Part shown: piece after piece, positions 1 to 64,000 of the stretch
Position numbering within the stretch: the stretch's first letter is position 1
How the letters are laid out: every line of letters starts with the position of its first letter
NCBI GenBank assembly: GCA_040751775.1
Contig: JBFMGD010000008.1
Span: 15,431-79,430 of the forward strand
Origin: Bacillota bacterium
Lineage (GTDB): Bacteria; Bacillota; Dethiobacteria; DTU022
Length of the DNA stretch: 64,000 nt
Reading direction: 5' to 3'
The notes under the pieces: model-generated
What the model was told of the DNA's origin: nothing
Databases searched by the model: none
The model's input: the letters and a program-made list of their open reading frames with translations, nothing else
Made by a program: the position numbers and the translations under genes

Positions 1-969
1 CAAGTTTCGGCCGCGCTTCAGTTGGCCGCGAGAGGAATTAAGTTCGATGGGCAGTTGATTATCGCTGCTACCGCTGATGAAGAAACAGGTGGCGGGCTCG
101 GCGCGAAATATTTAATTGACAATTACCCGGAGAAGCTGCAGGCGGATTTTGCGATTAACGAAGGAGCGGAGCAGCCGATCTATCTGGACGGCCGGCTGAT
201 TTATTTCTTTCAGGTCGGCGAAAAGGGGACGGCCTGGTGCCGGATCAAAGCCAAGGGGATATCGTGTCACGGCTCGGTTCCGACTCTGGGTGATAATGCT
301 GTCTTAAAATTAACCCGGGCGCTTTCCGCCTTAGGTGAATACAATCCTGAGGTTAAACTGATTCCGGAAGTCGAAAAGCTTCTGGTTGAGTTGGCCCGGG
401 CTCGCGGACTTTCGTTCCACAGCGATCAAGACGATATTGATCTGCTGCTTAACCGGCTTGATTTGGACAGGGGTTTTACGGAGACCGTACGGGCGATGAC
501 CAGAATGACCGTCTCCCCGAACTGCATACAAGGCGGTCTGAAAACTAATATCGTTCCGGATCGCTGCGAGGCGGAACTGGATATCCGCATTCTTCCGGGA
601 CAAGATCGCAACTATGTAATCGGGCAACTGCGCAGCTTGATCGGTGATCAGATTGAAATTGAAATGATCGATTACCGCGAGCCTACTTTTTCTACTTCTC
701 AGGCTCAGTGCTACAAGTTGATGGAGTCGCTGACCCTGGAATTGGCAGGTGACAAAGTGCTCTGCCTGCCTCATATCTCCACCGGCTCCACCGATTCCAA
801 ATACTTGCGCGGTGCCGGTATACCCGCTTACGGTATCGGTCATATGGCCGCGGGGTTTGACCAAACGGCACGCACGACAGTCCACGGCTGTAATGAACGC
901 ATCGATACGGCCAGTTTACAGTTTAAAACCAGATTTTTAACGGAGCTGGCCCTGCGCTACCTGACTTAA
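1..969 (+). CDS. M20-family metallopeptidase (ArgE/DapE/CPG2-like), 5'-truncated by the window edge
   Basis: The ORF runs in frame from base 1. ADEETGG metal-ligand region and M20 dimerisation/C-terminal architecture. Confidence 0.8.
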   Translation, partial: QVSAALQLAARGIKFDGQLIIAATADEETGGGLGAKYLIDNYPEKLQADFAINEGAEQPIYLDGRLIYFFQVGEKGTAWCRIKAKGISCHGSVPTLGDNAVLKLTRALSALGEYNPEVKLIPEVEKLLVELARARGLSFHSDQDDIDLLLNRLDLDRGFTETVRAMTRMTVSPNCIQGGLKTNIVPDRCEAELDIRILPGQDRNYVIGQLRSLIGDQIEIEMIDYREPTFSTSQAQCYKLMESLTLELAGDKVLCLPHISTGSTDSKYLRGAGIPAYGIGHMAAGFDQTARTTVHGCNERIDTASLQFKTRFLTELALRYLT

Positions 970-1014
970 AAGCGGCATCCCTTCCCTAACGTACTTTGCC
1001 GGTAGAGCGTACAT

Positions 1015-1311
1015 TTGCTTCGGCGGGATGTTAAAACCACCGGTCACACTGTGACAGGAGAAACCGCTACCGTTGACGCCGTGCTCAGCCTCCCTGATGT
1101 CAACAGTATCCTTGAGGGACTGTTCACCCTCTATTTTGAGATGACCACTGATCTGGAGACAGATCCGGAAGCTTTCGAGCAGGCGGTGGCGGAAGCATTC
1201 AAAGAGATGCTCAAAGAGGCGGAGAATACGGAGATGAATGTAACTTTCAATATGGTAATGGAAGATGGAAAATGGAAATTGACGGAGATGCCGGATTTAG
1301 ACAAATTCTAA
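1015..1311 (+). CDS. Small hypothetical acidic protein (98 aa)
   Basis: Open frame with a TTG start. No recognisable domain and start codon uncertain. Confidence 0.35.
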   Translation: MLRRDVKTTGHTVTGETATVDAVLSLPDVNSILEGLFTLYFEMTTDLETDPEAFEQAVAEAFKEMLKEAENTEMNVTFNMVMEDGKWKLTEMPDLDKF

Positions 1312-1325
1312 AAGAAAAGGGAAAA

Positions 1326-1427
1326 CGGGGACACCATACTTAATCCCATTATCTGTTAAATTGGCCATACCTGCCTCCGGCCAGTGCTGCAATATCCTAA
1401 AATGTGGGATTAAGTATGGTGTCCCCG
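1326..1427. repeat. Perfect 23-bp inverted repeat (cggggacaccatacttaatccca / tgggattaagtatggtgtccccg) separated by 56 nt
   Basis: Read directly from the sequence. It lies between convergent genes, so it is either a bidirectional terminator or a MITE-like element. Confidence 0.8.
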
Positions 1428-1546
1428 TTACGATAGCTCTATAATCCCAGGGCTGGATTCGTGAGGTGAAGATCGGCCGGCCCCAACTCTCGCCTTTTTA
1501 GTTGTCAGCAGAACCGTCCCAGTGACAACCAGTGACAATAAGAATC

Positions 1547-2458
1547 TTAATCGCAATTTTGCAGGTATGCTTTTAGCGCCGCTTCTAAATCGGAGAAACT
1601 AATCTCTTTCAGATACCGGCGTTCATTGCTCAAATCGTGGTAACCGTTCCCAAACCAATGCCAAAAGTCTCGTTTGTAACAGCGGTAATCAAAGGCATGC
1701 CCCAGCTTCTCTCTAAACATTTCCTCATACTTTAAGACTAGCGAATGCTTGGTGAACAGTTGGTAATCTTCATCCTCCGGGTCTGAAGGGTTTAAGATGT
1801 TCTTGATATACTTTATATTGGCATCAATTAATGCAGTATCAACAATCCCTGAGTGGGAGGAAATAATCGTTGCGGCCGGCAAGTTTTTTATATACTCCAG
1901 GGTTTTGATGTAACCCTCAAGGTCATAGTGGCTCAGAACTGGAACCGGATATTCGACCAGATCGCCGACAAACAAAACAAGGTCTTCTTTATCATAACAA
2001 ATGGCTGAACAGGCGGTATGCCCCGGTGCATAAATGAACGCCACTTTATCATCCGTGAATTCCATCGTCAGATCAAAAACCAGGTTGGGCAGTTTGATTT
2101 CAATAGTGCCGTCATTGTATATGCCCCTGTATCGCTCGAGATCATATAACCCTCGTTCCCGTATCCGGGTTCTGCAGGTGGTATGGCCGATAATCAAGGC
2201 ATTTTGAAAAGCGCTGTTTCCCCATATATGATCCCAGTCCGCGTGGGAATTAAATAATATCACTTGCTTCTCCGCCAAATCATGCTCTGGCAGATATTGC
2301 TTAACCGGTTCCATATATTTCGGGCCGAGGTGAGTGTCACATAAATAAACCCTGTCATCGGAGCAGATCAAATATACCCCTAATTCGCCGGGCAGGGAGG
2401 ATTCACCGTCTTCAAAGACAAAATGAACGCCTCTTGTTCCTATTTTCTTTATTCTCAT
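1547..2458 (-). CDS. MBL-fold metallo-hydrolase
   Basis: HxHxDH-type motif (HADWDHIWG) and beta-lactamase-fold spacing of metal ligands. Confidence 0.8.
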   Translation of the reverse strand: MRIKKIGTRGVHFVFEDGESSLPGELGVYLICSDDRVYLCDTHLGPKYMEPVKQYLPEHDLAEKQVILFNSHADWDHIWGNSAFQNALIIGHTTCRTRIRERGLYDLERYRGIYNDGTIEIKLPNLVFDLTMEFTDDKVAFIYAPGHTACSAICYDKEDLVLFVGDLVEYPVPVLSHYDLEGYIKTLEYIKNLPAATIISSHSGIVDTALIDANIKYIKNILNPSDPEDEDYQLFTKHSLVLKYEEMFREKLGHAFDYRCYKRDFWHWFGNGYHDLSNERRYLKEISFSDLEAALKAYLQNCD

Positions 2459-2821
2459 GCACGGCCCACCTCCTTGAATGGCTTAGATGGGAGAAACTGT
2501 TGGAAGGGAATCCGGCTTTACGGCTCTCAACGAAAAATTGAAATTCTTTCCGGGTTACCCAAATAACATTACTTTTTAAATTCAACCGGCTTGTAATAAT
2601 ATCCTTCCGATTTTCATCGTTAATCTCTCCGTCTTCAATTAGATTAATTTAAAGTTCAAGCGAAAGCTTTTTGCTAACTTTTTGGTAGACAAGGCAGAAA
2701 TGTTATGATATCATTAAAATTGTTAAGAAAAGAAGTATTTTCTTAACAAATTACTCCCCAATAAAGCAAGATTTCGCCTTAAAGGCCGAGAAAAGGGGTT
2801 CTTAAGATATTCTGGAATATT

Positions 2822-4174
2822 ATGGCGCGATATAAAGCTCTTGTTTGTCAACGGCAGCGCGCTTATCGCCATAGCGGCTTGAGAACGCTGCAGCAATGGT
2901 TGAAGGGGAAAAAGCTGCATTGGGCGCTGTACCTTTTCCTGGCCTCCCTGCTCGTGGTAGGAATCTTGGGGCTGCACAGCCATCTGCGCAGCTATATGTA
3001 TGTAGTCCGCGCGGATGGGCATGAAGTGGGTTTGGTCCGTGATGCTGAAGAAGTGGAGCTGTTTGTTGAAGATTTGATGGAGCAGTGCAGTTCGCTTTAC
3101 GGTATGAAGGTAATGCCGCGCCAGGCGATTACACTAACGCGGGAATTTCGGGCCGGCATGGAAGCTGATCCCCAGCGTGTTATGGAGAACTTGCGGCAGC
3201 GGATCAGCCTGATTACCGAAGCGGTTATGGTTATGGTTGACGGCAGCCCGGTAGTACCGGTATCCACGGAGCAGGATGTAGAAATGGTAGCCGAATTGCT
3301 TTGCTGGGCTTATGTCAGCGAGGATGAAAATGTAATGCTGTTGGAAGCGGAGTTGGTTGAGGAAATAACCGGCGAAAAGTACACTGTGCCGCCGGAGCAG
3401 GTATGTACCCCAGAAAATGTGGCCTCATTGTTAACAAGGCGAGATCAAGATCAGGAGCAGCTGATCGCCTCCCGCGATGTTCTGATTTCCCGTTTTGGCC
3501 GAAATGCGCCGGAGGATATTTACGAGGCGGAGGTACCGGTGGTGCATGTCATCACCGTGGAACAGGCGACGCTGGAGGAACAGATCCCCTTTCCCACGAC
3601 CTATGTCAACAACAGCAACATGTTGATTGGCGAAAACCGGGTCCTCACGGCCGGTGCGGAGGGCCGGAAAGAGGTCACCTACCGGATTACCCGGGAAAAC
3701 GGGGTGGAGACCGCCAGGGAGACGCTTTCGGAGCAGGTAATTAAAGAACCTGTAACCCAGGTTGTCGAGCGCGGTACAGGTAGAAGATTTACCTGGCCGG
3801 TGTCCGGCGGAGGCAGGCTCACGCAGGGTTTTCGCGGCTCGGCCCACATGGGTATCGATATCGCCTCCTCGACGGGGACGCCCATCCTGGCGGCGGACGG
3901 CGGATTCGTGGTCCAGTCTCAAAACGCGTGGCCGATGGGCAACTTTATCGTCCTTAATCACGGCAGCTACTGGACCGTTTACCTGCATCACAGCAGAAAC
4001 CTGGTTTCTGTCGGGCAGAGGGTATCAAGGGGCCAGACCATCGCTTACATGGGATCCACCGGGAACTCCACCGGGCCGCACCTGCACTTTGAAATCCGCC
4101 GCAGCAACGGTTCGGGAGTCTGGAGCAGCTGGCACGCTCATCCCGCCATCAATCCGATGCAATTTTTCCGCTAG
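2822..4174 (+). CDS. M23/LytM-family peptidoglycan endopeptidase with N-terminal transmembrane anchor
   Basis: N-terminal hydrophobic helix. C-terminal HMGIDIA (HxxxD) and HLHFEIR (HxH) M23 motifs intact. Confidence 0.85.
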   Translation: MARYKALVCQRQRAYRHSGLRTLQQWLKGKKLHWALYLFLASLLVVGILGLHSHLRSYMYVVRADGHEVGLVRDAEEVELFVEDLMEQCSSLYGMKVMPRQAITLTREFRAGMEADPQRVMENLRQRISLITEAVMVMVDGSPVVPVSTEQDVEMVAELLCWAYVSEDENVMLLEAELVEEITGEKYTVPPEQVCTPENVASLLTRRDQDQEQLIASRDVLISRFGRNAPEDIYEAEVPVVHVITVEQATLEEQIPFPTTYVNNSNMLIGENRVLTAGAEGRKEVTYRITRENGVETARETLSEQVIKEPVTQVVERGTGRRFTWPVSGGGRLTQGFRGSAHMGIDIASSTGTPILAADGGFVVQSQNAWPMGNFIVLNHGSYWTVYLHHSRNLVSVGQRVSRGQTIAYMGSTGNSTGPHLHFEIRRSNGSGVWSSWHAHPAINPMQFFR

Positions 4175-4680
4175 ATGCGTTTGCCGATTAGGACGGCTTC
4201 CCGCGGCTTGCAGCTGGCCGAATTGTCGCCGCATGGTAACAGTGGGAATATGGTCAACGGCTATCAAGATGGCATCCGGGCGACGGGATACGATTGACAG
4301 CTTCCCTCAGCAGCCGCCTTACCACCTCTTAACTTCTCTCTAATAATGTAGTGACAGCTGGCTTGTTCCTAGGCCTACGAGCCAGATGGTTAAGTTTTAT
4401 GCATGTTCTTCCAAGCGCATGGTATACCCCGGCCCAGCTCCAGCAGCCAGTTCACTGTCCAACATGATATAAAGAATAATGTTTTATGTAGGTTTTTTGC
4501 TCTGTCCAAGTAAGAAGGAGAAAAGTCATATTTTATCGAAACATTAACAAATATAGTTTAATAGCTCTATCTATTTACCCCACTGATGTGATGCGCAGGC
4601 TTAATGGTTGTTTATAAGGAATGCCAGCTATTGTTTCGCTGGTGATCAACGTCCCGCAGCCGAAGAGGAGAATTTCTGTA

Positions 4681-6522
4681 ATGCTGTTGCGTGTGATCAT
4701 TATAGAGGATTCAGAAGATGATACACTGCTGTCGGTGCTTGAGTTGAAAAAGGGCGGGTATGAACCGGTACATATTCGTGTAGAAACAGCCGAAGAGTTG
4801 CGTAAAGCCTTGCGGGATGACAAATGGGACTTGATTATCTGCGGTCATGCTCTGCCCCGCTTCAGCTTTCCTGAAGCCCTGGCGGTACTCCAGGAAAGCG
4901 GCCGAGATCTTCCGTTTATCGCTGTCTCAGCCCTGAAAACCGGCGCCCACGATTTGATTACGAAAGAAAATTTATCCCATCTTACCCTTGCAGTGGAACG
5001 GGAACTGCGTGACGCGGCGTTGCGGGTTGAGTACAGGCGGGCGGAGGAGAGGTTGCGGGAAAACGAGGCGGTCTTGGCAGCGCTTTACCGGAACGCGCCG
5101 GTGATTATGATGCTCCTCGATCAAGAGAGAAAAGTATCTAAACTGAACACTTTTGCCGCCGAATTCACGGGTCAGTCGGCCGCAGAGATGACCGGCATGC
5201 GCGGCGGTGAGACGCTGCATTGCTTGCACTGGTATGACGATCCGGCAGGATGCGGATTCGGACCGGTTTGCCGGCAATGCATGTTGCGTCAAACCGTGAT
5301 CGATACATTTGAAACAGGCAGGAGCCATGACCAAGTAGAGATCAATTATCCTGTGATGATCAAAGGTAAAGTAAAAGAAGCATTTTTCCTTCTATCAACC
5401 GAGAAACTGGTCATCGGAAATCAACCGCGAGTACTGATCTGTTTGCTGCATATTGCCGAGCGTAAGCAATTGGAAAAGGCTCTTAGGACAAGCGAAGCCC
5501 GGTTCCGGTTACTTGCCGAAAACGCCAAAGATATCATCTTTCGGATAGAACTTCTGCCACAAATACACTTTAATTATATCAGTCAAGCGGTCAGTGCTAT
5601 TCTTGGCTACGCCCAGCAAGAGATATATAATAATCCTGCCTTGATCCAGGGAATAATTAACCAATCGTTGCAAGGTTTTGACTTTTCAAATTCAGACTTT
5701 TATGTTAAGCCCTTTGTCTTTCAGTGCAGGCATAAAGACAATAGCGATGTATGGTTGGAGCTGTATCTTTCGCCGTTCTTTAACGATGCGGGTAGACTGG
5801 CGGCAATTGAGGGAATTGCGCATGATGTAACCGAACGCGAGTTAAAAGAAAAGCAACTTAAATCCAGCTATGCCAAAATTGAAGCGCTATCCAATCGCAT
5901 TTTGAGAGCGATGGAAGAGGAGCGGGCTCGTTTGGCCAGGGAACTGCACGATGAAGTCGGGCAAGCTTTAACCGCGGTCAAGCTTGATCTGCAGCTGCTC
6001 AGCGATGAACTGTCAGCTTTTCAAAGGCAAAAGGAGAAGCTATTAAACAGCATTGAGTTGGTCGATACAACCCTGCAGCTTGTTCGCCGGCAATCGGTAT
6101 CACTGCGGCCTCCTGTCTTGGACGACATGGGGCTTGAGTCTGCGATACGGGAAATGGCCCGTGGGTTCAAGAATCGGACAGGCATTCAGACTATTATTAG
6201 GGTGCACGGTTTTCCTAAAAGACTGCCGCGTGATATGGAAACCGCGCTCTATCGCTGTGTCCAGGAATCCTTTACCAATGTGGCACGCCATGCTAAAGCG
6301 ACGAAAGTGACAGTTGATCTAATACTAATTCCTGGAGTTTTATCGATTAGAGTAGAGGATGACGGCATTGGCTTTCAACCCGACGAATTGACCATATCGC
6401 CGGACCACATCGGCCTTACAGGAATTCAGGAAAGAGTGAAACTGCTCCGGGGGAAGATCGGCATAGAATCCGGAGATGGCCGGGGAACCAGGATTGTGAT
6501 CACTGTACCCTGGCATGTATAA
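4681..6522 (+). CDS. Hybrid sensor histidine kinase: N-terminal receiver, 2x PAS, HisKA_3, HATPase_c
   Basis: MLLRVIIIEDSEDD receiver start preceded by a GAGGAG RBS, so the ATG at 4681 is preferred over the tool's 4621. H-box ELHDEVGQALTAVKLDL (NarL-class). ATPase lid VEDDGIGF. Confidence 0.85.
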   Translation: MLLRVIIIEDSEDDTLLSVLELKKGGYEPVHIRVETAEELRKALRDDKWDLIICGHALPRFSFPEALAVLQESGRDLPFIAVSALKTGAHDLITKENLSHLTLAVERELRDAALRVEYRRAEERLRENEAVLAALYRNAPVIMMLLDQERKVSKLNTFAAEFTGQSAAEMTGMRGGETLHCLHWYDDPAGCGFGPVCRQCMLRQTVIDTFETGRSHDQVEINYPVMIKGKVKEAFFLLSTEKLVIGNQPRVLICLLHIAERKQLEKALRTSEARFRLLAENAKDIIFRIELLPQIHFNYISQAVSAILGYAQQEIYNNPALIQGIINQSLQGFDFSNSDFYVKPFVFQCRHKDNSDVWLELYLSPFFNDAGRLAAIEGIAHDVTERELKEKQLKSSYAKIEALSNRILRAMEEERARLARELHDEVGQALTAVKLDLQLLSDELSAFQRQKEKLLNSIELVDTTLQLVRRQSVSLRPPVLDDMGLESAIREMARGFKNRTGIQTIIRVHGFPKRLPRDMETALYRCVQESFTNVARHAKATKVTVDLILIPGVLSIRVEDDGIGFQPDELTISPDHIGLTGIQERVKLLRGKIGIESGDGRGTRIVITVPWHV

Positions 6523-6544
6523 AACAATAAAGTGGTGAAAATAC

Positions 6545-7189
6545 ATGCGGGTTATCTTGGCAGATGATCATGCCATCGTCCGCCAGGGGTTGCGCTCTCT
6601 TTTAGAAAACAAGGCCCAAGTCAAGGTGGTCGGTGAAGCTGCCGACGGCAGAGAAGCGTTATCGCTGGTCAAGCAGCTTCAACCGGATGTGGTGATTATG
6701 GATATCGCCATGGCGGGACTGAACGGACTGGAGGCACTGTTGCAAATGAAAACCAGCGCTCCGTCCGTAAAGGTAATCATCTTATCCATGCACGTGGAAG
6801 ACAATTATGTATTCAGGGCTTTACGTTACGGCGCTTCCGGGTACGTGTTCAAAGGATCCGCGTACGAGGATTTAGAACTGGCGCTGAAGGCTGTGCAAAA
6901 GAATGAAAAGTTTCTTAGCGCCGCAGTTTCCCAGGTGCTGATCAATGGCTACCTGCAAACCTGCCTTAACCCGGATAATCATAATATAGTTGAAATGCTG
7001 TCTCCAAGAGAGCGGGAGATATTGCAACTTGTCGCCGAGGGAAAGAAACGCAGCCAAATAGCCAAAGTTTTGTCGATCAGCGTGAAAACGGTGGACAGGC
7101 ATAAGGATAACATCAAGGAGAAGCTTAATCTGCAGCGGGAAGAAGAACTGGCTGATTTTGCCAAAATGATCGGTATTATAGGTTTATAG
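6545..7189 (+). CDS. NarL/FixJ-family response regulator (REC + LuxR HTH)
   Basis: MRVILADDH…VVIMDIAMAGLNG receiver. C-terminal LSPREREILQLVAEGKKRSQIA LuxR-type HTH. Adjacent to the kinase. Confidence 0.9.
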   Translation: MRVILADDHAIVRQGLRSLLENKAQVKVVGEAADGREALSLVKQLQPDVVIMDIAMAGLNGLEALLQMKTSAPSVKVIILSMHVEDNYVFRALRYGASGYVFKGSAYEDLELALKAVQKNEKFLSAAVSQVLINGYLQTCLNPDNHNIVEMLSPREREILQLVAEGKKRSQIAKVLSISVKTVDRHKDNIKEKLNLQREEELADFAKMIGIIGL

Positions 7190-7222
7190 GTTATATTCAG
7201 ATACTTGTCTTTGATATTTATA

Positions 7223-7258
7223 AGAGTCCCGGGGATATGGGGGCTCTTATCTTTTTTT
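7223..7258 (+). terminator. Rho-independent terminator after the response-regulator gene
   Basis: agagtccc-ggggatat-gggggctct hairpin followed by a U-tract (tatcttttttt). Confidence 0.65.
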
Positions 7259-7357
7259 GGGGAAATTTTTGTCGATTTATGGGGACTGTCCCCATTTACC
7301 GGCAGGTTAGTTTGATTATAGACTAATGGTGGGAAGCAATAATCAATCCAAAGTCTA

Positions 7358-7585
7358 ATGGAGATCAACAGTAAAGCGGCTCAACTTTATCCGTCATACC
7401 GTAAAGAGATCGAAACCGTCGAAACAGTAACTGATGCCGAAAAAGCGCTCCAAGTTGCAGGGCAGCTGATGCCGGCAATCATTTTAATCGATGTGAAGCT
7501 GCTGACGTTAGATTCGGCCTATCCAAATTTCAAAGCGCTCGGTCTTAGACCGCCCAATCTTATTCAAGTAATGCCACAGAAGTAA
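7358..7585 (+). pseudogene. Receiver-domain remnant (beta3–alpha3 region only) immediately upstream of the HD-GYP gene
   Basis: …AEKALQVAGQLMPAIILIDVKLL… resembles the phospho-acceptor region of REC. It lacks the N-terminal DD pocket and is terminated by TAA before 7619. Confidence 0.3.
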
Positions 7586-7618
7586 GAGACCTCCTGTAGC
7601 GGTACGTCAAAAATTGGC

Positions 7619-9985
7619 TTGAAAAGTCCTGTATTTATTGAGTTTTCAAATAGCGGCTGTCAAAGTTCAGGATTAATGTCCACATCGGGAAACGAGGGTA
7701 GTTTTTTGATGGAAAACCCGGCTTTTTTAAAGATCTTTGGCTTTAAGAGCAAAGAAAAGCTTCAGAAATTAATGGAGATCGATCCATACGCTATGCCTGA
7801 TGATAGGAAAGCTTCTTCCGATCATTTGAAAAGGCGCGGAAAAGTAAGCGGTATAGAGGTGAAATTAAAGAATAAAGACGGCACTCCGTGTTGCTCGGTC
7901 ATGGCAAGCTGTGTCTATGACGAAAATGAGAATGTAGCATATTACGATTGCACTATTGACGATATTTCCTGTCACAATAAGGCCGAAGAAGAGTCAAAAG
8001 CCAGGGATGCTTTACTGAAAAAGTTGTCTGATCGGGTACCGGGTGTGATTTATCAATTTCAATTATTCCCAGACGGCAGGTCCTGTCTTCCCTATGCCAG
8101 TGATGGGATCGGCGATATCTTTGAAGTTACCCCTGAGGAAGTTCGTGAAGATGTCACTGCAATTCTTCAACGGCTGCATCAAGATGATTACGAAGAGGTC
8201 AAAAAATCTATCTTGGAATCCTTTAACACTTTACAGCCGTGGGAATACAGTTTTCGAGTTATTTTGCCCAAAGGCGGCGAAAGGTGGTTAAACGGCCGTG
8301 CGGTTTCTGAAAAGTTGGACGACGGAAGCGTTCTATGGCATGGATTCATTGCCGATATCACCAAGCAGAAGCGAGCGGAGGAAGAAATATGCTCTCGCAA
8401 TGAAGCACTTACAGCCCTTAACACTCTCTCGATCCATATGCGTCAAGCTAAAGGCACCACCGATTTGTTGCCTATCGTGCTGGGTAAAGCCCAGAGTTTG
8501 CTACAAACCGAAAATGGAATGGTGATACTGCTTTTGCCGGACCGGAAGCACTTTACGATCGCCTTTGGTAATGGGCATTGGAGAGATATGGTTGGTCGGA
8601 CCTTCCCTTTCGAAGAGGGACTGAGCGGTAACGTCCTGCACATCGAAAAGACATACGTAAGTACGAATTACAGTGTTGAACCCCACGCTTTACCGATAAC
8701 TGATGCCGCCGAGATTGGTCCCATCATGATTGTCCCGATGTTTTCGGAGAAGGTGTTAATCGGAGCCCTGGCGGTCTCACGTAGTTTGACTCCAGAAAGC
8801 CGTTCCTTTACTTCTGCCGAGGTGCGGTTAATAGAGACGATCGGTGAAATGGCCGGTAATGCCCTGTGCCGCCAGCGACTCCACGAAGACGCCCAGCGTC
8901 GTCTCAGGCAGACACAAGCGCTACGCAATATTGACATGGCTATCACAGGGAGCATTGATCTGCGCGTCACCTATAATGTAATCTTGGACGAAATCACCAG
9001 GCAACTGAACATTGATGCCGCCGCCATTGTAAAACTGGAGTCACATACCATGATGCTGAATTACGAGGTCTGGCGCGGTTTTTATACCACGGACCCTGCC
9101 AGTTTTCGCTTGCACATGGGCGAAGGTTATACCGGGCGGACAGCTTTAAATAAGCAAACATGCTTTATTTCTGACTTAAGTAAATCTGTGCTTGATTCAG
9201 CCCAGGGAAGATGGTTTTCTGATGAAGGTTTCTGCACCTACTATGCCGTTCCCCTCATTTCCAAAGGGTACATCCAGGGTGTCTTGGAAGTCTTTCACCG
9301 CAAAAAGTTCGATGCGGATGAAGAATGGATCAGTTTTTTGGATGTTTTGGCTAGTCAGACAGCTATCGCCATCGATAATGCGACCCTATTTCATAACCTC
9401 GAGCGTGCTAACATTGAACTGGTCCAATCCTATGACGCCACCATCGAAGGCTGGGCGTATGCCCTTGACCTCCGGGATGAAGCGACCGAAGGTCACAGTC
9501 AGCGGGTCACAAAGATGACCCTGGATTTATCCCAGCAGATGGATATAACGGAGAAAAGCCTGGCCTATATCAGGCGCGGGGCGCTGCTGCATGACATCGG
9601 TAAAATGGGCATCCCCGACTGCATTCTCCTTAAGCCCGGAAAGCTTACGGAAGAAGAATGGGTAATCATGCGCAGGCACCCCGAGTATGCTTACAAGATG
9701 CTCTCTTCTGTTGAATACCTGCGGCCTGCCTTAGATATTCCTTATTGTCACCATGAAAAATGGGATGGTACCGGCTACCCGCGCGGGCTTAAGAGCAAGG
9801 AGATCCCTCTTGCGGCTCGTATTTTTGCCGTCGTGGATACCTACGACGCGCTGATAAGTGAGCGCCCTTACCGGGAAGCATGGTTAAAAGAAAAAGCTCT
9901 TGCTTACATCCAGGCGCAAAGCGGTAGACACTTTGATCCGCTGGTAGTAGAAATGTTTATGAAGAAAATGGCGTTAGGGTGGTAG
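7619..9985 (+). CDS. PAS/PAS/GAF/GAF-HD-GYP cyclic-di-GMP phosphodiesterase
   Basis: C-terminal LLHDIGK and HHEKWDGTGYPRGL (HD-GYP signature). Upstream PAS and GAF sensor modules. Start codon uncertain (7619, 7676 or 7709). Confidence 0.85.
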   Translation: MKSPVFIEFSNSGCQSSGLMSTSGNEGSFLMENPAFLKIFGFKSKEKLQKLMEIDPYAMPDDRKASSDHLKRRGKVSGIEVKLKNKDGTPCCSVMASCVYDENENVAYYDCTIDDISCHNKAEEESKARDALLKKLSDRVPGVIYQFQLFPDGRSCLPYASDGIGDIFEVTPEEVREDVTAILQRLHQDDYEEVKKSILESFNTLQPWEYSFRVILPKGGERWLNGRAVSEKLDDGSVLWHGFIADITKQKRAEEEICSRNEALTALNTLSIHMRQAKGTTDLLPIVLGKAQSLLQTENGMVILLLPDRKHFTIAFGNGHWRDMVGRTFPFEEGLSGNVLHIEKTYVSTNYSVEPHALPITDAAEIGPIMIVPMFSEKVLIGALAVSRSLTPESRSFTSAEVRLIETIGEMAGNALCRQRLHEDAQRRLRQTQALRNIDMAITGSIDLRVTYNVILDEITRQLNIDAAAIVKLESHTMMLNYEVWRGFYTTDPASFRLHMGEGYTGRTALNKQTCFISDLSKSVLDSAQGRWFSDEGFCTYYAVPLISKGYIQGVLEVFHRKKFDADEEWISFLDVLASQTAIAIDNATLFHNLERANIELVQSYDATIEGWAYALDLRDEATEGHSQRVTKMTLDLSQQMDITEKSLAYIRRGALLHDIGKMGIPDCILLKPGKLTEEEWVIMRRHPEYAYKMLSSVEYLRPALDIPYCHHEKWDGTGYPRGLKSKEIPLAARIFAVVDTYDALISERPYREAWLKEKALAYIQAQSGRHFDPLVVEMFMKKMALGW

Positions 9986-10127
9986 CATAGGTTACTTTGC
10001 TAGAGAAACTCGGATCTGAAAATGGAGACATTTTATGCTTCACAACAATGTTTTCAATTAGCTGATGCTACAATTAATGGGGGCAAAAGGGTTGAGTAAA
10101 ATATTATCAGCATGGTTGTAACTGAAA

Positions 10128-10214
10128 GAACCAATGATTCTTCATGGACATAATATAAATCATGCTACACTTTCTGGTGCAAAGCCTGGATTAATCAATG
10201 TTGCACTCTATGAC
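10128..10214. repeat. Direct repeat copy A, first part (second part at 10421–10447, split by a ~206 bp insertion)
   Basis: About 85% identical to 12758–12844. Shared core agaaccaat[g/t]attcttc[a/c]tggacataatataaatcatgctacac. Confidence 0.75.
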
Positions 10215-10405
10215 TAAGGCGAGTATGATTATCGGCATTCTTGTAAATGCAGTTTCATTGACCAGGTAGAATGTCCTTGATGCTGTAAAAACATGGCTAG
10301 GTCGTGATTAAAGCGGTCGCGGCCGCTTACGGAAAGAGGATCGGCATTATTAAAAAAACCGGCTAGCTCTACATCGTGCAAAGTAAAGAATTAATTTGGC
10401 CAACA

Positions 10406-11043
10406 TCAAAAAGGTAAAGCCGCTTCTCTCTTAATAATTTCATCATTAAATTTATCATTGGGGCCAATTTCAAAGGTCTCCACCCCGTAGCCTTCTTTCA
10501 GTGTGCGGCGCACGTTGGAGCTGATACCCGATGCATCTGCAACCAGCCTTGCTGATAGATCAATAGTCTTATCATCCTGCTTCAGTTTCTTACCATGAAT
10601 CCTGCCGTCGGCATAGATAAAGTCTACAAACTCGGTACCGTATGCATACTCGACGCCAAAGCTTTCAGCCCACCCGGCCAGTCTCGCCAGAAATAGAGGC
10701 AGGTGCATTACGACAAAGGATAAAGGGTGCGCTTGGGATACCGGTCAAAGGCGGATTTACTGATGCCGTATTCAAATTCAGAGACATAATCTTCATCAGC
10801 AGTGGAGGGGGCAGGTACGCCAAACTTCTCAAACGCTTCTTTATCGATATGGAAAATGTCTAGCCGGCTGCCTAATTTCGCTTGGTCAGCCTTCTCCGCC
10901 ACCAAAACCTTGTACCCCTGTTCGGCCATCAGTTTGGCAAAATATGTACCGGCTGTGCCGGCGCCGACCACAATTAGATCATAATAGCTATGCTTCATCT
11001 CATAATCTCCCTGTGAAAACTTGTCGCGAACAAAGTATAGCAA
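10406..11043 (-). pseudogene. FAD-dependent oxidoreductase (geranylgeranyl-reductase-like), frameshifted at ~10708 and 3'-truncated
   Basis: N-terminal DLIVVGAGTAGT Rossmann motif in ORF 10708–11043. The continuation with the DASG motif is in a different frame in ORF 10406–10708. Total ~210 aa versus ~380 expected. Confidence 0.7.
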
Positions 11044-11467
11044 TATTCTGTATTAATTGTCAACTTGAATGTACCCAAAATATCCCAGGTATTTCCCCGG
11101 TTTTCCGATACTCTGAAATTTGTAGTATCGTCGTTCTGTCTGCAAGAGGCCGCACAGAGGGAGCTGAATTTGTGCATGATTAAGACCATTAACCTTCCTA
11201 CCGCAGATACACTAAAGTATAAACTGGAATCCGGTGATGTGGTTTTTGTTAAGAAGGCAACAAGCTTCTTTTCGACCCGATCTGTAAGCCAGTGTATCAC
11301 TGATTTATCGTACCTGCCCAAGACATTGGTTGGCCATAACCATCCTATTTGTAATATCCTCCGTCAATTATAAAAATTTTTCCAGTAATCCATGAAGCCT
11401 CTTCGCTAGCCAAGAACTTGGCGGTATCGGCTATGTCTCCCGGAGTTCCCAGTCTTTACTGGTTCGC

Positions 11468-12040
11468 TTATCCCGGAAAGGCGCTGTTGATTTTCGAAGG
11501 GTGACCACTTTTAACCTCGATGAGTATTATCCCATCTCCAAAGAGAATCCGCATAGTTATTACCAGTATATGTTCACAAACTTTTGGCGACCGGTTGGCA
11601 TACCCCTGGAAAATGTGAATATACCGGACGGCGAAGCCGCGGATACCGAGCAAGTCTGTCGCGTATATGAACAGAAAATCGCGCGGGCCGGAGGCATTGA
11701 TTTTATCGTATTGGGGATAGGCGGAAACGGGCATATCGGTTTTAACGAGCCGCAGGATCATTTAACCGCCGATACCCACCTGACCCATTTAAGCGAGGAG
11801 ACGATCGCGGCAAACAGCAGGTTTTTCGCGCGGCCGGAAGATGTCCCCAGGATGGCTCTAACCATGGGGATAGGAACGATTATGAAAGCGCGCGAGATTC
11901 TCTTGCTGGTCGCGGGCAGAGGCAAGGCCGATATTATTAAGAAAACCCTCGCCGGCGGGGTCAGGACCGATGTGCCCGCCTCCTTATTGCAGGTTCATCC
12001 GCGGGTTACGGTTTTGCTGGAAAAAGCGGCTTCCAGTTGA
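11468..12040 (+). pseudogene. nagB: Glucosamine-6-phosphate deaminase (NagB) 3' fragment, missing ~65 N-terminal residues
   Basis: …VDFRRVTTFNLDEY… matches the NagB TFNMDEY motif and the rest aligns to the NagB C-terminus. No upstream start or N-terminal domain. Confidence 0.7.
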
Positions 12041-12062
12041 CCATGAGATCTATAATTTAATC

Positions 12063-12215
12063 ATTCCTTCCCAGAGGAGATCTCTTCATCACTGCTTTCT
12101 CCGGTAAGAATACGAGCAATGTCGACGCCCTCTTTACGTAGGGCCGCCTTACGGTAGAAGTACCAGGCCATGCCCAGGGCTACGCAGGCCAGGTAGATTA
12201 GTGTTGACTCGATGC
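12063..12215 (-). pseudogene. 3' fragment of an unidentified membrane-protein gene
   Basis: Frame reading …MAAGISTSIESTLIYLACVALGMAWYFYRKAALRKEGVDIARILTGESSDEEISSGKE* has a hydrophobic helix plus a charged tail. It is fused upstream to an unrelated fragment. Confidence 0.3.
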
Positions 12216-12229
12216 TGGTGGAGATCCCG

Positions 12230-12400
12230 GCTGCCATGAACCAGGCAGCGGACTTGTGCGTCCTCCTTCACTTCCCGCATGACAGCGGAAAGTTCGGCCC
12301 AGGTTTCCCGCCGCACGGCGTTGAGCACCGCGGGACGGTTCAGGGTGATCAAACCGACCTGATCTTTGACAGTATAAGTAATGTCGTGTCTCTCCATCAA
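12230..12400 (-). pseudogene. Enoyl-CoA hydratase/crotonase 5' fragment (~55 aa)
   Basis: MMERHDITYTVKDQVGLITLNRPAVLNAVRRETWAELSAVMREVKEDAQVRCLV is a typical crotonase N-terminus. It loses frame before the oxyanion-hole motif. Confidence 0.6.
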
Positions 12401-12700
12401 TCAAACCTCCCCTTTCCGTAAAGTAGGCTTTATCGCGGGGCCGGGGCGCTCATCCGTTTTGCAGGATTTTACCGGGACGGCTCTCCCGGCGCGCCTAAGC
12501 TTTGCCGAGGAGCCGCCGGGCGTTCCCTCCGAGAATCCCTTCCTGATCTCATCGCTGAAAGGCCAGTGCTCCTTGATCTCGTCGATGCCGCGCTTCATGT
12601 CGAGCATCGGGGCGGCGGGTAACCCAACCCTGGATGTTCATACCGATGGCGCCCCATTTCCTGGCTTCGCGAAGCACCTCCACCGGGTCCGGGTCGACCT
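12401..12700 (-). pseudogene. Amidohydrolase-2 family fragments, paralogous to the intact gene at 62059–62922
   Basis: MLDMKRGIDEIKEHWPFSDEI… matches MLDMKRGIDEIREFWPLSDAV… at 62.9 kb. EVDPDPVEVLREARKWGAIGMNIQGW matches EVDPDPVAVLREARKWGAVGLNIQGW. There are internal deletions. Confidence 0.75.
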
Positions 12701-12757
12701 CACTATTTTATTGATTTATAACTGGTTCGCTTACGTCATACTACTGGTTGCTAAAAA

Positions 12758-12872
12758 AGAACCAATTATTCTTCCTGGACATAATATAAATCATGCTACA
12801 CGTTTTAGTGCAAAGTATAGATTATTCAAGGCTGACTCTATGACCGCTTCTTTCTTAATAATTTCATCATTG
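12758..12872. repeat. Direct repeat copy B (uninterrupted)
   Basis: See copy A. It ends 15 bp before the first glycosyltransferase gene. Confidence 0.75.
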
Positions 12873-12886
12873 TTGGTGATCAAGAT

Positions 12887-14080
12887 ATGAGTCGTTTAAC
12901 TCGGCCATCGATCTATGTTGTTACTCCCGGCACCTATCCAATACCGGCCAATCTGACCGGTTCTGTAGAGCTTTCGGTTATGCAGATATTCCCCTACCTA
13001 GCATCATCATATCAGGTTACTGTGATTGGGCGAAAGCAGCAGGGCGTCTTGCCTTCTTTAGATCATGTGGGATTGACGCGAAACCTTTATGTGTGCGGCG
13101 GAAAAGTTAATTTTGTCCAGATCCAGTCAACGATTAAGGATTACCCTGATCAATTGGCCCAACATCTTTCTCAGGGAATCAAATCAATTATTCACGTAGA
13201 AAACAGGCCCGCGTTGGTCAGTCGAATCAAAGAGCGCTACCCGCTATCTAAAATTTGGCTAAATTTGCACTCAATTACCTTTTTAGCGCCAGGCAAAAAT
13301 AATAACCATGATTTGGGTAATGCGCTTTCCCTTGCGGACAGAATTAGCGTGAACAGCGAGTTTTTGAAGCAGTATGTCTCTCATTTATTTCCCGCAATAC
13401 AACATAAAGTGTGGGTAAACTATCCTGGGGTCAACCATTTACATTATTTCCCTAGCTGTGAATCAAAAAATTATTTACGAAGAGGAACGGTTGCCGGTTT
13501 TTCTTCCCATGGACCGGTAATCCTTTATGTCGGCCGATTAAGGAAAATGAAAGGGGTTGATCACTTAATCAGGGCTTTCACCAGGGTCATCTCCGTTTAC
13601 CCATCTGCTCAGCTTTTAGTGATCGGGTCATCGGATTACACTGCTTATAAAGAATCAAGTTACACGCGGAGCCTGAAAATACTTGCTTCTTCATTGGGAT
13701 TGGAAAAGAACATCACCTTTAAGCCCCATACATCCGCCGATGAGCTGGTCAAGTGGTATCAGGTTAGCGATGTTTTTGTCTGTCCCTCGATTGTTAATGA
13801 AGCATTTGGGTTGGTTAACCTGGAAGCGATGTCATGTGGTATCCCGGTGATTGCATCTAAGATTGGTGGGATTCCGGAGGTAGTCGAGCACAATTATTCC
13901 GGTTTATTAGTCCCGCTTGATTACCATGAGGAGAGGTTGGCGGAAGCGATCCTCACTTTGGCCATGCATCCGGAGAGAGCCCGCCTTTTTGGGATGAACG
14001 GTCGTGTGAGAGTGCTTAATAAATTTACCTGGAAACACACGGCCGAGCGGTTAAAAAAGGACTATCAAGATCATTATTAA
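12887..14080 (+). CDS. GT4-family (GT-B) glycosyltransferase
   Basis: C-terminal EAFGLVNLEAMSCGIPVIASKIGGIPEVV (EX7E-type retaining GT4 motif). Confidence 0.85.
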   Translation: MSRLTRPSIYVVTPGTYPIPANLTGSVELSVMQIFPYLASSYQVTVIGRKQQGVLPSLDHVGLTRNLYVCGGKVNFVQIQSTIKDYPDQLAQHLSQGIKSIIHVENRPALVSRIKERYPLSKIWLNLHSITFLAPGKNNNHDLGNALSLADRISVNSEFLKQYVSHLFPAIQHKVWVNYPGVNHLHYFPSCESKNYLRRGTVAGFSSHGPVILYVGRLRKMKGVDHLIRAFTRVISVYPSAQLLVIGSSDYTAYKESSYTRSLKILASSLGLEKNITFKPHTSADELVKWYQVSDVFVCPSIVNEAFGLVNLEAMSCGIPVIASKIGGIPEVVEHNYSGLLVPLDYHEERLAEAILTLAMHPERARLFGMNGRVRVLNKFTWKHTAERLKKDYQDHY

Positions 14081-14110
14081 TGCTCGACCTGACCCGAAAC
14101 AATAAAAGGC

Positions 14111-15679
14111 TTGATCAATGTGTCATTCTGTCATCAAAATATACCATTATACAGGCCGCGTTTATCTGTGGTTATACCGGCAAAAAACGAAGCAAAAACA
14201 ATAGAGAGAGTGATAATGGAAGCCGGATCAGTCACAGATAGTGCCGAAATTATAGTAGTCTGTAACGGCAGTAACGATCAGTCGGCCGACATGGCCCGGA
14301 AAAAGGGAGCCCGTATCATCTGGTGCGAAGAAGATCTTGGTTATGATGTAGGACGTGCTATCGGGGCCAAATATGCAAATGGGGAGATTATCCTTTTTCT
14401 TGACGCTGACTATGTTGTTCCGGCTTTAACTTTAAGAGAGCTTTATTTGGATGTAAAAAGGGGCTATGATGTTGTCTTAAATAAGTACTCGGGCTTTCGG
14501 TCCAGGGTAAAAATTCATGTCACCTCCCAGGCAAAGAGGCTGTTAAATAAATACCTGGCCAAGGACAATTTAATCGGTAGCTCCATGACCACCACCCCCC
14601 ATGCTCTCAGCAGGAGAGCCTTGGAAACGATCGGCTATCATGCCCTGGCCGTGCCACCTTTAGCTTTGGCGAAAGCGGCCCTAAATCAATTGAAGATCCA
14701 CCGTTCGGCCAGGATTGATGTCGGCCGGTTCAACAAACGAAAGCCGAATCGAGAAGAAGTAAAAGACTTAATCATGGGGGATCATGCTGAAGCCATCGCG
14801 TATCTGATCCGGAAGAAGGGGATCAGAGGAGGCTTTGCGGACTTCCAGCGGCACCGCGAGGTTCTTGATCTGATTGAGCATCATGTAACGAGAATCAATG
14901 ATCAAGATAATGGACGCGCAAACAATGACTGTTTAAATTTATCGGTAGTCATACCGGCGCTTAATGAAGAAAAAACAATCGGTCCTCTGATAACAAATCT
15001 CAAACAGTTGCGGCCCAAAGAAATTCTGGTTGTTGAAAATGGTTCCACGGACCAAACATTACGGGTTTGTTATAACCATGGTGTAAAGATTTTATCTTTT
15101 ACCAGCCCGCTTGGCCATGATGTCGGTAGAGCGATCGGCGCCAAAGAAGCAAAGGGAGATTATATCCTTTTTCTCGACGGCGATATTATTTTCACCCCGG
15201 AAGAGTTGAGACCCTATGTGAACTTTTCTAATTGCGGCGCCGATATTCTGTTGAATAATATTAACCCTTTTTTTATGCTGTCTTCCATGATTGATTATAT
15301 CAGTATGGCGAATGCTCTGCTTAACAGTGCTTTATCCTTGCCTCAGCTGCAGTATTCTTCACTTACCTCAATCCCCCATGTGATACGCCGGTCGGCTGTT
15401 AACCTAATCGGTTTTCAAAACCTTGCCGTTCCCCCCAAAGCACTGGCGATCGCCGTGCTAAAGGGACTGAAGATTCAGCAAGCGGCCGGAATTAACGTAC
15501 TGGTTAGAAACCCTGTCAGGGAGCACAACAGGCGCAAAAAAAATAAAATCGAGGAGCTAATCCTGGGAGACCACCTCGAAGCGATTGAGCATGTCCAATC
15601 AGTGATCGGGAATCGCTTATTCCTTCCGGATACCAATCGCCGGCGGTACTTGATCGATCATGAATGGAAGATAATGTAA
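14111..15679 (+). CDS. Tandem-duplicated GT-A glycosyltransferase (two GT2/GT81-like domains in one chain)
   Basis: The two halves align: LSVVIPAKNEAKTI…LGYDVGRAIGAKYANGEIILFLDADYV versus LSVVIPALNEEKTI…LGHDVGRAIGAKEAKGDYILFLDGDII, and LAVPPLALAKAALNQLKI versus LAVPPKALAIAVLKGLKI. Confidence 0.8.
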   Translation: MINVSFCHQNIPLYRPRLSVVIPAKNEAKTIERVIMEAGSVTDSAEIIVVCNGSNDQSADMARKKGARIIWCEEDLGYDVGRAIGAKYANGEIILFLDADYVVPALTLRELYLDVKRGYDVVLNKYSGFRSRVKIHVTSQAKRLLNKYLAKDNLIGSSMTTTPHALSRRALETIGYHALAVPPLALAKAALNQLKIHRSARIDVGRFNKRKPNREEVKDLIMGDHAEAIAYLIRKKGIRGGFADFQRHREVLDLIEHHVTRINDQDNGRANNDCLNLSVVIPALNEEKTIGPLITNLKQLRPKEILVVENGSTDQTLRVCYNHGVKILSFTSPLGHDVGRAIGAKEAKGDYILFLDGDIIFTPEELRPYVNFSNCGADILLNNINPFFMLSSMIDYISMANALLNSALSLPQLQYSSLTSIPHVIRRSAVNLIGFQNLAVPPKALAIAVLKGLKIQQAAGINVLVRNPVREHNRRKKNKIEELILGDHLEAIEHVQSVIGNRLFLPDTNRRRYLIDHEWKIM

Positions 15680-15885
15680 TCTAAATCGAAAAACTTGCTA
15701 CTAAGCATAGGCTTGTTAATTTGGCCTCATTGTCCAAGACGGCGTTTTTACATATTTTATTAGCACACCTTCTTTAATGCTTAATAAGATATATTGGAGC
15801 ATATCTCAGATATATCAACTGAATATATTTAGCAGTATAAACTCAGTTGGTTTAATTAACCAAGGTTAAAAAATGGAGAAATACA

Positions 15886-16812
15886 ATGAACAAAAAGAAA
15901 ATCCTTATTCTCGGTGTGGCCGGTATGCTGGGTCACGCATTGTTTGTCTATCTTTCCAAGCTAGATAATTTGGATGTTTATGGAACCGCCAGAAATATAA
16001 CCGGACTTTCAGGGTTATTTGGATCTGAGCTGATGAAAAAAATACAGGACAATGTGAATGCACATAATTTTGATTCAATTGTTCATATGATCGCCGAAAC
16101 TAAGCCGGATCTGGTCATTAACTGCATTGGTATGATCAAGCAAGTGCCCGCGGCTCGCGATAATATTGAGACAATTTCAATGAATGCGCTTTTACCGCAT
16201 CGGATTGCCAGGATTTGCGGCATTTCCGGGTCACGGTTGTTACAGATAAGCACTGATTGCGTGTTTGATGGTGTAACAGGATCCTACCATGAGAGCGACA
16301 CTCCCAACCCTACGGATCTCTATGGAAGAACGAAACTATTGGGTGAATTAAATGACGCGCATTGTCTCACCCTGCGCACATCGATCATCGGTCATGAACT
16401 TAAGGATAAACATGGACTGATCGAATGGTTCCTTGGACAACAAAGCAGGGTTCGCGGGTTTACAAATGCCATTTATTCCGGGTTCCCAACAGTTGAAATA
16501 GCGTGGATTATCGGTAAATATGTGATCCCGAACCCAAAATTGACCGGACTTTATCATCTATCTGCAGATGCAATTTCAAAATATGATCTGCTCAGATTAG
16601 TTGCCGTTCAGTATAACAAACAAATTGAAATCGAACCTTGCAACGATTTTCATCTGGATCGGTCACTTGATTCTACCTTGTTCCGGCAGGTTACCGGTTA
16701 TAGCTCCCCTCCATGGCCTGAACTCGTCTCTAAAATGTACCAAGATTATATGACAGCGCCACACTATCAAAAAACCAGTTATTGGAAGAGGAACAAAGAA
16801 GTTGCTATTTGA
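15886..16812 (+). CDS. NAD(P)-dependent sugar-nucleotide reductase/epimerase (RmlD-substrate-binding-like; FnlB/CapF-role candidate)
   Basis: ILILGVAGMLGHALF Rossmann motif and extended SDR fold. Sits in a trio with a CapD-type dehydratase and a 2-epimerase. Confidence 0.7.
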   Translation: MNKKKILILGVAGMLGHALFVYLSKLDNLDVYGTARNITGLSGLFGSELMKKIQDNVNAHNFDSIVHMIAETKPDLVINCIGMIKQVPAARDNIETISMNALLPHRIARICGISGSRLLQISTDCVFDGVTGSYHESDTPNPTDLYGRTKLLGELNDAHCLTLRTSIIGHELKDKHGLIEWFLGQQSRVRGFTNAIYSGFPTVEIAWIIGKYVIPNPKLTGLYHLSADAISKYDLLRLVAVQYNKQIEIEPCNDFHLDRSLDSTLFRQVTGYSSPPWPELVSKMYQDYMTAPHYQKTSYWKRNKEVAI

Positions 16813-17860
16813 GAATAAAGTAATCGTCATTACGGGAGGAACCGGGTCTTTAGGGAAGGTGCTGACCCGCCGTTTACTGTTAAATGAATATGGATGTCCC
16901 AAAAAGATCATTATTTTCTCCAGGGACGAAGCAAAACAGCATTTTATGCGTATCGAGTACGAAAAAAGTAAGAAAGCCACGGACGAAGTAATTTACCGCA
17001 ATTTTGAGCGCTTGCTCGAATTCAGGATTGGTGATATCCGCAATTACCACTCTGTCTGTTCGGTACTGAAAGGGGCGGACATTGTAATCAATGCGGCTGC
17101 CCTTAAACAGGTTCCTTCCTGTGAATACTTTACTTATGAAGCCGTGCTGACTAATATTATCGGCGCCCAAAACATTGTGTCGGCCATAAGTGAAAATAAT
17201 CTTGAAATAGAAACGGTAATCGGGGTTTCTACCGATAAAGCCTGCAAGCCGGTCAATGTGATGGGAATGTGCAAGGCTTTGCAAGAACGGGTTTTTATTG
17301 CCGCGAATATTACAATCCCGGGAACCCGTTTTATTTGTGTGCGTTACGGTAATGTTCTCGCTTCCCGTGGCTCCGTAATACCTTTATTTCACGAACAAAT
17401 ATTGCATGGTGGCCCTGTTACCATTACGACAAAAGAGATGACCCGTTTCTTGTTGCCGCTGGAACAGGCTGTGGATACTATTTTTACCGCGATCAAAACA
17501 GCTAATCCCGGTGAGATATATGTTCCCAAGGTTCCTGCGGCAAGAATTGTTGATGTGGCGAAAGGGCTCATCAATAACCGTGAAATAGAGATCGTCTATA
17601 CGGGCATTCGTCCCGGGGAAAAAGTACATGAAATCTTGGTTTCCGATGAAGAAGCCTGGCGAACATTAGTATATGGAGAATATTACATTATCACATCGAT
17701 GCTTCCGGAACTGGCCAAGAAAGAATCAGGTTTACAGGCTTTAAACAAAGAATACAGTTCAGAAAATTCTTTAATGACATTTGAGGAGACCGTGCATCTT
17801 TTAGAGAAGCATCACTTGATGATCGGTCAGGAGATCAAAGAAGAGGAGTTCTTGTCATGA
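16802..17860 (+). CDS. UDP-GlcNAc 4,6-dehydratase, CapD/FnlA/PseB-like
   Basis: KVIVITGGTGSLGKVL N-terminus and polysaccharide-biosynthesis CapD-like fold. Overlaps the upstream gene, consistent with an operon. Confidence 0.8.
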   Translation: MLFENKVIVITGGTGSLGKVLTRRLLLNEYGCPKKIIIFSRDEAKQHFMRIEYEKSKKATDEVIYRNFERLLEFRIGDIRNYHSVCSVLKGADIVINAAALKQVPSCEYFTYEAVLTNIIGAQNIVSAISENNLEIETVIGVSTDKACKPVNVMGMCKALQERVFIAANITIPGTRFICVRYGNVLASRGSVIPLFHEQILHGGPVTITTKEMTRFLLPLEQAVDTIFTAIKTANPGEIYVPKVPAARIVDVAKGLINNREIEIVYTGIRPGEKVHEILVSDEEAWRTLVYGEYYIITSMLPELAKKESGLQALNKEYSSENSLMTFEETVHLLEKHHLMIGQEIKEEEFLS

Positions 17861-18942
17861 AGGTGCTGACGGTTTTAGGGACCCGCCCGGAAATAATTCG
17901 CCTGAGCCGGATCATGCCGGTTCTCGATCGCCTTTGTGACCACGTTGTGGTAAATACCGGCCAGAACTACGACCGGAATCTTAATGCCATCTTTTTTGCG
18001 GAACTGGGCTTGAGACAACCTGACTATATTTTAGCTTGCCAGTGCAAGAGTCCAATTGAACAGATCTGCACAATCCTTGAGGGCTGTGAAAAGGTCATGC
18101 TAAAGGAGCAACCGGATCGGCTCTTGATTCTAGGTGACACCAATAGTACCCTGTCGGCCATGGCCGCCAAAAGAATGGGTATCCCGGTCTTCCATATGGA
18201 GGCCGGCAATCGCTGTTACGACGATCGCGTTCCGGAGGAAGTAAACCGCCGCATCGTTGATCACTGTAGCGATATCTTAATGCCTTATACCGAGCGGAGT
18301 AGAGCCAACCTTATTCGGGAAGGGATTGCCGGTCAGCGGATTTATGTAACCGGCAATCCGATTATGGAAGTTCTGACCTATTATGCCCGGAGGATTGAAG
18401 AAAGCCGGGCTTTACATAAACTTGGTTTGGAGACTAAAAAGTTTTTTTTGGTGACCCTGCACCGGGCAGAGAATGTCGATCTGGAAGAGCGTCTCACTCA
18501 ATTTATCAAAGCGTTCCAACTCTTGAATGCCGAATATCAAATACCGGTGATTTGCAGTCTTCATCCGAGGACGCGATCACAACTCATGAAACGGGGTCAG
18601 ACGCTGGGTGGTGCAGGGATTCGGACTGTTGAACCTCTGGGATTATTTGATTTTGTGCATCTGGAAAAGAGCGCTTTTTGTGTTTTAAGTGACAGCGGGA
18701 CCGTCCAGGAAGAGTGCTGTATTTTGAAAATCCCTAATGTAACGCTGCGGGATGTTACCGAGCGGCCTGAGACGGTTGAAGTCGGCAGTAATATTGTTGC
18801 GGGCTGTGCACCGGAGGCCATCGTAGGGGCTGTAAAAACAGTCCTGGACCGGCCTGGCGATTGGGAACCGCCTCATGAATATTTGGCCGGGAGTGTCAGT
18901 AGCACTGTGGTCAAAATTGTCCTGGGGAATGCTTTGGTTTGA
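17857..18942 (+). CDS. UDP-N-acetylglucosamine 2-epimerase-family enzyme (FnlC/CapG-like)
   Basis: MKVLTVLGTRPEIIRLS…HMEAGNRCYDD… is a WecB-fold epimerase. Its pairing with the CapD and reductase genes suggests the UDP-L-FucNAc / 6-deoxy-L-HexNAc route. Confidence 0.8.
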   Translation: MKVLTVLGTRPEIIRLSRIMPVLDRLCDHVVVNTGQNYDRNLNAIFFAELGLRQPDYILACQCKSPIEQICTILEGCEKVMLKEQPDRLLILGDTNSTLSAMAAKRMGIPVFHMEAGNRCYDDRVPEEVNRRIVDHCSDILMPYTERSRANLIREGIAGQRIYVTGNPIMEVLTYYARRIEESRALHKLGLETKKFFLVTLHRAENVDLEERLTQFIKAFQLLNAEYQIPVICSLHPRTRSQLMKRGQTLGGAGIRTVEPLGLFDFVHLEKSAFCVLSDSGTVQEECCILKIPNVTLRDVTERPETVEVGSNIVAGCAPEAIVGAVKTVLDRPGDWEPPHEYLAGSVSSTVVKIVLGNALV

Positions 18943-18983
18943 GATCTTAGTGGTTGCGGAAGTAAAAAGAAGGGGATGGTTTT

Positions 18984-19820
18984 GTGCAGAAGCAGCCGCA
19001 GAATCAAAATAGGCCGTTTATTTTTGCGGGAAAGTATGATTTATCTTACCTCGTTTTCCCCGATTCCGCCATAGACCAGGATGTGGTGAGAGAGGGCGTT
19101 TACAGTGACTGGACAATACAGCTGCTGAGCCAGTTCCTGCCGGAAAACAGCATTATCCTGGATATTGGAGCAAATATCGGGGGGCTTGCGCTACCGCTAG
19201 CTAAAATGGTAGCTCCTCAGGGCGTTGTTTATGCTTTTGAGCCGGACTTCCAGAATGTAAGCCAACTGCAGATCAATAAGGAGCTGAATCAACTGGACAA
19301 TGTCGTGGTCCTGCCATTGGTTCTGCAGGATGATGCCCAGGTCGCAATGGTTTCCCTGTATATCAGGCGATCCACCGATCAAGAGGGGTTGGTAAATCGG
19401 GGGTTGTCAACCATTTTATGGATGCCGACCGATTATGTCCGAAAGGAAAGAGCCTTCTCCTCGACCATAGATGCCCAGGTCTGGGAACAACGGATCACGA
19501 AAGTTGATCTGATCAAGATCGATGTCGAGGGAGCCGAATTGAATGTCCTGCAGGGCGGTCACCGGACAATTGCCGGGCACCACCCGATCATCCTTTATGA
19601 GTTTTCCTCGGTCATTGATCATATGGCCAGCACTAACAACAGCGCTCAGGCTTATTATTATCTGAAAGAGATGGGATACAGGCAGTATGAAATGGCGAAG
19701 GGCTGGCTCCTGACAGAGATAAATAAACTTGACCGGGACTTCCCGTTAGTAAATATTCTCTGTTTTCATGAATCCAATTTACCGGAATCCTTGAAAACAC
19801 ATCGACTGAAGGGCGGATAA
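18984..19820 (+). CDS. FkbM-family SAM-dependent methyltransferase
   Basis: DIGANIGGLALPLAK…AFEPDFQN…KIDVEGAELNVLQG are FkbM/Methyltransf_21 hallmarks. Confidence 0.8.
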   Translation: MQKQPQNQNRPFIFAGKYDLSYLVFPDSAIDQDVVREGVYSDWTIQLLSQFLPENSIILDIGANIGGLALPLAKMVAPQGVVYAFEPDFQNVSQLQINKELNQLDNVVVLPLVLQDDAQVAMVSLYIRRSTDQEGLVNRGLSTILWMPTDYVRKERAFSSTIDAQVWEQRITKVDLIKIDVEGAELNVLQGGHRTIAGHHPIILYEFSSVIDHMASTNNSAQAYYYLKEMGYRQYEMAKGWLLTEINKLDRDFPLVNILCFHESNLPESLKTHRLKGG

Positions 19821-19824
19821 GTGT

Positions 19825-20589
19825 ATGAACTGCAAGGTATCAATTTTAATTACGACATTTCAGAGACCGCACTTATTAAAGTGGGGGCTGTATTCTTTGG
19901 CCAGACAATACATTCCGTTTACATTTGAAACCCTGGTGATCAATGACGGAGTTAATGATGAAACTGAAGAAATATGTCATAAATATCTGCGAAAGCTCAA
20001 TTTAAAATATCTATTTTCCGGGCAAAGAAATTTAAATGGCGCAATTGAGTGGCGAGTCCCCGGTTTTGCTTTTAATATCGGGGCAAAACAGTCTTTAGGA
20101 AAAGTCTTGATTTTGAGCTGCGCCGAAATGTTTCATCTAAATGACACTGTTTCAAAACTGGCTTATCCCGTATTGAAAAACCCGAACTTACTGGGCATAC
20201 CCGTTGGCAAATCCGACCGGGACGGTATTTTCCTTAACCATCTTAATGAGCACAACGGCCGCTTTACCCCCGCCTTATTTGAGCAACTGCCGGCATTGGA
20301 CGTCCGGCTTCCCTATTTGCTGTCTGTAAGCCGTAGCCAATATAATGCCATCGGGGGATATGATGAGGACTTCACCGGGGTAGCGGCTGAGGACAGCGAT
20401 CTTGTTGACAGGCTGCGGCTAAACGGATGCGGCTATTTTCAAACCAAAGCGGAAACCGTCCATTTATACCACCCGCGTCATTTGGGCGGCACGGAGCACC
20501 ATCCGGCCGTGCAGTATAACCGAAATCTTTATTATACCAGACAAGGCCGGATAGTTAGGAACGAAAAGAGGGAATGGGGTAAGCTATGA
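19825..20589 (+). CDS. Small GT-A glycosyltransferase (module A)
   Basis: VSILITTFQRPHLLKWGLYSLARQ…VINDGVNDETEE… It is paralogous to the C-terminal half of the 23422–25026 protein. Confidence 0.7.
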   Translation: MNCKVSILITTFQRPHLLKWGLYSLARQYIPFTFETLVINDGVNDETEEICHKYLRKLNLKYLFSGQRNLNGAIEWRVPGFAFNIGAKQSLGKVLILSCAEMFHLNDTVSKLAYPVLKNPNLLGIPVGKSDRDGIFLNHLNEHNGRFTPALFEQLPALDVRLPYLLSVSRSQYNAIGGYDEDFTGVAAEDSDLVDRLRLNGCGYFQTKAETVHLYHPRHLGGTEHHPAVQYNRNLYYTRQGRIVRNEKREWGKL

Positions 20590-23432
20590 AATGGCATTTA
20601 AGGAGAATACCCCGCGTCGTTCATTTTTACTGGGGTAATGATACGATTTCATTTTTGAGATACCTCTCTGTTTTCTCGTTTAGACTGTATAACCCGGATT
20701 GGATCATCAAGCTGTACTACCCCAAAACAAAGTTCCGGGGTGCAAAAACCTGGGCCACGCGAGAGCGCTACGGCAAATTCAAAGGGAAAAACTATATCGA
20801 TAAACTCTTTGGCCTGGATGTAGAAAAGATCGAAGTTGATTTTGGGGAAATCGGGTTCGCCAGTGACGTACCTGAAAATTACAAGGCCGATTTTTTACGA
20901 TGGAGAATTTTATCCTTTGAGGGGGGTCTATGGTCCGATATTGATATTATCTATTTTAAACCGGTGGCAGACCTGTATTTCAATCAAGAGGTGAATAAAG
21001 ATACAGAGCTGTGTGTCTGTATAAACGAATATCAAAACAATTCCGTCGGTTTTTTATTGGCGGCGCCGGGAAACGGATTGTGTAAATTTGTTCATGCGCA
21101 ATCTTTTACAAGGTTAAACCTCCAGGATTATCAAAGCATGGGGCCGCTCATCCTTGATGCCTATTTCCCAACTGTCGCTTCCATTAAGGAAAAATTCCCC
21201 GCATTGAACGTATTTAACTTTAAAATGGCAGTGGTCTACCCGGTTCATGACGATCCGCCGCGTAATTGGTGGGCTTCTTCAATTTTTCAGGGCAGCGATC
21301 TATCCCGGATTACAGATGATACGATCGGACTACACTGGTACGCCGGGCACCCTGACGCGGACGAATGGGAAGATAAATTAACAGAAAACAATTTTCACAA
21401 GTTTGATAATGTCCTGGTAAAGGTTATCGGAGAGGTAATGAGGGAGGAGGATCGGAAAAAGTACTCTATCGTCTGCACTTGTAAAATATTCAATGAGCTG
21501 CGCAAGGGCAATTTGGAGCGCTTTGTGCGGCACATCAAGCCGTTGGTGGATGCCCTGGTGGTCTATGACGACGGCAGTACCGACGGGAGTTTTGAATATA
21601 TGCTGCAACACACCCCCTATGTCATCCGCGGCAGTAAAAATGATTTCCTGCATGAGCGGGTCCATAGGCAGATGCTGCTCGATCAGGCGCTTGCACTCTC
21701 ACCCGATTTTATTCTGTGGCTTGACGCGGATGAAGTGCTGACGGCCAACGCCGCTGAAAAATTACAGGAACTCTGTGCCTACTGTGATCAGAACCGTATC
21801 GACGGCCTTAAATTACACGAACTGAATATTTGGCGCAGCCGGACCTGGCGGAGAATTGACAGCCTCTTTAATGATGGGTGGTTCACCCGCCTGTGGCGGG
21901 TTGCTCCCGGTATGATTTATGAGAATATCCATAACCCGGGGCTTCATCAATCGCAATGTCCTTCGACAATACGCGTTATCGAGCCAACGCATGAAATCAA
22001 GGTGCTGCATTACGGTTTTTCTTCCAGGAAGAACCTGGCCTACAAATACCTGGTCTACCGCTCTCACGGTCAGCGCGGTTATGAAATGCTTGACCGGTTA
22101 ATCAGTGAAGAACAGCTCGTATTGGAAAAGGTGCCGCGGGATTTTTTTCCGGCGGAACTGTGGGCCGATGAAGAGCCTCCCCAACCGCTACCCTTTTTGG
22201 AATCGCTGCGTTTCGTGGAAGAACACCGGGAAGAGGTGTTTGGCCCGAAATTCTCGATCATCTGTCCCATAGCTAAAAGTATCGACTGGTTAAAGTTTAT
22301 CTATGAACAGATATTTAAATATACCGATATGACCGACAAGGAGTTTTTCTTTGTCGCCGGCGATGCCAATGAAGCTGTTCTGGCATACCTGCGTGACCGC
22401 TATATCCCGCATTGTATTTTGAAAAACAAGCCTTTGCCGGAAACCGCGCCTACCGGCGGCAACGTTTACCGGGCTTATAACTATGGCGGCAGTAAAGCAA
22501 GAGGGGATTTCCTTGTTTTGATCCATTCCGATATGGCCTTTGCTCCCGGCTGGTTTGATCATCTGATTAAGGCTTATGATGGCGCCAACTGGATCTCGTC
22601 CCGTGTGATCGAGCCGGGCCGGGCGGTAAGCGGGGGGCACGGGTTGATTAAAGATTTCGGCCGCGATCTCCGTTCGTATCAAGAGCCGGCATTCCTACGC
22701 TATGTCTCGGAGACAGCCCTGCCGAAAATCGAAAACAGGGGCGAGTTTATACCGCTTTTGATCCGAAAAGATCATTTTAACCTGGTCGGCGGTTATCCCG
22801 AGGGAGATATCGTTCCGGGCAGCGACATCTTTCAGCCGGTTATGGCCCAAAAAGGAGAACCGTCCATTACCGGTTACGCGGTGTTGCAGCTGAGGCTGGC
22901 CGCAAAGGGGATCAGGCACCAAACCGCCTTTGACAGCCTGATCTACCATTTCCATGGCGGCGAAGCAAAAGAGCCCGAATCGGCGGAAATCCTTCCGGAG
23001 AAAACCAGGATCGCCCTATGCAATGTTGCTCTACCCGGGTCCCTGCCTGCCTCTGTTCAGGTTGACCCGGGCGTTGCCGGGGGCAATGAGGATTATGCCG
23101 GAGCGGCGCGTGAATATATTGACCGGAACCACCCGGAGACCACCGTGATCATTCAGGATGCGACTTCTTCTGAAATCGTTGATCCGTCACGCTATACCAT
23201 CGCCTTATTAAAGGATAACCTGCGCCCCGCAGGATGCCCGCCGGAACGGCAGGAGAACAATTTACGGCTGGCCCGCAAACTGGTTGCCCACTCACTCGCC
23301 ACCGCCCGGTCTTATCCCGAATATGATTTTGAGATTATTCCGGAAGACGCTTCCATCGATCAGTGGATAGGGCTGCTTACCAGGGTTATCCAGGAGATCA
23401 AGATGAGGAAAGGAGAGAAAAATGGTGGATAA
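20586..23432 (+). CDS. 948-aa triple-domain glycosyltransferase: Gly_transf_sug (DXD) + GT2 + GT2-like module D + C-terminal tail
   Basis: ADFLRWRILSFEGGLWSDIDIIY (PF04488-type DXD). DALVVYDDGSTDGS…WLDADEVL (GT2). YRAYNYGGSKARGDFLVLIHSDMAFAPGW (module D). Confidence 0.75.
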   Translation: MKWHLRRIPRVVHFYWGNDTISFLRYLSVFSFRLYNPDWIIKLYYPKTKFRGAKTWATRERYGKFKGKNYIDKLFGLDVEKIEVDFGEIGFASDVPENYKADFLRWRILSFEGGLWSDIDIIYFKPVADLYFNQEVNKDTELCVCINEYQNNSVGFLLAAPGNGLCKFVHAQSFTRLNLQDYQSMGPLILDAYFPTVASIKEKFPALNVFNFKMAVVYPVHDDPPRNWWASSIFQGSDLSRITDDTIGLHWYAGHPDADEWEDKLTENNFHKFDNVLVKVIGEVMREEDRKKYSIVCTCKIFNELRKGNLERFVRHIKPLVDALVVYDDGSTDGSFEYMLQHTPYVIRGSKNDFLHERVHRQMLLDQALALSPDFILWLDADEVLTANAAEKLQELCAYCDQNRIDGLKLHELNIWRSRTWRRIDSLFNDGWFTRLWRVAPGMIYENIHNPGLHQSQCPSTIRVIEPTHEIKVLHYGFSSRKNLAYKYLVYRSHGQRGYEMLDRLISEEQLVLEKVPRDFFPAELWADEEPPQPLPFLESLRFVEEHREEVFGPKFSIICPIAKSIDWLKFIYEQIFKYTDMTDKEFFFVAGDANEAVLAYLRDRYIPHCILKNKPLPETAPTGGNVYRAYNYGGSKARGDFLVLIHSDMAFAPGWFDHLIKAYDGANWISSRVIEPGRAVSGGHGLIKDFGRDLRSYQEPAFLRYVSETALPKIENRGEFIPLLIRKDHFNLVGGYPEGDIVPGSDIFQPVMAQKGEPSITGYAVLQLRLAAKGIRHQTAFDSLIYHFHGGEAKEPESAEILPEKTRIALCNVALPGSLPASVQVDPGVAGGNEDYAGAAREYIDRNHPETTVIIQDATSSEIVDPSRYTIALLKDNLRPAGCPPERQENNLRLARKLVAHSLATARSYPEYDFEIIPEDASIDQWIGLLTRVIQEIKMRKGEKNGG

Positions 23433-25026
23433 TCCCGGTATTTCGATCATCTGTCCGATCGACAAAAGTGTTGCGCTGCTAAAGTTTGTCTATAAACAGG
23501 TATTAAAATATACCGATTTGGCGGACAAAGAATTTTTTTTTGTCGTCACCGGCGCCGGTGACGCCGTCCTGACTTACCTGCGGGATCACTATATTCCTCA
23601 CTATGTCATGGAAAAAACACCCGAACAGAAAACAGAATGGTATATCAACAGTGTTTACCGCGCCTATAATTTTGGAGCGCGTAAAGCACGGGGAAATTTT
23701 TTTCTTTTCATCCATTCCGATATGGCTTTTAATCCGGGCTGGTTGGACAATTTGCTTAAAGCATATAACGGCGCCAACTGTATCACACCCCGCTTAGTTG
23801 AATCGGGAAAGCTGCCCAGCGGGCAGTACGCCATTGCCAAAGATTTCGGCCGCCATCCAAGTTTGTTCAGGAAGTATGATTTTCTGCAATATGTGCCGGA
23901 GATTGCTTTACCCGAAGTGGCGGAGGGAGGGTCGTATATACCGCTCCTGATTCGCCAAGAACATTTTGATCTGGCCGGCGGTTATCCCGAAGGCAATCCT
24001 CTTTCCGGTAGTGACCTTTTTCAACCGGTGATTGCCCGCGAGGGTGAGCCGTACCATGTCGGTTACGAGGTTTTCAGGCGAAAACTGGCCCTGCAGGGGA
24101 TCACGCATCAAACCGTTTTCAGCAGTGTCGTTTATCATTTTCAGCGCGGGGAGACGGATGAGCCGGAAACCACACAAACCCCATCCGGTAAAAAAAAGGC
24201 TTTAAATAATCTTATTGCGGTTGGAATAAACAAGTATCTCGGTAGAAATACAGCGCGGAAAAGGAATTGCCAAGTATCAATTTTGATCTCCACCTTTCAA
24301 CGGCCGCATTTGTTAAAGTGGGGGCTGTATTCGTTGGCCAAACAGGATATTCCGCTTAAATTTGAAACGATCGTGATCAACGACGGCGTGGATGACGAAA
24401 CCGAAGCAATATGTGAAGAATACCGGGAAAAACTTAATTTAACCTACTTGTTTACAGGGCAAAGGAACCTTGACGGTGCGATCAAGTGGAGGGTGCCGGG
24501 GTTTTCTTTAAATATCGGAGCGAAACAGTCAACAGGAAAATTCCTGGTGATCGCCTGTTCGGAGATGTTTCACTTGAACGACACGATCGTCAAGTTAATC
24601 AACCCTTTGCGGAAAAATCCCGACTTTCTGGGCATACCCGTCGGGAAGGATGATACGGACGGCTCTTTTCTCCGGTATATCCAGGAACACGGCGGGAATT
24701 ATGACCAGGAGATGTTTGAAAGCTGCGCCGCGTTGAATGTTCAGCTGCCGTTTTTACTGTCGGTGAGCCGTAAACATTTTTTTGCCATCGGCGGGTATGA
24801 CGAAGACTTTACCGGGATAGCGTATGACGACAACGACCTGGTCCAGAGATTGCAAATAAATGGGTGCAGTTATGTACAGACGGAAGCGAAAACCGTGCAC
24901 TTGTTTCATCCGCGCTGCTGGATCGGCCGGGAGGTAGACCCCGGGTTCCTGTTCAATAAAAACCTTTTTTTTATGAAAAAAGGGAAAGTGGTCCGGAATA
25001 TCAACAGAGAGTGGGGTATACGATAA
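23422..25026 (+). CDS. 534-aa dual-domain glycosyltransferase (module D' + module A')
   Basis: The N-terminal half is paralogous to residues ~550–790 of the 948-aa protein. The C-terminal half is paralogous to the 254-aa GT at 19825. Confidence 0.75.
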   Translation: MVDNPGISIICPIDKSVALLKFVYKQVLKYTDLADKEFFFVVTGAGDAVLTYLRDHYIPHYVMEKTPEQKTEWYINSVYRAYNFGARKARGNFFLFIHSDMAFNPGWLDNLLKAYNGANCITPRLVESGKLPSGQYAIAKDFGRHPSLFRKYDFLQYVPEIALPEVAEGGSYIPLLIRQEHFDLAGGYPEGNPLSGSDLFQPVIAREGEPYHVGYEVFRRKLALQGITHQTVFSSVVYHFQRGETDEPETTQTPSGKKKALNNLIAVGINKYLGRNTARKRNCQVSILISTFQRPHLLKWGLYSLAKQDIPLKFETIVINDGVDDETEAICEEYREKLNLTYLFTGQRNLDGAIKWRVPGFSLNIGAKQSTGKFLVIACSEMFHLNDTIVKLINPLRKNPDFLGIPVGKDDTDGSFLRYIQEHGGNYDQEMFESCAALNVQLPFLLSVSRKHFFAIGGYDEDFTGIAYDDNDLVQRLQINGCSYVQTEAKTVHLFHPRCWIGREVDPGFLFNKNLFFMKKGKVVRNINREWGIR

Positions 25027-25050
25027 TGCTGTCAGTTAAAGAGGGCCGGG

Positions 25051-25971
25051 ATGAGTTTTAAAAGTCCGCAAGTAACCGTTTTGATGCCGGTGTTCAACGG
25101 TGAAAAGTACCTGGAGGAAGCCATCGGCAGTATTTTAAAGCAATCCTTTGTCGATTTTGAGCTGCTGATCATAAACGACGGTTCCACCGACGGCAGTGCG
25201 GCGATCATTAATTCCTATCATGACCCGCGGGTTCGCCCGGTGCACAATGAAAAAAACCTGAAGCTGGCGGCTGCTTTAAACCGGGGTATCGCTTTGGCCC
25301 GGGGGGAATATATCGCCCGGATGGATTGCGACGATCTGAGCCTGCCCGAGCGTTTGAGCAGGCAGGTTTCTTTTCTGGACGAAAACCCGTCCTGCGGGCT
25401 GTGCGCGACAAACGCGGTTGCCGTAAATACCGCGGGAGAGAATCTATTTAACCTGTTTCCGGAAGAAACAGCCGTCCCGCTGGAATGGACATTAATCTGG
25501 GAAAACCCGATCGCTCATCCAACGGTGATGCTGCGTAAGAAATTCCTGTTGGAATTTGATCTCAAGTATCAAGATATTCCGTCGGAAGACTACGACCTGT
25601 GGTGCAGGCTGGTGCTGAGAGCGAAAATTTCCCGCATGTCCGAAGTTCTTTTACATTACCGGTACCATCCCGACAGCTCCTACAATGTAGAAAAAAAGCG
25701 ACATCTTCTGCAGGCCATTGCTTCCAGCCGGGATTTGGCATTTGCCGTCACCCGGCAGGAAATCCCGGTATTTCACGCTGATTTAACGATCTTTCCGAAA
25801 GCCATGGGTGAGCCGCCCAAGGTTTATGACACCGGTAGCGTAAATGAATGGTTGGCCCTGCTGTTGGCTAAATCACGGGAAAAATTTGGCTGGGATGACC
25901 GGGGCTATCAAAACGCTAAAGACGACAGCCGGCGGCTCCTTGCCAGGATAATGCCGGCGGCAAACGCATAG
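25051..25971 (+). CDS. GT2 glycosyltransferase
   Basis: VTVLMPVFNGEKYLEEAIGSILKQSFVDFELLIINDGSTDGS…RMDCDD. About 55% identical to the 39509–40429 protein. Confidence 0.85.
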   Translation: MSFKSPQVTVLMPVFNGEKYLEEAIGSILKQSFVDFELLIINDGSTDGSAAIINSYHDPRVRPVHNEKNLKLAAALNRGIALARGEYIARMDCDDLSLPERLSRQVSFLDENPSCGLCATNAVAVNTAGENLFNLFPEETAVPLEWTLIWENPIAHPTVMLRKKFLLEFDLKYQDIPSEDYDLWCRLVLRAKISRMSEVLLHYRYHPDSSYNVEKKRHLLQAIASSRDLAFAVTRQEIPVFHADLTIFPKAMGEPPKVYDTGSVNEWLALLLAKSREKFGWDDRGYQNAKDDSRRLLARIMPAANA

Positions 25972-25986
25972 CCTAACCTCCTCATG

Positions 25987-27138
25987 TCAACCCTCCTCCC
26001 GGATACCGAAGTCCGGCGGGCGGGTTTTCAGGATTCCGAAATAATGAAAAATAGAGTCGCGGATGCGTTTGGAGGCCTGCCCGTCTCCGTACGGGTTAAC
26101 CGCCCGTGCCATGGCCAGGTAGGTTTTCCTGTTATCCAGAAGCTCCCGGGCGGCGTGGTAGATATCTTGTTGCCGGGTACCCACCAGGCGCACCGTTCCG
26201 GCGGTTATCGCCTCGGGACGTTCGGTAACCTCCCGCAATACCAGCACCGGCCGTCCCAACGCGGGAGCTTCTTCCTGGATGCCTCCCGAATCGGTGAGGA
26301 CAAGGTAACAGCGCGCCATCAGGTTATGAAAGGTAATCGTATCCAGGGGCTCCAGGAGCAGCACCTTCGGGCATTCACCCAGCGCTTTACGTACCGGATC
26401 CCGCACCGCGGGGTTGCGGTGTACGGGAAAAACCAGGTGGTATCCGCTGTCTTTCACCAGCCGCCGCAGGGCGGCACAGATCTCCTCCAGGGAGCGGCCC
26501 CAGCTTTCCCGGCGGTGCACCTCCGCCAGCAGGACCGGCTCGGTGAAATCGAGGGCTTGCAGTCGAGCGTCGCGGAAGCGGAAATCACGCCGCACTGTAG
26601 TCTTCAAGGCATCAATGACGGTGTTGCCGGTGACATAGATCTGTTCCGCCGGGATCCCTTCCCGCAGCAGGTTCTCCCGGGCCCCGGCGGTCGGCGCGAA
26701 GTGCAGGTCTGCCAGAGTCGCGGTAAGGCGGCGGTTAATCTCCTCGGGGAAGGGGCTGTCTTTGCGTCCGGTACGCAGCCCGGCCTCCACGTGTCCGACG
26801 GGACATCGCCGGTAAAAGGCGGCCAGGGCGGCGGTAAAGGTGGTGGTAGTATCGCCGTGAACCAGGACCAGGTCCGGGGCGGCAACAATGATCACTTCTT
26901 CCAGGCCGGCCAGTGAACGGCAGGTAATATCGCTCAGGCTTTGCCGCGGGCGCATCAGGTCCAGATCGTAATCGGGAGAGATGTCGAAAATGTCCAGGAC
27001 CTGATCGAGCATCTCCCGATGCTGTGCGGTAACAGCCACCAGGGCGTTGAACCGCGGGGTATTACGCAGCAGTTTCACCAGAGGCGCCATCTTGATCGCT
27101 TCCGGGCGAGTTCCGAAGATAAAGAGTACCGCCGGCAT
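25987..27138 (-). CDS. wecB: Non-hydrolysing UDP-GlcNAc 2-epimerase (WecB/MnaA type)
   Basis: MPAVLFIFGTRPEAIKMAPLV…HVEAGLRTG…VTGNTVIDAL. Confidence 0.85.
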   Translation of the reverse strand: MPAVLFIFGTRPEAIKMAPLVKLLRNTPRFNALVAVTAQHREMLDQVLDIFDISPDYDLDLMRPRQSLSDITCRSLAGLEEVIIVAAPDLVLVHGDTTTTFTAALAAFYRRCPVGHVEAGLRTGRKDSPFPEEINRRLTATLADLHFAPTAGARENLLREGIPAEQIYVTGNTVIDALKTTVRRDFRFRDARLQALDFTEPVLLAEVHRRESWGRSLEEICAALRRLVKDSGYHLVFPVHRNPAVRDPVRKALGECPKVLLLEPLDTITFHNLMARCYLVLTDSGGIQEEAPALGRPVLVLREVTERPEAITAGTVRLVGTRQQDIYHAARELLDNRKTYLAMARAVNPYGDGQASKRIRDSIFHYFGILKTRPPDFGIREEG

Positions 27139-27238
27139 CGTGGGCTTACAACCTTCCCAGAGATTTTAACAACAGTGCCGCATTTAAAACAGGCTTATTT
27201 CAAAGCATATTCCCGGGAGATATTCTATGTTCATCACG

Positions 27239-28054
27239 TTAGTTTTCCTCTCCCTGGCACGGCGGTATATCCCAGTGCATCGTACCCTTGATTACATAAT
27301 AAGCCAGCGCAAATCTGAGCATGAATTTATCAAGCAGGGGACCATCCTGGCGGCCGGCGACCCACCTTAAAAAATCGGTAAAAACACCGATTCTTTGAAC
27401 CATGATATCCGTTGGAAAAGTGCTCCTGACACTGCTTAAGGGATTATTGCAGTATATCAGCAGCGGCTCCTTCAGGAAAGCGATATCCGTGTACGCGGCC
27501 ACCCGCAGCCAGAAGGCATAGTCTTCGATTAAATCGGGGGTTTCCGGAAAACCCCTCACATTTTCCATCAGGGAAAAGTGCACCAGCCCCGAGCTACAAA
27601 TTACCGGGTTATTCCGGATCAGGTTTTTAAAAATTATTATTTCTTCAGGCCAGTTGGACATCTCACCCGCGATCCCTTTCCCGGGGATGTGGGCATGGGC
27701 GTTGGTGCAAGCGGCGAGGCAATTTAATTTTTTCGCCGCGGCCAGCTGTTTATCCAGCTTTTCCGGCAGCCACTCGTCATCGCTGTCGAGAAATGCCAGC
27801 CATTCTCCCTTGGCTGCCCAAATCCCCCTGTTCCGGGGGACTGCGGGCAGGCCGCTGTGCTCACCTTCCAGCCAGCGGATCCGCGGGTCACCGATAGACT
27901 CTACCATATCCCTGGAACTATCCGTGGAGCCGTCATCACAGACCAGTACCTCGAACGGTGCAAGCGTCTGGTTGAGAGCGCTGTGGATGGCTTTTGCAAT
28001 CAGATCGGCCCTGTTGAAGGTGGGGATGATTACTGAAACAAGATCCATGATCAT
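27239..28054 (-). CDS. GT2 glycosyltransferase
   Basis: VSVIIPTFNRADLIAKAIHSALNQT…VLVCDDGSTDSS…LDSDDEWLPEKL. Confidence 0.85.
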   Translation of the reverse strand: MIMDLVSVIIPTFNRADLIAKAIHSALNQTLAPFEVLVCDDGSTDSSRDMVESIGDPRIRWLEGEHSGLPAVPRNRGIWAAKGEWLAFLDSDDEWLPEKLDKQLAAAKKLNCLAACTNAHAHIPGKGIAGEMSNWPEEIIIFKNLIRNNPVICSSGLVHFSLMENVRGFPETPDLIEDYAFWLRVAAYTDIAFLKEPLLIYCNNPLSSVRSTFPTDIMVQRIGVFTDFLRWVAGRQDGPLLDKFMLRFALAYYVIKGTMHWDIPPCQGEEN

Positions 28055-28140
28055 TCACTCCCGTGTTTTTACTATTCCGGCATTCAGAATTCAGAATGCC
28101 CCAAGAATATGCTTCTCACAATTTACCAACCTTGGATTTA

Positions 28141-29247
28141 CTATAAACGCCAGGGGGCAGCCACCGCGGTATATTTTTTATACCACCCCAGACCTTTGAT
28201 CTGGTCCAGGGGTTCACTATAATCGGGCTTTAACTCCAGGGCTCTCCGGTAATGATGGTACGCTTCTTCCTTTCGCCCCATTAAAGATAAAGCTTCCCCC
28301 GTATAATTTTCGATCAAATGGTCACGCACTGGAGATGCCTCCAGCAAGGTTAAGGCTGCCTGATAATGGCCCGCCATCAGTTTGGCGATCGCTTCGACAA
28401 AGTGCTTTGCTTCGGGGGATACAGCCAATTTGATTGCTTTGCCAATCCAGGCGGGGGCGTCCTTGCCCATGGCCCGCCGCAGGAGGATCAGGGCAATTAT
28501 GGCACAGGCTTTAGCCTGGTTATCGGTTGTACCGGATTTTTCCCAGTCCAATTCGGGAACCAGCTCGGCGATGGTGTGGCGTTCCAGTAACTTCCGCACG
28601 TGTAAAAAATTGTTTTCGTAAGTGCTTTGATTGGTTAGATTGCCGGTATGGCGGCGATACAACAGCAGCGGCTGGGGAACATGAACGTTGAGCCAGCGGC
28701 GTGCCGTCCGGAAGACCATGTCAGTGTCGGTGCCGATATGCAGGGAAGTATCGTACCGGAACGAGTCGAACACAGCCCGGCGGACCATCATGCTCGGGTT
28801 GTTAAAAGGGGTGCCCCACTTCAGAAAGAATCTCAACATGCGCGAGTTCTCGATATTGCCGCTGGCCAAATAGAGAAATGGTTGGTCTTTTTCGTCGATA
28901 TACATGATGTCCGAATGGACAAAACCGATCGCATCGCCGGTGAAGTGTTTTTTTAATATCTCGAAACGCGCCGGAACGGAGATGTCGTCGGAATCCTGAA
29001 AAACGATCAAATCACCTTTGGCCTGGTCAAGGGCCGTATTTCGCGCGGCGGCTTCGCCGCCGTTTTCCTGTTTAAAATACCTGATCCGGGGATCGTTATA
29101 TGATAAGATAATCTCTTCGCTTTTATCGGTAGAACCGTCATTGACAACGATCAATTCGAAGTCTCTTTCGGTTTGATTGAACACGCTTTCCATGGTTTTC
29201 CTTAAGAACTGGGCGGCGTTGTATACAGGCATCATCACACTGATCAC
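28141..29247 (-). CDS. GT2 glycosyltransferase with C-terminal TPR-like domain
   Basis: ISVMMPVYNAAQFL…LIVVNDGSTDKS…QDSDD. C-terminal helical repeats (…AYHHYRRALELKPDYSEPL…). Confidence 0.8.
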   Translation of the reverse strand: MISVMMPVYNAAQFLRKTMESVFNQTERDFELIVVNDGSTDKSEEIILSYNDPRIRYFKQENGGEAAARNTALDQAKGDLIVFQDSDDISVPARFEILKKHFTGDAIGFVHSDIMYIDEKDQPFLYLASGNIENSRMLRFFLKWGTPFNNPSMMVRRAVFDSFRYDTSLHIGTDTDMVFRTARRWLNVHVPQPLLLYRRHTGNLTNQSTYENNFLHVRKLLERHTIAELVPELDWEKSGTTDNQAKACAIIALILLRRAMGKDAPAWIGKAIKLAVSPEAKHFVEAIAKLMAGHYQAALTLLEASPVRDHLIENYTGEALSLMGRKEEAYHHYRRALELKPDYSEPLDQIKGLGWYKKYTAVAAPWRL

Positions 29248-29266
29248 TTGAAATATTGCCTCCTTA

Positions 29267-30046
29267 TTAATATTTATTTAGGAGTTCATCAATCAGATCA
29301 TTTTTATCCGGGGTTTTCCGCCAGTTGGAACCGTTGCAGGTGTGCAGCCAGTCCCCGGTATATTCGATAAAATTATCTACCTGCGGATCATCGCCTTCCC
29401 TTAACCGGACATAGTGCGGCGCCAGCGGCACCAGTATGGTCCTGTCAAAATCCTGATAAAGGGAACGCCAGTTCCCGCCGCCGGTATCACAACCGTACCC
29501 CGGCATAAAATTCACTTTCTTGTTTTTGACATAATCGTATTTAAAAAAACAGAGACCGGGGTGCAGGTACCACCTGAAACCTTGGCCGGGGACGATCCTG
29601 CTTTGGGTAAGGCCGTAAAGAGTGGTTTCCTGTAAAATTTTCCTTATTTTAATCGGCCGGACCGGGTAAATATCATGATCCAGAAAACCGAAGAAGTCTG
29701 CTTTTCTCTTATGGAAATAATTCTTGTAAATCCAGTTCAAAGCAAAACCATGCGATAAACTGGAATTGATTCTTTTGCAGGGAATCCCGGGCAGCCTGAT
29801 ATAGGCGGTATCGAGTTCCCGGCACAGCCGCATGATTTTTTCCTGTTTGAGCGGGTCGGTTGAATTGTCGGCAACGGTATAGGCGTAAGGATCAAGAAAA
29901 TACTTTTTCAACAACCTGATTTGGTGAGCGATCACCAGTTCATTGTTGAAAGCAATTGTGGCGATATCGACCAAATTTGCGTCGGCCGGCGGTTTATCGT
30001 CGCAGTTGAAATGCAAAACATCGTCCAGGGTTAACCGAAAATACAT
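29267..30046 (-). CDS. Hypothetical protein, possible DXD-containing nucleotide-sugar transferase
   Basis: Has a DHD motif (FFGFLDHDIYP) and a GT-A-like hydrophobicity pattern. No firm family assignment. Confidence 0.35.
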   Translation of the reverse strand: MYFRLTLDDVLHFNCDDKPPADANLVDIATIAFNNELVIAHQIRLLKKYFLDPYAYTVADNSTDPLKQEKIMRLCRELDTAYIRLPGIPCKRINSSLSHGFALNWIYKNYFHKRKADFFGFLDHDIYPVRPIKIRKILQETTLYGLTQSRIVPGQGFRWYLHPGLCFFKYDYVKNKKVNFMPGYGCDTGGGNWRSLYQDFDRTILVPLAPHYVRLREGDDPQVDNFIEYTGDWLHTCNGSNWRKTPDKNDLIDELLNKY

Positions 30047-30057
30047 GTTTAATGCTC

Positions 30058-31239
30058 CTAATCCTCGAGTAAACCGAGGTACAGCTTTTCATAATCCCGG
30101 GTGATTTTTTCCCAGGTAAAACTTTGTTGCCATGCCGCAAACCCGTTCTCTTGCATGGCTTCTCTTTTACCGGCGTCATTGAAGAGATCTTCCAAGAGCC
30201 GGACCGACCCAATTATGTCGGCCCTGCTGTAAACATATTCCTTATAATCTATTTCCGTGGGCAATAACAGCCCGCCCCCGGACCACGCCACGATCTCCCC
30301 GGCATTCCCGGCGTCGGTGGTTAAAAACGGCGTTTTTGAAGCCATGGCCTCAAAGAGAACCAGGGGCGAGCATTCGAGATTGGACGGGAAAAGGAAAAGG
30401 TCTGCCGCGTGGTACGCGGCGATAGTGGTCTTTCGGGGCAGTTCGGCCACAATTATTTTTTTACGCGCGAGTGCGGCGGGCGGGGATGAGTTATATGCCG
30501 CCGCCGTTGCCGTGCAGTGCCTGGTGCACCCGCCGCCGCCGAAGGTATTGGCGATCAGCAAAAATGTCGCGTTATTAATCTCTGCCTGCCGGAATATCTG
30601 CAGTGCTTCGGCATGGCCTTTTAAGCCCGTGTGTGATCCCACGTGCAGGATCAGGAAGTGGCCGGCGGGAATGCCCAATTCATGCCGGATATCTACCGCC
30701 GGCCGGGCTTGAAACTCATTGGCCCCCGCGCCGTTGGGAATCAGGGCCGTCCTGGTGATGCCGCATTCACGGGCAAAGTGAATGTCCCGGTAATCGTCCG
30801 AAAGAAAAACATTCATATCGTATTTCTTGAACCATGATTTCATTGACGTAAAATAATCTTTGTACTCCGGCATGTAGAGCCCGGAAAATCCGGTCGGGAC
30901 AAAGACTTTTTTAGCCTTGATCCGGTCCAGGATAGGCAGCATGATATCGGTGGCCCATTGTTGCGCCGCGAAATTGGCGATAATATCGCATTCCGCGTTG
31001 AGTAAAAAGTTGCGGTAGTGCGCCGTTTCCCCGTTCAACCCGCGCACGGCGTTGCCGGAAACAGAGAATTCAACGATCCTGACCCCGTTGATTATTTTGG
31101 CGGTCCTTTCGGGCAACCTGGTTGTGGCCACGGTAACCTCATGCCCCAGTTTAACCAGGCGTTCGGAAAGCTGTTTGACCACCTCCTGCATCCCGCCGAC
31201 GGAGGGAGGGTAAAATTCGACCGTATGCAGTATTTTCAA
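30058..31239 (-). CDS. GT4-family glycosyltransferase
   Basis: MKILHTVEFYPPSVGGMQEVV is the GT4 N-terminal motif, with GT-B C-terminal domain features. Confidence 0.8.
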   Translation of the reverse strand: MKILHTVEFYPPSVGGMQEVVKQLSERLVKLGHEVTVATTRLPERTAKIINGVRIVEFSVSGNAVRGLNGETAHYRNFLLNAECDIIANFAAQQWATDIMLPILDRIKAKKVFVPTGFSGLYMPEYKDYFTSMKSWFKKYDMNVFLSDDYRDIHFARECGITRTALIPNGAGANEFQARPAVDIRHELGIPAGHFLILHVGSHTGLKGHAEALQIFRQAEINNATFLLIANTFGGGGCTRHCTATAAAYNSSPPAALARKKIIVAELPRKTTIAAYHAADLFLFPSNLECSPLVLFEAMASKTPFLTTDAGNAGEIVAWSGGGLLLPTEIDYKEYVYSRADIIGSVRLLEDLFNDAGKREAMQENGFAAWQQSFTWEKITRDYEKLYLGLLED

Positions 31240-32870
31240 GGCTGCCTCCTGTATTTTTCCAGCAATTTCTGTATATAGGCAAACTCACGCTCATACCAGG
31301 ATACGGGAACGGAACCGTCGTACCCGCCCGGTTGGAAATGCGTACTCGCTTCAATCATCTCTTTCAGGCAGGCGCTGTCCAGGCCCTGGTATTCCTGAAG
31401 CCGGTTTACCCAGTAGCGGTAGGTTTCGCCAGCATCGGCCACTTCTCGCCGGGTGCGGGAAAGAGCCCTGGTGCTTAGCGCAAAATGGAAGACCAATCCG
31501 CCGATATTCTGGCCGAAAGCGCCGTCACGCGGGGTGAGCCCGATATAGCTGGTCAGCGGGATGTTAAACTTGGGTCCGAGACGGTTGATGTCGATAAAAT
31601 GGTTGGCCGCCACACCGCTGTCGCACCCGGAGAGGTACGGCTCCCGGCCGGAGACGCCGGAAGCCCTGGTAAACCCGATCGTCTCGGAAACCACCTTGGC
31701 CAGCGCCGTGGGCATGATCCGGTAGAGGTTGTTGGTGCAGGTGAAGACCTCGTTGTCGAAAATACCGCCGTTGGTCCAGTAGCCGATCCATTTCCCCGCG
31801 TAGGTCTGCCACCAGGTATTGATCTGATCCTGGGAAAGGTATGGAACGGACAGCCCCGTATCCAGGCCTACGGAGCTACAGCCGTATGTTTCCAGGAGCC
31901 GGATGGGGAAGGCCAGCCAGTCTTGGCTCAGCGGGAAGAGGTCGGCGTCAATGGCCGCCACGTACTGTTCCTTGACCAGTTTCAAACCATAATCAAGAAG
32001 CAACCCGATATCGGGTTCATGTTTGTTCGGCCTGTCAATGCGGTGGAACTCTATCCCCGGATCACCTTTAAACGCCTCCATCGCCTTTTCAAAACTGCCG
32101 TCGGCACTGGCATCATCCAAAACATAAACTTTTTCGTTTAAGTTTTCATGACGGTTCTGCCGGATCGTCTCCAGGCACGGCTTTAGGAACGGCCAGCTTT
32201 CCCAGTGGGGCAGCAGGACGGCAATCGAGCGGGGATGATCGCGGGCGTCGAGCGTAAAGCCCAGGACGCGGATATGCTTATATTCCTCTTTTATTTGCTG
32301 GCTGAACTCTTTTAACACCGGCGAGGTTGACCTGAGGGTATCGGGAGGGAGGAGCGGGATCCGGACACCCAGGAACTCTTCCAGCTCTCTGAGCCGGTAA
32401 AGAGGCACGCCAAGGGTGTCACTGACATCCATGGTGATCACCACCCGGTAACGGGCCAGGCGGATCATTTCATTAATCACCGCGCACAAGTCCGGCATCT
32501 CTTCCACCGCCGACACGCTGAAGACATAATCAAAGGAGTTGTCGGCAAAGGTTACTTTGGCTGCGTCGCACACGACCAGCTTCTCTGCCGGCCACTTTCC
32601 CGCGTGCAGCGGGTGATCGACTTCATTTAAATTCCGGCAGTCAACAGATATCGTATTGGGGAAATTGGGAAATAAGACGAATGGATATGTCCCCCCGACA
32701 TCCAGGGCTTTACCCGACGAAGGGATGCGGGAAGCCACGTAGGGGTATTCCCAGATCCTTTGCCAGAAGTAATCGGGAAGCGTATTTTGTTTGTTCCAGT
32801 TAATCCACAACGGCAAGCGCAGGTCATTACTGTTGGCCCAGCGGATATCGCTGACGGTCCAGTTTTTCAT
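31236..32870 (-). CDS. Bifunctional class-I SAM methyltransferase / GT2-like glycosyltransferase fusion
   Basis: N-terminal half has ALDVGGTYP (motif I) and FDYVFSVSAVEEMPD. C-terminal half has YVLDDASADGS…IDADLFP (GT-A). Confidence 0.7.
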   Translation of the reverse strand: MKNWTVSDIRWANSNDLRLPLWINWNKQNTLPDYFWQRIWEYPYVASRIPSSGKALDVGGTYPFVLFPNFPNTISVDCRNLNEVDHPLHAGKWPAEKLVVCDAAKVTFADNSFDYVFSVSAVEEMPDLCAVINEMIRLARYRVVITMDVSDTLGVPLYRLRELEEFLGVRIPLLPPDTLRSTSPVLKEFSQQIKEEYKHIRVLGFTLDARDHPRSIAVLLPHWESWPFLKPCLETIRQNRHENLNEKVYVLDDASADGSFEKAMEAFKGDPGIEFHRIDRPNKHEPDIGLLLDYGLKLVKEQYVAAIDADLFPLSQDWLAFPIRLLETYGCSSVGLDTGLSVPYLSQDQINTWWQTYAGKWIGYWTNGGIFDNEVFTCTNNLYRIMPTALAKVVSETIGFTRASGVSGREPYLSGCDSGVAANHFIDINRLGPKFNIPLTSYIGLTPRDGAFGQNIGGLVFHFALSTRALSRTRREVADAGETYRYWVNRLQEYQGLDSACLKEMIEASTHFQPGGYDGSVPVSWYEREFAYIQKLLEKYRRQP

Positions 32871-33712
32871 CTTGACAATCCCTCCGCATTACTGAATATC
32901 AAATCAACTTCCTGGTGGCAAGCGTTGGGCAGATAGCCGCTGTACTTTGCCACATTTATACGGTAACCGAGTTCAAATAGCCGGCCCAATTGATCGACCG
33001 TATATTGAGGGTTGCTTCCGGCCCGGTTTGGCCAAACATTTTGCACCATATTAACCGGGCTGCAAAAAGCAATGGAGTGACGGCTGCACAGAAGGTAATT
33101 TCCCCGGTTCATAAAAATATGCTTATGCGCGGCCATCCGGCCTTCCAGCGTATTCGGGTTTGCAAACCCCAACTGCCGCAGCAAAGGTAAAATATCGCCG
33201 ATCCTGTAAACCGAGCTGGATATCTCCAGGGGATAGCCGAAATCGCCTTCGGCGGAGCTCCAGTCATATTTTAAAAAGCCGCCGGCTGCTTCGCTGAACT
33301 CGGGTAGTTTCTGCGCAATGTCGCGGGAATAACAATATACCGTGTTGGACCCCAATCGAAGGGAAAATCCCAGGGCATCAGTGTTGTTTTCCAGGCCGGC
33401 TGTTACGTTTTCGACGGTAAAGTCCCGGACGAATATAGCGTCGTCTACCAGGAAAAGCACATATGCACCCGTTTCTAAACTTGACAGGACCTGTGGTTTA
33501 AAATCATTTTCCCGGATGAATTCCACGTCACCGTAATCACTGCTCAGCATATGGTAAAGGTCTTCATGGAAAGAGCCGGAAACGGTATAGAGTACCTTCA
33601 ACTGCAGGTTTTGCCTATCCCGGCAATGCAGCGACAGCGAGCTGAATACAGCTTCCAGTTGCATGGCCCTGTCCTTGCTGAAGATCAGTCCAGTAACGGT
33701 ATGGTCTTGCAT
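32867..33712 (-). CDS. Hypothetical protein, possible GT-A glycosyltransferase
   Basis: LIFSKDRAMQLEA…FLVDDAIF pattern. Weak assignment. Confidence 0.35.
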   Translation of the reverse strand: MQDHTVTGLIFSKDRAMQLEAVFSSLSLHCRDRQNLQLKVLYTVSGSFHEDLYHMLSSDYGDVEFIRENDFKPQVLSSLETGAYVLFLVDDAIFVRDFTVENVTAGLENNTDALGFSLRLGSNTVYCYSRDIAQKLPEFSEAAGGFLKYDWSSAEGDFGYPLEISSSVYRIGDILPLLRQLGFANPNTLEGRMAAHKHIFMNRGNYLLCSRHSIAFCSPVNMVQNVWPNRAGSNPQYTVDQLGRLFELGYRINVAKYSGYLPNACHQEVDLIFSNAEGLSR

Positions 33713-33793
33713 GGCTGCCCGCCTTTACCAACATTAATCTATTATATGAGTCGTGATCAGAGTGTGTAACCGGTGATTTACATTTTTGATATA

Positions 33794-34735
33794 TCAGTGA
33801 GAGTTATCCATTTTCTCATTTTTTATATCTAAAAAAATTTTAGCCGCTATTGTATCGGTCATATTTTCCAAAACCCATTTTCTTGGTTTGCAAGCAACTA
33901 ATTTTGCAGGGAGAGCCTCAAGCAGTTGTTCCAGTTCACCGGTGGTCGTCCATTGCATTCCTGTCAGATCGCACAAGTAGGGGCATGCTGAGAAAACGGC
34001 ATACTGCCGGGTTTCGATAACCAGTTCCCGGGGCGACCATACCAGGGTGGGTACATCCATGGACCACGCTTCAGCCAGGGCCAGCCCCTGGCTTTCACTT
34101 TTGCTTAAAAAAACCGCAAAAACACTTTTAGCCAATACATTTTTAAACTGTGCGGCGGTATAGCTGCCGTAAACAACCCTGACGGGATTCCAGCCGTGTT
34201 TAAGCAGGATTCGCTCGACTTGCCCGTTAAAATCTGCCGGTTCTGTTTTCCAGTAAACCAGAACCGTGTTCTCATTAGTAGATCTTATCTCCGGCTTCCA
34301 GTAGTTTTCATCTACACCGGCATACCAGCACCTGATCCTTCCTTTCAGGGCGGGCGCTGTCTCTTCATAAGCGATGCGCACCCAATCGGAAGGCACCAGG
34401 CAGATGTCCAACGCCGGTGAGGAGAAGATTTCCCGGAATCCTTTTGTGCGCACTGTCATCAGGTTTGGTCCGGCCAGCAGTTTATTGATATAACCCTTGT
34501 TTTTCCAGTCGATCGCCTCCATCAGGGTTTCGATGCCGCTTAAGACCGCTACCGTTTCTCCCACTTCGGCCATGTCGCCGGGATTATAATTGAAATGGGC
34601 GTCAATTTTTTGCAGGCCTTCAACCAGGCTGCGCGTAACGGCATAATGGCCGCCGTATCGTTTACCGGCATCGTTTACGGGCTCGGTAAGTAGAGTCAGC
34701 TTCGGATAATTGCTCATGAAAACTCCGCCCCCCAT
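33794..34735 (-). CDS. Putative GT-B glycosyltransferase (GT1/GT4-like C-terminal domain)
   Basis: LSKSESQGLALAEAWSMDVPTLVWSP resembles the EX7E region. Confidence 0.5.
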   Translation of the reverse strand: MGGGVFMSNYPKLTLLTEPVNDAGKRYGGHYAVTRSLVEGLQKIDAHFNYNPGDMAEVGETVAVLSGIETLMEAIDWKNKGYINKLLAGPNLMTVRTKGFREIFSSPALDICLVPSDWVRIAYEETAPALKGRIRCWYAGVDENYWKPEIRSTNENTVLVYWKTEPADFNGQVERILLKHGWNPVRVVYGSYTAAQFKNVLAKSVFAVFLSKSESQGLALAEAWSMDVPTLVWSPRELVIETRQYAVFSACPYLCDLTGMQWTTTGELEQLLEALPAKLVACKPRKWVLENMTDTIAAKIFLDIKNEKMDNSH

Positions 34736-34736
34736 T

Positions 34737-35933
34737 TTAAAGACTTTTCTTGCCGTAAATGACCGGGTAATTGTAACCTGCCGGGGCGTCGATTTTTACC
34801 GCGTAGCCGTATTTTTGCAAAAGATACCGGTGATATTCGATACTTGCCAGGTTGGCCAGGGCAGGACCCTGATGCCCGAGATTTGTCTGGAGAAAGATTT
34901 CGGGATTGTTGGCGCTGATTTTGCGGATGAATTCCTCGAACTTTTCACCGAAATGGTAGAGCACGCAGCAGGAAAAGAAAAAATCATGTCGCAATGCTGA
35001 AAAATCGAGGGTGGCGAGATCGCACTCGATATAGCGGATATTATCCAGGTTTTTCTCGCCGGCAAGGCTGAACAGGTTCTTGACAAAATAAGCCTGTTGG
35101 ACAACATTCTGTCTGGGTAAGTGTTCATTTGTCGGCTGAACCACGTTTTCCGCGCGGTCATAACCATCCACTTTTTGGGCGCCCAGCCGGGACATGTAGA
35201 TGCTGTAAAGACCGGTATTGCACCCGATGTCACAAACTGACTTGCCCCTTAAATCAGGCAAGTTTCCGGCAATAATATAATCCCATTTGCTTTTCCCGCG
35301 TTCCTTGTTGGTCAGGAACTCCGGGCGCTCCTTGAAATCGGGATAGGTGCGTTCGTGAATCACCCTGCCCTGAATTTCGAGCGGCGTATACCACTCCGGA
35401 AAGTCGTCGTGAAAATCGTTAAGATACCGGTCCAACTGGGCCAAAGGCGGCAGTGGATTTTTCTCAAAAACAAAAGCCGCCGGAACTTCTCTGATCCCCT
35501 GGGCAAGCAAGATAGATGCACGATGTACACCGTCCATGATCACATTGATCACGCCGGTTTCTGTTTTGACTTGTTCACAAATAATATAATTGGCTGAATA
35601 AGCTCCTTCCAGGTACTTTTCACCTGTAGACAGCAGCCGCTCAAAATTTTCAACAGAATGTTCCGCTCCGAACCCCACGTTAAGGCCATAGGTCTCCAGA
35701 TATGCATTATAGGATTCTTTTTTACCGTTAATATACTGAAAGTGCGGCGTATCTCTTAATTTGACCAGGGAATGTTCTACCATTCGGCCGGTAGAACCGG
35801 TAATAATCCTGGCGAATATTGTTTCCAAGTCGGTCTTACAGATTAAATAAGGTTCGTCCTTGAGGCCGTTTAAGTTTTCTGGAAGACTCAAATGAAAACT
35901 AAAATTACGATGATCTGCTTTATAGCCATGCAT
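34737..35933 (-). CDS. Two-domain protein with C-terminal class-I SAM methyltransferase
   Basis: KSVCDIGCNTGLYSIYMSRLGAQKVDGYD (motif I/post-I). The N-terminal ~200 aa are unassigned. Confidence 0.65.
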   Translation of the reverse strand: MHGYKADHRNFSFHLSLPENLNGLKDEPYLICKTDLETIFARIITGSTGRMVEHSLVKLRDTPHFQYINGKKESYNAYLETYGLNVGFGAEHSVENFERLLSTGEKYLEGAYSANYIICEQVKTETGVINVIMDGVHRASILLAQGIREVPAAFVFEKNPLPPLAQLDRYLNDFHDDFPEWYTPLEIQGRVIHERTYPDFKERPEFLTNKERGKSKWDYIIAGNLPDLRGKSVCDIGCNTGLYSIYMSRLGAQKVDGYDRAENVVQPTNEHLPRQNVVQQAYFVKNLFSLAGEKNLDNIRYIECDLATLDFSALRHDFFFSCCVLYHFGEKFEEFIRKISANNPEIFLQTNLGHQGPALANLASIEYHRYLLQKYGYAVKIDAPAGYNYPVIYGKKSL

Positions 35934-36120
35934 TAAGTTCTCTCCTTCTGTCTAAAACGGATCGTTAATTCCACAACAGTTTTATGTATTATATGAACCG
36001 GTATAGCCATAATGTCACGGTTGAAAGCATATCCCCATACAATAGAACCAGGGTCAGATTTTGATAGACGAACGTATGCTCATGAAGATAGATTAGTTAT
36101 TGGGGGTATCATTGCACATT

Positions 36121-38076
36121 ATGAAAAAGTGGCTGGTTACCGGGGGGGCCGGTTTCATCGGCTGCAATATGGTTAGGCTGACCATCGCGCAAGGCGGCGT
36201 CCGTATTGTTAACCTCGATAAACTAACTTATGCGGGATGCCTGGAGTCCCTGGCTTCCATGCAAGGCAGCCCCGACCATATTTTTGTCCATGGCAGTATT
36301 GAAGACAAATGTTTGGTCTCGGAGCTGTTAAACAAGTATCAGCCTGACGCGGTGATTAACTTTGCTGCGGAAACCCACGTCGATCGTTCCATCGACGGCC
36401 CCGCGGAATTTATTCAGACCAATATCGTTGGGACGTTCGCACTGCTGGAGGCCGTCCGGGAATACTGGGAGAGTCTGCAAGGTGAACAACGAGATTATTT
36501 CCGTTACTTGCAGATTTCCACGGATGAGGTGTACGGCTCCCTTGACGCCGCGGGATATTTTTCCGAGCAGAACAGGTACGATCCGCGCTCGCCTTATTCC
36601 GCCTCCAAGGCGTCCGCGGATCACCTGGTGCGCTCTTATCACCACACCTACGGTCTGCCCGTGCTAATTACCCATTGTTCTAATAATTACGGCCCCTACC
36701 AGTTCCCGGATAAGCTCATTCCCCTCATGCTGATGAATATTCTTGAGGAAAAACAGCTGCCGGTGTACGGGGACGGGGAAAATGTCCGTGACTGGCTTTA
36801 CGTGGAAGACCACTGCCGGGCCATCCGGAGAGTGTTGGAGCGCGGCCGCAGCGGTGAGTCTTACAATATCGGCGGCAACAATGAAAAAACCAACATTCAG
36901 GTGGTTAATACTCTTTGTGAGTTATGTGACGAGCTGCTGCCGCGCCGGGACGGCCGGAGCCACCGCGGGCAAATCGTTTTCGTGCCGGATCGTCCCGGCC
37001 ATGACCGGCGTTATGCCATCGATGCCGCTAAAATTAAGCGTGAACTGGGTTGGGAGCCTGTGGAAACGCTGGAAACCGGGATGCGCAAAACCGTGGATTG
37101 GTATCTTGATCACAGGGAATGGTGCCGGCGTGTTTGCGCCGGAAAATACGGCGGTGAGCGCCTGGGCCTGGGCCGCCCGGCTCCGCAGGCAAAAAAGAGA
37201 TTAAAAAAAGGGATCATCCTGGCCGGCGGTAGCGGCACCAGGCTTTACCCGCTAACCGCGATCCTAAATAAGCACCTCATGCCGGTTTATGACAAGCCGC
37301 TAATCTATTATCCCTTGACCACCCTGATGCTGGCGGGAATTACGGAGATCCTGGTGATCACTACCCCGCGGGACCGCCGCCTTTTCGAGGAGCTGCTTCA
37401 AGACGGCAGCCGGTGGGGGATCAGTATTCATTACGCGGAGCAGCCCAACCCCGCCGGCGAGGCGCAGGCTTTCCTGATCGGGCGGGAGTTCATCGGCCAT
37501 GATCGCTGCGCGCTAATCCAGGGGGACAATATTTTTCACGGTCACGATCTCGCCGCTTGTTTACAGGAGGCCGCGGCACAAGAAGACGGAGCCACGGTGT
37601 TTGCGTACCGGGTCACGGATCCGGAGCGCTTCGGCGTGGTTGAATTTGACGCGGCAGGCAAGGTCTTAAGCATTGAGGAAAAACCTTTAAGGCCCAAGTC
37701 GAACTATGCCCGGATCGGACTTTTATTTTTTGACAACCAGGTCGTTGGGATGGCCGCCGGCCTTAAACCGTCAGCCCGCGGTGAACTGGAAATGACCGAT
37801 CTTAACAAGCTCTACCTGCAGCAAGGTCAATTACGGGTGAAAAAACTGGGCCAAGGTTTCGCCTGGTTTGATGCAGGCACCCGCCAATCACTGTTGGAGG
37901 CGGCCGTTTTTGTCGAAACAATAGAAAAGTGCCAGGGAATCAAAATTGCCTGTCCGGAGGAGACTGCTTACCGCCTGGGGCTGATTAGCGCCACGCAGGT
38001 GGCAAGGTTGGTTGAACCTTTACAGAAGAACGAATACGGTCAATATCTTCTCAATCTTGTGCAGGGGGTTGATTAA
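36121..38076 (+). CDS. rmlBA: Fused dTDP-glucose 4,6-dehydratase (RmlB) and glucose-1-phosphate thymidylyltransferase (RmlA)
   Basis: N-terminal [16 protein letters not shown]…[12 protein letters not shown] is RmlB. After a KRLKK linker comes [16 protein letters not shown]… (RmlA). The ATG at 36121 is preferred over the TTG at 36100. Confidence 0.85.
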
Positions 38077-38077
38077 A

Positions 38078-38644
38078 GTGAATGTGACTGAAACCAAACT
38101 TCCCGGGGTTAAGATCATTGACCCGAGGGTATTTACTGATACCCGGGGTTTCTTCATGGAAACATGGAGCCGGGCCCGTTATATGAAAGCCGGACTGCCG
38201 GACGTCTTTGCCCAGGATAACCTTTCTTGCTCCATCAGGGGTGTCTTGCGCGGCCTGCATTTCCAGCATCCGAGTGAACAGGGAAAACTGGTTTACGTCA
38301 TCCAAGGCGAGGTATTTGATGTGGCCGTGGATATCCGGGTCAATTCACCTACCTTTGGCCGGTGGGTTGGCGTTATCCTTTCCGGTAACAACAAACGGCA
38401 GCTGTATATTCCCGAGGGTTTTGCCCATGGGTATTGTGTAACCAGTAAAACCGCCCTGTTCGCCTATAAGTGTACGGACTGCTACAATCCCCGGGCGGAA
38501 GGTGCCATCAGGTGGGATGATCCGGATCTTGGCATCAACTGGCCGAATGACCAGCCGATTTTAGCCGAAAAAGACAAGATCTGCCCCCGCCTCAGCGATA
38601 TCCCGTTGGATCGGCTGCCGCGGTACAGGGAGATAGAACGATGA
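38078..38644 (+). CDS. rmlC: dTDP-4-dehydrorhamnose 3,5-epimerase
   Basis: GTG at 38078, two nucleotides after the rmlBA stop, preceded by GGGGG. …FTDTRGFFMETWS…HFQ… cupin fold. Confidence 0.85.
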   Translation: MNVTETKLPGVKIIDPRVFTDTRGFFMETWSRARYMKAGLPDVFAQDNLSCSIRGVLRGLHFQHPSEQGKLVYVIQGEVFDVAVDIRVNSPTFGRWVGVILSGNNKRQLYIPEGFAHGYCVTSKTALFAYKCTDCYNPRAEGAIRWDDPDLGINWPNDQPILAEKDKICPRLSDIPLDRLPRYREIER

Positions 38645-39531
38645 ACGTTATTGCGCCGCCCAGAATTATGCTTACCGGCATGAGCGGCCAGGTTGGCTGG
38701 GAACTGCGGCGGACCCTGGCGCCGCTAGGTGCAGTAGTGGCCCTAAACCGCCGGCAGCTTGATCTGGCGGTTCCGGGCCAAATCCGGGAGCGGGTCAGGG
38801 AGATCAAACCAAACCTGATCGTTAATGCCGCCGCCTACACCGCTGTGGATAAGGCGGAGGAGGAGATGGAACTGTGCAGAGCGGTTAACGGAACAGCGCC
38901 GGGCATCTTGGCCGAAGAAGCAAAAAGCCTGAATGCCGTGCTTATCCATTATTCCACAGACTATGTTTTTGACGGCACCAAGAAGATACCTTACGTCGAA
39001 GATGATGAACCCAACCCGCTGAATATATATGGCCGGACCAAACTGGAAGGGGAACGTGCTGTTCAGGCCGTGGGGGTACCCCATCTGATTTTGCGCGTAA
39101 GCGGGGTTTATGGAAAAAGGGGCAAAAATTTTATGTTAACCGTGTTACGGCTGGCGAGAGAGAAGGGGGAACTGAAGGTAGTTGATGACCAGGTAGGCAG
39201 TCCAACCTGGAGCCGCATGATTGCCGAGGCAACGGCCCAGATACTGGCCCGGGGATATTATGCGCTTTTAGAAAGAGGGGGAGTATACCATTTAAGTGCC
39301 GGGGGAGAGACCAGTTGGTATGGCTTTGCCAGGGCTACATTGGCCCGGAGTGGAAAACCCGGGCTGCATTCCGTCCAAATTATGCCGATTTCCACCGGCC
39401 AGTACCGCTCCGTGGCCCGGCGGCCGGCGTACGCGGTCCTCTCCAACGGTAAATTAAACCGCACATTCGGCATTGCTTTGCCGGACTGGGAAGCGGCATT
39501 GGATCTGGTTATGGATGAGCAGTTATTGTAG
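38641..39531 (+). CDS. rmlD: dTDP-4-dehydrorhamnose reductase
   Basis: MLTGMSGQVGWEL…NAAAYTAVDKAE…YSTDYVFDG is the RmlD pattern. Confidence 0.85.
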   Translation: MNVIAPPRIMLTGMSGQVGWELRRTLAPLGAVVALNRRQLDLAVPGQIRERVREIKPNLIVNAAAYTAVDKAEEEMELCRAVNGTAPGILAEEAKSLNAVLIHYSTDYVFDGTKKIPYVEDDEPNPLNIYGRTKLEGERAVQAVGVPHLILRVSGVYGKRGKNFMLTVLRLAREKGELKVVDDQVGSPTWSRMIAEATAQILARGYYALLERGGVYHLSAGGETSWYGFARATLARSGKPGLHSVQIMPISTGQYRSVARRPAYAVLSNGKLNRTFGIALPDWEAALDLVMDEQLL

Positions 39532-40429
39532 AGAAATAGCGCTTAAGCCGCTTCCGCCCGTCCGTCAAAGCATGGCCATATCTTTCGGCATCCCATCTCC
39601 AATGCTTTCGCGCTTTTTTCAATAGCAAGTTCACCCATCCGGCCGCAGCCTTCCGGTCACAGGGTAGCGGCCTTTCTCCCAGAGCCCGCGGGTATACCGT
39701 CAGGTAGCGGTGGAATGCGGGCGCCTCACGCCCGGCAATCGCCCGGGCCAGTTCCCGACTGGAGGCGATGGCCTGGCGGATGTGTTCATTTTTTCGGGTG
39801 TTAAAGGCGCCGTCGGGACGGTAGCGGTAATGCAGGAGCACTTCCGGCAGCCTGGCGATGCGGGCCTTTAAAGCGAGGCGGCTCCACAGGTCCCCGTCTT
39901 CATCAGGAATCATCCGATACCTCAGGTTGAATTGCCGAAGGGCTGCCATCCTCATTACTGCGGTAGGATGAGCAACGGGGTTATCCCAAAGCAGAATCCA
40001 TTCCAAGGGAGCCGGGGTTTTAGACCACCAGGGGGGTGTAATAATTTTCCCTTCGGAGTTGATTGACCGGACGTTTGTTCCACACAGCCCATATTCAGGG
40101 TTTGCCTCCATAAACTCAACCTGATTGGCCAGGCGCTCAGGCAGGCTGATATCATCACTATCCATCCTGGCCATGTATTCGCCTCCGGCCAGGTCAATAC
40201 CTATATTTAATGCGGCGGCAATTCCCCTGTTCTTTGAACTTTGGACAAGCTTGACCCGCCGATCATTATAAGCATTTACGATAGCGGCACTGGAATCGGT
40301 TGAGCCGTCGTCAATGACCAGGAGTTCAAAGTCGGTGTAAGTCTGGTTTAAGATACTGTCGACTGCCTCCCGCAAATATTTTTCCCCGTTGAAAACAGGC
40401 AACACAACCGTTACTTTCGGCCTCCTCAA
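39509..40429 (-). CDS. GT2 glycosyltransferase (inverted paralogue of 25051–25971)
   Basis: VTVVLPVFNGEKYLREAVDSILNQTYTDFELLVIDDGSTDSS…RMDSDD. Overlaps the rmlD 3' end by 23 bp, convergently. Confidence 0.85.
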   Translation of the reverse strand: MRRPKVTVVLPVFNGEKYLREAVDSILNQTYTDFELLVIDDGSTDSSAAIVNAYNDRRVKLVQSSKNRGIAAALNIGIDLAGGEYMARMDSDDISLPERLANQVEFMEANPEYGLCGTNVRSINSEGKIITPPWWSKTPAPLEWILLWDNPVAHPTAVMRMAALRQFNLRYRMIPDEDGDLWSRLALKARIARLPEVLLHYRYRPDGAFNTRKNEHIRQAIASSRELARAIAGREAPAFHRYLTVYPRALGERPLPCDRKAAAGWVNLLLKKARKHWRWDAERYGHALTDGRKRLKRYFSTITAHP

Positions 40430-40507
40430 TTTATCCCCTTCTCTTCATTTTGCAGATAACATGATCATAATTCATAAAAATACCTCCAAATCGTACGCCT
40501 GTTTCCG

Positions 40508-41267
40508 GTGTTATTTTATGCCCGATCCTTTTTGAGGTGCACTCAGCACAATCTGGTATACGCTAAGCTGATCAAACATATGGGAAAAGAAAAAGCCCGG
40601 CAGTATGCTGAAGCCAATGAATATGCCATTATCTTTATCAAGGAGTTGATTAATCAAAAGAAGATCGACTGTGACTTTTCAAGACAAGCGGCATATGTAT
40701 ATACTCAGTCCGAAAAATACATAAAGCAAATACAAAATGAGGTAGAAGCTGCTTTAAGCCTTGGAATTAAAGCAGCATATATTGAGCAGTTGCCTCTGCC
40801 GTTTGAGATAAAGGCGGCTGAACGTTTTGACAACCAGGCCCAGTTTCATCCCCGCAAGTATTTATTGGCGCTGGCAAAGGAAATACCGGGAGACGGCAGC
40901 CATATATTTGAACAAACCAGGGCGGTAGATTTTCATAATCGAGTTTGCTCAAGAAACATTTGATTACCTGGATATGCCGTTTAGATGGTCAACGCAAGAT
41001 TATACAACCCTGGACGATATTCCTTACGTGGGTAATATAACTTCAAAAAGCCCCAACGTGTACGTAGCCACCGGTTTTAAAAAATGGGGAATGACCAATA
41101 GTACAGTTTCCGCGATCTTGTTAAAGGACTTGATCGTGAAAGGCGAGAGTCCCTGGGCGCCGGTCTATGATCCCTCCAGATTTGAGGGAGATCCCATGAT
41201 CAAAAATTTTGTGAGTATTAATGCCGATGTGATTAAGCATTCAATCAAAGAGGGCATAGAGATTTAG
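40508..41267 (+). pseudogene. DAO-family FAD-dependent oxidoreductase, N-terminally truncated and frameshifted (two fragments)
   Basis: 40508–40963 has the middle region (…FHPRKYLLALAKEI…) and 40974–41267 the C-terminal region (…YVATGFKKWGMTNS…). No Rossmann N-terminus. Confidence 0.6.
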
Positions 41268-41571
41268 TGGTTAAACCCCTTTGATCCGTTTGAGACGGTA
41301 CCGGATTCGATCGTGTTTAGCCAAAGTTTTTTATAGGGAAGCCCGCTTACCGCTTCACGGGCAGCCTTGGCTTTTTCATCCACCTCGCCGGCGAGGCCTC
41401 CATTTGGATGGCCGCCCACGACGCGCAGCAAGGTGCGGATGAAACGAGAGAGATGGTTGCCCAGCAGGGGCGGGCGAAATTTTTAGGTAAGCGCTCCAAG
41501 GGGTTCCACGATGCCGGTGCCTGCTCGGTTGCCCTTATTTTTAAAGTAATGGCGGAAAAGCTTCCGCTGCC

Positions 41572-43128
41572 TTATTGAATTGCCAGGCGTTTGAGCCTTT
41601 GTTGGAGATTTTGTCTGGACATACCCAGGGCTTTGGCTGTTCGCGAAATATTCTGCTGGTTGTTATTCAAAGTCTCGCTAATAATTTCATTTTCTATCTG
41701 TAACAGCAGCTGCTTGAGACTGCGGGACTCACTGTTGTCTTCATAGATAGAGTGGTAACTGTACTTAACCCCTTTATACTTCTGCAGTAGGTGTGCCGGA
41801 ATGTGTCTTAATTCTATTAAGGCGGCGTTTTCTTCAGCAAAGTTCATGGCATGTTCCACGGCATGCAGCAGTTCACGCACGTTCCCGGGCCAACTGTGTT
41901 GATGAAATACGGTCATTACTTCGGGGATCACGTCGCCTACAGCCTTGTTCATAATCTTGTTCGCCTGCCGGATAAAGTGGCGCACCAGGAGAGGCAGATC
42001 GCCCGTGCGATCCCGCAGGGGAGGGATGGTCAAGGTAACCACGGCCAGGCGGTAGTAGAGGTCCTGCCGCAGGCTGTTCCTGTTGATTGCTTCCTGGGGA
42101 TCTGTGTTTAAGGCGCTGATAATCCTCGGATTTACCCGGATATCTGTTTGGCCGCCCAACCTCCGGATTGTTTTTGATTCGAGCACCCGCAGCAATTTGC
42201 TTTGCAGGGAAACGTCCATGGAGCTAATTTCATCCAGGAAAAGGGTTCCCTGGTCCGCTTCTTCAAACAGCCCCGGTTTATCTTCCGACCCGGTAAAGGC
42301 CCCTTTTTTCGTTCCAAAGAGTACGCTTTCCAGCAAAGTGGGCGGGATGGCAGCACAGTTGACGGCAACAAAAGGACTCTTGGCGCGAAGACTGAAATTG
42401 TGTATGCTCTGGGCGAAGAGCTCTTTACCGGTACCGGTTTCTCCATAAATCAGTACCGGTGACATGTTCACGGCAATGCGCCGGGCAAATTCAACAGTTC
42501 CCTGTATCGCGGCGCTTTCTCCGACAATGTCCTCAAAGGTATACTGGGTCCCGTTTTTAGTATGGTTTGTATAGAGCTGTTTTTGCAAATGGATGACAGT
42601 GTCAACCAGCTGCTTCTTCTTGGTTATATCACTGTTTACTGAAACAGCTCCGATAATTTTTCCTTGGAATATAATTGGAAATGTGTTTGTAATGATATTG
42701 ATCTTTGTGCCATTTTTGGTAAAATAGGTTGCCTGGTGGTTTTTCACCGGCTTCCCCGTTTTCAGAACCTTGAGTAGAATACTGCTATCCTCATCAAGCT
42801 GGTAGGCCTCGGTAATATGCTTACCTAAAACATGGGCGGCCTTGTTGTTCTCAATTTGCTCCAGGGCCTTGGAATAAAAAAAGGTTTTACCGGTACTATC
42901 CACAATATGAATACCGTCTTCAATAATATTTAAGGAATGAGCCAGGAGCTCGCGCTCAACTGTTTTAGCCAACCGCGCTGTTTGGTGCCGCCCTATTTCC
43001 GGACCCAAGGTTTTCCCTCCATCAGGTGCAAATATTTTTGCGTTTGTTACTAGATTCGTCGTAACATTCAGAAATCCTGCTCTCTTTTCGGGTGGCAAGA
43101 AATAATTGCACGCAATAATTTCTTGCAC
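41572..43128 (-). CDS. Sigma-54-dependent transcriptional activator (PAS sensor, AAA+ sigma-54 interaction domain, Fis-type HTH)
   Basis: GETGTGKELFA Walker A. A GAFTGA-loop variant region (GAFTGS). C-terminal HTH. Divergent from a -24/-12 promoter. Confidence 0.85.
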   Translation of the reverse strand: MQEIIACNYFLPPEKRAGFLNVTTNLVTNAKIFAPDGGKTLGPEIGRHQTARLAKTVERELLAHSLNIIEDGIHIVDSTGKTFFYSKALEQIENNKAAHVLGKHITEAYQLDEDSSILLKVLKTGKPVKNHQATYFTKNGTKINIITNTFPIIFQGKIIGAVSVNSDITKKKQLVDTVIHLQKQLYTNHTKNGTQYTFEDIVGESAAIQGTVEFARRIAVNMSPVLIYGETGTGKELFAQSIHNFSLRAKSPFVAVNCAAIPPTLLESVLFGTKKGAFTGSEDKPGLFEEADQGTLFLDEISSMDVSLQSKLLRVLESKTIRRLGGQTDIRVNPRIISALNTDPQEAINRNSLRQDLYYRLAVVTLTIPPLRDRTGDLPLLVRHFIRQANKIMNKAVGDVIPEVMTVFHQHSWPGNVRELLHAVEHAMNFAEENAALIELRHIPAHLLQKYKGVKYSYHSIYEDNSESRSLKQLLLQIENEIISETLNNNQQNISRTAKALGMSRQNLQQRLKRLAIQ

Positions 43129-43218
43129 TTTGCCTTGCTCCGATGGCCTCTGGTCCTCCCTAAAACCAACTTTTTCGGCCTTGTTTTATACACGGTTGCC
43201 AATATTAATGTAATTGGA

Positions 43219-43236
43219 TTGGCATCTCTTTTGCAA
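43219..43236 (+). promoter_or_regulatory. Sigma-54 (-24/-12) promoter: tTGGCATctcttTTGCAa
   Basis: GG at 43221–22 and GC at 43233–34 have the canonical 10-nt spacing. Sits 46 bp upstream of the ATG at 43282 and opposite the activator gene. Confidence 0.7.
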
Positions 43237-43281
43237 TAAAAAGAGGTGTGTCGTAAATTGCATAGGGAGGATGTCTGAGAA

Positions 43282-44505
43282 GTGGCAAACATGGCTTATC
43301 TACAGGAAAAACCGATCGCAGTACTGGGTGCGGGCGCCGTGGGCAAAGCCCAGGCGGCTGATTGCACCCTAGCCGGTGCCAGGGTTCGTTTGTGTGACCT
43401 TCACCCGTTTTCAAAGAAGACTCTTTTCGGGGTTCGTGATAGTGGGATTAATTTTTACGGGAGCCAGCTGAACCTTTACAGTTTTGAGCGCTCCGGTGTG
43501 GCCTTTATGGAAAAGGTGACTGAGGATGTAGCGGAGGCCGTTAAAGGCGCGGGCCTGGTTATCGTGGCAACACCGGCTTTCGGTCACCAGGTGTTTTTTG
43601 AAAAATTGATCCCCTGCCTTGAAGACGGCATGGTCATTCATATTTTCCCGGACAACTTCGGGTCGCTGCTGCTGCGCAAAATGATGCGGGAAGCAGGGTG
43701 CGAGAAAAAGGTAATCATCGGGGGTTGGTCCAGCGCGCCTTACGGCTGCCGGGTTGACATAAAAGGCGGCGTCGTCCTTCCCCGGATCCGTGTTTATTAC
43801 CGCGCCATTACCCTGCGAGGGGCCGCCCTCCCCATGGCCGACCAGGAACAGTTCCTGGAAAGCGCCAAATACCTCGGCTCCATGGACGCCATTACTAAAA
43901 ACGGCGGCCTGGATCCCGGCGATACAGTGCTGGATATAGGTTTCAGCAATGTCAACCCCGTTTTGCACTGCCCCGGCACTATTTTAGGCGTAGGGGTGAT
44001 GGAAAACTGGGGCGTGATTTACGGCAAGGACAAATATGATTTTTCTATCTACTCCCATGCGTACTGTCCCTCCATCGCCAAGGTACAGTATGCTTTTTAT
44101 CTCGAAGAATGCGCCCTCGCGGAAGCCATCGGCGTAGGGATCCAGCAGTTTGAGAAGAAGCATTTCTTCCACCGGGAAAGCATATTGGGTGCGGAGTATA
44201 TGGGCCCGGATTATGTCATCCCCTTTGAACAGCACGATTATATCCAATATGGAACAGGTCCCTTTGATATTAACAACCGGTACATTACCGAGGACATTCC
44301 CGTAGGCTGCCATGTTTATCACCAATTGGGTCAAAGATTAGGGGTTAAAACACCGGTGATAGATTCCATGATTAACCTGGCGAATGCGATGATGGAAACA
44401 TGTTATTATGATAAAGGGTACACACTTGCATATCTTGGAATCGGGCATATGGACAAAACAGCATTGAACCGGTATCTTAGGGAAGGCATCTGCGGCGGGG
44501 CATAA
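43282..44505 (+). CDS. NAD(P)-dependent dehydrogenase of the opine-dehydrogenase / ketopantoate-reductase (6PGDH-like) superfamily
   Basis: N-terminal PIAVLGAGAVGKA Rossmann motif. Length (407 aa) and C-terminal helical domain favour the ODH-like type. Confidence 0.55.
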   Translation: MANMAYLQEKPIAVLGAGAVGKAQAADCTLAGARVRLCDLHPFSKKTLFGVRDSGINFYGSQLNLYSFERSGVAFMEKVTEDVAEAVKGAGLVIVATPAFGHQVFFEKLIPCLEDGMVIHIFPDNFGSLLLRKMMREAGCEKKVIIGGWSSAPYGCRVDIKGGVVLPRIRVYYRAITLRGAALPMADQEQFLESAKYLGSMDAITKNGGLDPGDTVLDIGFSNVNPVLHCPGTILGVGVMENWGVIYGKDKYDFSIYSHAYCPSIAKVQYAFYLEECALAEAIGVGIQQFEKKHFFHRESILGAEYMGPDYVIPFEQHDYIQYGTGPFDINNRYITEDIPVGCHVYHQLGQRLGVKTPVIDSMINLANAMMETCYYDKGYTLAYLGIGHMDKTALNRYLREGICGGA

Positions 44506-44552
44506 CCCGTTCTCTTCCCGGTATCGGCCATATTGACGAGGAGGGTTGTCTG

Positions 44553-46028
44553 TTGAATTGGGACAGGTCGAGTTGTAGCAACCAGGTTGACAATGCTTCT
44601 GTACAATTTTCGGTCCTTTCCAGGAATCAGCGTGAGCGCATATTCAGCGCCATCCTGGAAGTCCTGGAGCGCACCGGAACTAAAGTCTATAATGAAGAGG
44701 CTCTGGCCCTGCTCAAGAATGCCGGGTGCCGGTCAGACGGCGAAAGAGTATGGATCCCGTCCCGATTGGTGGAAAGGGCCGTTCGTTCAGCTCCTTCCCG
44801 TGTAACCCTGGCTGATCGTAACGGCAAGAGAAGGCTTTTTTTGGAAGGCAATAACACTTACTTTGGTCCAGGCCCGACAAACCCTTACTTTATTGACCTG
44901 GAAACGGGAGAGCGGCGCAAGGTCACCAAGGAGGACGCCTGCAATGTTGCCACGCTGGTGGACTGTTTGCCTGGTATGGATTTCTGCATGTCCTTGGCCA
45001 GTATTTCCAATGTGACGCCTGTACTGGCGGATGTACATGAAGTGCATGCCATGCTTACATCTACTACGAAACCGGTTGTTACCTGGGCTTTTAACCTCCA
45101 AAACAATGAGACTATCGTCTCCATGTGCGAAGCCGTGGCAGGCAGCGCGGCGGAGTTAAGAGACAACCCGTTTCTAGCGCTCTATGCGGAACCGGCCACA
45201 CCCTTAAAGCATCCCAAGGAATCCCTGGACAAACTTTTTTACATGGCCGAAAAGGAGCTTCCCATTATTTACACCCCGGGGGTCCAGGGTAGCGCCACCG
45301 CTCCCGCTTCCCTGGCCGGGGTGATCGTCATAGCGGCCGCAGATTGCCTGGCGGGGCTGGTCATGCACCAGCTAAAGAAGGAAGGGGCTCCCTTTATTGC
45401 CGGTGGGGTCACCACCAATATGGATATGAAAACCATGATTCATTGTTATGCTTCTTCTCCCGACTTTTGCCTGATGCACGCCGGTTATACCGAGCTGATC
45501 CAACACCTCAACCTGCCTATGTTCAGCACCGCCGGCTGCAGTGATTCCAAGGTGCTGGATATGCAGGCGGCCATCGAGTATGCCCTCTCTATATACAGCG
45601 CCGCCTTAAGCGGCGCCAACCTGGTCCATGATGTCGGTTTTCTGGAATCGGGGATGTCCGCCTCGTTGCAGGGCCTGGTGATGGGTGATGAAATCATCAG
45701 CTACGTGCGCAAAATGGTGCAGGGGATAAGGGTCGACAGCGATACCCTGGCCCTGGATGTAATCGATTCCGTGGGGCCCGGGGGGCATTTCCTGCAGGAG
45801 ATGCATACGCTGCAAAACTTTAAAACGCAATTTTGGCTGCCCAAGTTGATTAACCGTGAGAATTATGCGTCCTGGGATCTGAACGGGAAAATTACCTACG
45901 ACCAGCGGCTCACGGCTAAGGCGCGGCAGCTGCTCCAGGAGCATCAACCACAGCCTCTGGGGGATGATTTAAAAGCCGAATTGCTGAGAATCTTGAACCG
46001 TGCGGAAACGGAAAAAGCAGGTATATAA
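44553..46028 (+). CDS. MttB-superfamily (non-pyrrolysine) quaternary-amine:corrinoid methyltransferase homologue 1
   Basis: TTG start after a GAGGAGGG RBS. N-terminus …SRNQRERIFSAILEVLERTGTKVYNEEALALLKNAGC… matches the MttB-family signature. No in-frame TAG. Confidence 0.8.
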   Translation: MNWDRSSCSNQVDNASVQFSVLSRNQRERIFSAILEVLERTGTKVYNEEALALLKNAGCRSDGERVWIPSRLVERAVRSAPSRVTLADRNGKRRLFLEGNNTYFGPGPTNPYFIDLETGERRKVTKEDACNVATLVDCLPGMDFCMSLASISNVTPVLADVHEVHAMLTSTTKPVVTWAFNLQNNETIVSMCEAVAGSAAELRDNPFLALYAEPATPLKHPKESLDKLFYMAEKELPIIYTPGVQGSATAPASLAGVIVIAAADCLAGLVMHQLKKEGAPFIAGGVTTNMDMKTMIHCYASSPDFCLMHAGYTELIQHLNLPMFSTAGCSDSKVLDMQAAIEYALSIYSAALSGANLVHDVGFLESGMSASLQGLVMGDEIISYVRKMVQGIRVDSDTLALDVIDSVGPGGHFLQEMHTLQNFKTQFWLPKLINRENYASWDLNGKITYDQRLTAKARQLLQEHQPQPLGDDLKAELLRILNRAETEKAGI

Positions 46029-46058
46029 CAAATCAATCCATAGCACAAGGGTGAATTT

Positions 46059-46910
46059 ATGAAAAAGAGAAAAACTGTCGTTGATTTTATGAAAATGAAA
46101 AAACAGGGAGACCAGGTTGCCTGGATCACCGCTTACGAATACCTGGCCGCCTCCTACGCCGAGCAGGCGGGTATGGACATGGTCCTGGTGGGCGACTCCC
46201 TGGGTATGGTTCTCCTGGGATACGAAAGCACTATTCCCGTGACCATGTCTGACTGTATATCCCACTGCCAGGCGGTTCGCCGCGGAGCCCCCAACACCTG
46301 GGTTATCGGAGATATGCCTTTTCTCTCTTACCAGCAGTCCGACCAGCAGGCCGTTGAAAACGCCGGCCGGTTTTTCAAGGAAGCCGGGGTGGATTGCATC
46401 AAGCTTGAGGGTGGGCAGCGGGTCGCCGACCGGATTAAGGCCATCACGAACGGCGGTATGCTGGTGATGGGACATATCGGCCTGACTCCCCAAAGCTCCG
46501 GCCAGCTGGGCGGCTTTGTCGCGCAGGGCCGGGATGTGGGCAGCGCGCGGGAAGTGATCAAGGACGCCCTGGCCGTTGAGAAGGCGGGGGCCTACGCTTT
46601 GCTGGTGGAGGCGGTGCCGCCCGAGGTAACCGCCTTTATGCGAGAGAGGCTCTCTATACCGGTTTACTCCATCGGCGCCGGCCCCTCGGACGGGCAGCTC
46701 TTGATCTCCAGCGACCTGTTAGGTAAGTTCCAGGCTTTCACCCCCAAATTTGTCAAAAAATACGCCAATCTTGCGGAAATTGAAATTAGCGCTTACCGGG
46801 CCTACATTGCAGATGTAAAAAGCGGGGCGTTTCCGGCGGAGGAACACGTTTATCATATTACTGAACCGCCGGAAGCCTTTGCGGAGCTGTTTAAAGAGTT
46901 GGCCGAGTAG
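46059..46910 (+). CDS. panB: 3-methyl-2-oxobutanoate hydroxymethyltransferase (PanB) family protein
   Basis: VGDSLGMVLLGYESTIPVTMSDCISHCQAVRRGAPNTWVIGDMPFLSYQQS…IKLEGG is a strong PanB signature. Confidence 0.8.
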   Translation: MKKRKTVVDFMKMKKQGDQVAWITAYEYLAASYAEQAGMDMVLVGDSLGMVLLGYESTIPVTMSDCISHCQAVRRGAPNTWVIGDMPFLSYQQSDQQAVENAGRFFKEAGVDCIKLEGGQRVADRIKAITNGGMLVMGHIGLTPQSSGQLGGFVAQGRDVGSAREVIKDALAVEKAGAYALLVEAVPPEVTAFMRERLSIPVYSIGAGPSDGQLLISSDLLGKFQAFTPKFVKKYANLAEIEISAYRAYIADVKSGAFPAEEHVYHITEPPEAFAELFKELAE

Positions 46911-46942
46911 CTTATAGCTCCGGGCTCCGCTCCACGAAGGAG

Positions 46943-47653
46943 GTGGTCCATCGCGGGCAAGAAAAGAATGCCGAGATAGGGTGTAAAGGGGGTATAGAGG
47001 TCATAATGGAAGGTGTCACCGTTTTTTTTCAATACTTGTGGGAGATAAGAGATTCCCTGATGCTGTTGACTGCCCGCCACGCCTGGATGTCCCTGGCCGG
47101 GGTGGTATTGGGTACGGTAACCGCCGTTCCCATCGGCGTTTTTATCTCCCGAAGGCCGGGGCTGGCTAACTTCACCATAGATGTGGCGGGAATGCTCTAC
47201 ACGATACCTTCCCTGGCTTTGCTTGGTTTTCTGTTACCCTTTGTCGGTTTGGGGTGGCTGCCTACGATTCTGGCTCTGGTCATCTACTCGTGGCTACCGG
47301 TCTTACGAAACACCTGTACAGGTATTATGAATGTAGATCCCGCCGCAAAAGAAGCGGCCAAAGGAATGGGGGCCACATCGTTTCAACTGCTGCTCCGCGT
47401 TGAGCTGCCGCTGGCTTTACCGGTGATTATGGCAGCCATTCGAACCGTCGCCGTGCTTACCGTGGGTATTACCATTATGGGGGCGCTCGTCGGCGCCAGG
47501 GGTTTGGGCGAGCTGATCTTTCAGGGGCTTTCGATGATGGACAATCGCCTCATCTTGGCGGGAACGATCCCGGTGTCGGCCATGGCGCTTCTGTTTGACC
47601 AGGTGTTGGGTCTTCTAGAGCGAAAGCTCAAGGTTGTAACCGGTAGTGCATGA
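46943..47653 (+). CDS. OpuC/ProW-type quaternary-amine ABC transporter permease 1
   Basis: Multi-helix hydrophobic profile with ABC-TM1 EAA-like loop. Gene order permease–SBP–ATPase–permease. Start may be internal (47004 or 47060). Confidence 0.75.
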   Translation: MVHRGQEKNAEIGCKGGIEVIMEGVTVFFQYLWEIRDSLMLLTARHAWMSLAGVVLGTVTAVPIGVFISRRPGLANFTIDVAGMLYTIPSLALLGFLLPFVGLGWLPTILALVIYSWLPVLRNTCTGIMNVDPAAKEAAKGMGATSFQLLLRVELPLALPVIMAAIRTVAVLTVGITIMGALVGARGLGELIFQGLSMMDNRLILAGTIPVSAMALLFDQVLGLLERKLKVVTGSA

Positions 47654-47706
47654 TGCTGCCGAATATCAATACATCAGTATCATACCAAAAAGAGGAGGAT
47701 TAACGT

Positions 47707-48609
47707 ATGAAGCTTTTCAAAGTTACCGCGTTACTGCTTGCTGTTTTGTTGATGTCGCTGCTGTTTGTAGGGGGTTGTGGTGAACCTGAGCAAGCCGAAG
47801 AGTATACGGTGGTCATCGCCGGCAAAGGATGGGCTGAAAACATGACCCTGGCCTACATGGCTGCTCTGCTCATCGAAGCGAACACGGACCTTAAAGTTGA
47901 CACCACTAAGGTTAATATGGGCCCGACGGAAATGCTTCACCCCGCGCTGGTGGAAGGACAGATCGATCTTTACCCCGAGTACACCGGCACCGCCTGGATG
48001 GTTGTATTAAAGCAGGAAGTCATCCAGGATCGGGTGGAGATTTTTGAAAAGTCGCGTGATGCTTACCAGGAACAATTCGGCATTACCTGCTTAGATCCCC
48101 TGGGCTTCCAAAACACCTTTGCCATCGCCATGCCTCGTGAAAAAGCGGAAGAACTGGGCATTACCACACTTTCCGAACTGGCGGCATTTCCCGATTTAAC
48201 TTTTGTCGGCGATTCTACCACGTTTACCCGGCCTGACGTCTACCTGGGCCTGGCGGAAACCTACGGCTTAAATATGAACCAGGTGATTGTTGATACCGCC
48301 TTCTTCTATGAAGCGCTGGCCCAAGGCCAGGGTGATGTAACGACCTGCTTCTCAACTGACGGCCGCTTAAAGGAATATGGTTTTGTCGTTCTCGAAGACG
48401 ACAAGAGCTTCTTCCCGCCGTACGATGCAATGTTCGTAGTACGTACTGAACTCCTGGAGCAATATCCAGAAATAGCCGAAGCCCTGGCCCCGCTCCTTGG
48501 GACCATCGACGGCGAGACAATGACCGAGTTGAACTACAAAGTTGAAGTAGAACAACAGGAGCCAGAGGATGTAGCCAGAGAGTTTTTGAAAGCGAGAGGG
48601 CTCATCTAG
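47707..48609 (+). CDS. Glycine-betaine/choline/carnitine-type substrate-binding lipoprotein
   Basis: Signal peptide with lipobox LFVGGC. OpuAC/OpuCC-like fold (…YPEYTGTAW…). Confidence 0.75.
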   Translation: MKLFKVTALLLAVLLMSLLFVGGCGEPEQAEEYTVVIAGKGWAENMTLAYMAALLIEANTDLKVDTTKVNMGPTEMLHPALVEGQIDLYPEYTGTAWMVVLKQEVIQDRVEIFEKSRDAYQEQFGITCLDPLGFQNTFAIAMPREKAEELGITTLSELAAFPDLTFVGDSTTFTRPDVYLGLAETYGLNMNQVIVDTAFFYEALAQGQGDVTTCFSTDGRLKEYGFVVLEDDKSFFPPYDAMFVVRTELLEQYPEIAEALAPLLGTIDGETMTELNYKVEVEQQEPEDVAREFLKARGLI

Positions 48610-48625
48610 GCAACAGAGAGGCGGT

Positions 48626-49735
48626 ATGGGTATGACCCGTGAAATCAGTGTAGAACTGCAAAGTGTCAGCAAGCTATACGGCACGGATAAGGTGGTCGAT
48701 GAGGTCAGCCTGACCATTGAAAAGGGTGAAATCTTTGTCTTGATCGGCCCTTCCGGTTGTGGGAAAACCACCACTTTAAAGATGATCAATCAGCTGATAC
48801 CGCATACTTCCGGCCAAATACTGGTTAACGGGGTGGATGTGACGAAGCTCGACGCAGTCGAGCTTCGTCGCTCCATTGGCTATGTTATCCAGTATATTGG
48901 TCTGCTGCCTCACCTTACCATCCAGGAGAATATTACCTTTGTGCTCCAGCTGAAAAAATGCTCCAAAAAGGAGCAGAAAGAACGGGCCCACGAGTTGATT
49001 GAGACCGTGGGGCTTCCTGTTTCTTACCTGAAAAGGTACCCCCGGGAACTGAGCGGGGGGCAGCAGCAGCGGGTCGGTGTGGCCCGGGCCTTGGCCGCCA
49101 ACCCGGAGATCCTGCTGATGGATGAGCCTTTTGGCGCGGTAGATCCCCTTACCCGGGAACAGTTGCAAAATGAACTGCTGAGGCTGCAGGAAACCATTCA
49201 GAAGACCATTGTTTTCGTAACCCACGATATGCAGGAAGCTTTTAAAGTGGGCAACCGTATCGGAATACTGCGGCAGGGCAAACTGGTCTGCCTGGGAACG
49301 GCCATGGAGATCGTCAAGTCGGCAGACGAGTTTGTCCAGAACTTTATCGGTCAAGGCGCCCTTTTCGAGGTGTTGGATACTATCCCCATATCCAGGGTTA
49401 TGCAAAACAATGTCCCCTCCATATCGGAAAATGGAATTGTCAAGCGCGACGGTGATCAAATAAACGGATGGGAAAACGTGTTCGTGCTCGATGCTAAGGG
49501 CGCTTGCCTGGGACTCGTACCACTGGCAGAGTTGGGACCCGATGGGGCGGTATCGCCGGAGAAAATTCACCCGCTCCCCCCCGGTTACCCTCCCGGCATC
49601 TCAGTAAAACAAGCGGTGGAGAAGATGCTATGGGGCGGCCGGACATGGCTTCCGGTAGTTTCAGATGAAGGTCATTTCATGGGCATCGTCACGTTTCAAT
49701 CCTGCGCCGGACTGCTGTTTCAGGAGAGGAGGTAG
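48626..49735 (+). CDS. ABC transporter ATP-binding protein with C-terminal tandem CBS domains (OpuCA/OpuAA-like)
   Basis: GPSGCGKTT Walker A, LSGGQQQRV signature, Walker B LLMDEPFGAVD. CBS-type C-terminus. Confidence 0.85.
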   Translation: MGMTREISVELQSVSKLYGTDKVVDEVSLTIEKGEIFVLIGPSGCGKTTTLKMINQLIPHTSGQILVNGVDVTKLDAVELRRSIGYVIQYIGLLPHLTIQENITFVLQLKKCSKKEQKERAHELIETVGLPVSYLKRYPRELSGGQQQRVGVARALAANPEILLMDEPFGAVDPLTREQLQNELLRLQETIQKTIVFVTHDMQEAFKVGNRIGILRQGKLVCLGTAMEIVKSADEFVQNFIGQGALFEVLDTIPISRVMQNNVPSISENGIVKRDGDQINGWENVFVLDAKGACLGLVPLAELGPDGAVSPEKIHPLPPGYPPGISVKQAVEKMLWGGRTWLPVVSDEGHFMGIVTFQSCAGLLFQERR

Positions 49736-49738
49736 GGA

Positions 49739-50389
49739 ATGGCTTTATTTGCTGATGCCTGGGCCTATTTCACCCTCAAAAGAGAGTTCATGTTCCTGGT
49801 TCTTAAAGACCACGTTACACTGGTTCTCTGGGCAACCCTGTTTACTATCCTCATCGGCGTGCCCGTGGGCATCGTCATCGCCCGGACCAAACGATTAAAA
49901 GAGATCGTGCTCGGCTTTGTCGGCATTCTTTACACCATTCCCATCCTCGCCTTTTTCGGATTTCTTATTCCGATCATGGGCATCGGAACCAGGCCGGCCC
50001 TGGTGGCCCTGATCATATACGGTCTTTTGCCGGTTATCCGCAACACATGCGTCGGGATTAACCAGGTCCATCCGATGACCAAGGAAGCAGCCCTGGGTAT
50101 GGGGGCCAGCAGCCTGCAGCTGCTGTTCCGGGTAGAGATTCCGCTGGCCTTTCCGGTCATTTTTGCCGGAATCCGAACAGCCCTGGTGATGAATTTTTCC
50201 CTGGCTACCTATGCCGTTTTTATCGGGGCGGGGGGCATGGGTAGGATTATTATGCAGGGGATCCGCACCTATAACACCGGGATGCTGCTGGCTGGAATAT
50301 TACTGGTGGTCATTACCACGGTCTTATTGGACCGTTCCGTCGGCCGGGTAGACCATGGTATCCAAAAGCGTTTTAGCCTGGGAAAATAA
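49739..50389 (+). CDS. OpuC-type ABC transporter permease 2
   Basis: Paralogous to permease 1 (…LPVIRNTC[TV]GI…V[DH]P…KEAA[KL]GMGA[TS]S[FL]QLL[LF]RVE[LI]PLA[LF]PVI…). Confidence 0.8.
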   Translation: MALFADAWAYFTLKREFMFLVLKDHVTLVLWATLFTILIGVPVGIVIARTKRLKEIVLGFVGILYTIPILAFFGFLIPIMGIGTRPALVALIIYGLLPVIRNTCVGINQVHPMTKEAALGMGASSLQLLFRVEIPLAFPVIFAGIRTALVMNFSLATYAVFIGAGGMGRIIMQGIRTYNTGMLLAGILLVVITTVLLDRSVGRVDHGIQKRFSLGK

Positions 50390-50405
50390 TTGAGGAGGCT
50401 CTACG

Positions 50406-51404
50406 GTGAGCGAATATGTCCTGCACTATGTCGATGCCCACGTGGGAGGGGAGTCTTTGCGCCTCATTCTGCGGGGCCCGCAGCTCAAGGGAAGCACATT
50501 GTTGGAAAAAAGGGACCATATGATTAAAAATTATGATTTTATCCGTACCGCCATTGTGCTGGAGCCCCGGGGACATGACGACATGTACGGGGCGGTGGCG
50601 GTTGACCCCTGTCACCCCGGCGCAGACCTGGGTATTATCTTTATTGACGGCGCGTTTTATAACAACATGTGCGGCCACGGCTCCATTGCCATCGCCACCA
50701 TTGCCGTTGAACTAGGCCTGGTGCCGTCAAAAGAGCCGGTTACCGATGTGGTCTTGGAAACGGGAGCCGGCCTGGTAACCGTTCAGGTAGAGGTGAAAAA
50801 TGGTAGTGCCGGGGAAGCCGCCTTAAAGGGTGTGCCTTCCTTCCTCTACCGTGCCGGCCAGTCCATTCAGCTGCCGGGGCAAACCGTATCGGTGGATATC
50901 GGTTTCGGGGGCAACTTTTTCGTCATCGTCGAAATGGACCACCTGGGCCTTAAGCACTCTAAAGAAAATATCCCGGATTTTATCCGCTACGGGCTGGCCA
51001 TTCGGGAAGCAGTCAACCAAAATATTCCCGTCGCCCACCCTGAAAAACCGTACATTAACTCCGTTGAAGATATCCTCTTTGTTAAAGAACCGGACTTTCC
51101 CGGCGATACCCATAAAAGCCTGGTCGTCCTGGGGCATGCCATGGTGGACCGCTCCCCCTGTGGAACCGGGACCTGCGCCCGCATGGCCATGCTTTATGCC
51201 GGGGGAAAGCTCGGAAAGGGAACCCCTTTTTATCACGAAAGTATCACCGGCGCACTCTTTGAAGGGATGGTATTGGGTGAGACCGCAGTGGGAGATTTCC
51301 CGGCCGTACTCCCCCAAGTGAAAGGGCGGGCTTTTATTACCGGGATCGGAAATCTGTTGATTAACTCCGCCGACCCCCTCAAGTACGGCTTTTCGCTTCG
51401 CTAA
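50406..51404 (+). CDS. Proline racemase / 4-hydroxyproline epimerase family enzyme (both catalytic cysteines present)
   Basis: GTG start after GAGGAGG. NMCGHGS (first Cys) and DRSPCGTGTCARMA (second Cys) are conserved. Confidence 0.8.
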   Translation: MSEYVLHYVDAHVGGESLRLILRGPQLKGSTLLEKRDHMIKNYDFIRTAIVLEPRGHDDMYGAVAVDPCHPGADLGIIFIDGAFYNNMCGHGSIAIATIAVELGLVPSKEPVTDVVLETGAGLVTVQVEVKNGSAGEAALKGVPSFLYRAGQSIQLPGQTVSVDIGFGGNFFVIVEMDHLGLKHSKENIPDFIRYGLAIREAVNQNIPVAHPEKPYINSVEDILFVKEPDFPGDTHKSLVVLGHAMVDRSPCGTGTCARMAMLYAGGKLGKGTPFYHESITGALFEGMVLGETAVGDFPAVLPQVKGRAFITGIGNLLINSADPLKYGFSLR

Positions 51405-51444
51405 ATTAAATTGATGTTTCGCTGAAAGAAGAGGCAGGGTTAAG

Positions 51445-52872
51445 ATGACAACTCGAAAGCTATCACCATTGAAGCTCTTAATGGAAGGAGACCTGACGCG
51501 GATTCATGATGCGTCGGTTAAGGTTCTTGAAGAGACTGGGATGGTGTTTCAAAAACGGGAAGCTTTGGAGATATTTAAAAAACACGGAGCCAAAGTTTCC
51601 GGTAATACAGTCTATATCCCCCGGAAAATGATTGAAAATGCATTGGCCCAGTGCCCCAGAACTGTGAAATGGCGGGCGAGGAATGAAGAGAAATCCATCG
51701 AAGTGGGAAGAGGATTTCATGTTCAGGCGGGCGGAGGATCCGTCTATATCCAGGATGCTGACCATGGCCGCCGGAAGAGTAAGTTGGTGGATTTCACCAA
51801 CATGCAAAAGCTTTACCAGTCCAGCGACGTCATCGATGTAGTTGGGTTCACCCCGGTGGACGCAAGCGACTTAAATCCGGAGTGCAAGCACCTGCATATG
51901 CAACACGCGATCCTGTTTAATACGGATAAGCCGATTCACGGACATGTATGTGGTGGGAAAAAAGCGGGCCAAATGTTGGATATGGCCGAAATCGCCTTTG
52001 GCGAAGAGGGTTTGATGAAGAATCACCACGTGATGGGGCTTTCCATAAATACCATTTCCCCCTTAGGTTTCGGCGAAGAACAAATCGATACCCTGATGGA
52101 ATATGTCAGCCGGAATCAGATTATTATTGCTGCTCCTTTGGCGATCGGCGGAGTAAGCGCGCCTTTGAGTCACGTGGGGATGACGGTCCTGGTGAACGCG
52201 GAAATCCTGGCCATGATCGTTCTGGTGCAGTTGCTCAATCCGGGAAACCCGATCATTACTGGGCCTTCTTCATCATTTGCCGACATGAAGACAGGCGCTT
52301 ACTGCGCGGCTTCACCCGACGGGATGCTGCATCTCATCACCCATATTCAATTAAGCCGGGATCTTTACCGCCTTCCTACCCGCGTGCTCGGCGGTGCCTG
52401 TGATTCCAAGGCAGTTGACGCCCAGGCCGGATTCGAGACCATGCAGAACCTGATGCTGAGCATCTTTGCCGGTTCCGATATGATTGCCCATGCCAGCGGG
52501 GTGTTGGATGGGCTCATGACCATATCCTACGAGAAGATGATTATTGACGAAGAACTGGTTCGCAGGGCAAGATATTTAATCACGCGACCGGTGGAAGTAT
52601 CAGACCGGGAGCTGTCAGTTGATGTAATCGGCGAAGTGAGTCCCGGAGGCAGCTATCTTTTGCATCACAGCGTCTACGAAAAATGCCGGGATCTGTTCCA
52701 GCCGGGGGTATCAGGATGCTCCAATTTCGGGGAGCAGCAGGGCAGCAGTGATATCATGATGCAGGCCAACAAGACCTTCAAGGATCGGTTGGCGAAGGCG
52801 CCGGAAACGCTCCTTGATCCGGTGGTGGACCTGGAATTAAGGTCTTACATGGATCGCTTAATGAACAGTTAA
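51445..52872 (+). CDS. MttB-superfamily (non-pyrrolysine) methyltransferase homologue 2
   Basis: …LTRIHDASVKVLEETGMVFQKREALEIFKKHGAKVSGNTVYIPRKMIENAL… is the MttB-family N-terminus. Uninterrupted frame. Confidence 0.8.
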   Translation: MTTRKLSPLKLLMEGDLTRIHDASVKVLEETGMVFQKREALEIFKKHGAKVSGNTVYIPRKMIENALAQCPRTVKWRARNEEKSIEVGRGFHVQAGGGSVYIQDADHGRRKSKLVDFTNMQKLYQSSDVIDVVGFTPVDASDLNPECKHLHMQHAILFNTDKPIHGHVCGGKKAGQMLDMAEIAFGEEGLMKNHHVMGLSINTISPLGFGEEQIDTLMEYVSRNQIIIAAPLAIGGVSAPLSHVGMTVLVNAEILAMIVLVQLLNPGNPIITGPSSSFADMKTGAYCAASPDGMLHLITHIQLSRDLYRLPTRVLGGACDSKAVDAQAGFETMQNLMLSIFAGSDMIAHASGVLDGLMTISYEKMIIDEELVRRARYLITRPVEVSDRELSVDVIGEVSPGGSYLLHHSVYEKCRDLFQPGVSGCSNFGEQQGSSDIMMQANKTFKDRLAKAPETLLDPVVDLELRSYMDRLMNS

Positions 52873-52883
52873 CCAGCCGGATT

Positions 52884-54317
52884 TTACAGCACATTCTCCG
52901 GATTCCAAATGCCAATGGAATCATAGGTGTCTTTTAGTTTTTGCAACTCCCTGATATACTCGCCGGGGGCCATCTTCAGGAACATCGTTTTTTTCAATTT
53001 CCCTATGCCGTGCTGCGTTTCAATTTTCCCTTCTTTGCCTGCGAACTCTTCCGCCCATTGCTCCAGCAAATACCGGCCTTTTTCATATTGAAGATAATTT
53101 ACGGGCAGCAGATTTACATGGAGACGATTTTCGCCGATGTGGCCGAAAATTGATGCTTTTAGCCCTGCCGCCGCCAGGTCCGTCTCGTATTTGGTAATCG
53201 CCGCCGGCAAGTCAATATTCTCCAGGCCTATGTACGATTCCAACTTGGTTAGGCGCGGCTCCTCCTGTCTTACTCTTTCCGTAAATAGATTGGCGCACTC
53301 GGCTGCCGCATGGCGAAAAGCTCTCAGCTTTTCAACCTCTGCCTCCCCGGCGACCGCCCAGGCCCGGTCCGGGTCGCTGTTTGACCTCAGGGCCAGGTCC
53401 ATTAACATTTCAGCTATCTCTTCAACGGCCTCCTCCTGCCGGTTGTGAAATTCAAGGTAAATTGATGCGGTAACCGTCGAATCGATCTCCGGGATATGTT
53501 TTAAACTTGTAAACCCTGCTTTTCTCTCCCGGATCAGCTCTAGGGTTGCTCCGTCGATATATTCCGCCGCGGCAAGGCCTGCGCTCTCCAGCTGCAAATC
53601 CGCTGCGACTAGGTAATCAGCAAAGGCAAACAGCGCTTCTTTCTCTTCAAAAAAAAAGGTGAAGCCCCATATTTCCTTGGGCTTCGGCTGCAGCTTTAAG
53701 GTAAGCTCCGTGAAGATGCCGAACAACCCCTCGCCGCCCAGGAACAGGTCCAGTAAATCTATATGGCCCCCAGGGAAAGGGATCAGGGTCTTGCCCCGCT
53801 GTAGTTCCAGCACGGCCCCGCTGGAGAGGGCTATTTTAGCCCCTGCAACATACTCCCTGGCTTCCCCGTACCGGCGGGAGCAGGGTCCCCTGGCGTTGCA
53901 CGAGGCGACGCCTCCCGCGGTCGCGGAACTTTCAGTGGGGTCGGGCGGCCAGCACAGCTCCTCTTCATATCTCAGCATTTTCAACTCTCGATTCAGTTCC
54001 CGCAGGGTAATGCCCGGTTCAACTTTAAGCAGGGTCTCCCCCCGGCCGGTGCTGATGAAGCGTTTGACCCGGTTCATTTTCGACAGGTTGAGGATATGGC
54101 CTCCCGGTGGAACCGCCCCTCCGGCAATACCGGTTTTGCCACCCTGGATGGTAATGGGGACATTTTTCTCCCTCATCCGGGCTACAATTTCTGCGATCTC
54201 CGGCTCAGACTGGGGAAAAGATATGCTTGCGGCTGTTCCGGCCAGCTTTGATTCGTCGGTTAAATAGTCGCGGTATTTTTCTGCCAACGGGAAGATTAAC
54301 GATCCCGCCATAAGCAT
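52884..54317 (-). CDS. FAD-binding PCMH-type oxidase (GlcD/D-lactate-dehydrogenase-like) 2
   Basis: FAD_binding_4 region (…PITIQGGKTGIAGGAVPPGGHILNLSKMNRV…). Adjacent to etfA. Confidence 0.75.
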   Translation of the reverse strand: MLMAGSLIFPLAEKYRDYLTDESKLAGTAASISFPQSEPEIAEIVARMREKNVPITIQGGKTGIAGGAVPPGGHILNLSKMNRVKRFISTGRGETLLKVEPGITLRELNRELKMLRYEEELCWPPDPTESSATAGGVASCNARGPCSRRYGEAREYVAGAKIALSSGAVLELQRGKTLIPFPGGHIDLLDLFLGGEGLFGIFTELTLKLQPKPKEIWGFTFFFEEKEALFAFADYLVAADLQLESAGLAAAEYIDGATLELIRERKAGFTSLKHIPEIDSTVTASIYLEFHNRQEEAVEEIAEMLMDLALRSNSDPDRAWAVAGEAEVEKLRAFRHAAAECANLFTERVRQEEPRLTKLESYIGLENIDLPAAITKYETDLAAAGLKASIFGHIGENRLHVNLLPVNYLQYEKGRYLLEQWAEEFAGKEGKIETQHGIGKLKKTMFLKMAPGEYIRELQKLKDTYDSIGIWNPENVL

Positions 54318-54331
54318 CTCCCCTCCTTTAA

Positions 54332-55297
54332 TCAGCGCTTTTTATCCCGGATAAGCAGCTTTACCAACTCATCCAGGACCGGTTCATAATCATCAATAAC
54401 AGCCACATCCGCAGCCTGCACCAGGGGGGCCCCTTCATCGGTATTGATGGCGATGATCCGTTCGCTTTGCTCGATGCCGGCAAAAAAAGCGGCGGCTCCT
54501 GATACACCGGCGGCGATACACAACCGGGGTTTGGTGATGGCACCGGATACCCCGACCAGCCGGTGCAGCGGAGTCCAGGCGCTCATGGCCACCGGCCGGC
54601 TTACTCCCAGCTCTGCACCGATTACCCCGGCGACCTCTTTGAGACGGCCGGCTTTTTCCTTGCTTTTTACGCCCCTGCCGGCCACCAGGATAAATTGAGC
54701 CTGCTCCAGGCCGCCGCCGGTTTCCGCTTCTGTAAATTGATAATCTTCGCCGCATCCCTCTTTTGCAAAGCCGGCCATATCCACTTCCGATATCTCTTGA
54801 ATGTTTTTTCTGGTGGAAGATTGAACAGCGGCTGAGCCTTTGGCAATGGAGAGGCAAAAAGGTTTTTTACGAAGCAGAAACTTGCCCTGCAGGTAATTGG
54901 CGTAAACCGCCTTGTAACAGATGAACTGATTTTCCACCAACTCCAGCTTATTGACAGCCACCAAGGAACTTCCCCCCATCCGGTAGGCGAACCGGACCGC
55001 CATTTCGCTGCCGAAAAAGTTGCCGGGGAATAGATATAAATCTGCAACCCGGTCCCGCTCCAGCGTTGTCAAGATCTCCAGGGCGCTTTCCGGGTAATGC
55101 CTTTTAACCTTGACCATCTTGAGAGAGGAGGTCGGCGAGTGGGCGATTAAATCTTGTTTCCGGCTATCGTTGCTGTAAAAAATGATGCTGTTGCCCGCCG
55201 TAGGCCCCTCCGGGCAAGCGTCCAGGAAGCCCCGGACCTCTCCTGCCTGGGAGTGAAAGTCCCCTGAACAGCCGTTTAAAACCGCCGTACATTTCAT
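54332..55297 (-). CDS. etfA: Electron-transfer flavoprotein alpha subunit
   Basis: C-terminal …CIAAGVSGAAAFFAGIEQSERIIAINTDEGAPLVQAADVAVIDD…. Start placed at MKCTAV, giving an ATGA overlap with etfB. Confidence 0.8.
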   Translation of the reverse strand: MKCTAVLNGCSGDFHSQAGEVRGFLDACPEGPTAGNSIIFYSNDSRKQDLIAHSPTSSLKMVKVKRHYPESALEILTTLERDRVADLYLFPGNFFGSEMAVRFAYRMGGSSLVAVNKLELVENQFICYKAVYANYLQGKFLLRKKPFCLSIAKGSAAVQSSTRKNIQEISEVDMAGFAKEGCGEDYQFTEAETGGGLEQAQFILVAGRGVKSKEKAGRLKEVAGVIGAELGVSRPVAMSAWTPLHRLVGVSGAITKPRLCIAAGVSGAAAFFAGIEQSERIIAINTDEGAPLVQAADVAVIDDYEPVLDELVKLLIRDKKR

Positions 55298-56106
55298 AAC
55301 TGCTCCAACCACTCTTTCAGATACGCATCGTAGAGGGCCCTGGCTTTTTCAGCCGGGGTGGCCCCCTGGACAATTACCCCTTCCCTGTTGCGGTCGATTA
55401 GCGCCAACCCCTGCAGTTCACAACCGGTATCGAAGCAATTAAAAATACCCTGGAGGCCAAACTGCTCCAGGTCCATAACCTCGATCTCTTTTTTTCCGCA
55501 GGCGTATTTTTCCTTGAGGGTCGGCACTCTCAGGTAAGCGTTCGGCACATTCCCCACGGCCAGGACGCAGGGGGTTCTGACTGTCTGTTGCACCAGGCCG
55601 CCGTCCACCATGGCTGTAACCTTGAGACGGCTTGCTTCGCCGGGCTCCACTCTGGTGACCTGGGTAATACACGGCCACTTGAGCATTTCGGCCGCCAGCA
55701 GGGGTGTCTTGGCGTTGTCGCCCACGCCGCTTTGCCGGCCCATGATCAGTAAATCCTGTTTGCCGTAAAGTTCCACGTAACGGCATATTACCGAGGCTAC
55801 AGCCTCCGGTGAAAACCTGGCCTCAACACTGTTTTCAATTCTTACCGCCTTGGCAAATTGCAAGGCGTATAAAGTTTTTAAATAGATATCCGCCTTCTCG
55901 TCGCCGATGGTTAGCGCCGTGAGGTTAACGCTCTGACCGGCGCTTTCGGAAAACCGCAAAGCCATTTCAAGAGCACTTTCATCATAGGCATTGAGAATTG
56001 TTTTCGCATAGCCGGTCTCCACCCGTAAGAGACTGTCTATAAACCAGTCGCTTCCGGCGAGCTGATCCAGGTCGGGGACCACTTTGAAACATACCAGTAT
56101 ATCCAT
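55294..56106 (-). CDS. etfB: Electron-transfer flavoprotein beta subunit
   Basis: MDILVCFKVVPDLDQL… is an EtfB N-terminus. Confidence 0.8.
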   Translation of the reverse strand: MDILVCFKVVPDLDQLAGSDWFIDSLLRVETGYAKTILNAYDESALEMALRFSESAGQSVNLTALTIGDEKADIYLKTLYALQFAKAVRIENSVEARFSPEAVASVICRYVELYGKQDLLIMGRQSGVGDNAKTPLLAAEMLKWPCITQVTRVEPGEASRLKVTAMVDGGLVQQTVRTPCVLAVGNVPNAYLRVPTLKEKYACGKKEIEVMDLEQFGLQGIFNCFDTGCELQGLALIDRNREGVIVQGATPAEKARALYDAYLKEWLEQL

Positions 56107-56108
56107 GA

Positions 56109-57551
56109 TTACCGCCTCGGAAAGATCGTTCCCCTGTTCATGATCCCGTTGGGATCAAAAGCTTTTTTCAAGGTTTCCACGATGTAGTACGAAGAGCCGT
56201 ACTCGTCCTTGATCCAGGGGGTCCGGTGTTTGCCGACTCCATGGTGGTGGCACATGGAGCCCCCGGCCTTGATGGTTTCTTCCACGATAATTTTCTTGAT
56301 GGGCAGGTGATACTTGGTAATCTCTTCTTCCGGCTTGCAGTCGACGACATTGTAGTAGTGGACAAAGTACATGTTAGTGCCGTTCAGATAGCTGTGGGAG
56401 GAATGGCCGCCGATCAGGGTGATATCGGGTATTTCATTGCGGATCCTTTCAACGCAAATCTCATAGATGTCATTGATGATCCCCCAGTTGGCCGATATCT
56501 CGGTGGTGTTGCCGATATTTTTCGTTTCCACGATTTCAGCTCTTTCCTCGGCAACCTTGGAAACATCCCAGTTCAAATTGTTGAACCATACCTGGATATA
56601 TTTCGGGTCAACTTTTTGACATTCTTCGGATTGGGCCACGATCTCTTCAATGGCGCGGCCGGTGGCATCGGCGAGGGGTTTGGGGCCCTCGGCCATAAAG
56701 ATGAGCACGCATTTGTTCCCGGCGAAATGGGAGAAATGGTAGGCTCCGTCTTCCGGATCGTAAAGGCGGGCCACGGAAGGCCTGTAGCCGTTGGCCATTA
56801 CTTCCCGCAGGAGTTCAAAACCTGTTTTCATCCTGTCCAGGGTGTAACCCAGGAGAATGATATTTTCCGGCATAAATTTAAAGATTTTTACCGTCACCTC
56901 GGTGATATAGCAGATCGCCCCTTCGTTGCCGATGATGACGTGCCTGATATCGGGACCCGCCGCTCTGCGGGGTACATTCTTGATTCTCGTAATTTCGCCG
57001 TTGGGGAAGACCGCTTCCAGACCCACCACCATCTCTTCGATTCCGCCGTAGAGGGTTGAAAACTGGCCGATACTCCTGGTGGCAACCAGGCCGCCCATTT
57101 GCGCCAGGGGTTTGGACTGGGGGGAATGGCCCGTGGTATATCCCTGTTCCCGCAACCGGTCCTCCAGAACCTGAAGGGGTGTGCCGCACTGGCAGGTGGC
57201 CTGCATGTTATAGGTGTCTATCTGGATAATTTGATTCATTCTAGAACCATCAACGACGAGTGAATTTTCCACGGCGGTCTCCAGGCCGCCTTCCGTTGCC
57301 GAATGACCGGTACGCGGTACGACGTTGATCCGGTGCTCGTTGGCAAATTTTAAAACAGCCGACACCTCAGCCGTACTGTGTACATAAACCACCGCTGCCG
57401 GTATTGGCTGGGTGTAGACGCCGTGCAGCTCCTCAAACCTTCTGAACCGGTCCACGCTGCTTTCTTTTAAAACCTGCTCGTCGGTAATGACCTGATCCTC
57501 TCCCAGGATTTCCATCATCTTCTCCACGATTTGCTCCCTTGCCATCGGCAT
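56109..57551 (-). CDS. FAD-binding PCMH-type oxidase (GlcD-like) 1
   Basis: …NVVPRTGHSATEGGLETAVENSLVVDGSRMNQI… FAD_binding_4. C-terminal HHHGVGKHR oxidase C-terminal motif. Confidence 0.75.
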   Translation of the reverse strand: MPMAREQIVEKMMEILGEDQVITDEQVLKESSVDRFRRFEELHGVYTQPIPAAVVYVHSTAEVSAVLKFANEHRINVVPRTGHSATEGGLETAVENSLVVDGSRMNQIIQIDTYNMQATCQCGTPLQVLEDRLREQGYTTGHSPQSKPLAQMGGLVATRSIGQFSTLYGGIEEMVVGLEAVFPNGEITRIKNVPRRAAGPDIRHVIIGNEGAICYITEVTVKIFKFMPENIILLGYTLDRMKTGFELLREVMANGYRPSVARLYDPEDGAYHFSHFAGNKCVLIFMAEGPKPLADATGRAIEEIVAQSEECQKVDPKYIQVWFNNLNWDVSKVAEERAEIVETKNIGNTTEISANWGIINDIYEICVERIRNEIPDITLIGGHSSHSYLNGTNMYFVHYYNVVDCKPEEEITKYHLPIKKIIVEETIKAGGSMCHHHGVGKHRTPWIKDEYGSSYYIVETLKKAFDPNGIMNRGTIFPRR

Positions 57552-57639
57552 AACGCTAAGCTCCTTTGCTTTTATTATTTCAGGGCCGCTCGGCTCCAGC
57601 GCACTCCAGGCGGCCGGCCGCCTTTTAGACTATATTAGA

Positions 57640-59079
57640 TTATCGAAATATGGGGTATGATTTTTTCAAGATCTCGTCCGTGTAAACAGTGATATCTTTA
57701 TAGACTTCGTCATTCATTCTGCGGTATAAAGCGGTGTTGGCTTTATCGGGCAGGAATCTGTCCCTTATCTTAACCATTTTTTCTATGGCCGTTACGTAAC
57801 CGTCGTGTATGCCGGTGGCCACCGCGGCACAGATGGCCGCGCCCAGGCTGGCGGAACCGTTAACCGCATTTCTGGTCGTGGGGATGCCGAAAACATCGGC
57901 AAATATCTGCATGAACAGGTCGCCGTTGGATCCTCCCCCGGAAATAATAAGTTCTTTAAGTTTGATACCCAGTTCAGCGCACATGGCGTCGGCATGGTTT
58001 TTCATAGTCAAAGCGATCCCCTCCAGGATGGAGCGGAACATGTGGCCCCCGGTGTGGCGTACGTCAAAACCGATCATCAAGCCCTTCTTGTAGGGCGTTT
58101 CCGGGCGGGCTAACCAGTCCAGCACGGTCATCAAGCCGTCGCTGCCGGGAGGAACCTTTTCCCCTTCGTTGTTTAAATAGACTTCCGCGGGGATGCCCAG
58201 TGCCCGGGCTTTCAGCGCAACCTCATCACCCAGAAGATCTTTCATCCAGCTTATTGTCCACATTCCCCTGCGGATGCCGGTACTCTCGTATAAATAGTGG
58301 TGCGGCATGGATGCAAGGTTGGTAAAGAAATGTGCTGCCTCCTTCACGACTTTATGGCCGTACACCATGGATGTAATATAGGTCCCCAGGGAAACCAGGG
58401 CGGTGTTACCGGGGAGCAGGCCGGCACCCAGAGCTTCCACCGCTTTGTCGTTGGCCGTGGCGATGACGGGGATGCCGGCGGGAATGCCCGTGGCCTCCGC
58501 CGCTTTTTCCGTGACATATCCGGCGATGGTTCCGGGCAGCAGCAGATTGAAGAGCATCTCCCGGGGAATGTTGTACTGCTTGAAAATTTCCGGGTTATCG
58601 CTCCATTGCCATGTATCCTTGTCAATGGGCCATTGACCTTCGTAGTTGGCGACCGTGTCGCTGAACTCACCGGTAAGACGGTGGGTCATATAACCGGTGG
58701 TGGTGGTCACATATTTAACCTGAGGATCGAGGTGTTCATAAGGCCTGGAGAGCCTTAAATCCATCCAGCTGATAACCGGAGATGCCAGGGAGCCGTCTTC
58801 TTTTAATAGAACCCTGCAGCAGCGAATAGTGCACAGCCCTAAACCGATGATATCTTTAACGTTTCCGGTAAAACGCCGCATAGCCTGCTTGCTCGCCGCT
58901 GTAAGAGAGTCCCACAGGTCATCATCCGGATGCTCCACCACTCCCGGCCCGGGTAAACTCATCGCTCGTAAATCCTGTCTTCCTTCACAGATCACGTTCC
59001 CTTCAAGGTCGAAGATGACGACCTTTGAGCTCTGCGAGCCGCCGTCAATGCCGATAATATATTTTTTTGCCATTTTCAA
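57640..59079 (-). CDS. FGGY-family carbohydrate kinase (glycerol-kinase-like)
   Basis: MKMAKKYIIGIDGGSQSSKVVIFD…VVEHPDDDLW is a GlpK/XylB-type N-terminus. FGGY C-terminal domain. Confidence 0.8.
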   Translation of the reverse strand: MKMAKKYIIGIDGGSQSSKVVIFDLEGNVICEGRQDLRAMSLPGPGVVEHPDDDLWDSLTAASKQAMRRFTGNVKDIIGLGLCTIRCCRVLLKEDGSLASPVISWMDLRLSRPYEHLDPQVKYVTTTTGYMTHRLTGEFSDTVANYEGQWPIDKDTWQWSDNPEIFKQYNIPREMLFNLLLPGTIAGYVTEKAAEATGIPAGIPVIATANDKAVEALGAGLLPGNTALVSLGTYITSMVYGHKVVKEAAHFFTNLASMPHHYLYESTGIRRGMWTISWMKDLLGDEVALKARALGIPAEVYLNNEGEKVPPGSDGLMTVLDWLARPETPYKKGLMIGFDVRHTGGHMFRSILEGIALTMKNHADAMCAELGIKLKELIISGGGSNGDLFMQIFADVFGIPTTRNAVNGSASLGAAICAAVATGIHDGYVTAIEKMVKIRDRFLPDKANTALYRRMNDEVYKDITVYTDEILKKSYPIFR

Positions 59080-59111
59080 CTTCCCGCCCTTCTGCAGCTT
59101 TGGCTCTGCGG

Positions 59112-59894
59112 CTACCTGACCAGGTAGCCGCCGTCCACCACCAGGATATGACCATTGACGTAATCTGAAGCCCTACTGGCCAGGAATACAATGGCCCCCA
59201 TCAGGTCCGCGGGATCACCCCAGCGATTGGCCGGAACATGGTCCATCACTCTTTTATTTGCCTCGGGGCTGTTCCTGGTTTTGACCGTCAGCTCGGTAGC
59301 GTAATATCCCGGGGCAAGACCATTTACCTGAATATTAAATTGGGCCAGCTCGTCGCAGTAGGCCTTAGTGAAACCGGCCAGCCCGTGTTTCGTCGCCGCA
59401 TATGCCGGAGACCACTGGCCCCCCAGGAACGAAAACAGTGAGCAGATGTTGATGATCTTTCCGCTTCTTTGGGGGATCATTTTTTTTGCCGCTGCATGGC
59501 TTAGTTCGAAAGGTGCAGTAAGGTTAACGGCAAGCATCGGATCCCATGCGCTTCGACCGAATTCAAGGACATTTTGTTCATTAATACAGACACCGGCGCT
59601 GTTCACCAGAATATCAACAGAGCCAAGAGTATCAACACAGGCGTCAATGACTTTTAGGGCTGCTCCTTTTTCCGTGATATCTGTTTTCATAAATGCAAAC
59701 TTCACCCCTTCACTTTCGATCAGGGTTTTGGTGGCGCCGTCATCTTCGGCGAGGCTTGGAATAAACAGGTTCGCCCCGGCCTTGGCCAAGGCCAAGGCAA
59801 AAGCCTGTCCCAGCCCTGTGTTTCCACCGGTAATGATGGCGTTCTTGCCCTTTAATGAAAAGTGGTCCATGGAGAAGTCCTTAATACCCATCAT
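59112..59894 (-). CDS. Short-chain dehydrogenase/reductase (KduD/gluconate-5-DH-like)
   Basis: KGKNAIITGGNTGLG (TGxxxGxG), active-site YAATK and PG motif. Start placed at MMGIKDF after the GGAGGG RBS rather than at the tool's 59939. Confidence 0.8.
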   Translation of the reverse strand: MMGIKDFSMDHFSLKGKNAIITGGNTGLGQAFALALAKAGANLFIPSLAEDDGATKTLIESEGVKFAFMKTDITEKGAALKVIDACVDTLGSVDILVNSAGVCINEQNVLEFGRSAWDPMLAVNLTAPFELSHAAAKKMIPQRSGKIINICSLFSFLGGQWSPAYAATKHGLAGFTKAYCDELAQFNIQVNGLAPGYYATELTVKTRNSPEANKRVMDHVPANRWGDPADLMGAIVFLASRASDYVNGHILVVDGGYLVR

Positions 59895-59947
59895 CAATCC
59901 CTCCGCTTTAATCGGTTTCGAAATAGACATGGAGAGCATGCAATTTC

Positions 59948-59997
59948 AAAAAAAAGAGAAAAAAGCACACTTCCATACGGAAATTACTTTTCTCTCT
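59948..59997 (-). terminator. Leader terminator-like hairpin (candidate GlpP-responsive antitermination site)
   Basis: On the minus-strand transcript: AAGAGAGAAAAG–(21-nt loop containing a UUCC/GGAA mini-hairpin)–CUUUUUUCUCU then U8. That is an 11-bp stem with one G·U, ending ~45 nt before the SDR start. Confidence 0.55.
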
Positions 59998-60084
59998 TCA
60001 CTAGTAATTTAATTAAAGTATAAAATTTATTTCAATAAATGTCAATGAGCTGGTGTTTAGGTTTTTCCAGGTAACTACCGAACT

Positions 60085-60648
60085 TTACAAGCCCCATACT
60101 TCGGGGTTAGTTGAACAAATAGCCGTTGCGCCGGCTTTTAGGGCGGCCACGACGTCCTCCTTGCAGCAGATCAAGCCGCCTGAAATTATCGGTATCTTCG
60201 TTTTCTCCATAACCCAGGAAATTAGTTTAGGCCAACCCGGTAAGATTTCTATATAATCGGGTTGAGAGAGCTCAATTTGCTTATCGAGATTTCCGAAAGA
60301 AAATGAGTCAATAACGAACAACCTGTGAACGGTAATCAAACCCTGAGATTTGGCTGCTTTAAGCATAGCTGCTTTGGCGCTCAAAATACCGTCTGCCCGG
60401 GTATTATCTTTCATGTATTGAATAACAATCTCTTTGTTGGCAAAGCCTTCGAGCAGATCAACATTAATAAAGGCCATCTTTCCGCTGTCTTTAATTTTTT
60501 GGGCTATTTCAATGATATTTAAAACATTGCCGTATAGAATAAAGACGATTTTGCAATCAGAGGCCAGGACAGCCTTTAAACCCTCGTCGTCTTTGATAGC
60601 CGGTATGATGGGATAATCTTCCAATATGGTATCCAGCTTTTTATTCAT
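60085..60648 (-). CDS. glpP: GlpP-family glycerol-3-phosphate-responsive antiterminator
   Basis: PIIPAIKDD…VHRLFVIDS…ILPGW…IPIISGGLI…EDVVAALKAGATAICSTN aligns with B. subtilis GlpP. Start at MNKK (60648) follows GGAGG; the upstream ATG at 60675 would translate the RBS itself. Confidence 0.8.
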   Translation of the reverse strand: MNKKLDTILEDYPIIPAIKDDEGLKAVLASDCKIVFILYGNVLNIIEIAQKIKDSGKMAFINVDLLEGFANKEIVIQYMKDNTRADGILSAKAAMLKAAKSQGLITVHRLFVIDSFSFGNLDKQIELSQPDYIEILPGWPKLISWVMEKTKIPIISGGLICCKEDVVAALKAGATAICSTNPEVWGL

Positions 60649-61266
60649 TTTTCCTCCGTAAAAAAAGTGCTTCACTAATCATTTTATAATATATCTTCAT
60701 AGATGCCCACTCATTTCTTTACTACCATTCATGCCGCTTTGCTAGATTAACCTGTTTTTACAGAGCTTTTACCTGACTTCAATTTAGAATTAACACTCCT
60801 TTGATATAGTATATATTAGTTTAGTAATGCTGCATTTCCGGGTACATTTTGGCAAAGTAATAGCCGCTGCTTCCGTAAGCGGGAAAATAGGAAGCGATGA
60901 TCACTTTTTCCGCGATTACCTAATGCCCGTCTTTGGTTATTACAGCGCATGGGTTGCCTTCATGAAAATCTACCGCCCTGGTTCCATGCGCTTTCTTTGA
61001 CATTGCCATCTCCGGAATAGGGTAGGGCATACGCGAGGTAGTAATATATTGGGGATTTACCGTATGTTTTATTGTAACGCCACAGCTTCTCTACTTAACC
61101 CGGGTTTTTTTAAAATAATATTGACATTCATGTCATAATCTTTATATAATATATAAAAACCATTCATAAGATTATTTAAATTAAGTTTTCTCCTTATTAC
61201 AACAGTTATTTGGTCCGAATAAGCAGCCGTACATGGATTTCGGGTAGAACAGTACGGGTCCGGGAG

Positions 61267-61887
61267 CTATTCGGTAGTTTGGTATACACCGCCGGTGTAA
61301 AGCTCAAACAAGTTCTCGCTGATTTGTTCGATATCGTTTTCACGCTCCCAGACGATATCCCATAAAAATTCCCGGATCATATAGACAATACCCTTGGCGA
61401 TGATTTTTGTCTGAAGCGGCCTGGCCAGGTGGTGTTCCTGGGAATAATGCAGATCTTCGATCGTCCGCTCAATGAAGCGGTTAAAAATGTCGTCCCAGTA
61501 GCTGCGGGTCACCTTTGAATGGCCCAGGGCATCCCATATAATTTGAAATACATGGCGGTTTTCCCTGGCCAGTTTCAGCACGCTGTAAATCTGGTTGTAT
61601 ACTATTTCACGCACATCCGCATAACGGGAAGGACTGTAGTTGATGTAAACAACTTTTCCGATCTTTGTCATTACGTCGTCCACCAGGTTTTGCAGCAGCT
61701 CTTCTTTGTCTTTGAAATGGATATAGACTGTCCCGTAGCCTATTCCGGCCCGGCTGCTGATATCCTTAAAGGTGGTTCCGGTGTACCCTTTTTCCAGAAA
61801 AACCGACTTGGCCGACTCAAGAATAGCTTTTCTGGTGCAGGCTGAACGTTTTTTACGGCCGTCGATTTTTGTTTCATGTTTTTCCAT
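61267..61887 (-). CDS. TetR/AcrR-family transcriptional regulator
   Basis: N-terminal HTH (…AKSVFLEKGYTGTTFKDISSRAGIGYGTVYIHF…). Confidence 0.85.
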   Translation of the reverse strand: MEKHETKIDGRKKRSACTRKAILESAKSVFLEKGYTGTTFKDISSRAGIGYGTVYIHFKDKEELLQNLVDDVMTKIGKVVYINYSPSRYADVREIVYNQIYSVLKLARENRHVFQIIWDALGHSKVTRSYWDDIFNRFIERTIEDLHYSQEHHLARPLQTKIIAKGIVYMIREFLWDIVWERENDIEQISENLFELYTGGVYQTTE

Positions 61888-62058
61888 ACGGTTCCCTCCC
61901 CATAAGTCATTATAACGTAGACTACTTTTTTTGCAAAGCCGCAGGCGCCGCTGTCAAATGGGCCGCTGTAAATATCTTTCCTTTCCACGAGCTTGAACAG
62001 GAGATTTGGAGAATGGATCAGTTCGCCCGAATTATATCTAATAAGGAGGTTACGGCCA

Positions 62059-62922
62059 ATGAGTTATGTTGACTTCAGGGTGCTGATACCGCCCAAAGAA
62101 CAGTTTAGCGCCCTTTCGGAACAGGCAGCACCGGCGTATATGGAAAACTATATAAAAATGTTTGGCATCGATCTCTCCGAGTGGGTTCAGTATATCGGTG
62201 TTCCTGAACTGCTTGCGGAAATGGACCGCTCCGGGGTAGACCTGGCTGTGGTCCATGCCGAGATGAATTGGGGCCATATCAGCCGAGAGCTGAATGAAGC
62301 GGCCCGGGCCAGCGTGGCCCAGGCTCCTGACCGACTGGTGGGGGTGGTGACGATCGATCCCGAGGTAGATCCGGATCCGGTAGCAGTGCTGCGCGAGGCT
62401 CGCAAATGGGGAGCCGTCGGCTTGAATATCCAGGGTTGGGTCTACCAGCGCCGCATTAATGATCCTTATTTTTATCCCGCATACGACTATCTGCAGAAAC
62501 ACGATATGATTCTTTTCAGCCATACCGCTGTAAATTACAGCACCGACCGGTATATAGAATATTCACGGCCGGTCTACCTGGATATGATCGCCTGCGATTT
62601 TCCCAAACTGAAGATCGTGGCCATGCACGGTGGTTGGCCATGGGTAAACGAGCTCTGCGCTGTCTGCTGGAAACACAGCAACGTTTACTTCGAATTCGGC
62701 GGCCACCGGCCCAAGTATTTAATCAACCCCGGTTCGGGCTGGGAGACGCTTTTCAATTACGGGCGTAAAATCTTAAGTGGGCAAATGCTTTATGCCACCG
62801 AATGGCCGATGCTCGACATGAAACGCGGCATCGACGAAATCAGGGAGTTCTGGCCGTTAAGTGACGCTGTTAAAGAGGGGATTCTCGGTAAAAATGGCTT
62901 GAGACTGCTCGGCAGGCTCTAA
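62059..62922 (+). CDS. Amidohydrolase-2 (PF04909-type) family metal-dependent hydrolase
   Basis: ATG at 62059 after AAGGAGG, preferred over the tool's 61993. …VVHAEMNW…HTAVNYS…AMHGGWPW… TIM-barrel hydrolase motifs. Confidence 0.75.
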   Translation: MSYVDFRVLIPPKEQFSALSEQAAPAYMENYIKMFGIDLSEWVQYIGVPELLAEMDRSGVDLAVVHAEMNWGHISRELNEAARASVAQAPDRLVGVVTIDPEVDPDPVAVLREARKWGAVGLNIQGWVYQRRINDPYFYPAYDYLQKHDMILFSHTAVNYSTDRYIEYSRPVYLDMIACDFPKLKIVAMHGGWPWVNELCAVCWKHSNVYFEFGGHRPKYLINPGSGWETLFNYGRKILSGQMLYATEWPMLDMKRGIDEIREFWPLSDAVKEGILGKNGLRLLGRL

Positions 62923-62969
62923 TCTCCACTATTAATGAAGAATTATTAAAACGAAAGGAGTAACCATCA

Positions 62970-64000
62970 ATGCAAGAGTTAACCATTAACTATCAGAACC
63001 TGGCGGATTTGCTGGAGCGCAGTACTGTTGCTTACGGCGAGCGGCCGCTGTTCTTTTTTCCCGATGACGATCAGGAGATTAGCTACGCTACCTTTTACTG
63101 CTTAGTAAACAAAGCGGCCAACATGATGCAGGGTTTGGGAATCAAAAAAGGGGACCGTGTATCGGTGATGCTCCCCAACATCGTAGAGTTTCCGGTGCTC
63201 TGGATGGCGATCGCCAGGCAGGGTGCGGTGATGGTTCCCACAAATAACAGCTACCAGTCATCTGATTTGAAATATGTGCTCAATGATTCAGGTGCGAAAG
63301 CGATCTTTATCCATAAAGAATACTACCCTGTTCTGGAAGGGATCCGCGCCGATTGCCCAGCGCTGGAACATGTGGTAGTCCTTGGTGGCGAGGCTCCTTC
63401 CGGGACTGCCGAATTCGCAATGCTGATGGCCTCGGCCGATGACCGCTACACCGGTCCCGCCCCGGACCTGGAGGACCTGGTCAATATCCAGTACACCTCG
63501 GGTACTACCGGTTTTCCGAAGGGCTGCATGCTCACCCACAAGTACTGGCTGCAGCTGGGCCGGGCCGCCTCGGATTATGTCGCTATTCGGGACGATGATC
63601 GAGACCTCTGTGCCCAGCCGTTTTACTATATGGACGCCCAGTGGAATACAGTTCTTTGCATGATGCGCGGCATCGCCCTGGTAGTGATGAAGCGTTTCTC
63701 TTCTTCACGTCACTGGAAGGTATGCAAGGAATACGACGTTACTTTCTTCTATTGCATCGGCACTATGCCCGTCTATCTCGCTTCCATGCCCGATGATCCG
63801 GAAAATGAGCAGCAGCATAAACTGCGGGCGGTAATCTGCTCCGGTATCTACCCGCAACTGCACGAATACTTCGAAACCCGCTGGAATGTCCCCTGGCGAG
63901 AAGCCTTCGGGATGACCGAGACCGGGGTGGACCTGCTGGTGCCGCTGGCAGATACGGAATGTGTCGGCAGCGGGGCAATGGGGAAACCGATCCCATCAAA
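62970..64000 (+). CDS. AMP-dependent synthetase/ligase (acyl-CoA synthetase family), 3'-truncated by the window end
   Basis: ATG at 62970 after AAAGGAG. AMP-binding motif YTSGTTGFPKGCMLTH. Open to the window edge. Confidence 0.8.
   Translation, partial: MQELTINYQNLADLLERSTVAYGERPLFFFPDDDQEISYATFYCLVNKAANMMQGLGIKKGDRVSVMLPNIVEFPVLWMAIARQGAVMVPTNNSYQSSDLKYVLNDSGAKAIFIHKEYYPVLEGIRADCPALEHVVVLGGEAPSGTAEFAMLMASADDRYTGPAPDLEDLVNIQYTSGTTGFPKGCMLTHKYWLQLGRAASDYVAIRDDDRDLCAQPFYYMDAQWNTVLCMMRGIALVVMKRFSSSRHWKVCKEYDVTFFYCIGTMPVYLASMPDDPENEQQHKLRAVICSGIYPQLHEYFETRWNVPWREAFGMTETGVDLLVPLADTECVGSGAMGKPIPS

Follow-up and report, generated by a model that had tools for sequence, protein, structure and literature searches.

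A gene-fragment scar and a duplicated putative promoter/leader at the left edge of a glycan cluster in an uncultured Bacillota lineage

Introduction

At the junctions of O-antigen and capsule clusters, truncated gene remnants degraded by serial deletions are read as footprints of recombination or replacement (PMC3715488). In B. subtilis, the loci for spore polysaccharide (sps) depend on SigK (PMC7439481), and the consensus of SigK promoters consists of a -35 element AC and a -10 element CATANNNTA that lie 16-17 nt apart (PMC4750369, PMC3789822).

The locus described here lies in a stretch of 64,000 nucleotides (the window), in which a scar region of ~2.9 kb is flanked by an HD-GYP signalling gene on the left and a glycan cluster of ~27.5-27.8 kb (12887-40429) on the right. 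This patch is a real but ordinary scar from past DNA rearrangements and is of a kind already known. It resembles the O-antigen and capsule junctions in having truncated, non-functional pieces at the block boundaries of a glycan cluster. However, the remnants at those junctions usually lie inside the cluster and derive from glycan genes (wzy, abe) or from IS/H-repeat elements, whereas the patch consists of pieces of unrelated metabolic genes outside the cluster, without an IS remnant and with a duplicated putative promoter/leader. The cluster itself shares with the Bacillus sps/cotSA loci the presence of rml genes, UDP-GlcNAc 2-epimerases, a CapD/Polysacc_synt_2 dehydratase and many glycosyltransferases, as well as a CotSA-like first gene and a SigK-type AC-N16/17-CATANNNTA motif before operon starts (PMC7439481, PMC4750369, PMC3789822). 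It differs from them in belonging to an uncultured Bacillota lineage, in a gene order that is not sps-like and in a putative promoter that occurs twice, with one copy orphaned; moreover, sporulation and SigK dependence are putative here.

A discrete block between ~100-nt imperfect direct repeats also recalls attL/attR islets, although the patch has no integrase, tRNA target or mobile-element genes and its repeat coincides with the putative promoter/leader. The elements skin and SPbeta in spsM are sporulation intervening elements that are excised in the mother cell. The likeness to them, a direct-repeat-flanked insert at a presumably mother-cell-expressed spore-envelope locus, is positional only, since the patch encodes no recombinase and interrupts no gene, the latter because the right-hand repeat copy already supplies a complete promoter, leader and gene.

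Gene remnants between the HD-GYP gene and the glycan cluster

The left neighbour of the patch has orthologues with 61-64% identity in two related MAG contigs (L001 and L003). Between this gene and the first glycosyltransferase, Pfam and NCBIfam profiles together with alignments revealed no intact gene, every recognisable one being truncated with respect to its profile (Table 1), in agreement with the sequence-only reading that only pieces of unrelated genes, on both strands, are found there. Each of these genes has lost 20-80% of its length and, therefore, they cannot be restored by correcting sequencing errors. The ~1.6 kb of recognisable coding remnants contain three indels and no in-frame stop. 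The frameshifts of the patch are two single-base deletions, and none is found elsewhere in the window, where the 49 other ORFs are all intact. Thus, the patch combines both hallmarks of pseudogenes, partial family homology and disabling lesions beyond sequencing error.

Table 1. Features of the patch, its repeat copies and its surroundings (positions counted from the first nucleotide of the window)
Feature	Position	Strand	Evidence or remark
PAS-GAF-HD-GYP signalling gene, intact, left neighbour of patch	7619-9985	+	Pfam HD_5, GAF, PAS
Repeat copy A, head (putative promoter part and first half of leader)	10113-10214	+	
SigK-type motif, copy A, orphan (no gene downstream)	10130-10157	+	ACcaatgattcttcatggaCATAataTA
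Segment of 205 nt splitting copy A	10215-10419		No match in any of the homology searches
Repeat copy A, tail	10420-10447	+	27/28 identical to 12844-12871
FAD-dependent geranylgeranyl-reductase-like oxidoreductase, N-terminal ~185 codons (family ~450 aa)	10448-10998	-	Profile matches, alignments
Sigma-70-like promoter upstream of reductase start	11034-11063	-	TTGACA-18-TGnTATACT, 11/12
SDR C-terminal tail, 36 codons and stop	11345-11455	-	adh_short_C2 positions 202-235 of 236, E = 3e-9
nagB (glucosamine-6-phosphate deaminase) without ~44 first codons	11453-12040	+	TIGR00502 positions 52-244 of 259, E = 3e-69
ORF tail of 58 codons, one hydrophobic stretch	12061-12237	-	
Enoyl-CoA hydratase (crotonase) head, ~55 first codons, own ribosome-binding site	12238-12400	-	ECH_1 positions 3-45; NCBIfam enoyl-CoA hydratase models, positions 1-55 of ~260
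Amidohydrolase_2 remnant, three short blocks	12492-12701	-	tblastx and blastn against intact paralogue 61993-62922
AT-rich spacer	12702-12744		Contains 13-mer ACTGGTTCGCTTA
Repeat copy B, ending 15 nt before first glycosyltransferase start codon	12745-12871	+	
SigK-type motif, copy B, 99 nt upstream of glycosyltransferase start codon	12761-12788	+	ACcaattattcttcctggaCATAataTA
GT4 glycosyltransferase, first cluster gene	12887-14080	+	Named homologues 'spore coat protein SA'
DAO-family FAD oxidoreductase pseudogene, right cluster border	40508-41267	+	
Intact amidohydrolase paralogue	61993-62922	+	PF04909; ~79-84% nt identity in best blocks

The individual pieces largely bear out the earlier list. 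The truncated reductase-like gene is indeed frameshifted, by one 1-nt deletion near 10720, and the sigma-70-like promoter upstream of its start suggests that this fragment retained its native 5' region. The nagB gene, described as lacking its 5' end, does so and is otherwise free of stops and frameshifts over 195 codons, from which the source MAG calls a 179-aa protein (P0142). It is 55-56% identical to the nagB genes of the two related contigs, which is not clearly closer than to many other nagB genes, and no representative in a library of 1.84 billion proteins is closer than 52%, apart from the truncated ORF P0142 of the source genome itself. The crotonase head was recovered as proposed, and so were the amidohydrolase pieces, which were identified solely via the intact paralogue on the opposite strand of the same window; relative to that paralogue, the remnant is truncated at its 5' end, has lost ~350 bp internally at 12611/12612 and is frameshifted by 1 nt near 12535-12550, while it keeps its native stop. 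By contrast, the identity of the supposed membrane-protein tail at 12061-12237 is unsupported, as Pfam, NCBIfam and homology searches yielded neither a family nor a homologue for it.

The two largest non-coding gaps of the window coincide precisely with the two borders of the glycan cluster. The patch marks the left limit, and a second broken gene marks the right one, the DAO-family pseudogene, which matches its profile at positions 54-176 and then 313-352, its N-terminus and middle being missing. For annotation purposes, no functional gene call is warranted within 9986-12886, including the 179-aa 'NagB' of the source record.

A direct repeat with a SigK-type motif

The patch contains two copies of a direct repeat, copy A beside the HD-GYP gene and copy B in front of the first glycosyltransferase. 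The repeat had been put at ~90-115 bp and ~85% identity; its existence is statistically secure, while its dimensions have to be revised to ~127 nt, with 113 of 126 positions identical (90%) and 3-4 small indels in a gapped alignment from which the insert in copy A was removed. Sequence searches detected it as two blocks, 10125-10203 versus 12756-12834 (86%) and 10420-10447 versus 12844-12871 (96%). Its 60-nt core gives a BLAST E value of 2e-16 against the window, and a 25-mer common to both copies occurs exactly twice in the window against an expectation of zero, with only two repeat copies in the 64 kb. The splitting of copy A by an insertion was correctly recognised, the segment (10215-10419) measuring 205 nt. 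It has no homologue among NCBIfam profiles and in homology searches, and it faintly resembles the neighbouring repeat sequence (P = 0.02-0.06). The 20-mer core of the repeat has no match in GTDB representative genomes, JGI metagenome contigs or IMG/VR, the repeat itself matches no Rfam covariance model at E <= 1, and its fold is not stable on either strand (z-scores from -0.9 to +0.6). Moreover, the block has no terminal inverted repeats at its ends and, with two repeat copies in 64 kb, does not qualify as an IS, MITE or transposon.

The repeat tail had been regarded as overlapping the 3' end of the reductase gene. However, the homology to the reductase family runs to ...GPNDKF, that is, nt 10448, which is the exact edge of copy A and, thus, the repeat is not reductase sequence; the peptide NDEIIKREAALPF was accordingly rejected as part of the reductase.

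Instead, both repeat copies contain a SigK-type motif, AC-N17-CATAATATA, that fits the spacing of the consensus, and the motif of copy B lies upstream of a transcription unit and points toward it. In the form AC-N16/17-CATANNNTA, the motif is shared by both copies and also precedes three further operon starts of the cluster (36100, 40429 and 33712). Although the motif is short, with 8 specified bases, it occurs in 4 of the 24 upstream zones, where 0.1 would be expected, and none of 1000 shuffles reached as many as 3. All four motif-bearing zones are within the glycan cluster, while no gene outside it is preceded by the motif. For this reason, the repeat probably represents the promoter/leader of a putative spore-surface glycan operon, in which the motif would act as a SigK-type promoter. 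Copy A, which is followed by neither a ribosome-binding site nor an ORF, is probably an orphan duplicate of this promoter/leader. The presence of the motif at all four detectable promoter positions of the cluster predicts a spore-surface glycan as its product in this uncultured lineage, and the genes of the cluster are probably active in the mother cell during sporulation. Whereas the scar matters mainly for annotation, this prediction on the cluster is the more useful by-product.

Junctions and probable native context

The joints of the patch are abrupt, with microhomology of at most 6 nt: ~3-4 nt at the internal deletion of the amidohydrolase remnant, a few nt at most at the SDR/nagB joint and <=2 nt between repeat and reductase. 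Some fragments are arranged in units, one composed of the SDR tail, a 345-nt spacer with the strong sigma-70-like promoter and the reductase start, and another composed of the amidohydrolase stop, a 91-nt spacer with a ribosome-binding site and the crotonase start. The fragments in each unit look like native neighbours and, thus, the pieces are not all independent, three chunks being sufficient. Furthermore, in both of the related MAG contigs found (2/2), an intact nagB lies downstream of the HD-GYP orthologue, at a distance of 1.7-3.4 kb. There it is encoded on the strand opposite to HD-GYP, which calls for an inversion; at least the nagB piece is probably an in-situ relic and not an insertion. 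Together with the promoter, ribosome-binding site and spacers of the fragments, this proximity makes it likely that native DNA, since eroded, accounts for much of the patch, rather than a multitude of separate imports. Illegitimate recombination, or deletion, at the boundary of an acquired cluster would leave a patch of this appearance, and the proposed scar of illegitimate recombination is supported in this regard by the abrupt, low-microhomology joints and by the broken gene at the right border, whereas the repeated insertion events that were part of the same proposal are hypothetical.

Origin of the patch

We consider it about 60% probable that the patch represents a rearrangement scar without function, made of about three eroded chunks and two diverged promoter/leader copies at the left edge of the cluster. 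The chunks (SDR-reductase; nagB with the convergent ORF; amidohydrolase-crotonase) would have been trimmed and fused to their neighbours by deletions or by illegitimate joins involving hardly any microhomology, leaving copy B as the presumed working SigK-type promoter of the glycosyltransferase and copy A as an orphan duplicate beside the HD-GYP gene. Direct observation covers the repeat and the truncations, the anatomy of the junctions, the motif with its positional enrichment and the proximity of nagB in relatives, whereas the order of events, the function of the motif as a SigK-type promoter and the spore-surface glycan as product are inferred. A simple path would comprise a tandem duplication spanning mid-reductase to the leader end, followed by deletion of the interior of the first copy, which would yield exactly two novel joints, 10447/10448 and 10112/10113. 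A recent in-situ duplication is, however, hard to reconcile with copies that are 10% diverged and carry 3-4 indels in 126 nt, compared with 3 indels in ~1.6 kb of remnants. Alternatively, two diverged leader alleles may have been united through acquisition or exchange of the cluster.

The unrelated pathways, the use of both strands and the abrupt joints would also suit a different origin, in which the 2.3 kb between the repeats are filler DNA from another place in this genome or from a different genome, captured by one or several illegitimate insertions into the promoter/leader region. The G+C content of the pieces ranges from 42% to 63%, and the amidohydrolase remnant (63%, against 52% in the intact paralogue) is a diverged paralogue and no copy of the local gene. 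This spread nevertheless remains inside the normal range of the window (0.50 +/- 0.05, maximum 0.64), nagB is close to HD-GYP in two relatives, the arrangement of promoter, ribosome-binding site and spacers within the chunks is native, and no donor was found, with plasmids, phage families and viral contigs lacking a match; such an import is considered rather unlikely. Integrative islands are typically flanked by direct repeats of similar length, and the ~127-nt repeats bracketing a discrete block might be taken as attL/attR of a small integrative element, or of a Campbell-type integrated circle, whose integrase and cargo have disappeared. This is improbable, given that one of the 90% identical copies is split by 205 nt, that searches of every frame (Pfam, NCBIfam, PHROGs, homology) gave no protein signature of an integrase, recombinase, transposase, phage or plasmid, that 9000-14000 holds no tRNA/tmRNA target and the repeat is not the reductase 3' end, that the contents are pieces of housekeeping-type metabolic genes, and that the repeat core is missing from the GTDB, JGI and IMG/VR collections.

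Given that the sequence comes from an NCBI MAG ('Bacillota bacterium', 82-kb contig), the G+C shifts from piece to piece and the 90% identity of the copies, which fits strain or species variants, might reflect a chimeric assembly of several organisms or strains, with the repeat copies representing variants of one intergenic region. In general, short-read graph assemblers connect sequences only via shared stretches of k-mer length and, therefore, the amidohydrolase deletion joint must rest on real reads. The microhomology of all joints is equally short, the remainder of the contig is clean, the frameshifts are restricted to the patch, and a similar decay occurred independently at the right border, all of which makes an artefact very unlikely. 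The identity of the -35/-10 motif and a 25-nt core in both copies, whose promoter part holds 3 of the 13 mismatches, could in turn indicate that copy A is still an active sporulation promoter, either for a non-coding or antisense transcript or for the uninterrupted nagB fragment annotated as a protein, the patch being under selection. Yet a permutation test assigns no significance to the way the mismatches cluster (P = 0.08), the nagB product would lack ~44 N-terminal residues of its fold, and its ORF is ~1.3 kb from copy A with antisense gene fragments in between; hardly any weight is given to this possibility.

Besides the scar itself, a doubtful but broader role can be envisaged for the repeat as a portable sporulation promoter/leader module and homologous anchor for the exchange of spore-surface glycan cassettes between lineages, analogous to the JUMPstart region and the conserved flanks of O-antigen loci. 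Copies A and B would then represent resident and incoming alleles, and the patch would be flanking DNA co-transferred or trapped in one or more cassette swaps; if this were true, the locus would provide a worked example of spore-coat glycan cluster swapping.

Among the smaller features of the patch, the SDR tail was overlooked in the earlier list of fragments and is also matched by many NCBIfam SDR models, and the 13-mer of the AT-rich spacer recurs at the nagB breakpoint (11458-11470).

Gene Remnants at the Left Border of the Glycan Cluster

Nowhere else in the 64-kb window is there so long a stretch without an intact ORF as at positions 9986–12886, between the HD-GYP gene and the first glycosyltransferase, and the window's two largest non-coding gaps coincide exactly with the left and right borders of the glycan cluster. 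Profile searches, alignments and a repeat search confirmed the sequence-only reading in that this patch holds nothing but fragments and is bracketed by a direct repeat. It is a genuine but ordinary scar of recombination and decay, which supports the earlier interpretation in part; two elements of the earlier description, namely that the repeat tail overlaps the 3' end of the reductase-like fragment and that the pieces are all unrelated, did not survive. Among the fragments listed previously, the reductase, nagB, crotonase and amidohydrolase pieces were recovered, while the tail of a short-chain dehydrogenase (SDR) gene had been missed and the supposed membrane-protein tail has no detectable relatives (see the table).

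Coordinates of the gene remnants, flanking genes and promoter motifs
Feature	Position	Strand	Remarks
PAS-GAF-HD-GYP gene	7619–9985		Left neighbour of the patch
FAD-dependent geranylgeranyl-reductase-like	10998–10448	-	First ~185 codons; profile search and alignments
SDR	11345–11455	-	C-terminal 36 codons and stop; profile searches
nagB	11453–12040	+	From profile position 52 on; 55–56% identical to nagB of related contigs L001 and L003
Crotonase	12400–12238	-	First ~55 codons; profile searches
Amidohydrolase pieces	12701–12492	-	Match intact Amidohydro_2 gene 61993–62922 of the same window
GT4 glycosyltransferase	12887–14080		Opens the glycan gene run reaching 40429
SigK-type motifs, AC-N16/17-CATANNNTA	12761–12788; 36017–36044; 40538–40512; 33767–33740	+; +; -; -	Upstream of four cluster operon starts
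DAO-family FAD oxidoreductase pseudogene	40508–41267		Lacks N-terminus and middle; profile 54–176, then 313–352

The reductase fragment carries one single-base deletion near 10720, and its homologues comprise ~450 aa. The closest homologue on a long contig (L005, 4930–6303) is itself divided into ORFs of 188 and 174 aa, a split that is probably a sequencing frameshift on a contig covered 3x; it adjoins bofA, DUF2508 and recR, a context unlike that in the window. The amidohydrolase pieces give no Pfam match and align to their paralogue in three blocks with 61–83% amino-acid identity. Compared with the paralogue, this remnant lacks the first ~123 codons and shows a ~350-bp internal deletion and a 1-nt frameshift. 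In the source metagenome-assembled genome (MAG), the truncated nagB (11501–12040) is annotated as a 179-aa protein (P0142, 99% identical over 179 aa), most likely a missed pseudogene.

Profile and homology searches detected no relatives of the ORF tail at 12061–12237 (the "membrane-protein tail"), of the 205-nt insert in repeat copy A or of the segment 10999–11344, and a PHROGs scan of the unexplained ORFs gave no match. Likewise, nothing was found at E ≤ 10 among 5.8 billion proteins with a concatenated query of the insert, both strands of 10999–11347, the membrane tail and the repeat ORFs, whose artificial X-linkers may lower sensitivity. The whole patch has no blastn match in plasmids, and Rfam returned nothing for 9000–14000 at E ≤ 1 besides a spurious eukaryotic miRNA model, mir-723, at 9139–9192 within the HD-GYP coding sequence, a chance match below threshold (33 bits, the gathering score being 63).

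Several remnants look like native neighbours. Downstream of the SDR stop lie 345 nt with a sigma-70-like promoter (11/12 matches, 11063–11034), then a GGGAG ribosome-binding site and the start of the reductase; 91 nt and a GGGGAGG ribosome-binding site separate the amidohydrolase stop from the start of the crotonase. The nagB piece and the 12061–12237 ORF run toward each other, their stops 20 nt apart. Three chunks (10448–11455, 11453–12237 and 12238–12701) thus suffice to account for the patch, and its pieces are not all independent.

The Bracketing Direct Repeat

The imperfect direct repeat is real. A repeat search paired 10125–10203 with 12756–12834 at 86% and 10420–10447 with 12844–12871 at 96%, and a gapped alignment of copy A (10113–10214 plus 10420–10447, with 205 nt of insert taken out) and copy B (12745–12871) gives 113 identities in 126 positions with 3–4 small indels. 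A 60-nt core reaches E = 2e-16 against the window, where a 25-mer common to both copies occurs exactly twice with no occurrence expected. A 20-mer of the core has no match in GTDB representative genomes, JGI metagenome contigs or IMG/VR, and no repeat could be detected in L001, in L003 or in L004, the contig with the nearest glycosyltransferase orthologue (56% aa identity). Upstream of that orthologue, where only 64 nt are available, repeat similarity amounts to P ~0.03.

The tail of the repeat had been taken to overlap the 3' end of the reductase-like fragment. However, in an alignment with nine homologues, the homology stops at ...FEIGPNDKF, after which the family continues with YVILRY... 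and the window with NDEIIKREAALPF and a stop; DNA homology to the reductase contig L006 (78%) also stops, at 10449. Therefore, the repeat tail is not reductase sequence, a coding 3' end being ruled out by these homologues together with the L005 and L006 DNA, and the gene breaks off precisely where copy A has its right edge. Nor is the repeat coding in itself, since the substitutions that separate its copies are not concentrated at third codon positions of the long plus-strand frame. A known RNA was also rejected: there is no Rfam match and no unusual fold, neither strand of either copy folding better than shuffled sequence.

The 205-nt segment that interrupts copy A weakly resembles the neighbouring repeat sequence (P = 0.02–0.06; TRF finds no array) and may represent a degenerate local duplication, while a deletion in copy B is a possible alternative. 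A loosely conserved (G/T)ATTATC(A/G)GCAT occurs three times at a spacing of 109–125 nt, once at the left edge of copy A (10102–10117) and twice inside the insert (10227–10242 and 10336–10351), which hints at such a local duplication.

A SigK-Type Promoter Motif in the Repeat and the Glycan Cluster

The best-conserved part of the repeat, 25 nt identical in both copies, holds ACcaat(g/t)attcttc(a/c)tggaCATAataTA, which agrees with the pattern published for SigK promoters (-35 AC and -10 CATA---TA, spaced by 16–17 nt; PMC4750369, PMC3789822). Because this motif is short, its distribution in the window was tested. Its total of six occurrences is near the 4.0 expected. Five of these are accounted for by the two repeat copies and by sites that precede the starts of the operons at 36100, 40429 and 33712 by 28–99 nt in the correct orientation. 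Of 24 upstream non-coding zones, four contain the motif, where 0.1 would be expected, and a count of three was not reached in any of 1000 composition-preserving shuffles. These four are all among the nine zones that belong to the glycan cluster; the other 15 zones have none. A test for selective constraint on the promoter part in the two copies gave P = 0.08.

Those homologues of the first glycosyltransferase that have a name are called "spore coat protein SA", and rml genes, UDP-GlcNAc 2-epimerases and a Polysacc_synt_2 dehydratase are also part of the cluster. Moreover, the spore-polysaccharide loci (sps) of B. subtilis depend on SigK (PMC7439481). Since gene content, homologue names, motif distribution and this dependence fit together, the cluster is probably a mother-cell-expressed, spore-surface glycan cluster. 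Copy B is predicted to be its first promoter with a ~90-nt leader, and copy A an orphan duplicate of that module. The only mildly new points are the reading of the repeat as a duplicated SigK-type promoter and leader and the apparent membership of the whole cluster in the sporulation programme.

A protein identical to the first glycosyltransferase is deposited as MEW5784269.1. A 522-aa protein encoded at 14111–15679 has two GT2 glycosyltransferase domains in tandem, and a single 658-aa ORF at 36100–38076 fuses dTDP-glucose 4,6-dehydratase-type (GDP_Man_Dehyd/Epimerase) and nucleotidyl transferase (RmlA-type) domains, followed by rmlC-like and rmlD-like genes.

Origin of the Patch

The only related contigs found through the HD-GYP protein, L001 and L003 (61–64% identity), carry more signalling genes downstream of its orthologue and then, 1.7–3.4 kb away and on the opposite strand, an intact nagB–glmM pair, which in L003 shares an opposite-strand run of four genes with a glmU-like gene and an unidentified ORF. 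Of all proteins of L003, none but HD-GYP-domain matches and nagB have counterparts in the window. A piece of nagB is unlikely to lie beside the HD-GYP gene by chance (~1%, a rough estimate), and therefore the fragment is probably a relic of the ancestral neighbourhood, for which an inversion must be assumed. Sequence identity alone is no proof of orthology; the best library representative besides the source's own ORF is 52% identical.

At the other end, the DAO remnant mirrors the amidohydrolase remnant in that both lack their 5' ends, which are missing toward the cluster. This fits a single insertion or replacement that would have removed a divergent promoter region and both gene starts. No terminal repeats common to both cluster ends were found. 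The left reductase half and the DAO fragment are not one split gene, as their orientations are incompatible, their profile ranges overlap and their families differ. The patch is not a tandem duplicate of the right flank either, where the amidohydrolase paralogue is inverted, only ~80% identical and followed by an acyl-CoA synthetase instead of a crotonase.

Copy A is defined by novel joints at 10112/10113 and 10447/10448. A tandem duplication reaching from mid-reductase to the leader's end, with later loss of the interior of its first copy, would leave such joints. However, the repeat copies differ by 10%, with 3–4 indels in 126 nt, whereas the ~1.6 kb of recognisable coding remnants has only three indels and no in-frame stop. 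Possibly the copies predate the decay of the fragments, for instance if copy A once drove a gene since deleted, or they may be diverged alleles united when the cluster was acquired or exchanged.

A misassembly or sequencing error could be suspected because the window derives from an 82,112-nt contig of an NCBI MAG ("Bacillota bacterium"), but such an artefact is improbable. Short-read graph assemblers generally join only via shared sequence of k-mer length, and the joints here have almost no microhomology (the amidohydrolase deletion shows ~3–4 nt, the SDR/nagB joint a few nt). The other 49 ORFs are intact, both frameshifts lie inside the patch, and the other cluster border has an independent broken gene. 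Repairing sequencing errors would not restore intact ORFs, as the truncations take 20–80% of each gene. An integrative element is unlikely because no recombinase, tRNA target or mobile-element genes were found in the patch, an IS or MITE because there are no terminal inverted repeats, only two repeat copies in the window and no core in the public collections searched, and a sporulation intervening element because no gene is interrupted and no recombinase is present. The closest described phenomenon is that of gene remnants at polysaccharide cluster junctions, degraded by serial deletions and regarded as recombination footprints (PMC3715488).

A 13-mer, ACTGGTTCGCTTA, is identical at the nagB 5' breakpoint (11458–11470) and in the 43-nt spacer left of copy B (12721–12733), with a chance expectation of ~0.1.

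Follow-up and report, generated by a model that had tools for sequence, protein, structure and literature searches.

Gene content of the glycan island

The window analysed here is a 64-kb stretch of an 82-kb contig from a 'Bacillota bacterium' MAG, and all statements on gene content refer to this window. ORF calling with Pfam and NCBIfam annotation showed 23 ORFs across positions 12887-40429 (27.5 kb), in line with the earlier note on this DNA, which had counted at least 22 genes on two divergent strands. The ORFs lie in four transcription blocks (12887-25971 on the plus strand, 35933-25987 on the minus strand, 36100-39531 on the plus strand and 40429-39509 on the minus strand). The HMM searches proposed in that note supported the enzyme classes of the nucleotide-sugar routes and 13 glycosyltransferase (GT) domains. 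Table 1 shows the features of the island and its surroundings.

Table 1. Genes and promoter-type motifs in and around the island (positions in the window).
Position	Strand	Feature	Basis or location
10125..10203	+	Second copy of promoter and 5' leader belonging to the first operon	Direct repeat
12761..12788	+	Motif ACC-N17-CATAATATA	99 nt upstream of first island gene
12887..14080	+	GT4 (GT-B) glycosyltransferase, also a YkvP/CgeB-type Glyco_trans_1_2 match	Pfam
14111..15679	+	Two-domain GT2	Two GT2 stretches
15886..16812	+	RmlD-like NAD(P)H 4-reductase	Pfam/NCBIfam
16802..17860	+	Short CapD-family UDP-GlcNAc 4,6-dehydratase, CapE/FnlA/PseB type	Pfam/NCBIfam and PDB sequence matches
17857..18942	+	Second non-hydrolysing UDP-HexNAc 2-epimerase, third member of the trio	Pfam/NCBIfam
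18984..19820	+	FkbM-family SAM methyltransferase	Pfam
19825..20589	+	'B-type' GT-A domain, GT2 and Glyco_transf_7C	Pfam
20586..23432	+	948-aa three-domain GT: GT32-like DXD N-domain (probable), GT2, 'A-type' GT-A
23422..25026	+	Two-domain GT-A glycosyltransferase, A-type and B-type
25051..25971	+	GT2	Pfam
25987..27138	-	WecB/MnaA UDP-GlcNAc 2-epimerase, makes UDP-ManNAc	TIGR00236, 488 bits
27239..28054	-	GT2	Pfam
28141..29247	-	GT2 with C-terminal TPR tail	Pfam
29267..30046	-	259-aa protein without Pfam match	Family comparison
30058..31239	-	GT4 (GT-B)	Pfam
31236..32870	-	Class-I SAM methyltransferase-GT2 fusion	Pfam
32867..33712	-	281-aa GT-A-fold GT, family without Pfam model	Predicted structure
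33740..33767	-	Internal motif ACACAC...TCATATAATA	28 nt upstream of 33712
33794..34735	-	313-aa protein, weakly GT-B-like	E = 0.03
34737..35933	-	398-aa protein: unknown N-domain, class-I SAM methyltransferase C-domain
35987..36015	-	Sigma-K-like motif with 18-nt spacer, AC-N18-CATATAATA	53 nt upstream of 35933
36017..36044	+	Motif AC-N17-CATACAATA	56 nt upstream of rml operon
36100..38076	+	RmlB-RmlA in-frame fusion, dTDP-glucose 4,6-dehydratase and glucose-1-phosphate thymidylyltransferase
38012..38644	+	RmlC	Profile match
38641..39531	+	RmlD	Profile match
39509..40429	-	GT2, last gene of the island	Pfam
40512..40538	-	Motif AC-N16-CATAAAATA	83 nt upstream of 40429

The number of GT domains was 13 with Pfam support, 15 with further evidence and 18 at most. 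The figure of at least 17 GT-A or GT-B domains given earlier is thus plausible, since 15 are solid and three more are probable, namely the GT32-like N-terminus of the 948-aa protein, the GT-B-like 313-aa ORF and the 259-aa ORF. The AF2 model of the 281-aa ORF (pLDDT 92) has a GT-A fold matching GnT-I, SpsA and TarP, and by this predicted fold the protein is a GT. In the family of the 259-aa protein, D123-H-D125 is invariant and fusions to GT2, GT6 or GT8 domains are frequent; the protein is probably a GT-A-like transferase. In a related MAG, L031 (78-89% aa identity), the corresponding island keeps the 313-aa protein (79%), and its first gene is a 79%-identical counterpart of the last gene of the island studied here. 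Duplication was seen among the large enzymes: the protein at 19825..20589 is 65% identical to the C-terminal half of that at 23422-25026, and the N-terminal half of the 534-aa protein shares 53% identity with residues 554-818 of the 948-aa protein, which makes the latter stretch a GT domain by paralogy. The C-terminal ~630 aa of the 948-aa GT are a hallmark common to BclA-linked loci. The TPR-tailed GT2 described earlier is present. None of the 10 island GT and methyltransferase proteins scanned matched an NCBIfam equivalog. Pfam and NCBIfam recovered three SAM methyltransferases, one fewer than had been reported: the FkbM protein at 18984, the N-domain of 31236-32870 and the C-domain of 34737-35933.

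Three nucleotide-sugar routes had been proposed, of which those to dTDP-L-rhamnose and UDP-ManNAc stood. The dTDP-L-rhamnose route is complete, with the RmlB-RmlA fusion as a single 658-aa ORF (TIGR01181, 486 bits; TIGR01207, 441 bits; each exceeding its cut-off), after which come RmlC and RmlD. The fusion probably starts at the ATG at 36121, and the true RmlC start is probably downstream of 38012. For the third route, the dehydratase, 4-reductase and 2-epimerase classes are all present and adjacent, a feature of the UDP-L-FucNAc/UDP-L-QuiNAc type, but the dehydratase scored below the equivalog cut-offs (FnlA, 250 against 730; PseB, 300 against 408). Its top PDB sequence matches were 4j2o (UDP-GlcNAc 4,6-dehydratase/5-epimerase), CapE and FlaA1. 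The same three enzyme classes are grouped in Staphylococcus aureus CapE/F/G, Pseudomonas aeruginosa WbjB/C/D (L-FucNAc) and Vibrio cholerae O37 WbvB/R/D (L-QuiNAc). The island reductase is RmlD-like, as is WbvR, rather than CapF-like. Counterparts with 54-59% identity to it are linked to the large GT in 29 loci. As a true RmlD the island reductase was rejected (95 bits against a cut-off of 224).

Membrane proteins and export machinery

In Kyte-Doolittle analysis all island proteins lacked transmembrane segments, Rossmann beta-1 strands accounting for the few peaks, and the view that all GTs are soluble, with none embedded in the membrane, was upheld. A six-frame scan of the 64-kb window showed two betaine ABC permeases as the sole polytopic membrane ORFs; OpuA-type betaine uptake is the one ABC system present, and ABC2_membrane and Wzt_C had no match in the window. 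Profile searches of the whole window gave no match to the Wzx, Wzy, Wzm/Wzt, WecA/PGT, TagA or oligosaccharyltransferase families, and no initiating polyprenyl-phosphate glycosyl-phosphate transferase (WecA/TagO or WbaP type) was found there by Pfam or the polytopic-ORF scan. The island had been described as devoid of exporter, polymerase, priming transferase and membrane proteins, and this holds.

Such a gene set could still belong to an ordinary envelope polymer (a secondary cell-wall polysaccharide, S-layer glycan or O-antigen-like chain) built on undecaprenyl phosphate by the ABC-transporter-dependent route, and Wzm/Wzt, TagO/WecA or TagA could have their genes at another place in the genome. 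Genes for priming enzymes frequently lie apart, the window is only part of the genome, and the island contains wecB, UDP-ManNAc being characteristic of the linkage units of wall polymers. Three non-Firmicute loci, from Methanomassiliicoccales, Ignavibacteriales and Chloroflexi (L013, L015 and L023), have a true homologue of the 948-aa GT immediately behind Wzm and Wzt, with a Wzt_C match in two of them. Systems of this kind for O-polysaccharides and S-layer glycans also share with the island its multi-domain, duplicated GT-A modules, its fusion of a methyltransferase with a GT and its rml genes. Multi-domain GTs with methyltransferases are typical of this route, in which a terminal methyl cap is read by Wzt (Escherichia coli O9a WbdA/WbdD, Geobacillus stearothermophilus WsaE). 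They do not discriminate between the explanations, because spore glycan loci share them. Exporters are normally encoded within such polysaccharide loci, whereas ABC-2 permease, Wzt, PGT, TagA and ligase genes were absent from the 64 kb and from the sequenced flanks of the Firmicute islands L031, L035, L033 and L020, and Wzm/Wzt was absent from every Firmicute version of the locus. The island and its Firmicute relatives differ from the ABC-dependent systems in having no Wzm, Wzt, primer, ligase or oligosaccharyltransferase and in carrying sporulation-type motifs. With such sigma-K-type motifs before four units and BclA-like genes linked to homologous loci, an envelope polymer is considered unlikely.

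Putative sigma-K-type promoters and related loci

The motif AC-N17-CATANNNTA had 4 matches on both strands of the 64 kb (1.14 expected). Three of these are correctly oriented and stand 28-99 nt before island genes, and the fourth (10130-10157) is a copy within the duplicated promoter and leader. This direct repeat (10125..10203 against 12756-12834) is 79 nt long and 86% identical, and a further 28-nt copy at 10420-10447 is 96% identical to 12844-12871. The N16 form adds a match before the last gene, and an N18 variant precedes the fifth unit. In the 8 island upstream regions, AC-N16/17-CATANNNTA had 4 matches against 0.06 expected, a count reached in 0 of 20,000 shuffles, while none was found in the 14 non-island upstream regions of the window. 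The island motif equals the published Clostridioides difficile sigma-K consensus, with AC at -35 and CATATAAT at -10 (PMC3789822). By this short-motif assignment, in which sigma-E and sigma-K are inseparable, four island units carry putative mother-cell promoters of sigma-K type (possibly sigma-E/K).

The motif is conserved in L031, L035 and L033. In L031 it occurs only twice in 20.8 kb, before the homologue of the 281-aa GT, where the -35 and -10 elements are unchanged and the spacer has diverged, and before a 135-aa SleB/CwlJ-family gene; the L031 island adjoins SleB/CwlJ-family and YheC/D-type genes. In L035, 5 of 6 matches precede genes of the syntenic island. In Desulforamulus reducens MI-1 the motif precedes a manC-pmm-GT operon, and in Desulfosporosinus conserved motifs stand before the GT4 gene and before the operon with the BclA-like gene. 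The loci of non-spore-formers had no match upstream of any gene.

In 15 Desulfosporosinus/Desulfitobacteriaceae loci, the reductase/dehydratase pair and the homologue of the 948-aa GT are followed, 1-5 kb downstream, by a BclA-like gene with collagen GxT repeats, a link resting on four homologous genes of 31-76% identity (three core genes, 54-76%; the GT4, 31-37%). In L020 the collagen-repeat gene matches Pfam Collagen and BclA_C, with a GT2-TPR gene and a rhamnosyl-O-methyltransferase-like gene beside it. In Syntrophomonas, the locus includes a CgeB-like GT and borders on an operon of dacF-spoIIAA-spoIIAB-sigF-like type.

Flagellin, S-layer and spore-coat proteins had all been named as contexts for the TPR-tailed GT2. 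The sigma-K-type motifs and BclA-like neighbours favour the spore, and flagellar and S-layer genes were found neither in the window nor among the annotated neighbours of L009, L020, L031, L033 and L035. Glycosylation in the vegetative cell of flagellin, pilin or another secreted protein modified in the cytoplasm would agree with the soluble GTs, including the TPR-tailed one. Flagellin glycosylation is likewise cytoplasmic and requires no exporter, and some flagellins bear methylated rhamnose. Against this, no pilus, Maf-type or nonulosonic-acid gene was present in the window or among the same annotated neighbours, 15-18 GT domains far exceed known flagellin glycan needs, and the motif is sigma-K-like and not sigma-D/FliA-like, which makes this explanation highly improbable. 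Even less probable is glycosylation of a soluble small molecule or lipid; examples would be natural products and methylated polysaccharides of the cytoplasm such as mycobacterial MMP/MGLP. In its favour are the solubility of every enzyme, the several O-methyltransferases and the absent export system, but aglycone, scaffold and acyl-transfer genes are absent too, and the Rha/ManNAc/6-deoxy-HexNAc set with its BclA, sigma-K and CgeB-like links indicates a surface structure.

Spore-surface interpretation and known systems

The island is most likely (a probability of about 70%) a glycan locus expressed in the mother cell for the spore surface (exosporium, crust or coat). This reading starts from the observed gene content, the lack of membrane proteins, the motifs with their conservation and the BclA-like genes linked to homologous gene sets; when the genes are expressed, that the acceptor is a protein and what the glycan consists of are inferred. 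In the late stages of sporulation, RNA polymerase of sigma-K type (possibly sigma-E/K) would transcribe at least four island units. The soluble enzymes would supply dTDP-L-Rha, UDP-ManNAc and a UDP-2-acetamido-2,6-dideoxy-L-hexose (L-RhaNAc/L-QuiNAc or L-FucNAc type), and 15-18 soluble GT-A/GT-B domains, several of them duplicated and fused, would assemble one or several O-methylated rhamnose/HexNAc glycans on the proteins of the spore surface themselves. As acceptors, BclA-like collagen-repeat or other exosporium or coat proteins encoded elsewhere in the genome would be likeliest. The missing export machinery would be explained because the forespore sits within the mother-cell cytoplasm, where spore surface layers assemble, so that an undecaprenyl primer, flippase, polymerase and ABC exporter would all be unnecessary. 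Cytoplasmic assembly without export on a protein or other soluble acceptor, as first suggested, agrees with all tests, the acceptor being presumably a protein.

The target had been said to lie outside the window, and indeed no collagen-repeat, coat or exosporium gene (BclA-like, Cot, Cge or Exs) was found in the 64 kb; the linkage is seen in homologous loci only. No sporulation genes were found in the window either, and the host would be a spore-former by a relative of 71-78% identity whose copy of the island has SleB/CwlJ- and YheC/D-type genes beside it. A tentative and rather doubtful extension is that, in spore-forming Bacillota, polymerising GT modules which elsewhere serve undecaprenyl-linked chains for Wzm/Wzt export were repurposed, so that in the mother cell a spore-surface protein would itself receive a long O-methylated Rha/ManNAc/6-deoxy-HexNAc polysaccharide without a lipid carrier. 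Several GT-A families lacking a Pfam model (281-aa and 259-aa proteins) would contribute. If true, Desulfitobacteriaceae and their relatives would share across the lineage an exosporium glycan system so far undescribed.

Bacillus sps/BclA and C. difficile SgtA already exemplify the overall biology, here met in an uncultured Bacillota lineage, and the finding is less novel because the building of spore layers inside the mother cell is established in Bacillus and Clostridioides. The mother cell makes the spore polysaccharides, which have rhamnose and quinovose among their sugars and are bound covalently to proteins of coat and crust (PMC11708026). In B. subtilis the sps/cge/yfn genes (spsA-L, spsM, cgeAB/cgeCDE, yfnED/HGF) are under sigma-K, mother-cell multigene control, shown for the sps operon (PMC517825), while in the island such control is indicated by motif only. 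As in the island, the dTDP-rhamnose genes (spsI-L) lie inside the sps locus and there is a CapD-family enzyme (SpsM). B. subtilis glycans are placed on coat and crust proteins without an exporter (PMC11708026), as would be those of the island; SpsA, one of the fold matches of the 281-aa protein, is a soluble GT2. The island differs in its far larger number of GT domains (15-18), its three methyltransferases, its RmlB-RmlA fusion, its host lineage and its 6-deoxy-L-HexNAc-type trio, where sps has legionaminic-acid genes (PMC7439481).

In the BclA systems of B. anthracis/cereus, with an rml operon and anthrose/cereose genes near bclA, and of C. difficile (bclA3-sgtA), the collagen-repeat exosporium protein carries rhamnose-rich, O-methylated O-glycans (PMC6222408, PMC6947953, PMC12357932), those of BclA bearing methylated sugars (PMC6222408, PMC12357932), and bclA genes are sigma-K dependent (PMC3789822). 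In C. difficile a GT gene lies beside bclA3, and SgtA glycosylates BclA3 (PMC7157674). Desulfosporosinus homologues of the island core adjoin genes that match Collagen plus BclA_C, as in the BclA systems, whereas the island window has no bclA-like gene. The island further differs from these systems in having ManNAc and 6-deoxy-HexNAc in place of an anthrose pathway, and many more GTs.

Gene content, sugar routes and transferase domains

ORF calling with Pfam and NCBIfam scans showed that the island (12887-40429) contained 23 ORFs in four blocks lying on both strands, which bears out the at least 22 genes on two divergent strands claimed by the earlier note. The rml genes and wecB exceeded the equivalog cut-offs of NCBIfam; each half of the in-frame rmlB-rmlA fusion passed its own cut-off, and their junction is a linker with a 28-residue stretch. 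The nearest solved sequences to the dehydratase were UDP-GlcNAc 4,6-dehydratase/5-epimerase 4j2o, CapE, and FlaA1, and its scores were under the FnlA and PseB cut-offs. The trio of reductase, dehydratase, and 2-epimerase is likely to produce some form of 2-acetamido-2,6-dideoxy-L-hexose.

Table. Positions of the features described in the window
Feature	Position	Strand	Description
Block 1	12887-25971	+	About 11 genes: GT4, tandem GT2, RmlD-like reductase, short CapD-family dehydratase, 2-epimerase, FkbM methyltransferase, GT2/Glyco_transf_7C, 948-aa multi-domain GT, 534-aa two-domain GT, GT2
Block 2	35933-25987	-	9 genes: unknown domain-methyltransferase fusion, 313-aa ORF, 281-aa ORF, methyltransferase-GT2 fusion, GT4, 259-aa ORF, GT2-TPR, GT2, wecB
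Block 3	36100-39531	+	rmlB-rmlA fusion, rmlC, rmlD
Block 4	40429-39509	-	GT2
rmlB-rmlA fusion	36100-38076		One 658-aa ORF
398-aa methyltransferase protein	34737-35933		
281-aa ORF	32867-33712		
259-aa ORF	29267-30046		
AC-N17 match	12761-12788		99 nt before first gene
AC-N17 match	36017-36044		56 nt before rml
AC-N17 match	33740-33767		28 nt before 281-aa GT
AC-N17 match	10130-10157		Duplicated copy
N16 form	40512-40538		83 nt before last GT2
N18 variant			Upstream of minus-strand operon
FAD-binding N-terminus fragment	10708-11043	-	Decayed, between repeat copies
NagB 3' two-thirds	11501-12040		84% aa identity to related MAG's intact gene
Crotonase-like piece	12149-12400	-	Decayed, between repeat copies
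DAO-family fragment	40508-40963		151 aa, right island border

The tally of GT and METHYLTRANSFERASE gave 13 GT domains above Pfam thresholds, and three methyltransferase domains were counted instead of the four methyltransferases previously claimed. NCBIfam had no equivalog for any island GT. Between residues 554-818 of the 948-aa protein and the N-half of the 534-aa protein, identity was 53%, and between the C-half of the latter and the 254-aa protein it was 65%; there are therefore two GT-A module types, each in two copies, and this duplication suggests that the glycan may contain a repeating unit.

The 281-aa ORF had no Pfam match, and AlphaFold2 with 35 homologues gave a model of pLDDT 92 whose Foldseek matches were the GT-A enzymes GnT-I, SpsA, and TarP; the family (>1,000 database matches, no Pfam model) is thus predicted to have the GT-A fold. 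The GT32-like N-terminus, the GT-B-like 313-aa ORF, and the 259-aa ORF are probable transferases. The 259-aa family (811 cluster representatives, no Pfam model) has an invariant D-H-D, and its members are often fused behind GT2, GT6 or GT8 domains. PDB sequence searches with the 259-aa and 281-aa proteins were empty, the best match of the 259-aa family profile in the PDB was E = 0.25, hhalign gave no match between the 259-aa protein and the 281-aa family, and the single-sequence AlphaFold model of the 259-aa protein reached only pLDDT 33. Two sizeable putative GT families without a Pfam model are thereby flagged.

The N-terminal ~210 aa (residues 1-210) of the 398-aa methyltransferase protein had no Pfam or NCBIfam match; a "DGVHR" sequence there recalls ParB/Srx-like folds, by eye only, and the protein is 83% conserved over its full length in the relative's island.

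Export functions, acceptors and sigma-K-type promoter motifs

Hydropathy scans showed no TM segments in any island protein, and the entire window, scanned in all six frames, had only two polytopic ORFs, the permeases of a betaine ABC importer. The earlier proposal of an island without membrane or export functions was therefore upheld. No collagen GXX repeat was present in any frame of the window, which therefore holds no local acceptor candidate, as that proposal had also stated.

The sigma-K promoter of C. difficile has a -35 AC and a -10 CATATAAT (PMC3789822), and the sps operon of B. subtilis is sigma-K dependent (PMC517825). This pattern was present in the divergent region 35934-36099 and in other upstream gaps. 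AC-N17-CATANNNTA matched 4 times against 1.14 expected (64 kb, both strands). The eight island upstream regions contained 4 matches against a mean of 0.06 in composition-preserving shuffles, none of 20,000 shuffles reaching 4, while 14 non-island upstream regions contained 0 sigma-K-type matches. The strict sigma-E pattern ATA-N16-18-CATAYANT had no match, and generic scans for sigma-70 promoters and terminators gave no more matches than chance.

The motif recurred in related loci. It occurred twice in 20.8 kb of a related MAG, before the 281-aa homologue (-35 and -10 the same as in the window, spacer diverged) and before a CwlJ-like gene. On the Logan contig SRR22746129, which carries a syntenic island, 5 of the 6 matches preceded island genes, including back-to-back divergent promoters. 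A motif lay before the manC-pmm-GT operon of Desulforamulus reducens MI-1, and conserved motifs lay before the GT4 gene and the collagen-gene operon of Desulfosporosinus. No match was found upstream of a gene in the non-spore-former loci.

Comparative loci and a proposed spore-surface role

A scan of genome contigs with the last ~630 aa of the 948-aa GT retrieved 29 loci, none of them closer than about 60%. Reductase and dehydratase homologues adjoined this core in nearly all 29 loci. A GxT collagen-repeat gene was located 1-5 kb downstream in 15 Desulfosporosinus/Desulfitobacteriaceae loci, where contigs often break inside the repeats. In Desulfosporosinus hippei this gene matched Pfam Collagen and BclA_C; after it came another collagen protein, a GT2-TPR, a rhamnosyl-O-methyltransferase-like gene, and more GTs. 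One Syntrophomonas locus contained a CgeB-like GT and bordered on a dacF-spoIIAA-spoIIAB-sigF-like operon.

In Methanomassiliicoccales, Ignavibacteriales, and Chloroflexi, the homologue directly followed an ABC-2 permease and a Wzt-like ATPase, with a Wzt_C domain matched in two of the three loci and Wzy_C proteins also present in Ignavibacteriales. The exporter beside the core in these three groups and its absence in spore-formers point to one common catalytic core with two usages, exporter-coupled in non-spore-formers and exporter-free in spore-formers. This makes a clean comparative case, the core occurring with Wzm/Wzt in the former and transporter-free in the latter.

The proteins of the spore coat, crust, and exosporium, and their polysaccharides, arise in the cytoplasm of the mother cell, which surrounds the engulfed forespore; the polysaccharides, in which rhamnose and quinovose are present, are covalently bound to those proteins (PMC11708026, PMC517825). 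The O-glycans of BclA are described, in the part of PMC12357932 citing Maes 2016, as short on the collagen region and larger on the C-terminal domain, and include a rhamnose chain bearing 2-O-methylated anthrose (PMC6222408); in C. difficile, BclA3 is glycosylated by SgtA (PMC7157674). The principle that spore proteins are glycosylated in the mother-cell cytoplasm is already established, and systems of this kind are well known. On the most economical reading, the island is the equivalent spore-surface glycosylation system in a lineage of uncultured Bacillota. Its genes would be expressed at a late stage in the mother cell, where the enzymes would supply three activated sugars and assemble one or more O-methylated glycans straight onto spore-surface proteins whose genes lie elsewhere.

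It is possible that the product is instead an undecaprenyl-linked wall or S-layer polymer, because the genome was read as this 64-kb window, outside which a primer and Wzm/Wzt could sit, and because the GT family works with Wzm/Wzt in other phyla. However, such a polymer leaves unexplained the promoter pattern, the BclA linkage, and the consistent absence of a transporter from four Firmicute versions. Glycosylation of flagellin or pilin, or of a small molecule, had no positive support.

The searched literature yielded no such loci in Desulfotomaculum- or Desulfosporosinus-type organisms. Read as a spore-surface system, the island would carry such glycosylation beyond Bacillus and Clostridioides into relatives of Desulfosporosinus, Desulforamulus, and Syntrophomonas, which are anaerobic Bacillota of environmental importance. 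The glycans of the spore surface control how spores adhere and disperse and how hydrophobic they are, traits that matter for sulfate and metal reducers persisting in sediments and aquifers.

DUF7852 proteins, of which the searched literature held no mention, adjoined GT clusters in D. hippei (L020 locus, 13305-14255) and D. reducens (L033 locus, 223-2418); the D. hippei gene lies between the large GT and BclA-like genes with a sigma-K-like motif upstream. They are candidate spore-surface proteins or acceptors. The ~630-aa core swaps fusion partners across lineages (loci L001-L029, proteins P0242-P0360): Glyco_transf_7C in Desulfosporosinus, GT4 in Ignavibacteria, Coriobacteriia, and archaea, Methyltransf_24 in Syntrophomonadaceae, and a GT32-like domain in the island, a variety that indicates extensive domain shuffling. 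In the syntenic island (L035, 4843-7764), a GvpA gas-vesicle gene lies just upstream and a CBM96-domain protein is inserted between reductase and dehydratase.

Island borders and flanks

A second copy of the first operon's promoter and leader lies 2.6 kb upstream (10125-12871, with 79-nt and 28-nt direct repeats), the copy at 10125-10203 sitting within a 10-12.9 kb stretch of decayed gene fragments; this region has the look of a scar left when the island inserted or was rearranged. In the related MAG GCA_020060545.1, an intact NagB comes after the HD-GYP neighbour (71%), and the island is missing there. That MAG has its copy of the minus-strand operon (78-89% aa identity) on a different contig, with rnhB, two genes of the SleB/CwlJ family, and a YheC/D-type ATP-grasp gene as neighbours. 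Given this location, the truncated NagB of the window, the duplicated leader, and the varying GC content of the island (0.44-0.58), the block behaves as a mosaic, relocatable island. A simple insertion, with the right-flank sigma-54 activator as orthologue of the one adjoining the relative's NagB, was rejected: the activators are only 30-45% identical, and the two genomes are therefore rearranged and not one insertion apart.

A 169-aa ORF with two hydrophobic stretches (12381-12890) was rejected as a gene; it had no family match and overlaps the promoter and leader as well as the crotonase-like pseudogene fragment. The DAO-family FAD oxidoreductase fragment, covering profile positions 54-176 only, extends over the last GT2's promoter region and is a probable pseudogene.

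Rfam and tRNA scans of the window gave no matches. The flanks contained signalling proteins, decayed gene fragments, a sigma-54 activator, MttB-type methyltransferases, betaine uptake, ETF, and FAD oxidases. Beside the sigma-54 activator, 43282-52872 contained two non-pyrrolysine MttB-family methyltransferases, an OpuA-type betaine ABC importer, and proline-racemase-like, octopine-DH-like, and PanB-like proteins, and resembles a cluster for demethylating quaternary amines (betaine or proline-betaine).

Follow-up and report, generated by a model that had tools for sequence, protein, structure and literature searches.

Ancient paralogous modules and module shuffling in a glycosyltransferase cassette of a Bacillota bacterium

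Three consecutive genes in the window, the 64,000-nucleotide stretch of Bacillota DNA analysed here, encode glycosyltransferase (GT) domains that resemble each other across gene boundaries. This raises the question of whether the resemblances reflect true duplication, how the modules came to be distributed over three genes, and what kind of glycan such an arrangement might build. An initial annotation had proposed that a two-gene module was duplicated in tandem and that gene fusions came afterwards.

Gene layout and domain content

The three open reading frames, g1, g2 and g3, lie at the coordinates given by the initial annotation, all on the forward strand (Table 1). Together they comprise six GT-A modules (A in g1, X-M-D in g2, D'-A' in g3) and half of a GT-B domain (Ct, in g2). 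Their ends overlap, by 11 nt (23422-23432) in the case of g2 and g3, suggesting translational coupling. At the A/X junction, the window reads AAGCTATGAAATGG and the related locus L002 reads in frame AGGCTGGATACATGG, so that a 1-nt indel separates the split from the fused orthologue. A single g2-g3 gene broken by a sequencing frameshift was considered and rejected, since g3 starts from an ATG and a Shine-Dalgarno sequence of its own; it is also contradicted by the related locus L001, where the g3 orthologue begins at the identical domain boundary, beyond a 120-bp spacer.

Table 1. Features of the cassette and its immediate surroundings (window positions).
Feature	Start	End	Strand	Description
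Sugar-nucleotide genes	15886	18942	+	RmlD-like reductase, CapD/FnlA/PseB-like 4,6-dehydratase, WecB-type 2-epimerase (Pfam, NCBIfam)
FkbM-family methyltransferase	18984	19820	+	Directly upstream of g1; PF05050 67 bits, TIGR01444 95 bits
g1	19825	20589	+	254 aa (ORF list); stand-alone module A, GT2-type GT-A; Pfam PF00535 37.2 bits, PF02709 31.9 bits (Glyco_transf_7C-like C-terminal part)
g1/g2 overlap	20586	20589	+	ATGA stop/start (sequence read)
g2	20586	23432	+	948 aa; X-M-D-Ct
Module X	20586	21455	+	g2 residues 1-290; GT32-like GT-A; DXD is DID in GGLWSDIDII
Module M	21456	22229	+	g2 residues 291-548; canonical GT2; DXD is DAD (380-382)
Module D	22230	22985	+	g2 residues 549-800; divergent GT-A, paralogue of D'; SDM replaces DXD
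Block Ct	22986	23432	+	g2 residues 801-948, 148 aa; Rossmann-like remnant
Shine-Dalgarno-like AAGGAGAG	23410	23417	+	6 nt before the g3 ATG, within the end of g2
g3	23422	25026	+	534 aa; D'-A'
Module D'	23422	24207	+	g3 residues 1-262; GT-A, paralogue of D
Linker D'/A'	24157	24261	+	g3 residues 246-280; predicted disordered, pLDDT <50
Module A'	24256	25026	+	g3 residues 279-534; GT2-type GT-A, paralogue of A; PF00535 69.8 bits
Single-domain GT2	25051	25971	+	306 aa; ends the + strand block; conserved downstream in L001-L003

The count of six GT-A-type domains made by the initial annotation agrees with domain searches and predicted folds. The PF00535 gathering cut-off of 23.3 bits is passed by A, M (40.6 bits, with PF13704 at 35.9 bits), A' and, close to the border, D' (27.1 bits when searched alone); D alone is marginal at 21.5 bits, just under the cut-off. 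X gives a weak GT32-type DXD match (PF04488, 20.6 bits, under the 23-bit cut-off), and 15 of its 41 homologues carry precomputed PF04488 and/or PF05704 assignments. In the PDB, X has weak matches to an Och1-type mannosyltransferase and to toxin GT (4mix, PaToxG). No NCBIfam equivalog was found for g1-g3. The two AF2 models (pLDDT 81 and 84) consist of alternating beta and alpha elements, and their top Foldseek matches are all GT-A enzymes (probability 1.00). Within them, pLDDT is mostly above 90 in X and about 90-97 in D', and D has a confident alpha/beta fold.

A seventh block, the C-terminal Ct of g2, had been overlooked in the initial annotation. Ct alone has no Pfam match, and PDB sequence searches with g2 and with the 915-aa homologue P0027 returned nothing useful, so that the identification of Ct comes solely from where it lies with respect to PF00534 in related proteins. 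It is 37-55% identical to the segment preceding PF00534 in M-D-Ct-GT1 proteins of ~900 aa, and it sits where homologues, whose GT-B (GT4-type) domain is complete, have the N-terminal half. The donor-binding C-terminal half, PF00534, sits directly after the Ct-like segment in homologues of ~900 and 1091 aa and is missing from g2. The AF2 model shows a beta-alpha-beta pattern in Ct (pLDDT 50-88).

Paralogy within the window

Alignment of the region against itself revealed two pairs of related modules. g1 (A) aligns with g3 residues 282-532 (A') without gaps over 251 aa (65% identity, 81% positives, E 7e-126), and g2 residues 554-818 (D) align with g3 residues 5-268 (D') over 265 aa (53% identity, E 1e-93, BLASTP). 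No significant similarity was found between g1 and g2. Both pairings had been proposed by the initial annotation, which described module A as paralogous to the C-terminal half of the 534-aa protein and residues ~550-790 of the 948-aa protein as paralogous to its N-terminal half; the peptide pairs that it quoted lie within these alignments. As the similarity spans entire domains in both pairs, it is not confined to generic GT2 motifs. The same pairs are the sole long DNA self-matches of the region (A/A', 69% over 657 nt; D/D', 68% over 743 nt). With similarity far above chance, A/A' and D/D' are genuine but ancient duplicates. Recent gene conversion between the paralogues was rejected, as there is no high-identity DNA tract and identity stays at 68-69% throughout.

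Module architectures in relatives

Syntenic loci in related MAGs contain the same modules in other arrangements (slashes separate genes). L002 has A-X-M-D-Ct / M'-D'-A', with a first protein of 1204 aa, L003 has M'-D'-A' / X, and L001 has an A remnant / X / D'-A'. The intact M'-D'-A' genes of these loci encode 776 and 757 aa. Module A of the window shares 72% identity with its counterpart at the N-terminus of the 1204-aa protein, and M is 77% identical to its L002 orthologue.

Single proteins of Desulfosporosinus combine M-D-Ct-A (about 930 aa) or M-D-GT-B-A (about 1091 aa). These uncharacterised Desulfosporosinus/Peptococcaceae GTs, exemplified by the 1093-aa protein P0142 of D. meridiei (CP003629) and the 927-aa protein P0006 of Peptococcaceae BRH_c4a, share M, D, Ct and A with the window at 56-67% identity and likewise lie downstream of RmlD-like and CapD-like genes. 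They carry every module once in one polypeptide, whereas in the window the set is spread across three genes, with X, D' and A' in addition, M' lost and the GT-B domain cut to its N-terminal half. A genome scan with patterns from a 6-sequence A-module alignment missed the Desulfosporosinus genomes. Syntrophomonadaceae have MTase-M-D / A and X / M-D-C / A / A, and Ca. Syntrophocurvum has a minimal cassette of M-D and A only, beside sugar genes.

M lies directly upstream of D in 103 of 114 D-bearing matches, and in an exhaustive search almost every close relative had D at about residues 260-520. The D family is rather small, with 505 representative clusters in 1.84 billion proteins. The X domain behaves differently: none of its 41 matches contains M, D or A, and 39 of them have 164-332 aa. 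Judged by these architectures, the fusion of X to M(-D-Ct) is lineage-specific.

Age and history of the duplication

In our best overall explanation, to which we assign a probability of roughly 65%, an ancient M-D-...-A duplication followed by module shuffling gave rise to a glycan island for a 6-deoxy-L-HexNAc heteroglycan. The repeated unit was probably the M-D-...-A cassette, as suggested by the architectures in the syntenic loci, Desulfosporosinus and Syntrophomonadaceae. Its duplication in an ancestor of the lineage would have yielded both paralogous pairs. M' would have been deleted from the second copy, leaving g3 as D'-A', and the C-terminal half of the GT-B domain would have been lost, or may have been missing already. 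X, usually free-standing, would have joined M-D-Ct, and the A/X boundary may switch between fused and split through the 1-nt indel. The D-Ct-D'-A' centre would have changed more quickly than other parts of the island or been partially replaced by recombination.

Trees, all of them NJ, place window A with the upstream A of L002 in 199 of 200 bootstraps, while window A' falls with A' modules from three other genomes in 163 of 200; M and M' reached 97/100 and 96/100. Window A and A' were never sisters (0/200), nor were window D and D' (0/100). Synonymous sites are saturated between the paralogues (pS 0.65-0.78). The duplication is thus old and predates the split of these genomes. Upstream A and A' formed one clade in just 15 of 200 replicates, so that the two A copies may not be mutual closest paralogues. 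With all relevant bootstraps at or below 29% in the D tree, a single M-D-A cassette duplication is only a proposal for D, and the two D modules may differ in origin, for instance through horizontal acquisition. With the trees and loci compared here, the order of events at A/X (fusion versus fission) and M-D/A (fused versus split) can be read in either direction.

The history can be read in two other ways. The initial annotation pictured a recent local tandem duplication of an A gene and a D gene, with later fusion of D' to A' and of D to the GT domains upstream of it. Paralogy over whole domains would fit, and separate adjacent A and (M-)D genes in Syntrophomonadaceae make a split ancestor with subsequent fusion conceivable; fusion and fission do occur in the family. 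The tandem part, however, conflicts with the module order, A ... D / D'-A', which is mirrored, and with the separate clades of A and A'. D' also resembles the D of other organisms (61-63%) more closely than neighbouring D (53-55%), and synonymous saturation argues against recency. Relatives retain M'-D'-A', M nearly always precedes D, and the g3 start codon falls on the M'/D' boundary of relatives; g3 therefore reads as a truncation product rather than a new fusion, and we regard the recent-duplication account as highly improbable. More deserving of attention, though still tentative and on balance doubtful, is the replacement of D-Ct by recombination with a Desulfosporosinus-like M-D-Ct allele, in which case window D and D' would be xenologous rather than paralogous. 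The backbone genes of the window and L002 are 70-81% identical, compared with 56% for D, 47% for Ct, 63% for D' and 64% for A', and along g2 the identity to the positional orthologue drops in a step at residue ~590, from 65-88% to 43-58%. Window D resembles Desulfosporosinus-type D (up to 64%) more than it does the D of L002, with which it grouped in 1 of 100 replicates. Against a swap, the best donor candidate reaches only 64%, and three rare substitutions at conserved columns are common to D and D' (H647/H98, I722/I173 and Y764/Y215, in a comparison of the window pair). The pattern would also follow from an accelerated rate, or from gene conversion in which the adjacent D' overwrote L002 D.

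Active-site motifs, selection and predicted folds

A canonical DXD occurs in M and X. At that position, SDM is found in D and D' and AEM/SEM in A and A' (AEM in g1); the SDM/AEM variants are 98-100% conserved within their own families. Among columns at least 95% conserved in the respective family, A keeps 81 of 83, A' 83 of 83 and M 58 of 58. The D family has 63 such columns, and D and D' depart from about 10 each, some of them near the nucleotide-binding N-terminus. D retains D649, M650, E676, YPEG, H778, YHF and GE, and core motifs are present in both D copies. Both copies of each pair retain core family-conserved residues. Relative to L001, dN/dS is 0.16-0.19 in X, D' and A' (D' 0.16, A' 0.17) and 0.14-0.24 in neighbouring genes; X, D' and A', the testable modules, are under purifying selection. 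Given D and A modules without canonical DXD and the deviations in D and D', catalytic activity is assumed here.

The best structural matches of both AF2 models are K4CP, LARGE1, PmHS2 and CHSY3-CHPF. The K4CP match has an E value of 4e-20 over about 560 aligned columns, but a TM score of 0.29-0.34 and an rmsd of about 19-20 A; at such low whole-chain TM, only individual domains superpose. The inter-domain geometry differs or, given the disordered linker, is undefined. With phmmer, A' matches K4CP at 35.9 bits over g3 residues 284-343 only, a TarS match is also weak, and no sequence homology to the K4CP family was found for D' or g2.

These data bear on two alternative views of function. One member of each pair might be a dead pseudo-glycosyltransferase whose role is to scaffold or to bind the acceptor, like CHPF in CHSY-CHPF, with Ct as another case. 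The missing DXD in D and A, the deviating columns of D and D', the clear loss of half of the Ct fold and the fast evolution of D-Ct would accord with this. However, the family-wide conservation of SDM and AEM indicates that they are the normal state of these families, the A copies keep essentially all conserved residues, both D copies keep their core motifs, and D' and A' show the dN/dS of neighbouring enzymes; we consider a dead partner improbable. A processive copolymerase of the K4CP/PmHS2/LARGE1 type, formed by g3 and perhaps also by M-D and alternating two sugars to make a long polysaccharide, is somewhat easier to defend, though unlikely. The second cassette would then make a second polymer or a primer. 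K4CP/KfoC of E. coli, PmHS2 of P. multocida and human LARGE1 have two GT-A domains per soluble chain, like g3, and are among its best structural matches; D and A are found together, and fused time and again, in different taxa, and M-D and A alone make up the Ca. Syntrophocurvum cassette. Set against this, the sequence similarity is too slight to indicate homology (36 bits over 60 residues), the domain arrangement is not superposable, the linker is disordered, D and A carry SDM/AEM instead of DXD, and g2 combines three GT-A domains with half a GT-B. Chain-length and export machinery is absent, and the other contents of the island, at least 12 more GT domains plus 3-4 methyltransferases, suit a complex stepwise glycan better. 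The repeating or alternating glycan suggested by the initial annotation is, as judged from the models, possible.

Sugar pathway, likely product and significance

The genes g1-g3 are part of a roughly 28-kb glycan-assembly island. In L001-L003, D. meridiei (without the epimerase) and Ca. Syntrophocurvum, the module genes immediately follow the sugar-nucleotide genes, and the cassette is genetically linked to a UDP-GlcNAc to UDP-6-deoxy-L-HexNAc pathway. The dehydratase scores 292.8 bits for PF02719, the reductase 99.7 bits for PF04321 and the epimerase 271.7 bits for TIGR00236 (wecB; cut-off 210). At the equivalog level, FnlA (249.6 vs 730), PseB (300.2 vs 407.75) and rmlD (95 vs 224) are missed. 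In V. cholerae O37 and the Rickettsia pso cluster, WbvB, WbvR and WbvD make UDP-L-QuiNAc (PMC6765297), and the three matching enzyme types form one block in the window. The window dehydratase differs in falling under the FnlA and PseB cut-offs, and the product sugar is accordingly a prediction.

X, M-D and A form a small toolkit recurring beside this sugar pathway, in many fusion states, in anaerobic, mostly spore-forming Bacillota. Each module would add one sugar, and the paralogues have presumably diverged in donor or acceptor specificity. Among the island ORFs, the part of the genome within scope, Pfam detected no initiating phosphoglycosyltransferase, flippase/polymerase or ABC-2 exporter. 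No membrane protein was seen in the island either: TM-like segments number at most one per ORF, and borderline single segments are mostly in dinucleotide-binding enzymes. We infer that the product is a heteroglycan with an L-RhaNAc/L-QuiNAc-type sugar, made in the cytoplasm, with a protein or another non-lipid molecule as acceptor.

The 'multi-enzyme' polymerases WbdA and WbbB belong to ABC-transporter-dependent O-antigen and capsule pathways with undecaprenyl-linked acceptors, an initiating transferase and Wzm/Wzt-type exporters. These systems share with the window several fused GT modules, module shuffling (between serotypes) and a hypervariable centre in a conserved locus; the island differs in that neither an initiating transferase nor a Wzm/Wzt-type exporter was found in it. 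Module shuffling is ordinary evolution for a surface-sugar gene cluster and, like multidomain GTs, well known, so that the basic finding is unsurprising. Its value lies in the comparative series, Rosetta-stone evidence that X, M, D and A share a pathway with an L-RhaNAc/L-QuiNAc-type sugar, and in clean domain boundaries for expressing an unstudied GT family with conserved non-DXD motifs. A joint reading, also unlikely, combines a membrane-independent 'assembly-line' GT family, M-D-(GT-B)-A, with K4CP-like non-DXD copolymerases formed by D-A pairs such as g3. If true, this family would make 6-deoxy-L-HexNAc polymers cytoplasmically in spore-forming anaerobic Bacillota, for instance for the spore surface, and the fusion, fission and deletion series across relatives would show glycan structure being re-wired one module at a time.

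The acceptor is possibly the spore surface. The link rests on neighbours in related loci: in L003, two Spore_coat_YutH/APH (CotS/YutH) kinase genes lie between GT4 genes directly upstream, and in L001 a YheCD ATP-grasp gene adjoins, of which the window has only a 42-aa remnant. Spore-surface glycan loci of B. subtilis include sps, cotSA-cotS and cge. Like the island, they combine a soluble GT cluster with rhamnose (rml) genes and methyltransferases and have no export genes; in contrast, no orthology of Sps/Cge to g1-g3 was found, and the window itself carries either no spore genes or decayed ones. Glycosylation of B. subtilis CgeA has been described (PMC13577073), and a literature search on Desulfosporosinus spore glycosyltransferases found nothing relevant. 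If the island does decorate Desulfotomaculia-like spores, it would be among the first handles on spore-surface glycans beyond Bacilli and Clostridia. A conserved intergenic element lies upstream of 15886.

Whole-domain paralogy among three adjacent glycosyltransferase genes

The adjacent glycosyltransferase (GT) genes g1, g2 and g3, plus-strand ORFs that fill precisely the interval given in the initial annotation (19825-25026), encode six GT-A domains (A, X, M, D and the second copies D' and A'), a number already proposed in the initial annotation and borne out by Pfam, AlphaFold and Foldseek, and a seventh, vestigial block, Ct. Pfam assigned A, M and A' to the GT2 family, placed D' just over (27.1 bits) and D just under (21.5 bits) the GT2 cut-off, and matched X weakly to Gly_transf_sug. 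AlphaFold models of g3 and g2, calculated with homologue alignments as input, were of good confidence, with pLDDT values of 80.9 and 84.2; the former contained a disordered linker (residues 246-280) and the latter four folded blocks. Both models matched GT-A enzymes in a Foldseek comparison with the PDB, and the dual-domain polymerases K4CP, LARGE1, PmHS2 and CHSY3-CHPF ranked at the top. Homologues of about 900 and about 1091 residues have a segment homologous to Ct just before PF00534, the C-terminal domain of GT-B enzymes. Since the PF00534-type C-terminal half is absent from g2, we regard Ct as a half GT-B remnant.

BLASTP aligned g1 with g3 residues 282-532 without gaps (65% identity over 251 residues, E 7e-126), and g2 residues 554-818 with g3 residues 5-268 (53% identity over 265 residues, E 1e-93), while pairwise comparison of g1 with g2 found no significant similarity. 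The DNA identity was 69% over 657 nt for A/A' and 68% over 743 nt for D/D', with no higher-identity tract seen within either pair. Because these alignments are long and cover entire domains, the two paralogous pairs recognized earlier are indeed related over whole domains and not just in generic GT2 motifs. The g1/g2 overlap (ATGA), the 11-nt g2/g3 overlap and the position of AAGGAGAG, 6 nt 5' of the g3 ATG, suggest that the three genes are translationally coupled.

Modules of g1-g3 and other features. Positions refer to the window unless a related locus is named.
Feature	Position	Strand	Description
g1	19825-20589	+	ORF, 254 aa
g2	20586-23432	+	ORF, 948 aa
g3	23422-25026	+	ORF, 534 aa
A	g1		GT2-type GT-A domain
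X	g2 residues 1-290		GT32-like GT-A domain; DXD = DID
M	g2 residues 291-548		GT2 domain; DXD = DAD
D	g2 residues 549-800		divergent GT-A domain
Ct	g2 residues 801-948		half of GT-B domain
D'	g3 residues 1-262		D paralogue
A'	g3 residues 279-534		A paralogue
Double GT2 protein	14111-15679	+	522 aa; tandem GT2 domains, Pfam stretches 16-110 and 278-404
First 2-epimerase	17857-18942	+	
Second 2-epimerase	25987-27138	-	
Conserved ORF	29267-30046	-	259 aa
Conserved ORF	32867-33712	-	281 aa
Conserved ORF	33794-34735	-	313 aa
RmlB-RmlA fusion	36100-38076	+	658 aa; dTDP-glucose 4,6-dehydratase (RmlB-type) and glucose-1-phosphate thymidylyltransferase (RmlA-type)
YheCD ATP-grasp remnant	10271-10396		42 aa; the window's only YheCD trace
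FAD-oxidoreductase-like ORFs	10406-11043	-	fragmented
NagB-like ORF	11501-12040		truncated; profile positions 69-217 only
Enoyl-CoA-hydratase-like fragment	12149-12400		
Gas-vesicle genes	L001 15-1641; L002 1217-1444; L003 1-514		

Module arrangements in related genomes

Proteins identical to g3 and g2 are encoded on an 82-kb contig of an NCBI 'Bacillota bacterium' MAG. Syntenic loci in related MAGs (L001, L002 and L003) were delimited by the same 2-epimerase gene on one side and the same downstream GT2 gene on the other. With each gene in brackets, the window reads [A][X-M-D-Ct][D'-A']; L002 has [A-X-M-D-Ct] (1204 aa) and [M'-D'-A'] (776 aa), and L003 has [M'-D'-A'] (757 aa) and [X] (287 aa). 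L001, the closest relative (80-86% identity), contains a 36-aa A remnant, [X] (298 aa) and [D'-A'] (534 aa). Its contig, JAGUZX010000027.1, is labelled 'Desulfovibrio sp. isolate DeMMO6_25', but genes and nearest homologues are those of Bacillota (Peptococcaceae/Desulfosporosinus-like), so a mistake in labelling or binning is likely.

Desulfosporosinus and Peptococcaceae have a single protein, either M-D-Ct-A (about 930 aa) or M-D-full GT-B-A (about 1091 aa), and M-D-GT-B proteins of about 900 aa occur in many phyla. Separate genes are found in Syntrophomonadaceae ([MTase-M-D][A] or [X][M-D-C][A][A]), and the order in a Halanaerobiales MAG is [A][A][X]. The D family is small: a search of 1.84 billion proteins gave 505 representative clusters at E <= 1e-3, a number that dropped to 90 at E <= 1e-30. 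In nearly all close relatives D occupies residues of about 260-520, immediately behind the M domain. None of the 41 matches of an X-domain search contained M, D or A; 39 were 164-332 aa long.

Among the 83 columns that were at least 95% conserved across 56 A modules, A kept 81 and A' all 83. Of the 63 columns conserved to this extent in the D family, about 10 are altered in D and about 10 in D'; both retain the core motifs SDM, E676, YPEG, H778, YHF and GE, and they have three rare substitutions in common. At the DXD position, D carries SDM and A carries AEM or SEM, variants that represent the family norm because they are 98-100% conserved. Between the window and L001, which lacks D and A, dN/dS was determined for X (0.19), D' (0.16) and A' (0.17). 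These values fall inside the range of neighbouring enzymes (0.14-0.24), so the three modules are under ordinary purifying selection.

History of the modules

Neighbour-joining trees with bootstraps were calculated for the A, M and D modules. Window A grouped with L002's upstream A module (199/200 bootstraps) and window A' with A' of L001, L002 and L003 (163/200), whereas A and A' of the window were sisters in 0/200. In the M tree, window M joined L002 M (97/100), and M' of L002 joined M' of L003 (96/100). The D tree was poorly resolved, with window D and D' as sisters in 0/100 bootstraps; D' was 61-63% identical to the D modules of L002 or Syntrophomonadaceae, versus 53-55% to the neighbouring D. 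Synonymous sites were saturated between paralogues (pS 0.65-0.78). The separate A and A' clades, the lack of sister pairing in either pair, the greater similarity of D' to foreign D modules and the saturation together place the duplication before these genomes diverged.

Since L002 and L003 both have M'-D'-A', the duplicated unit was probably an M-D-...-A cassette. The earlier proposal, in which two genes were duplicated in tandem and fusions came later, is thus not supported in that form, although fusion and fission do occur in the family. The arrangements indicate that M' was lost before the window and L001 loci separated, with the g3 start codon now at the former M'/D' boundary, and that X became fused to M-D-Ct in the lineages of the window and L002. 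The A/X junction, split in the window and fused in L002, differs by a 1-nt indel. L001 has in addition lost most of A, the whole of M-D-Ct and the upstream 522-aa double GT2.

Divergence between the window and L002 is mosaic. Backbone genes of the island, the glycan-assembly gene cluster around g1-g3, are 70-81% identical, and A (72%), X (69%) and M (77%) are similar in this respect, while identity is lower for D (56%), Ct (47%), D' (63%), A' (64%) and the downstream GT2 (61%), with a step down near g2 residue 590. The D module of the window shows up to 64% identity to Desulfosporosinus-type D, more than to L002 D. This pattern may reflect replacement of the segment, gene conversion in L002 or rapid evolution.

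Island content and likely function

The island extends from about 12.9 to 40.4 kb and contains, besides g1-g3, at least 12 GT domains, several methyltransferases, two UDP-GlcNAc 2-epimerases and an rml set including an RmlB-RmlA fusion, whose two parts are separate genes in L002 (361 and 291 aa). The module genes are directly preceded by a block (15886-18942) that encodes an RmlD-like reductase, a CapD/FnlA/PseB-like dehydratase and a WecB-type 2-epimerase. L001-L003 have this set in the same place, as does Ca. Syntrophocurvum alkaliphilum with its minimal, five-gene cassette; in Desulfosporosinus meridiei, a cultivable relative with a 1093-aa gene at CP003629 315520-318801, the upstream sugar genes are present without the epimerase. 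The trio matches WbvB/WbvR/WbvD, which form a route to UDP-L-QuiNAc via UDP-L-RhaNAc (PMC6765297). Because it did not reach equivalog cut-offs, we infer the product sugar from this match.

No flippase, polymerase, ABC exporter or initiating phosphoglycosyltransferase was found encoded within the island, which thus differs from Wzy- or ABC-dependent loci in lacking their defining components, and each island protein has at most one borderline hydrophobic segment. We favour a model in which a heteroglycan containing 6-deoxy-L-HexNAc is assembled in the cytoplasm, stepwise or in part repetitively, on a non-lipid acceptor, possibly the spore surface, and in which the paralogous modules would supply related linkages with diverged specificity. 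An alternating copolymer, called plausible in the initial annotation, appears unlikely; we give it some weight because the predicted folds resemble K4CP, LARGE1 and PmHS2. However, whole-chain superposition on these enzymes is poor (TM ~0.3), sequence homology is negligible, and g1-g3 are not sequence members of their families. The genes g1-g3 represent a well-known general type of GT2/GT-A multidomain system, with module shuffling in the hypervariable centre of a conserved glycan locus. Searches of NCBIfam and the PDB found neither a curated equivalog nor a solved structure for the GT-module family.

Several further features of the island were recorded. The 522-aa double GT2 adds one more internal duplication to the operon of g1-g3; L001 retains a relic of its gene (first ~20 and last 27 codons, L001 ~4480-4634). 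The second 2-epimerase shares 30-34% identity with the orthologues that the first has in L001-L003, and by way of these orthologues the two appear only distantly related; a 310-aa plus-strand ORF (25984-26916) is its antisense shadow. No Pfam family was found for the ORFs of 259, 281 and 313 aa, the first two of which have orthologues in related loci (58-78% identity). An AT-rich intergenic element 5' of the RmlD-like gene (window ~15745-15800, conserved at L001 ~4660-4720; GTTTTT..ATA.TTTATTAG.ACA..TTCTTTAAT.CTTAATA.GATATAT) may be a promoter, and its window copy includes a CATAnnnTA string (sigma-K-like -10).

Island borders

The left island edge (9990-12890) consists of gene debris. A YheCD ATP-grasp gene adjoins the L001 locus, and CotS/YutH-type kinases adjoin L003, where two such spore-coat kinase genes lie between two GT4 genes (1935-6471), directly 5' of the sugar and GT-module genes. 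This arrangement resembles B. subtilis cotSA-cotS and is the main hint, by analogy, of a spore-surface role. Gas-vesicle genes (GvpA-like, GvpK, GvpN-like AAA) adjoin all three related islands; tblastn found no gvpA homologue in the window. In Ca. Syntrophocurvum alkaliphilum (CP046457, locus L059), an A_ENA (endospore-appendage) Pfam gene (19493-19909) lies about 7 kb from the minimal cassette of sugar, MTase-M-D and A genes. Directly 5' are three large ORFs (471, 780 and >1322 aa) without a Pfam match, which could be candidate acceptor proteins.
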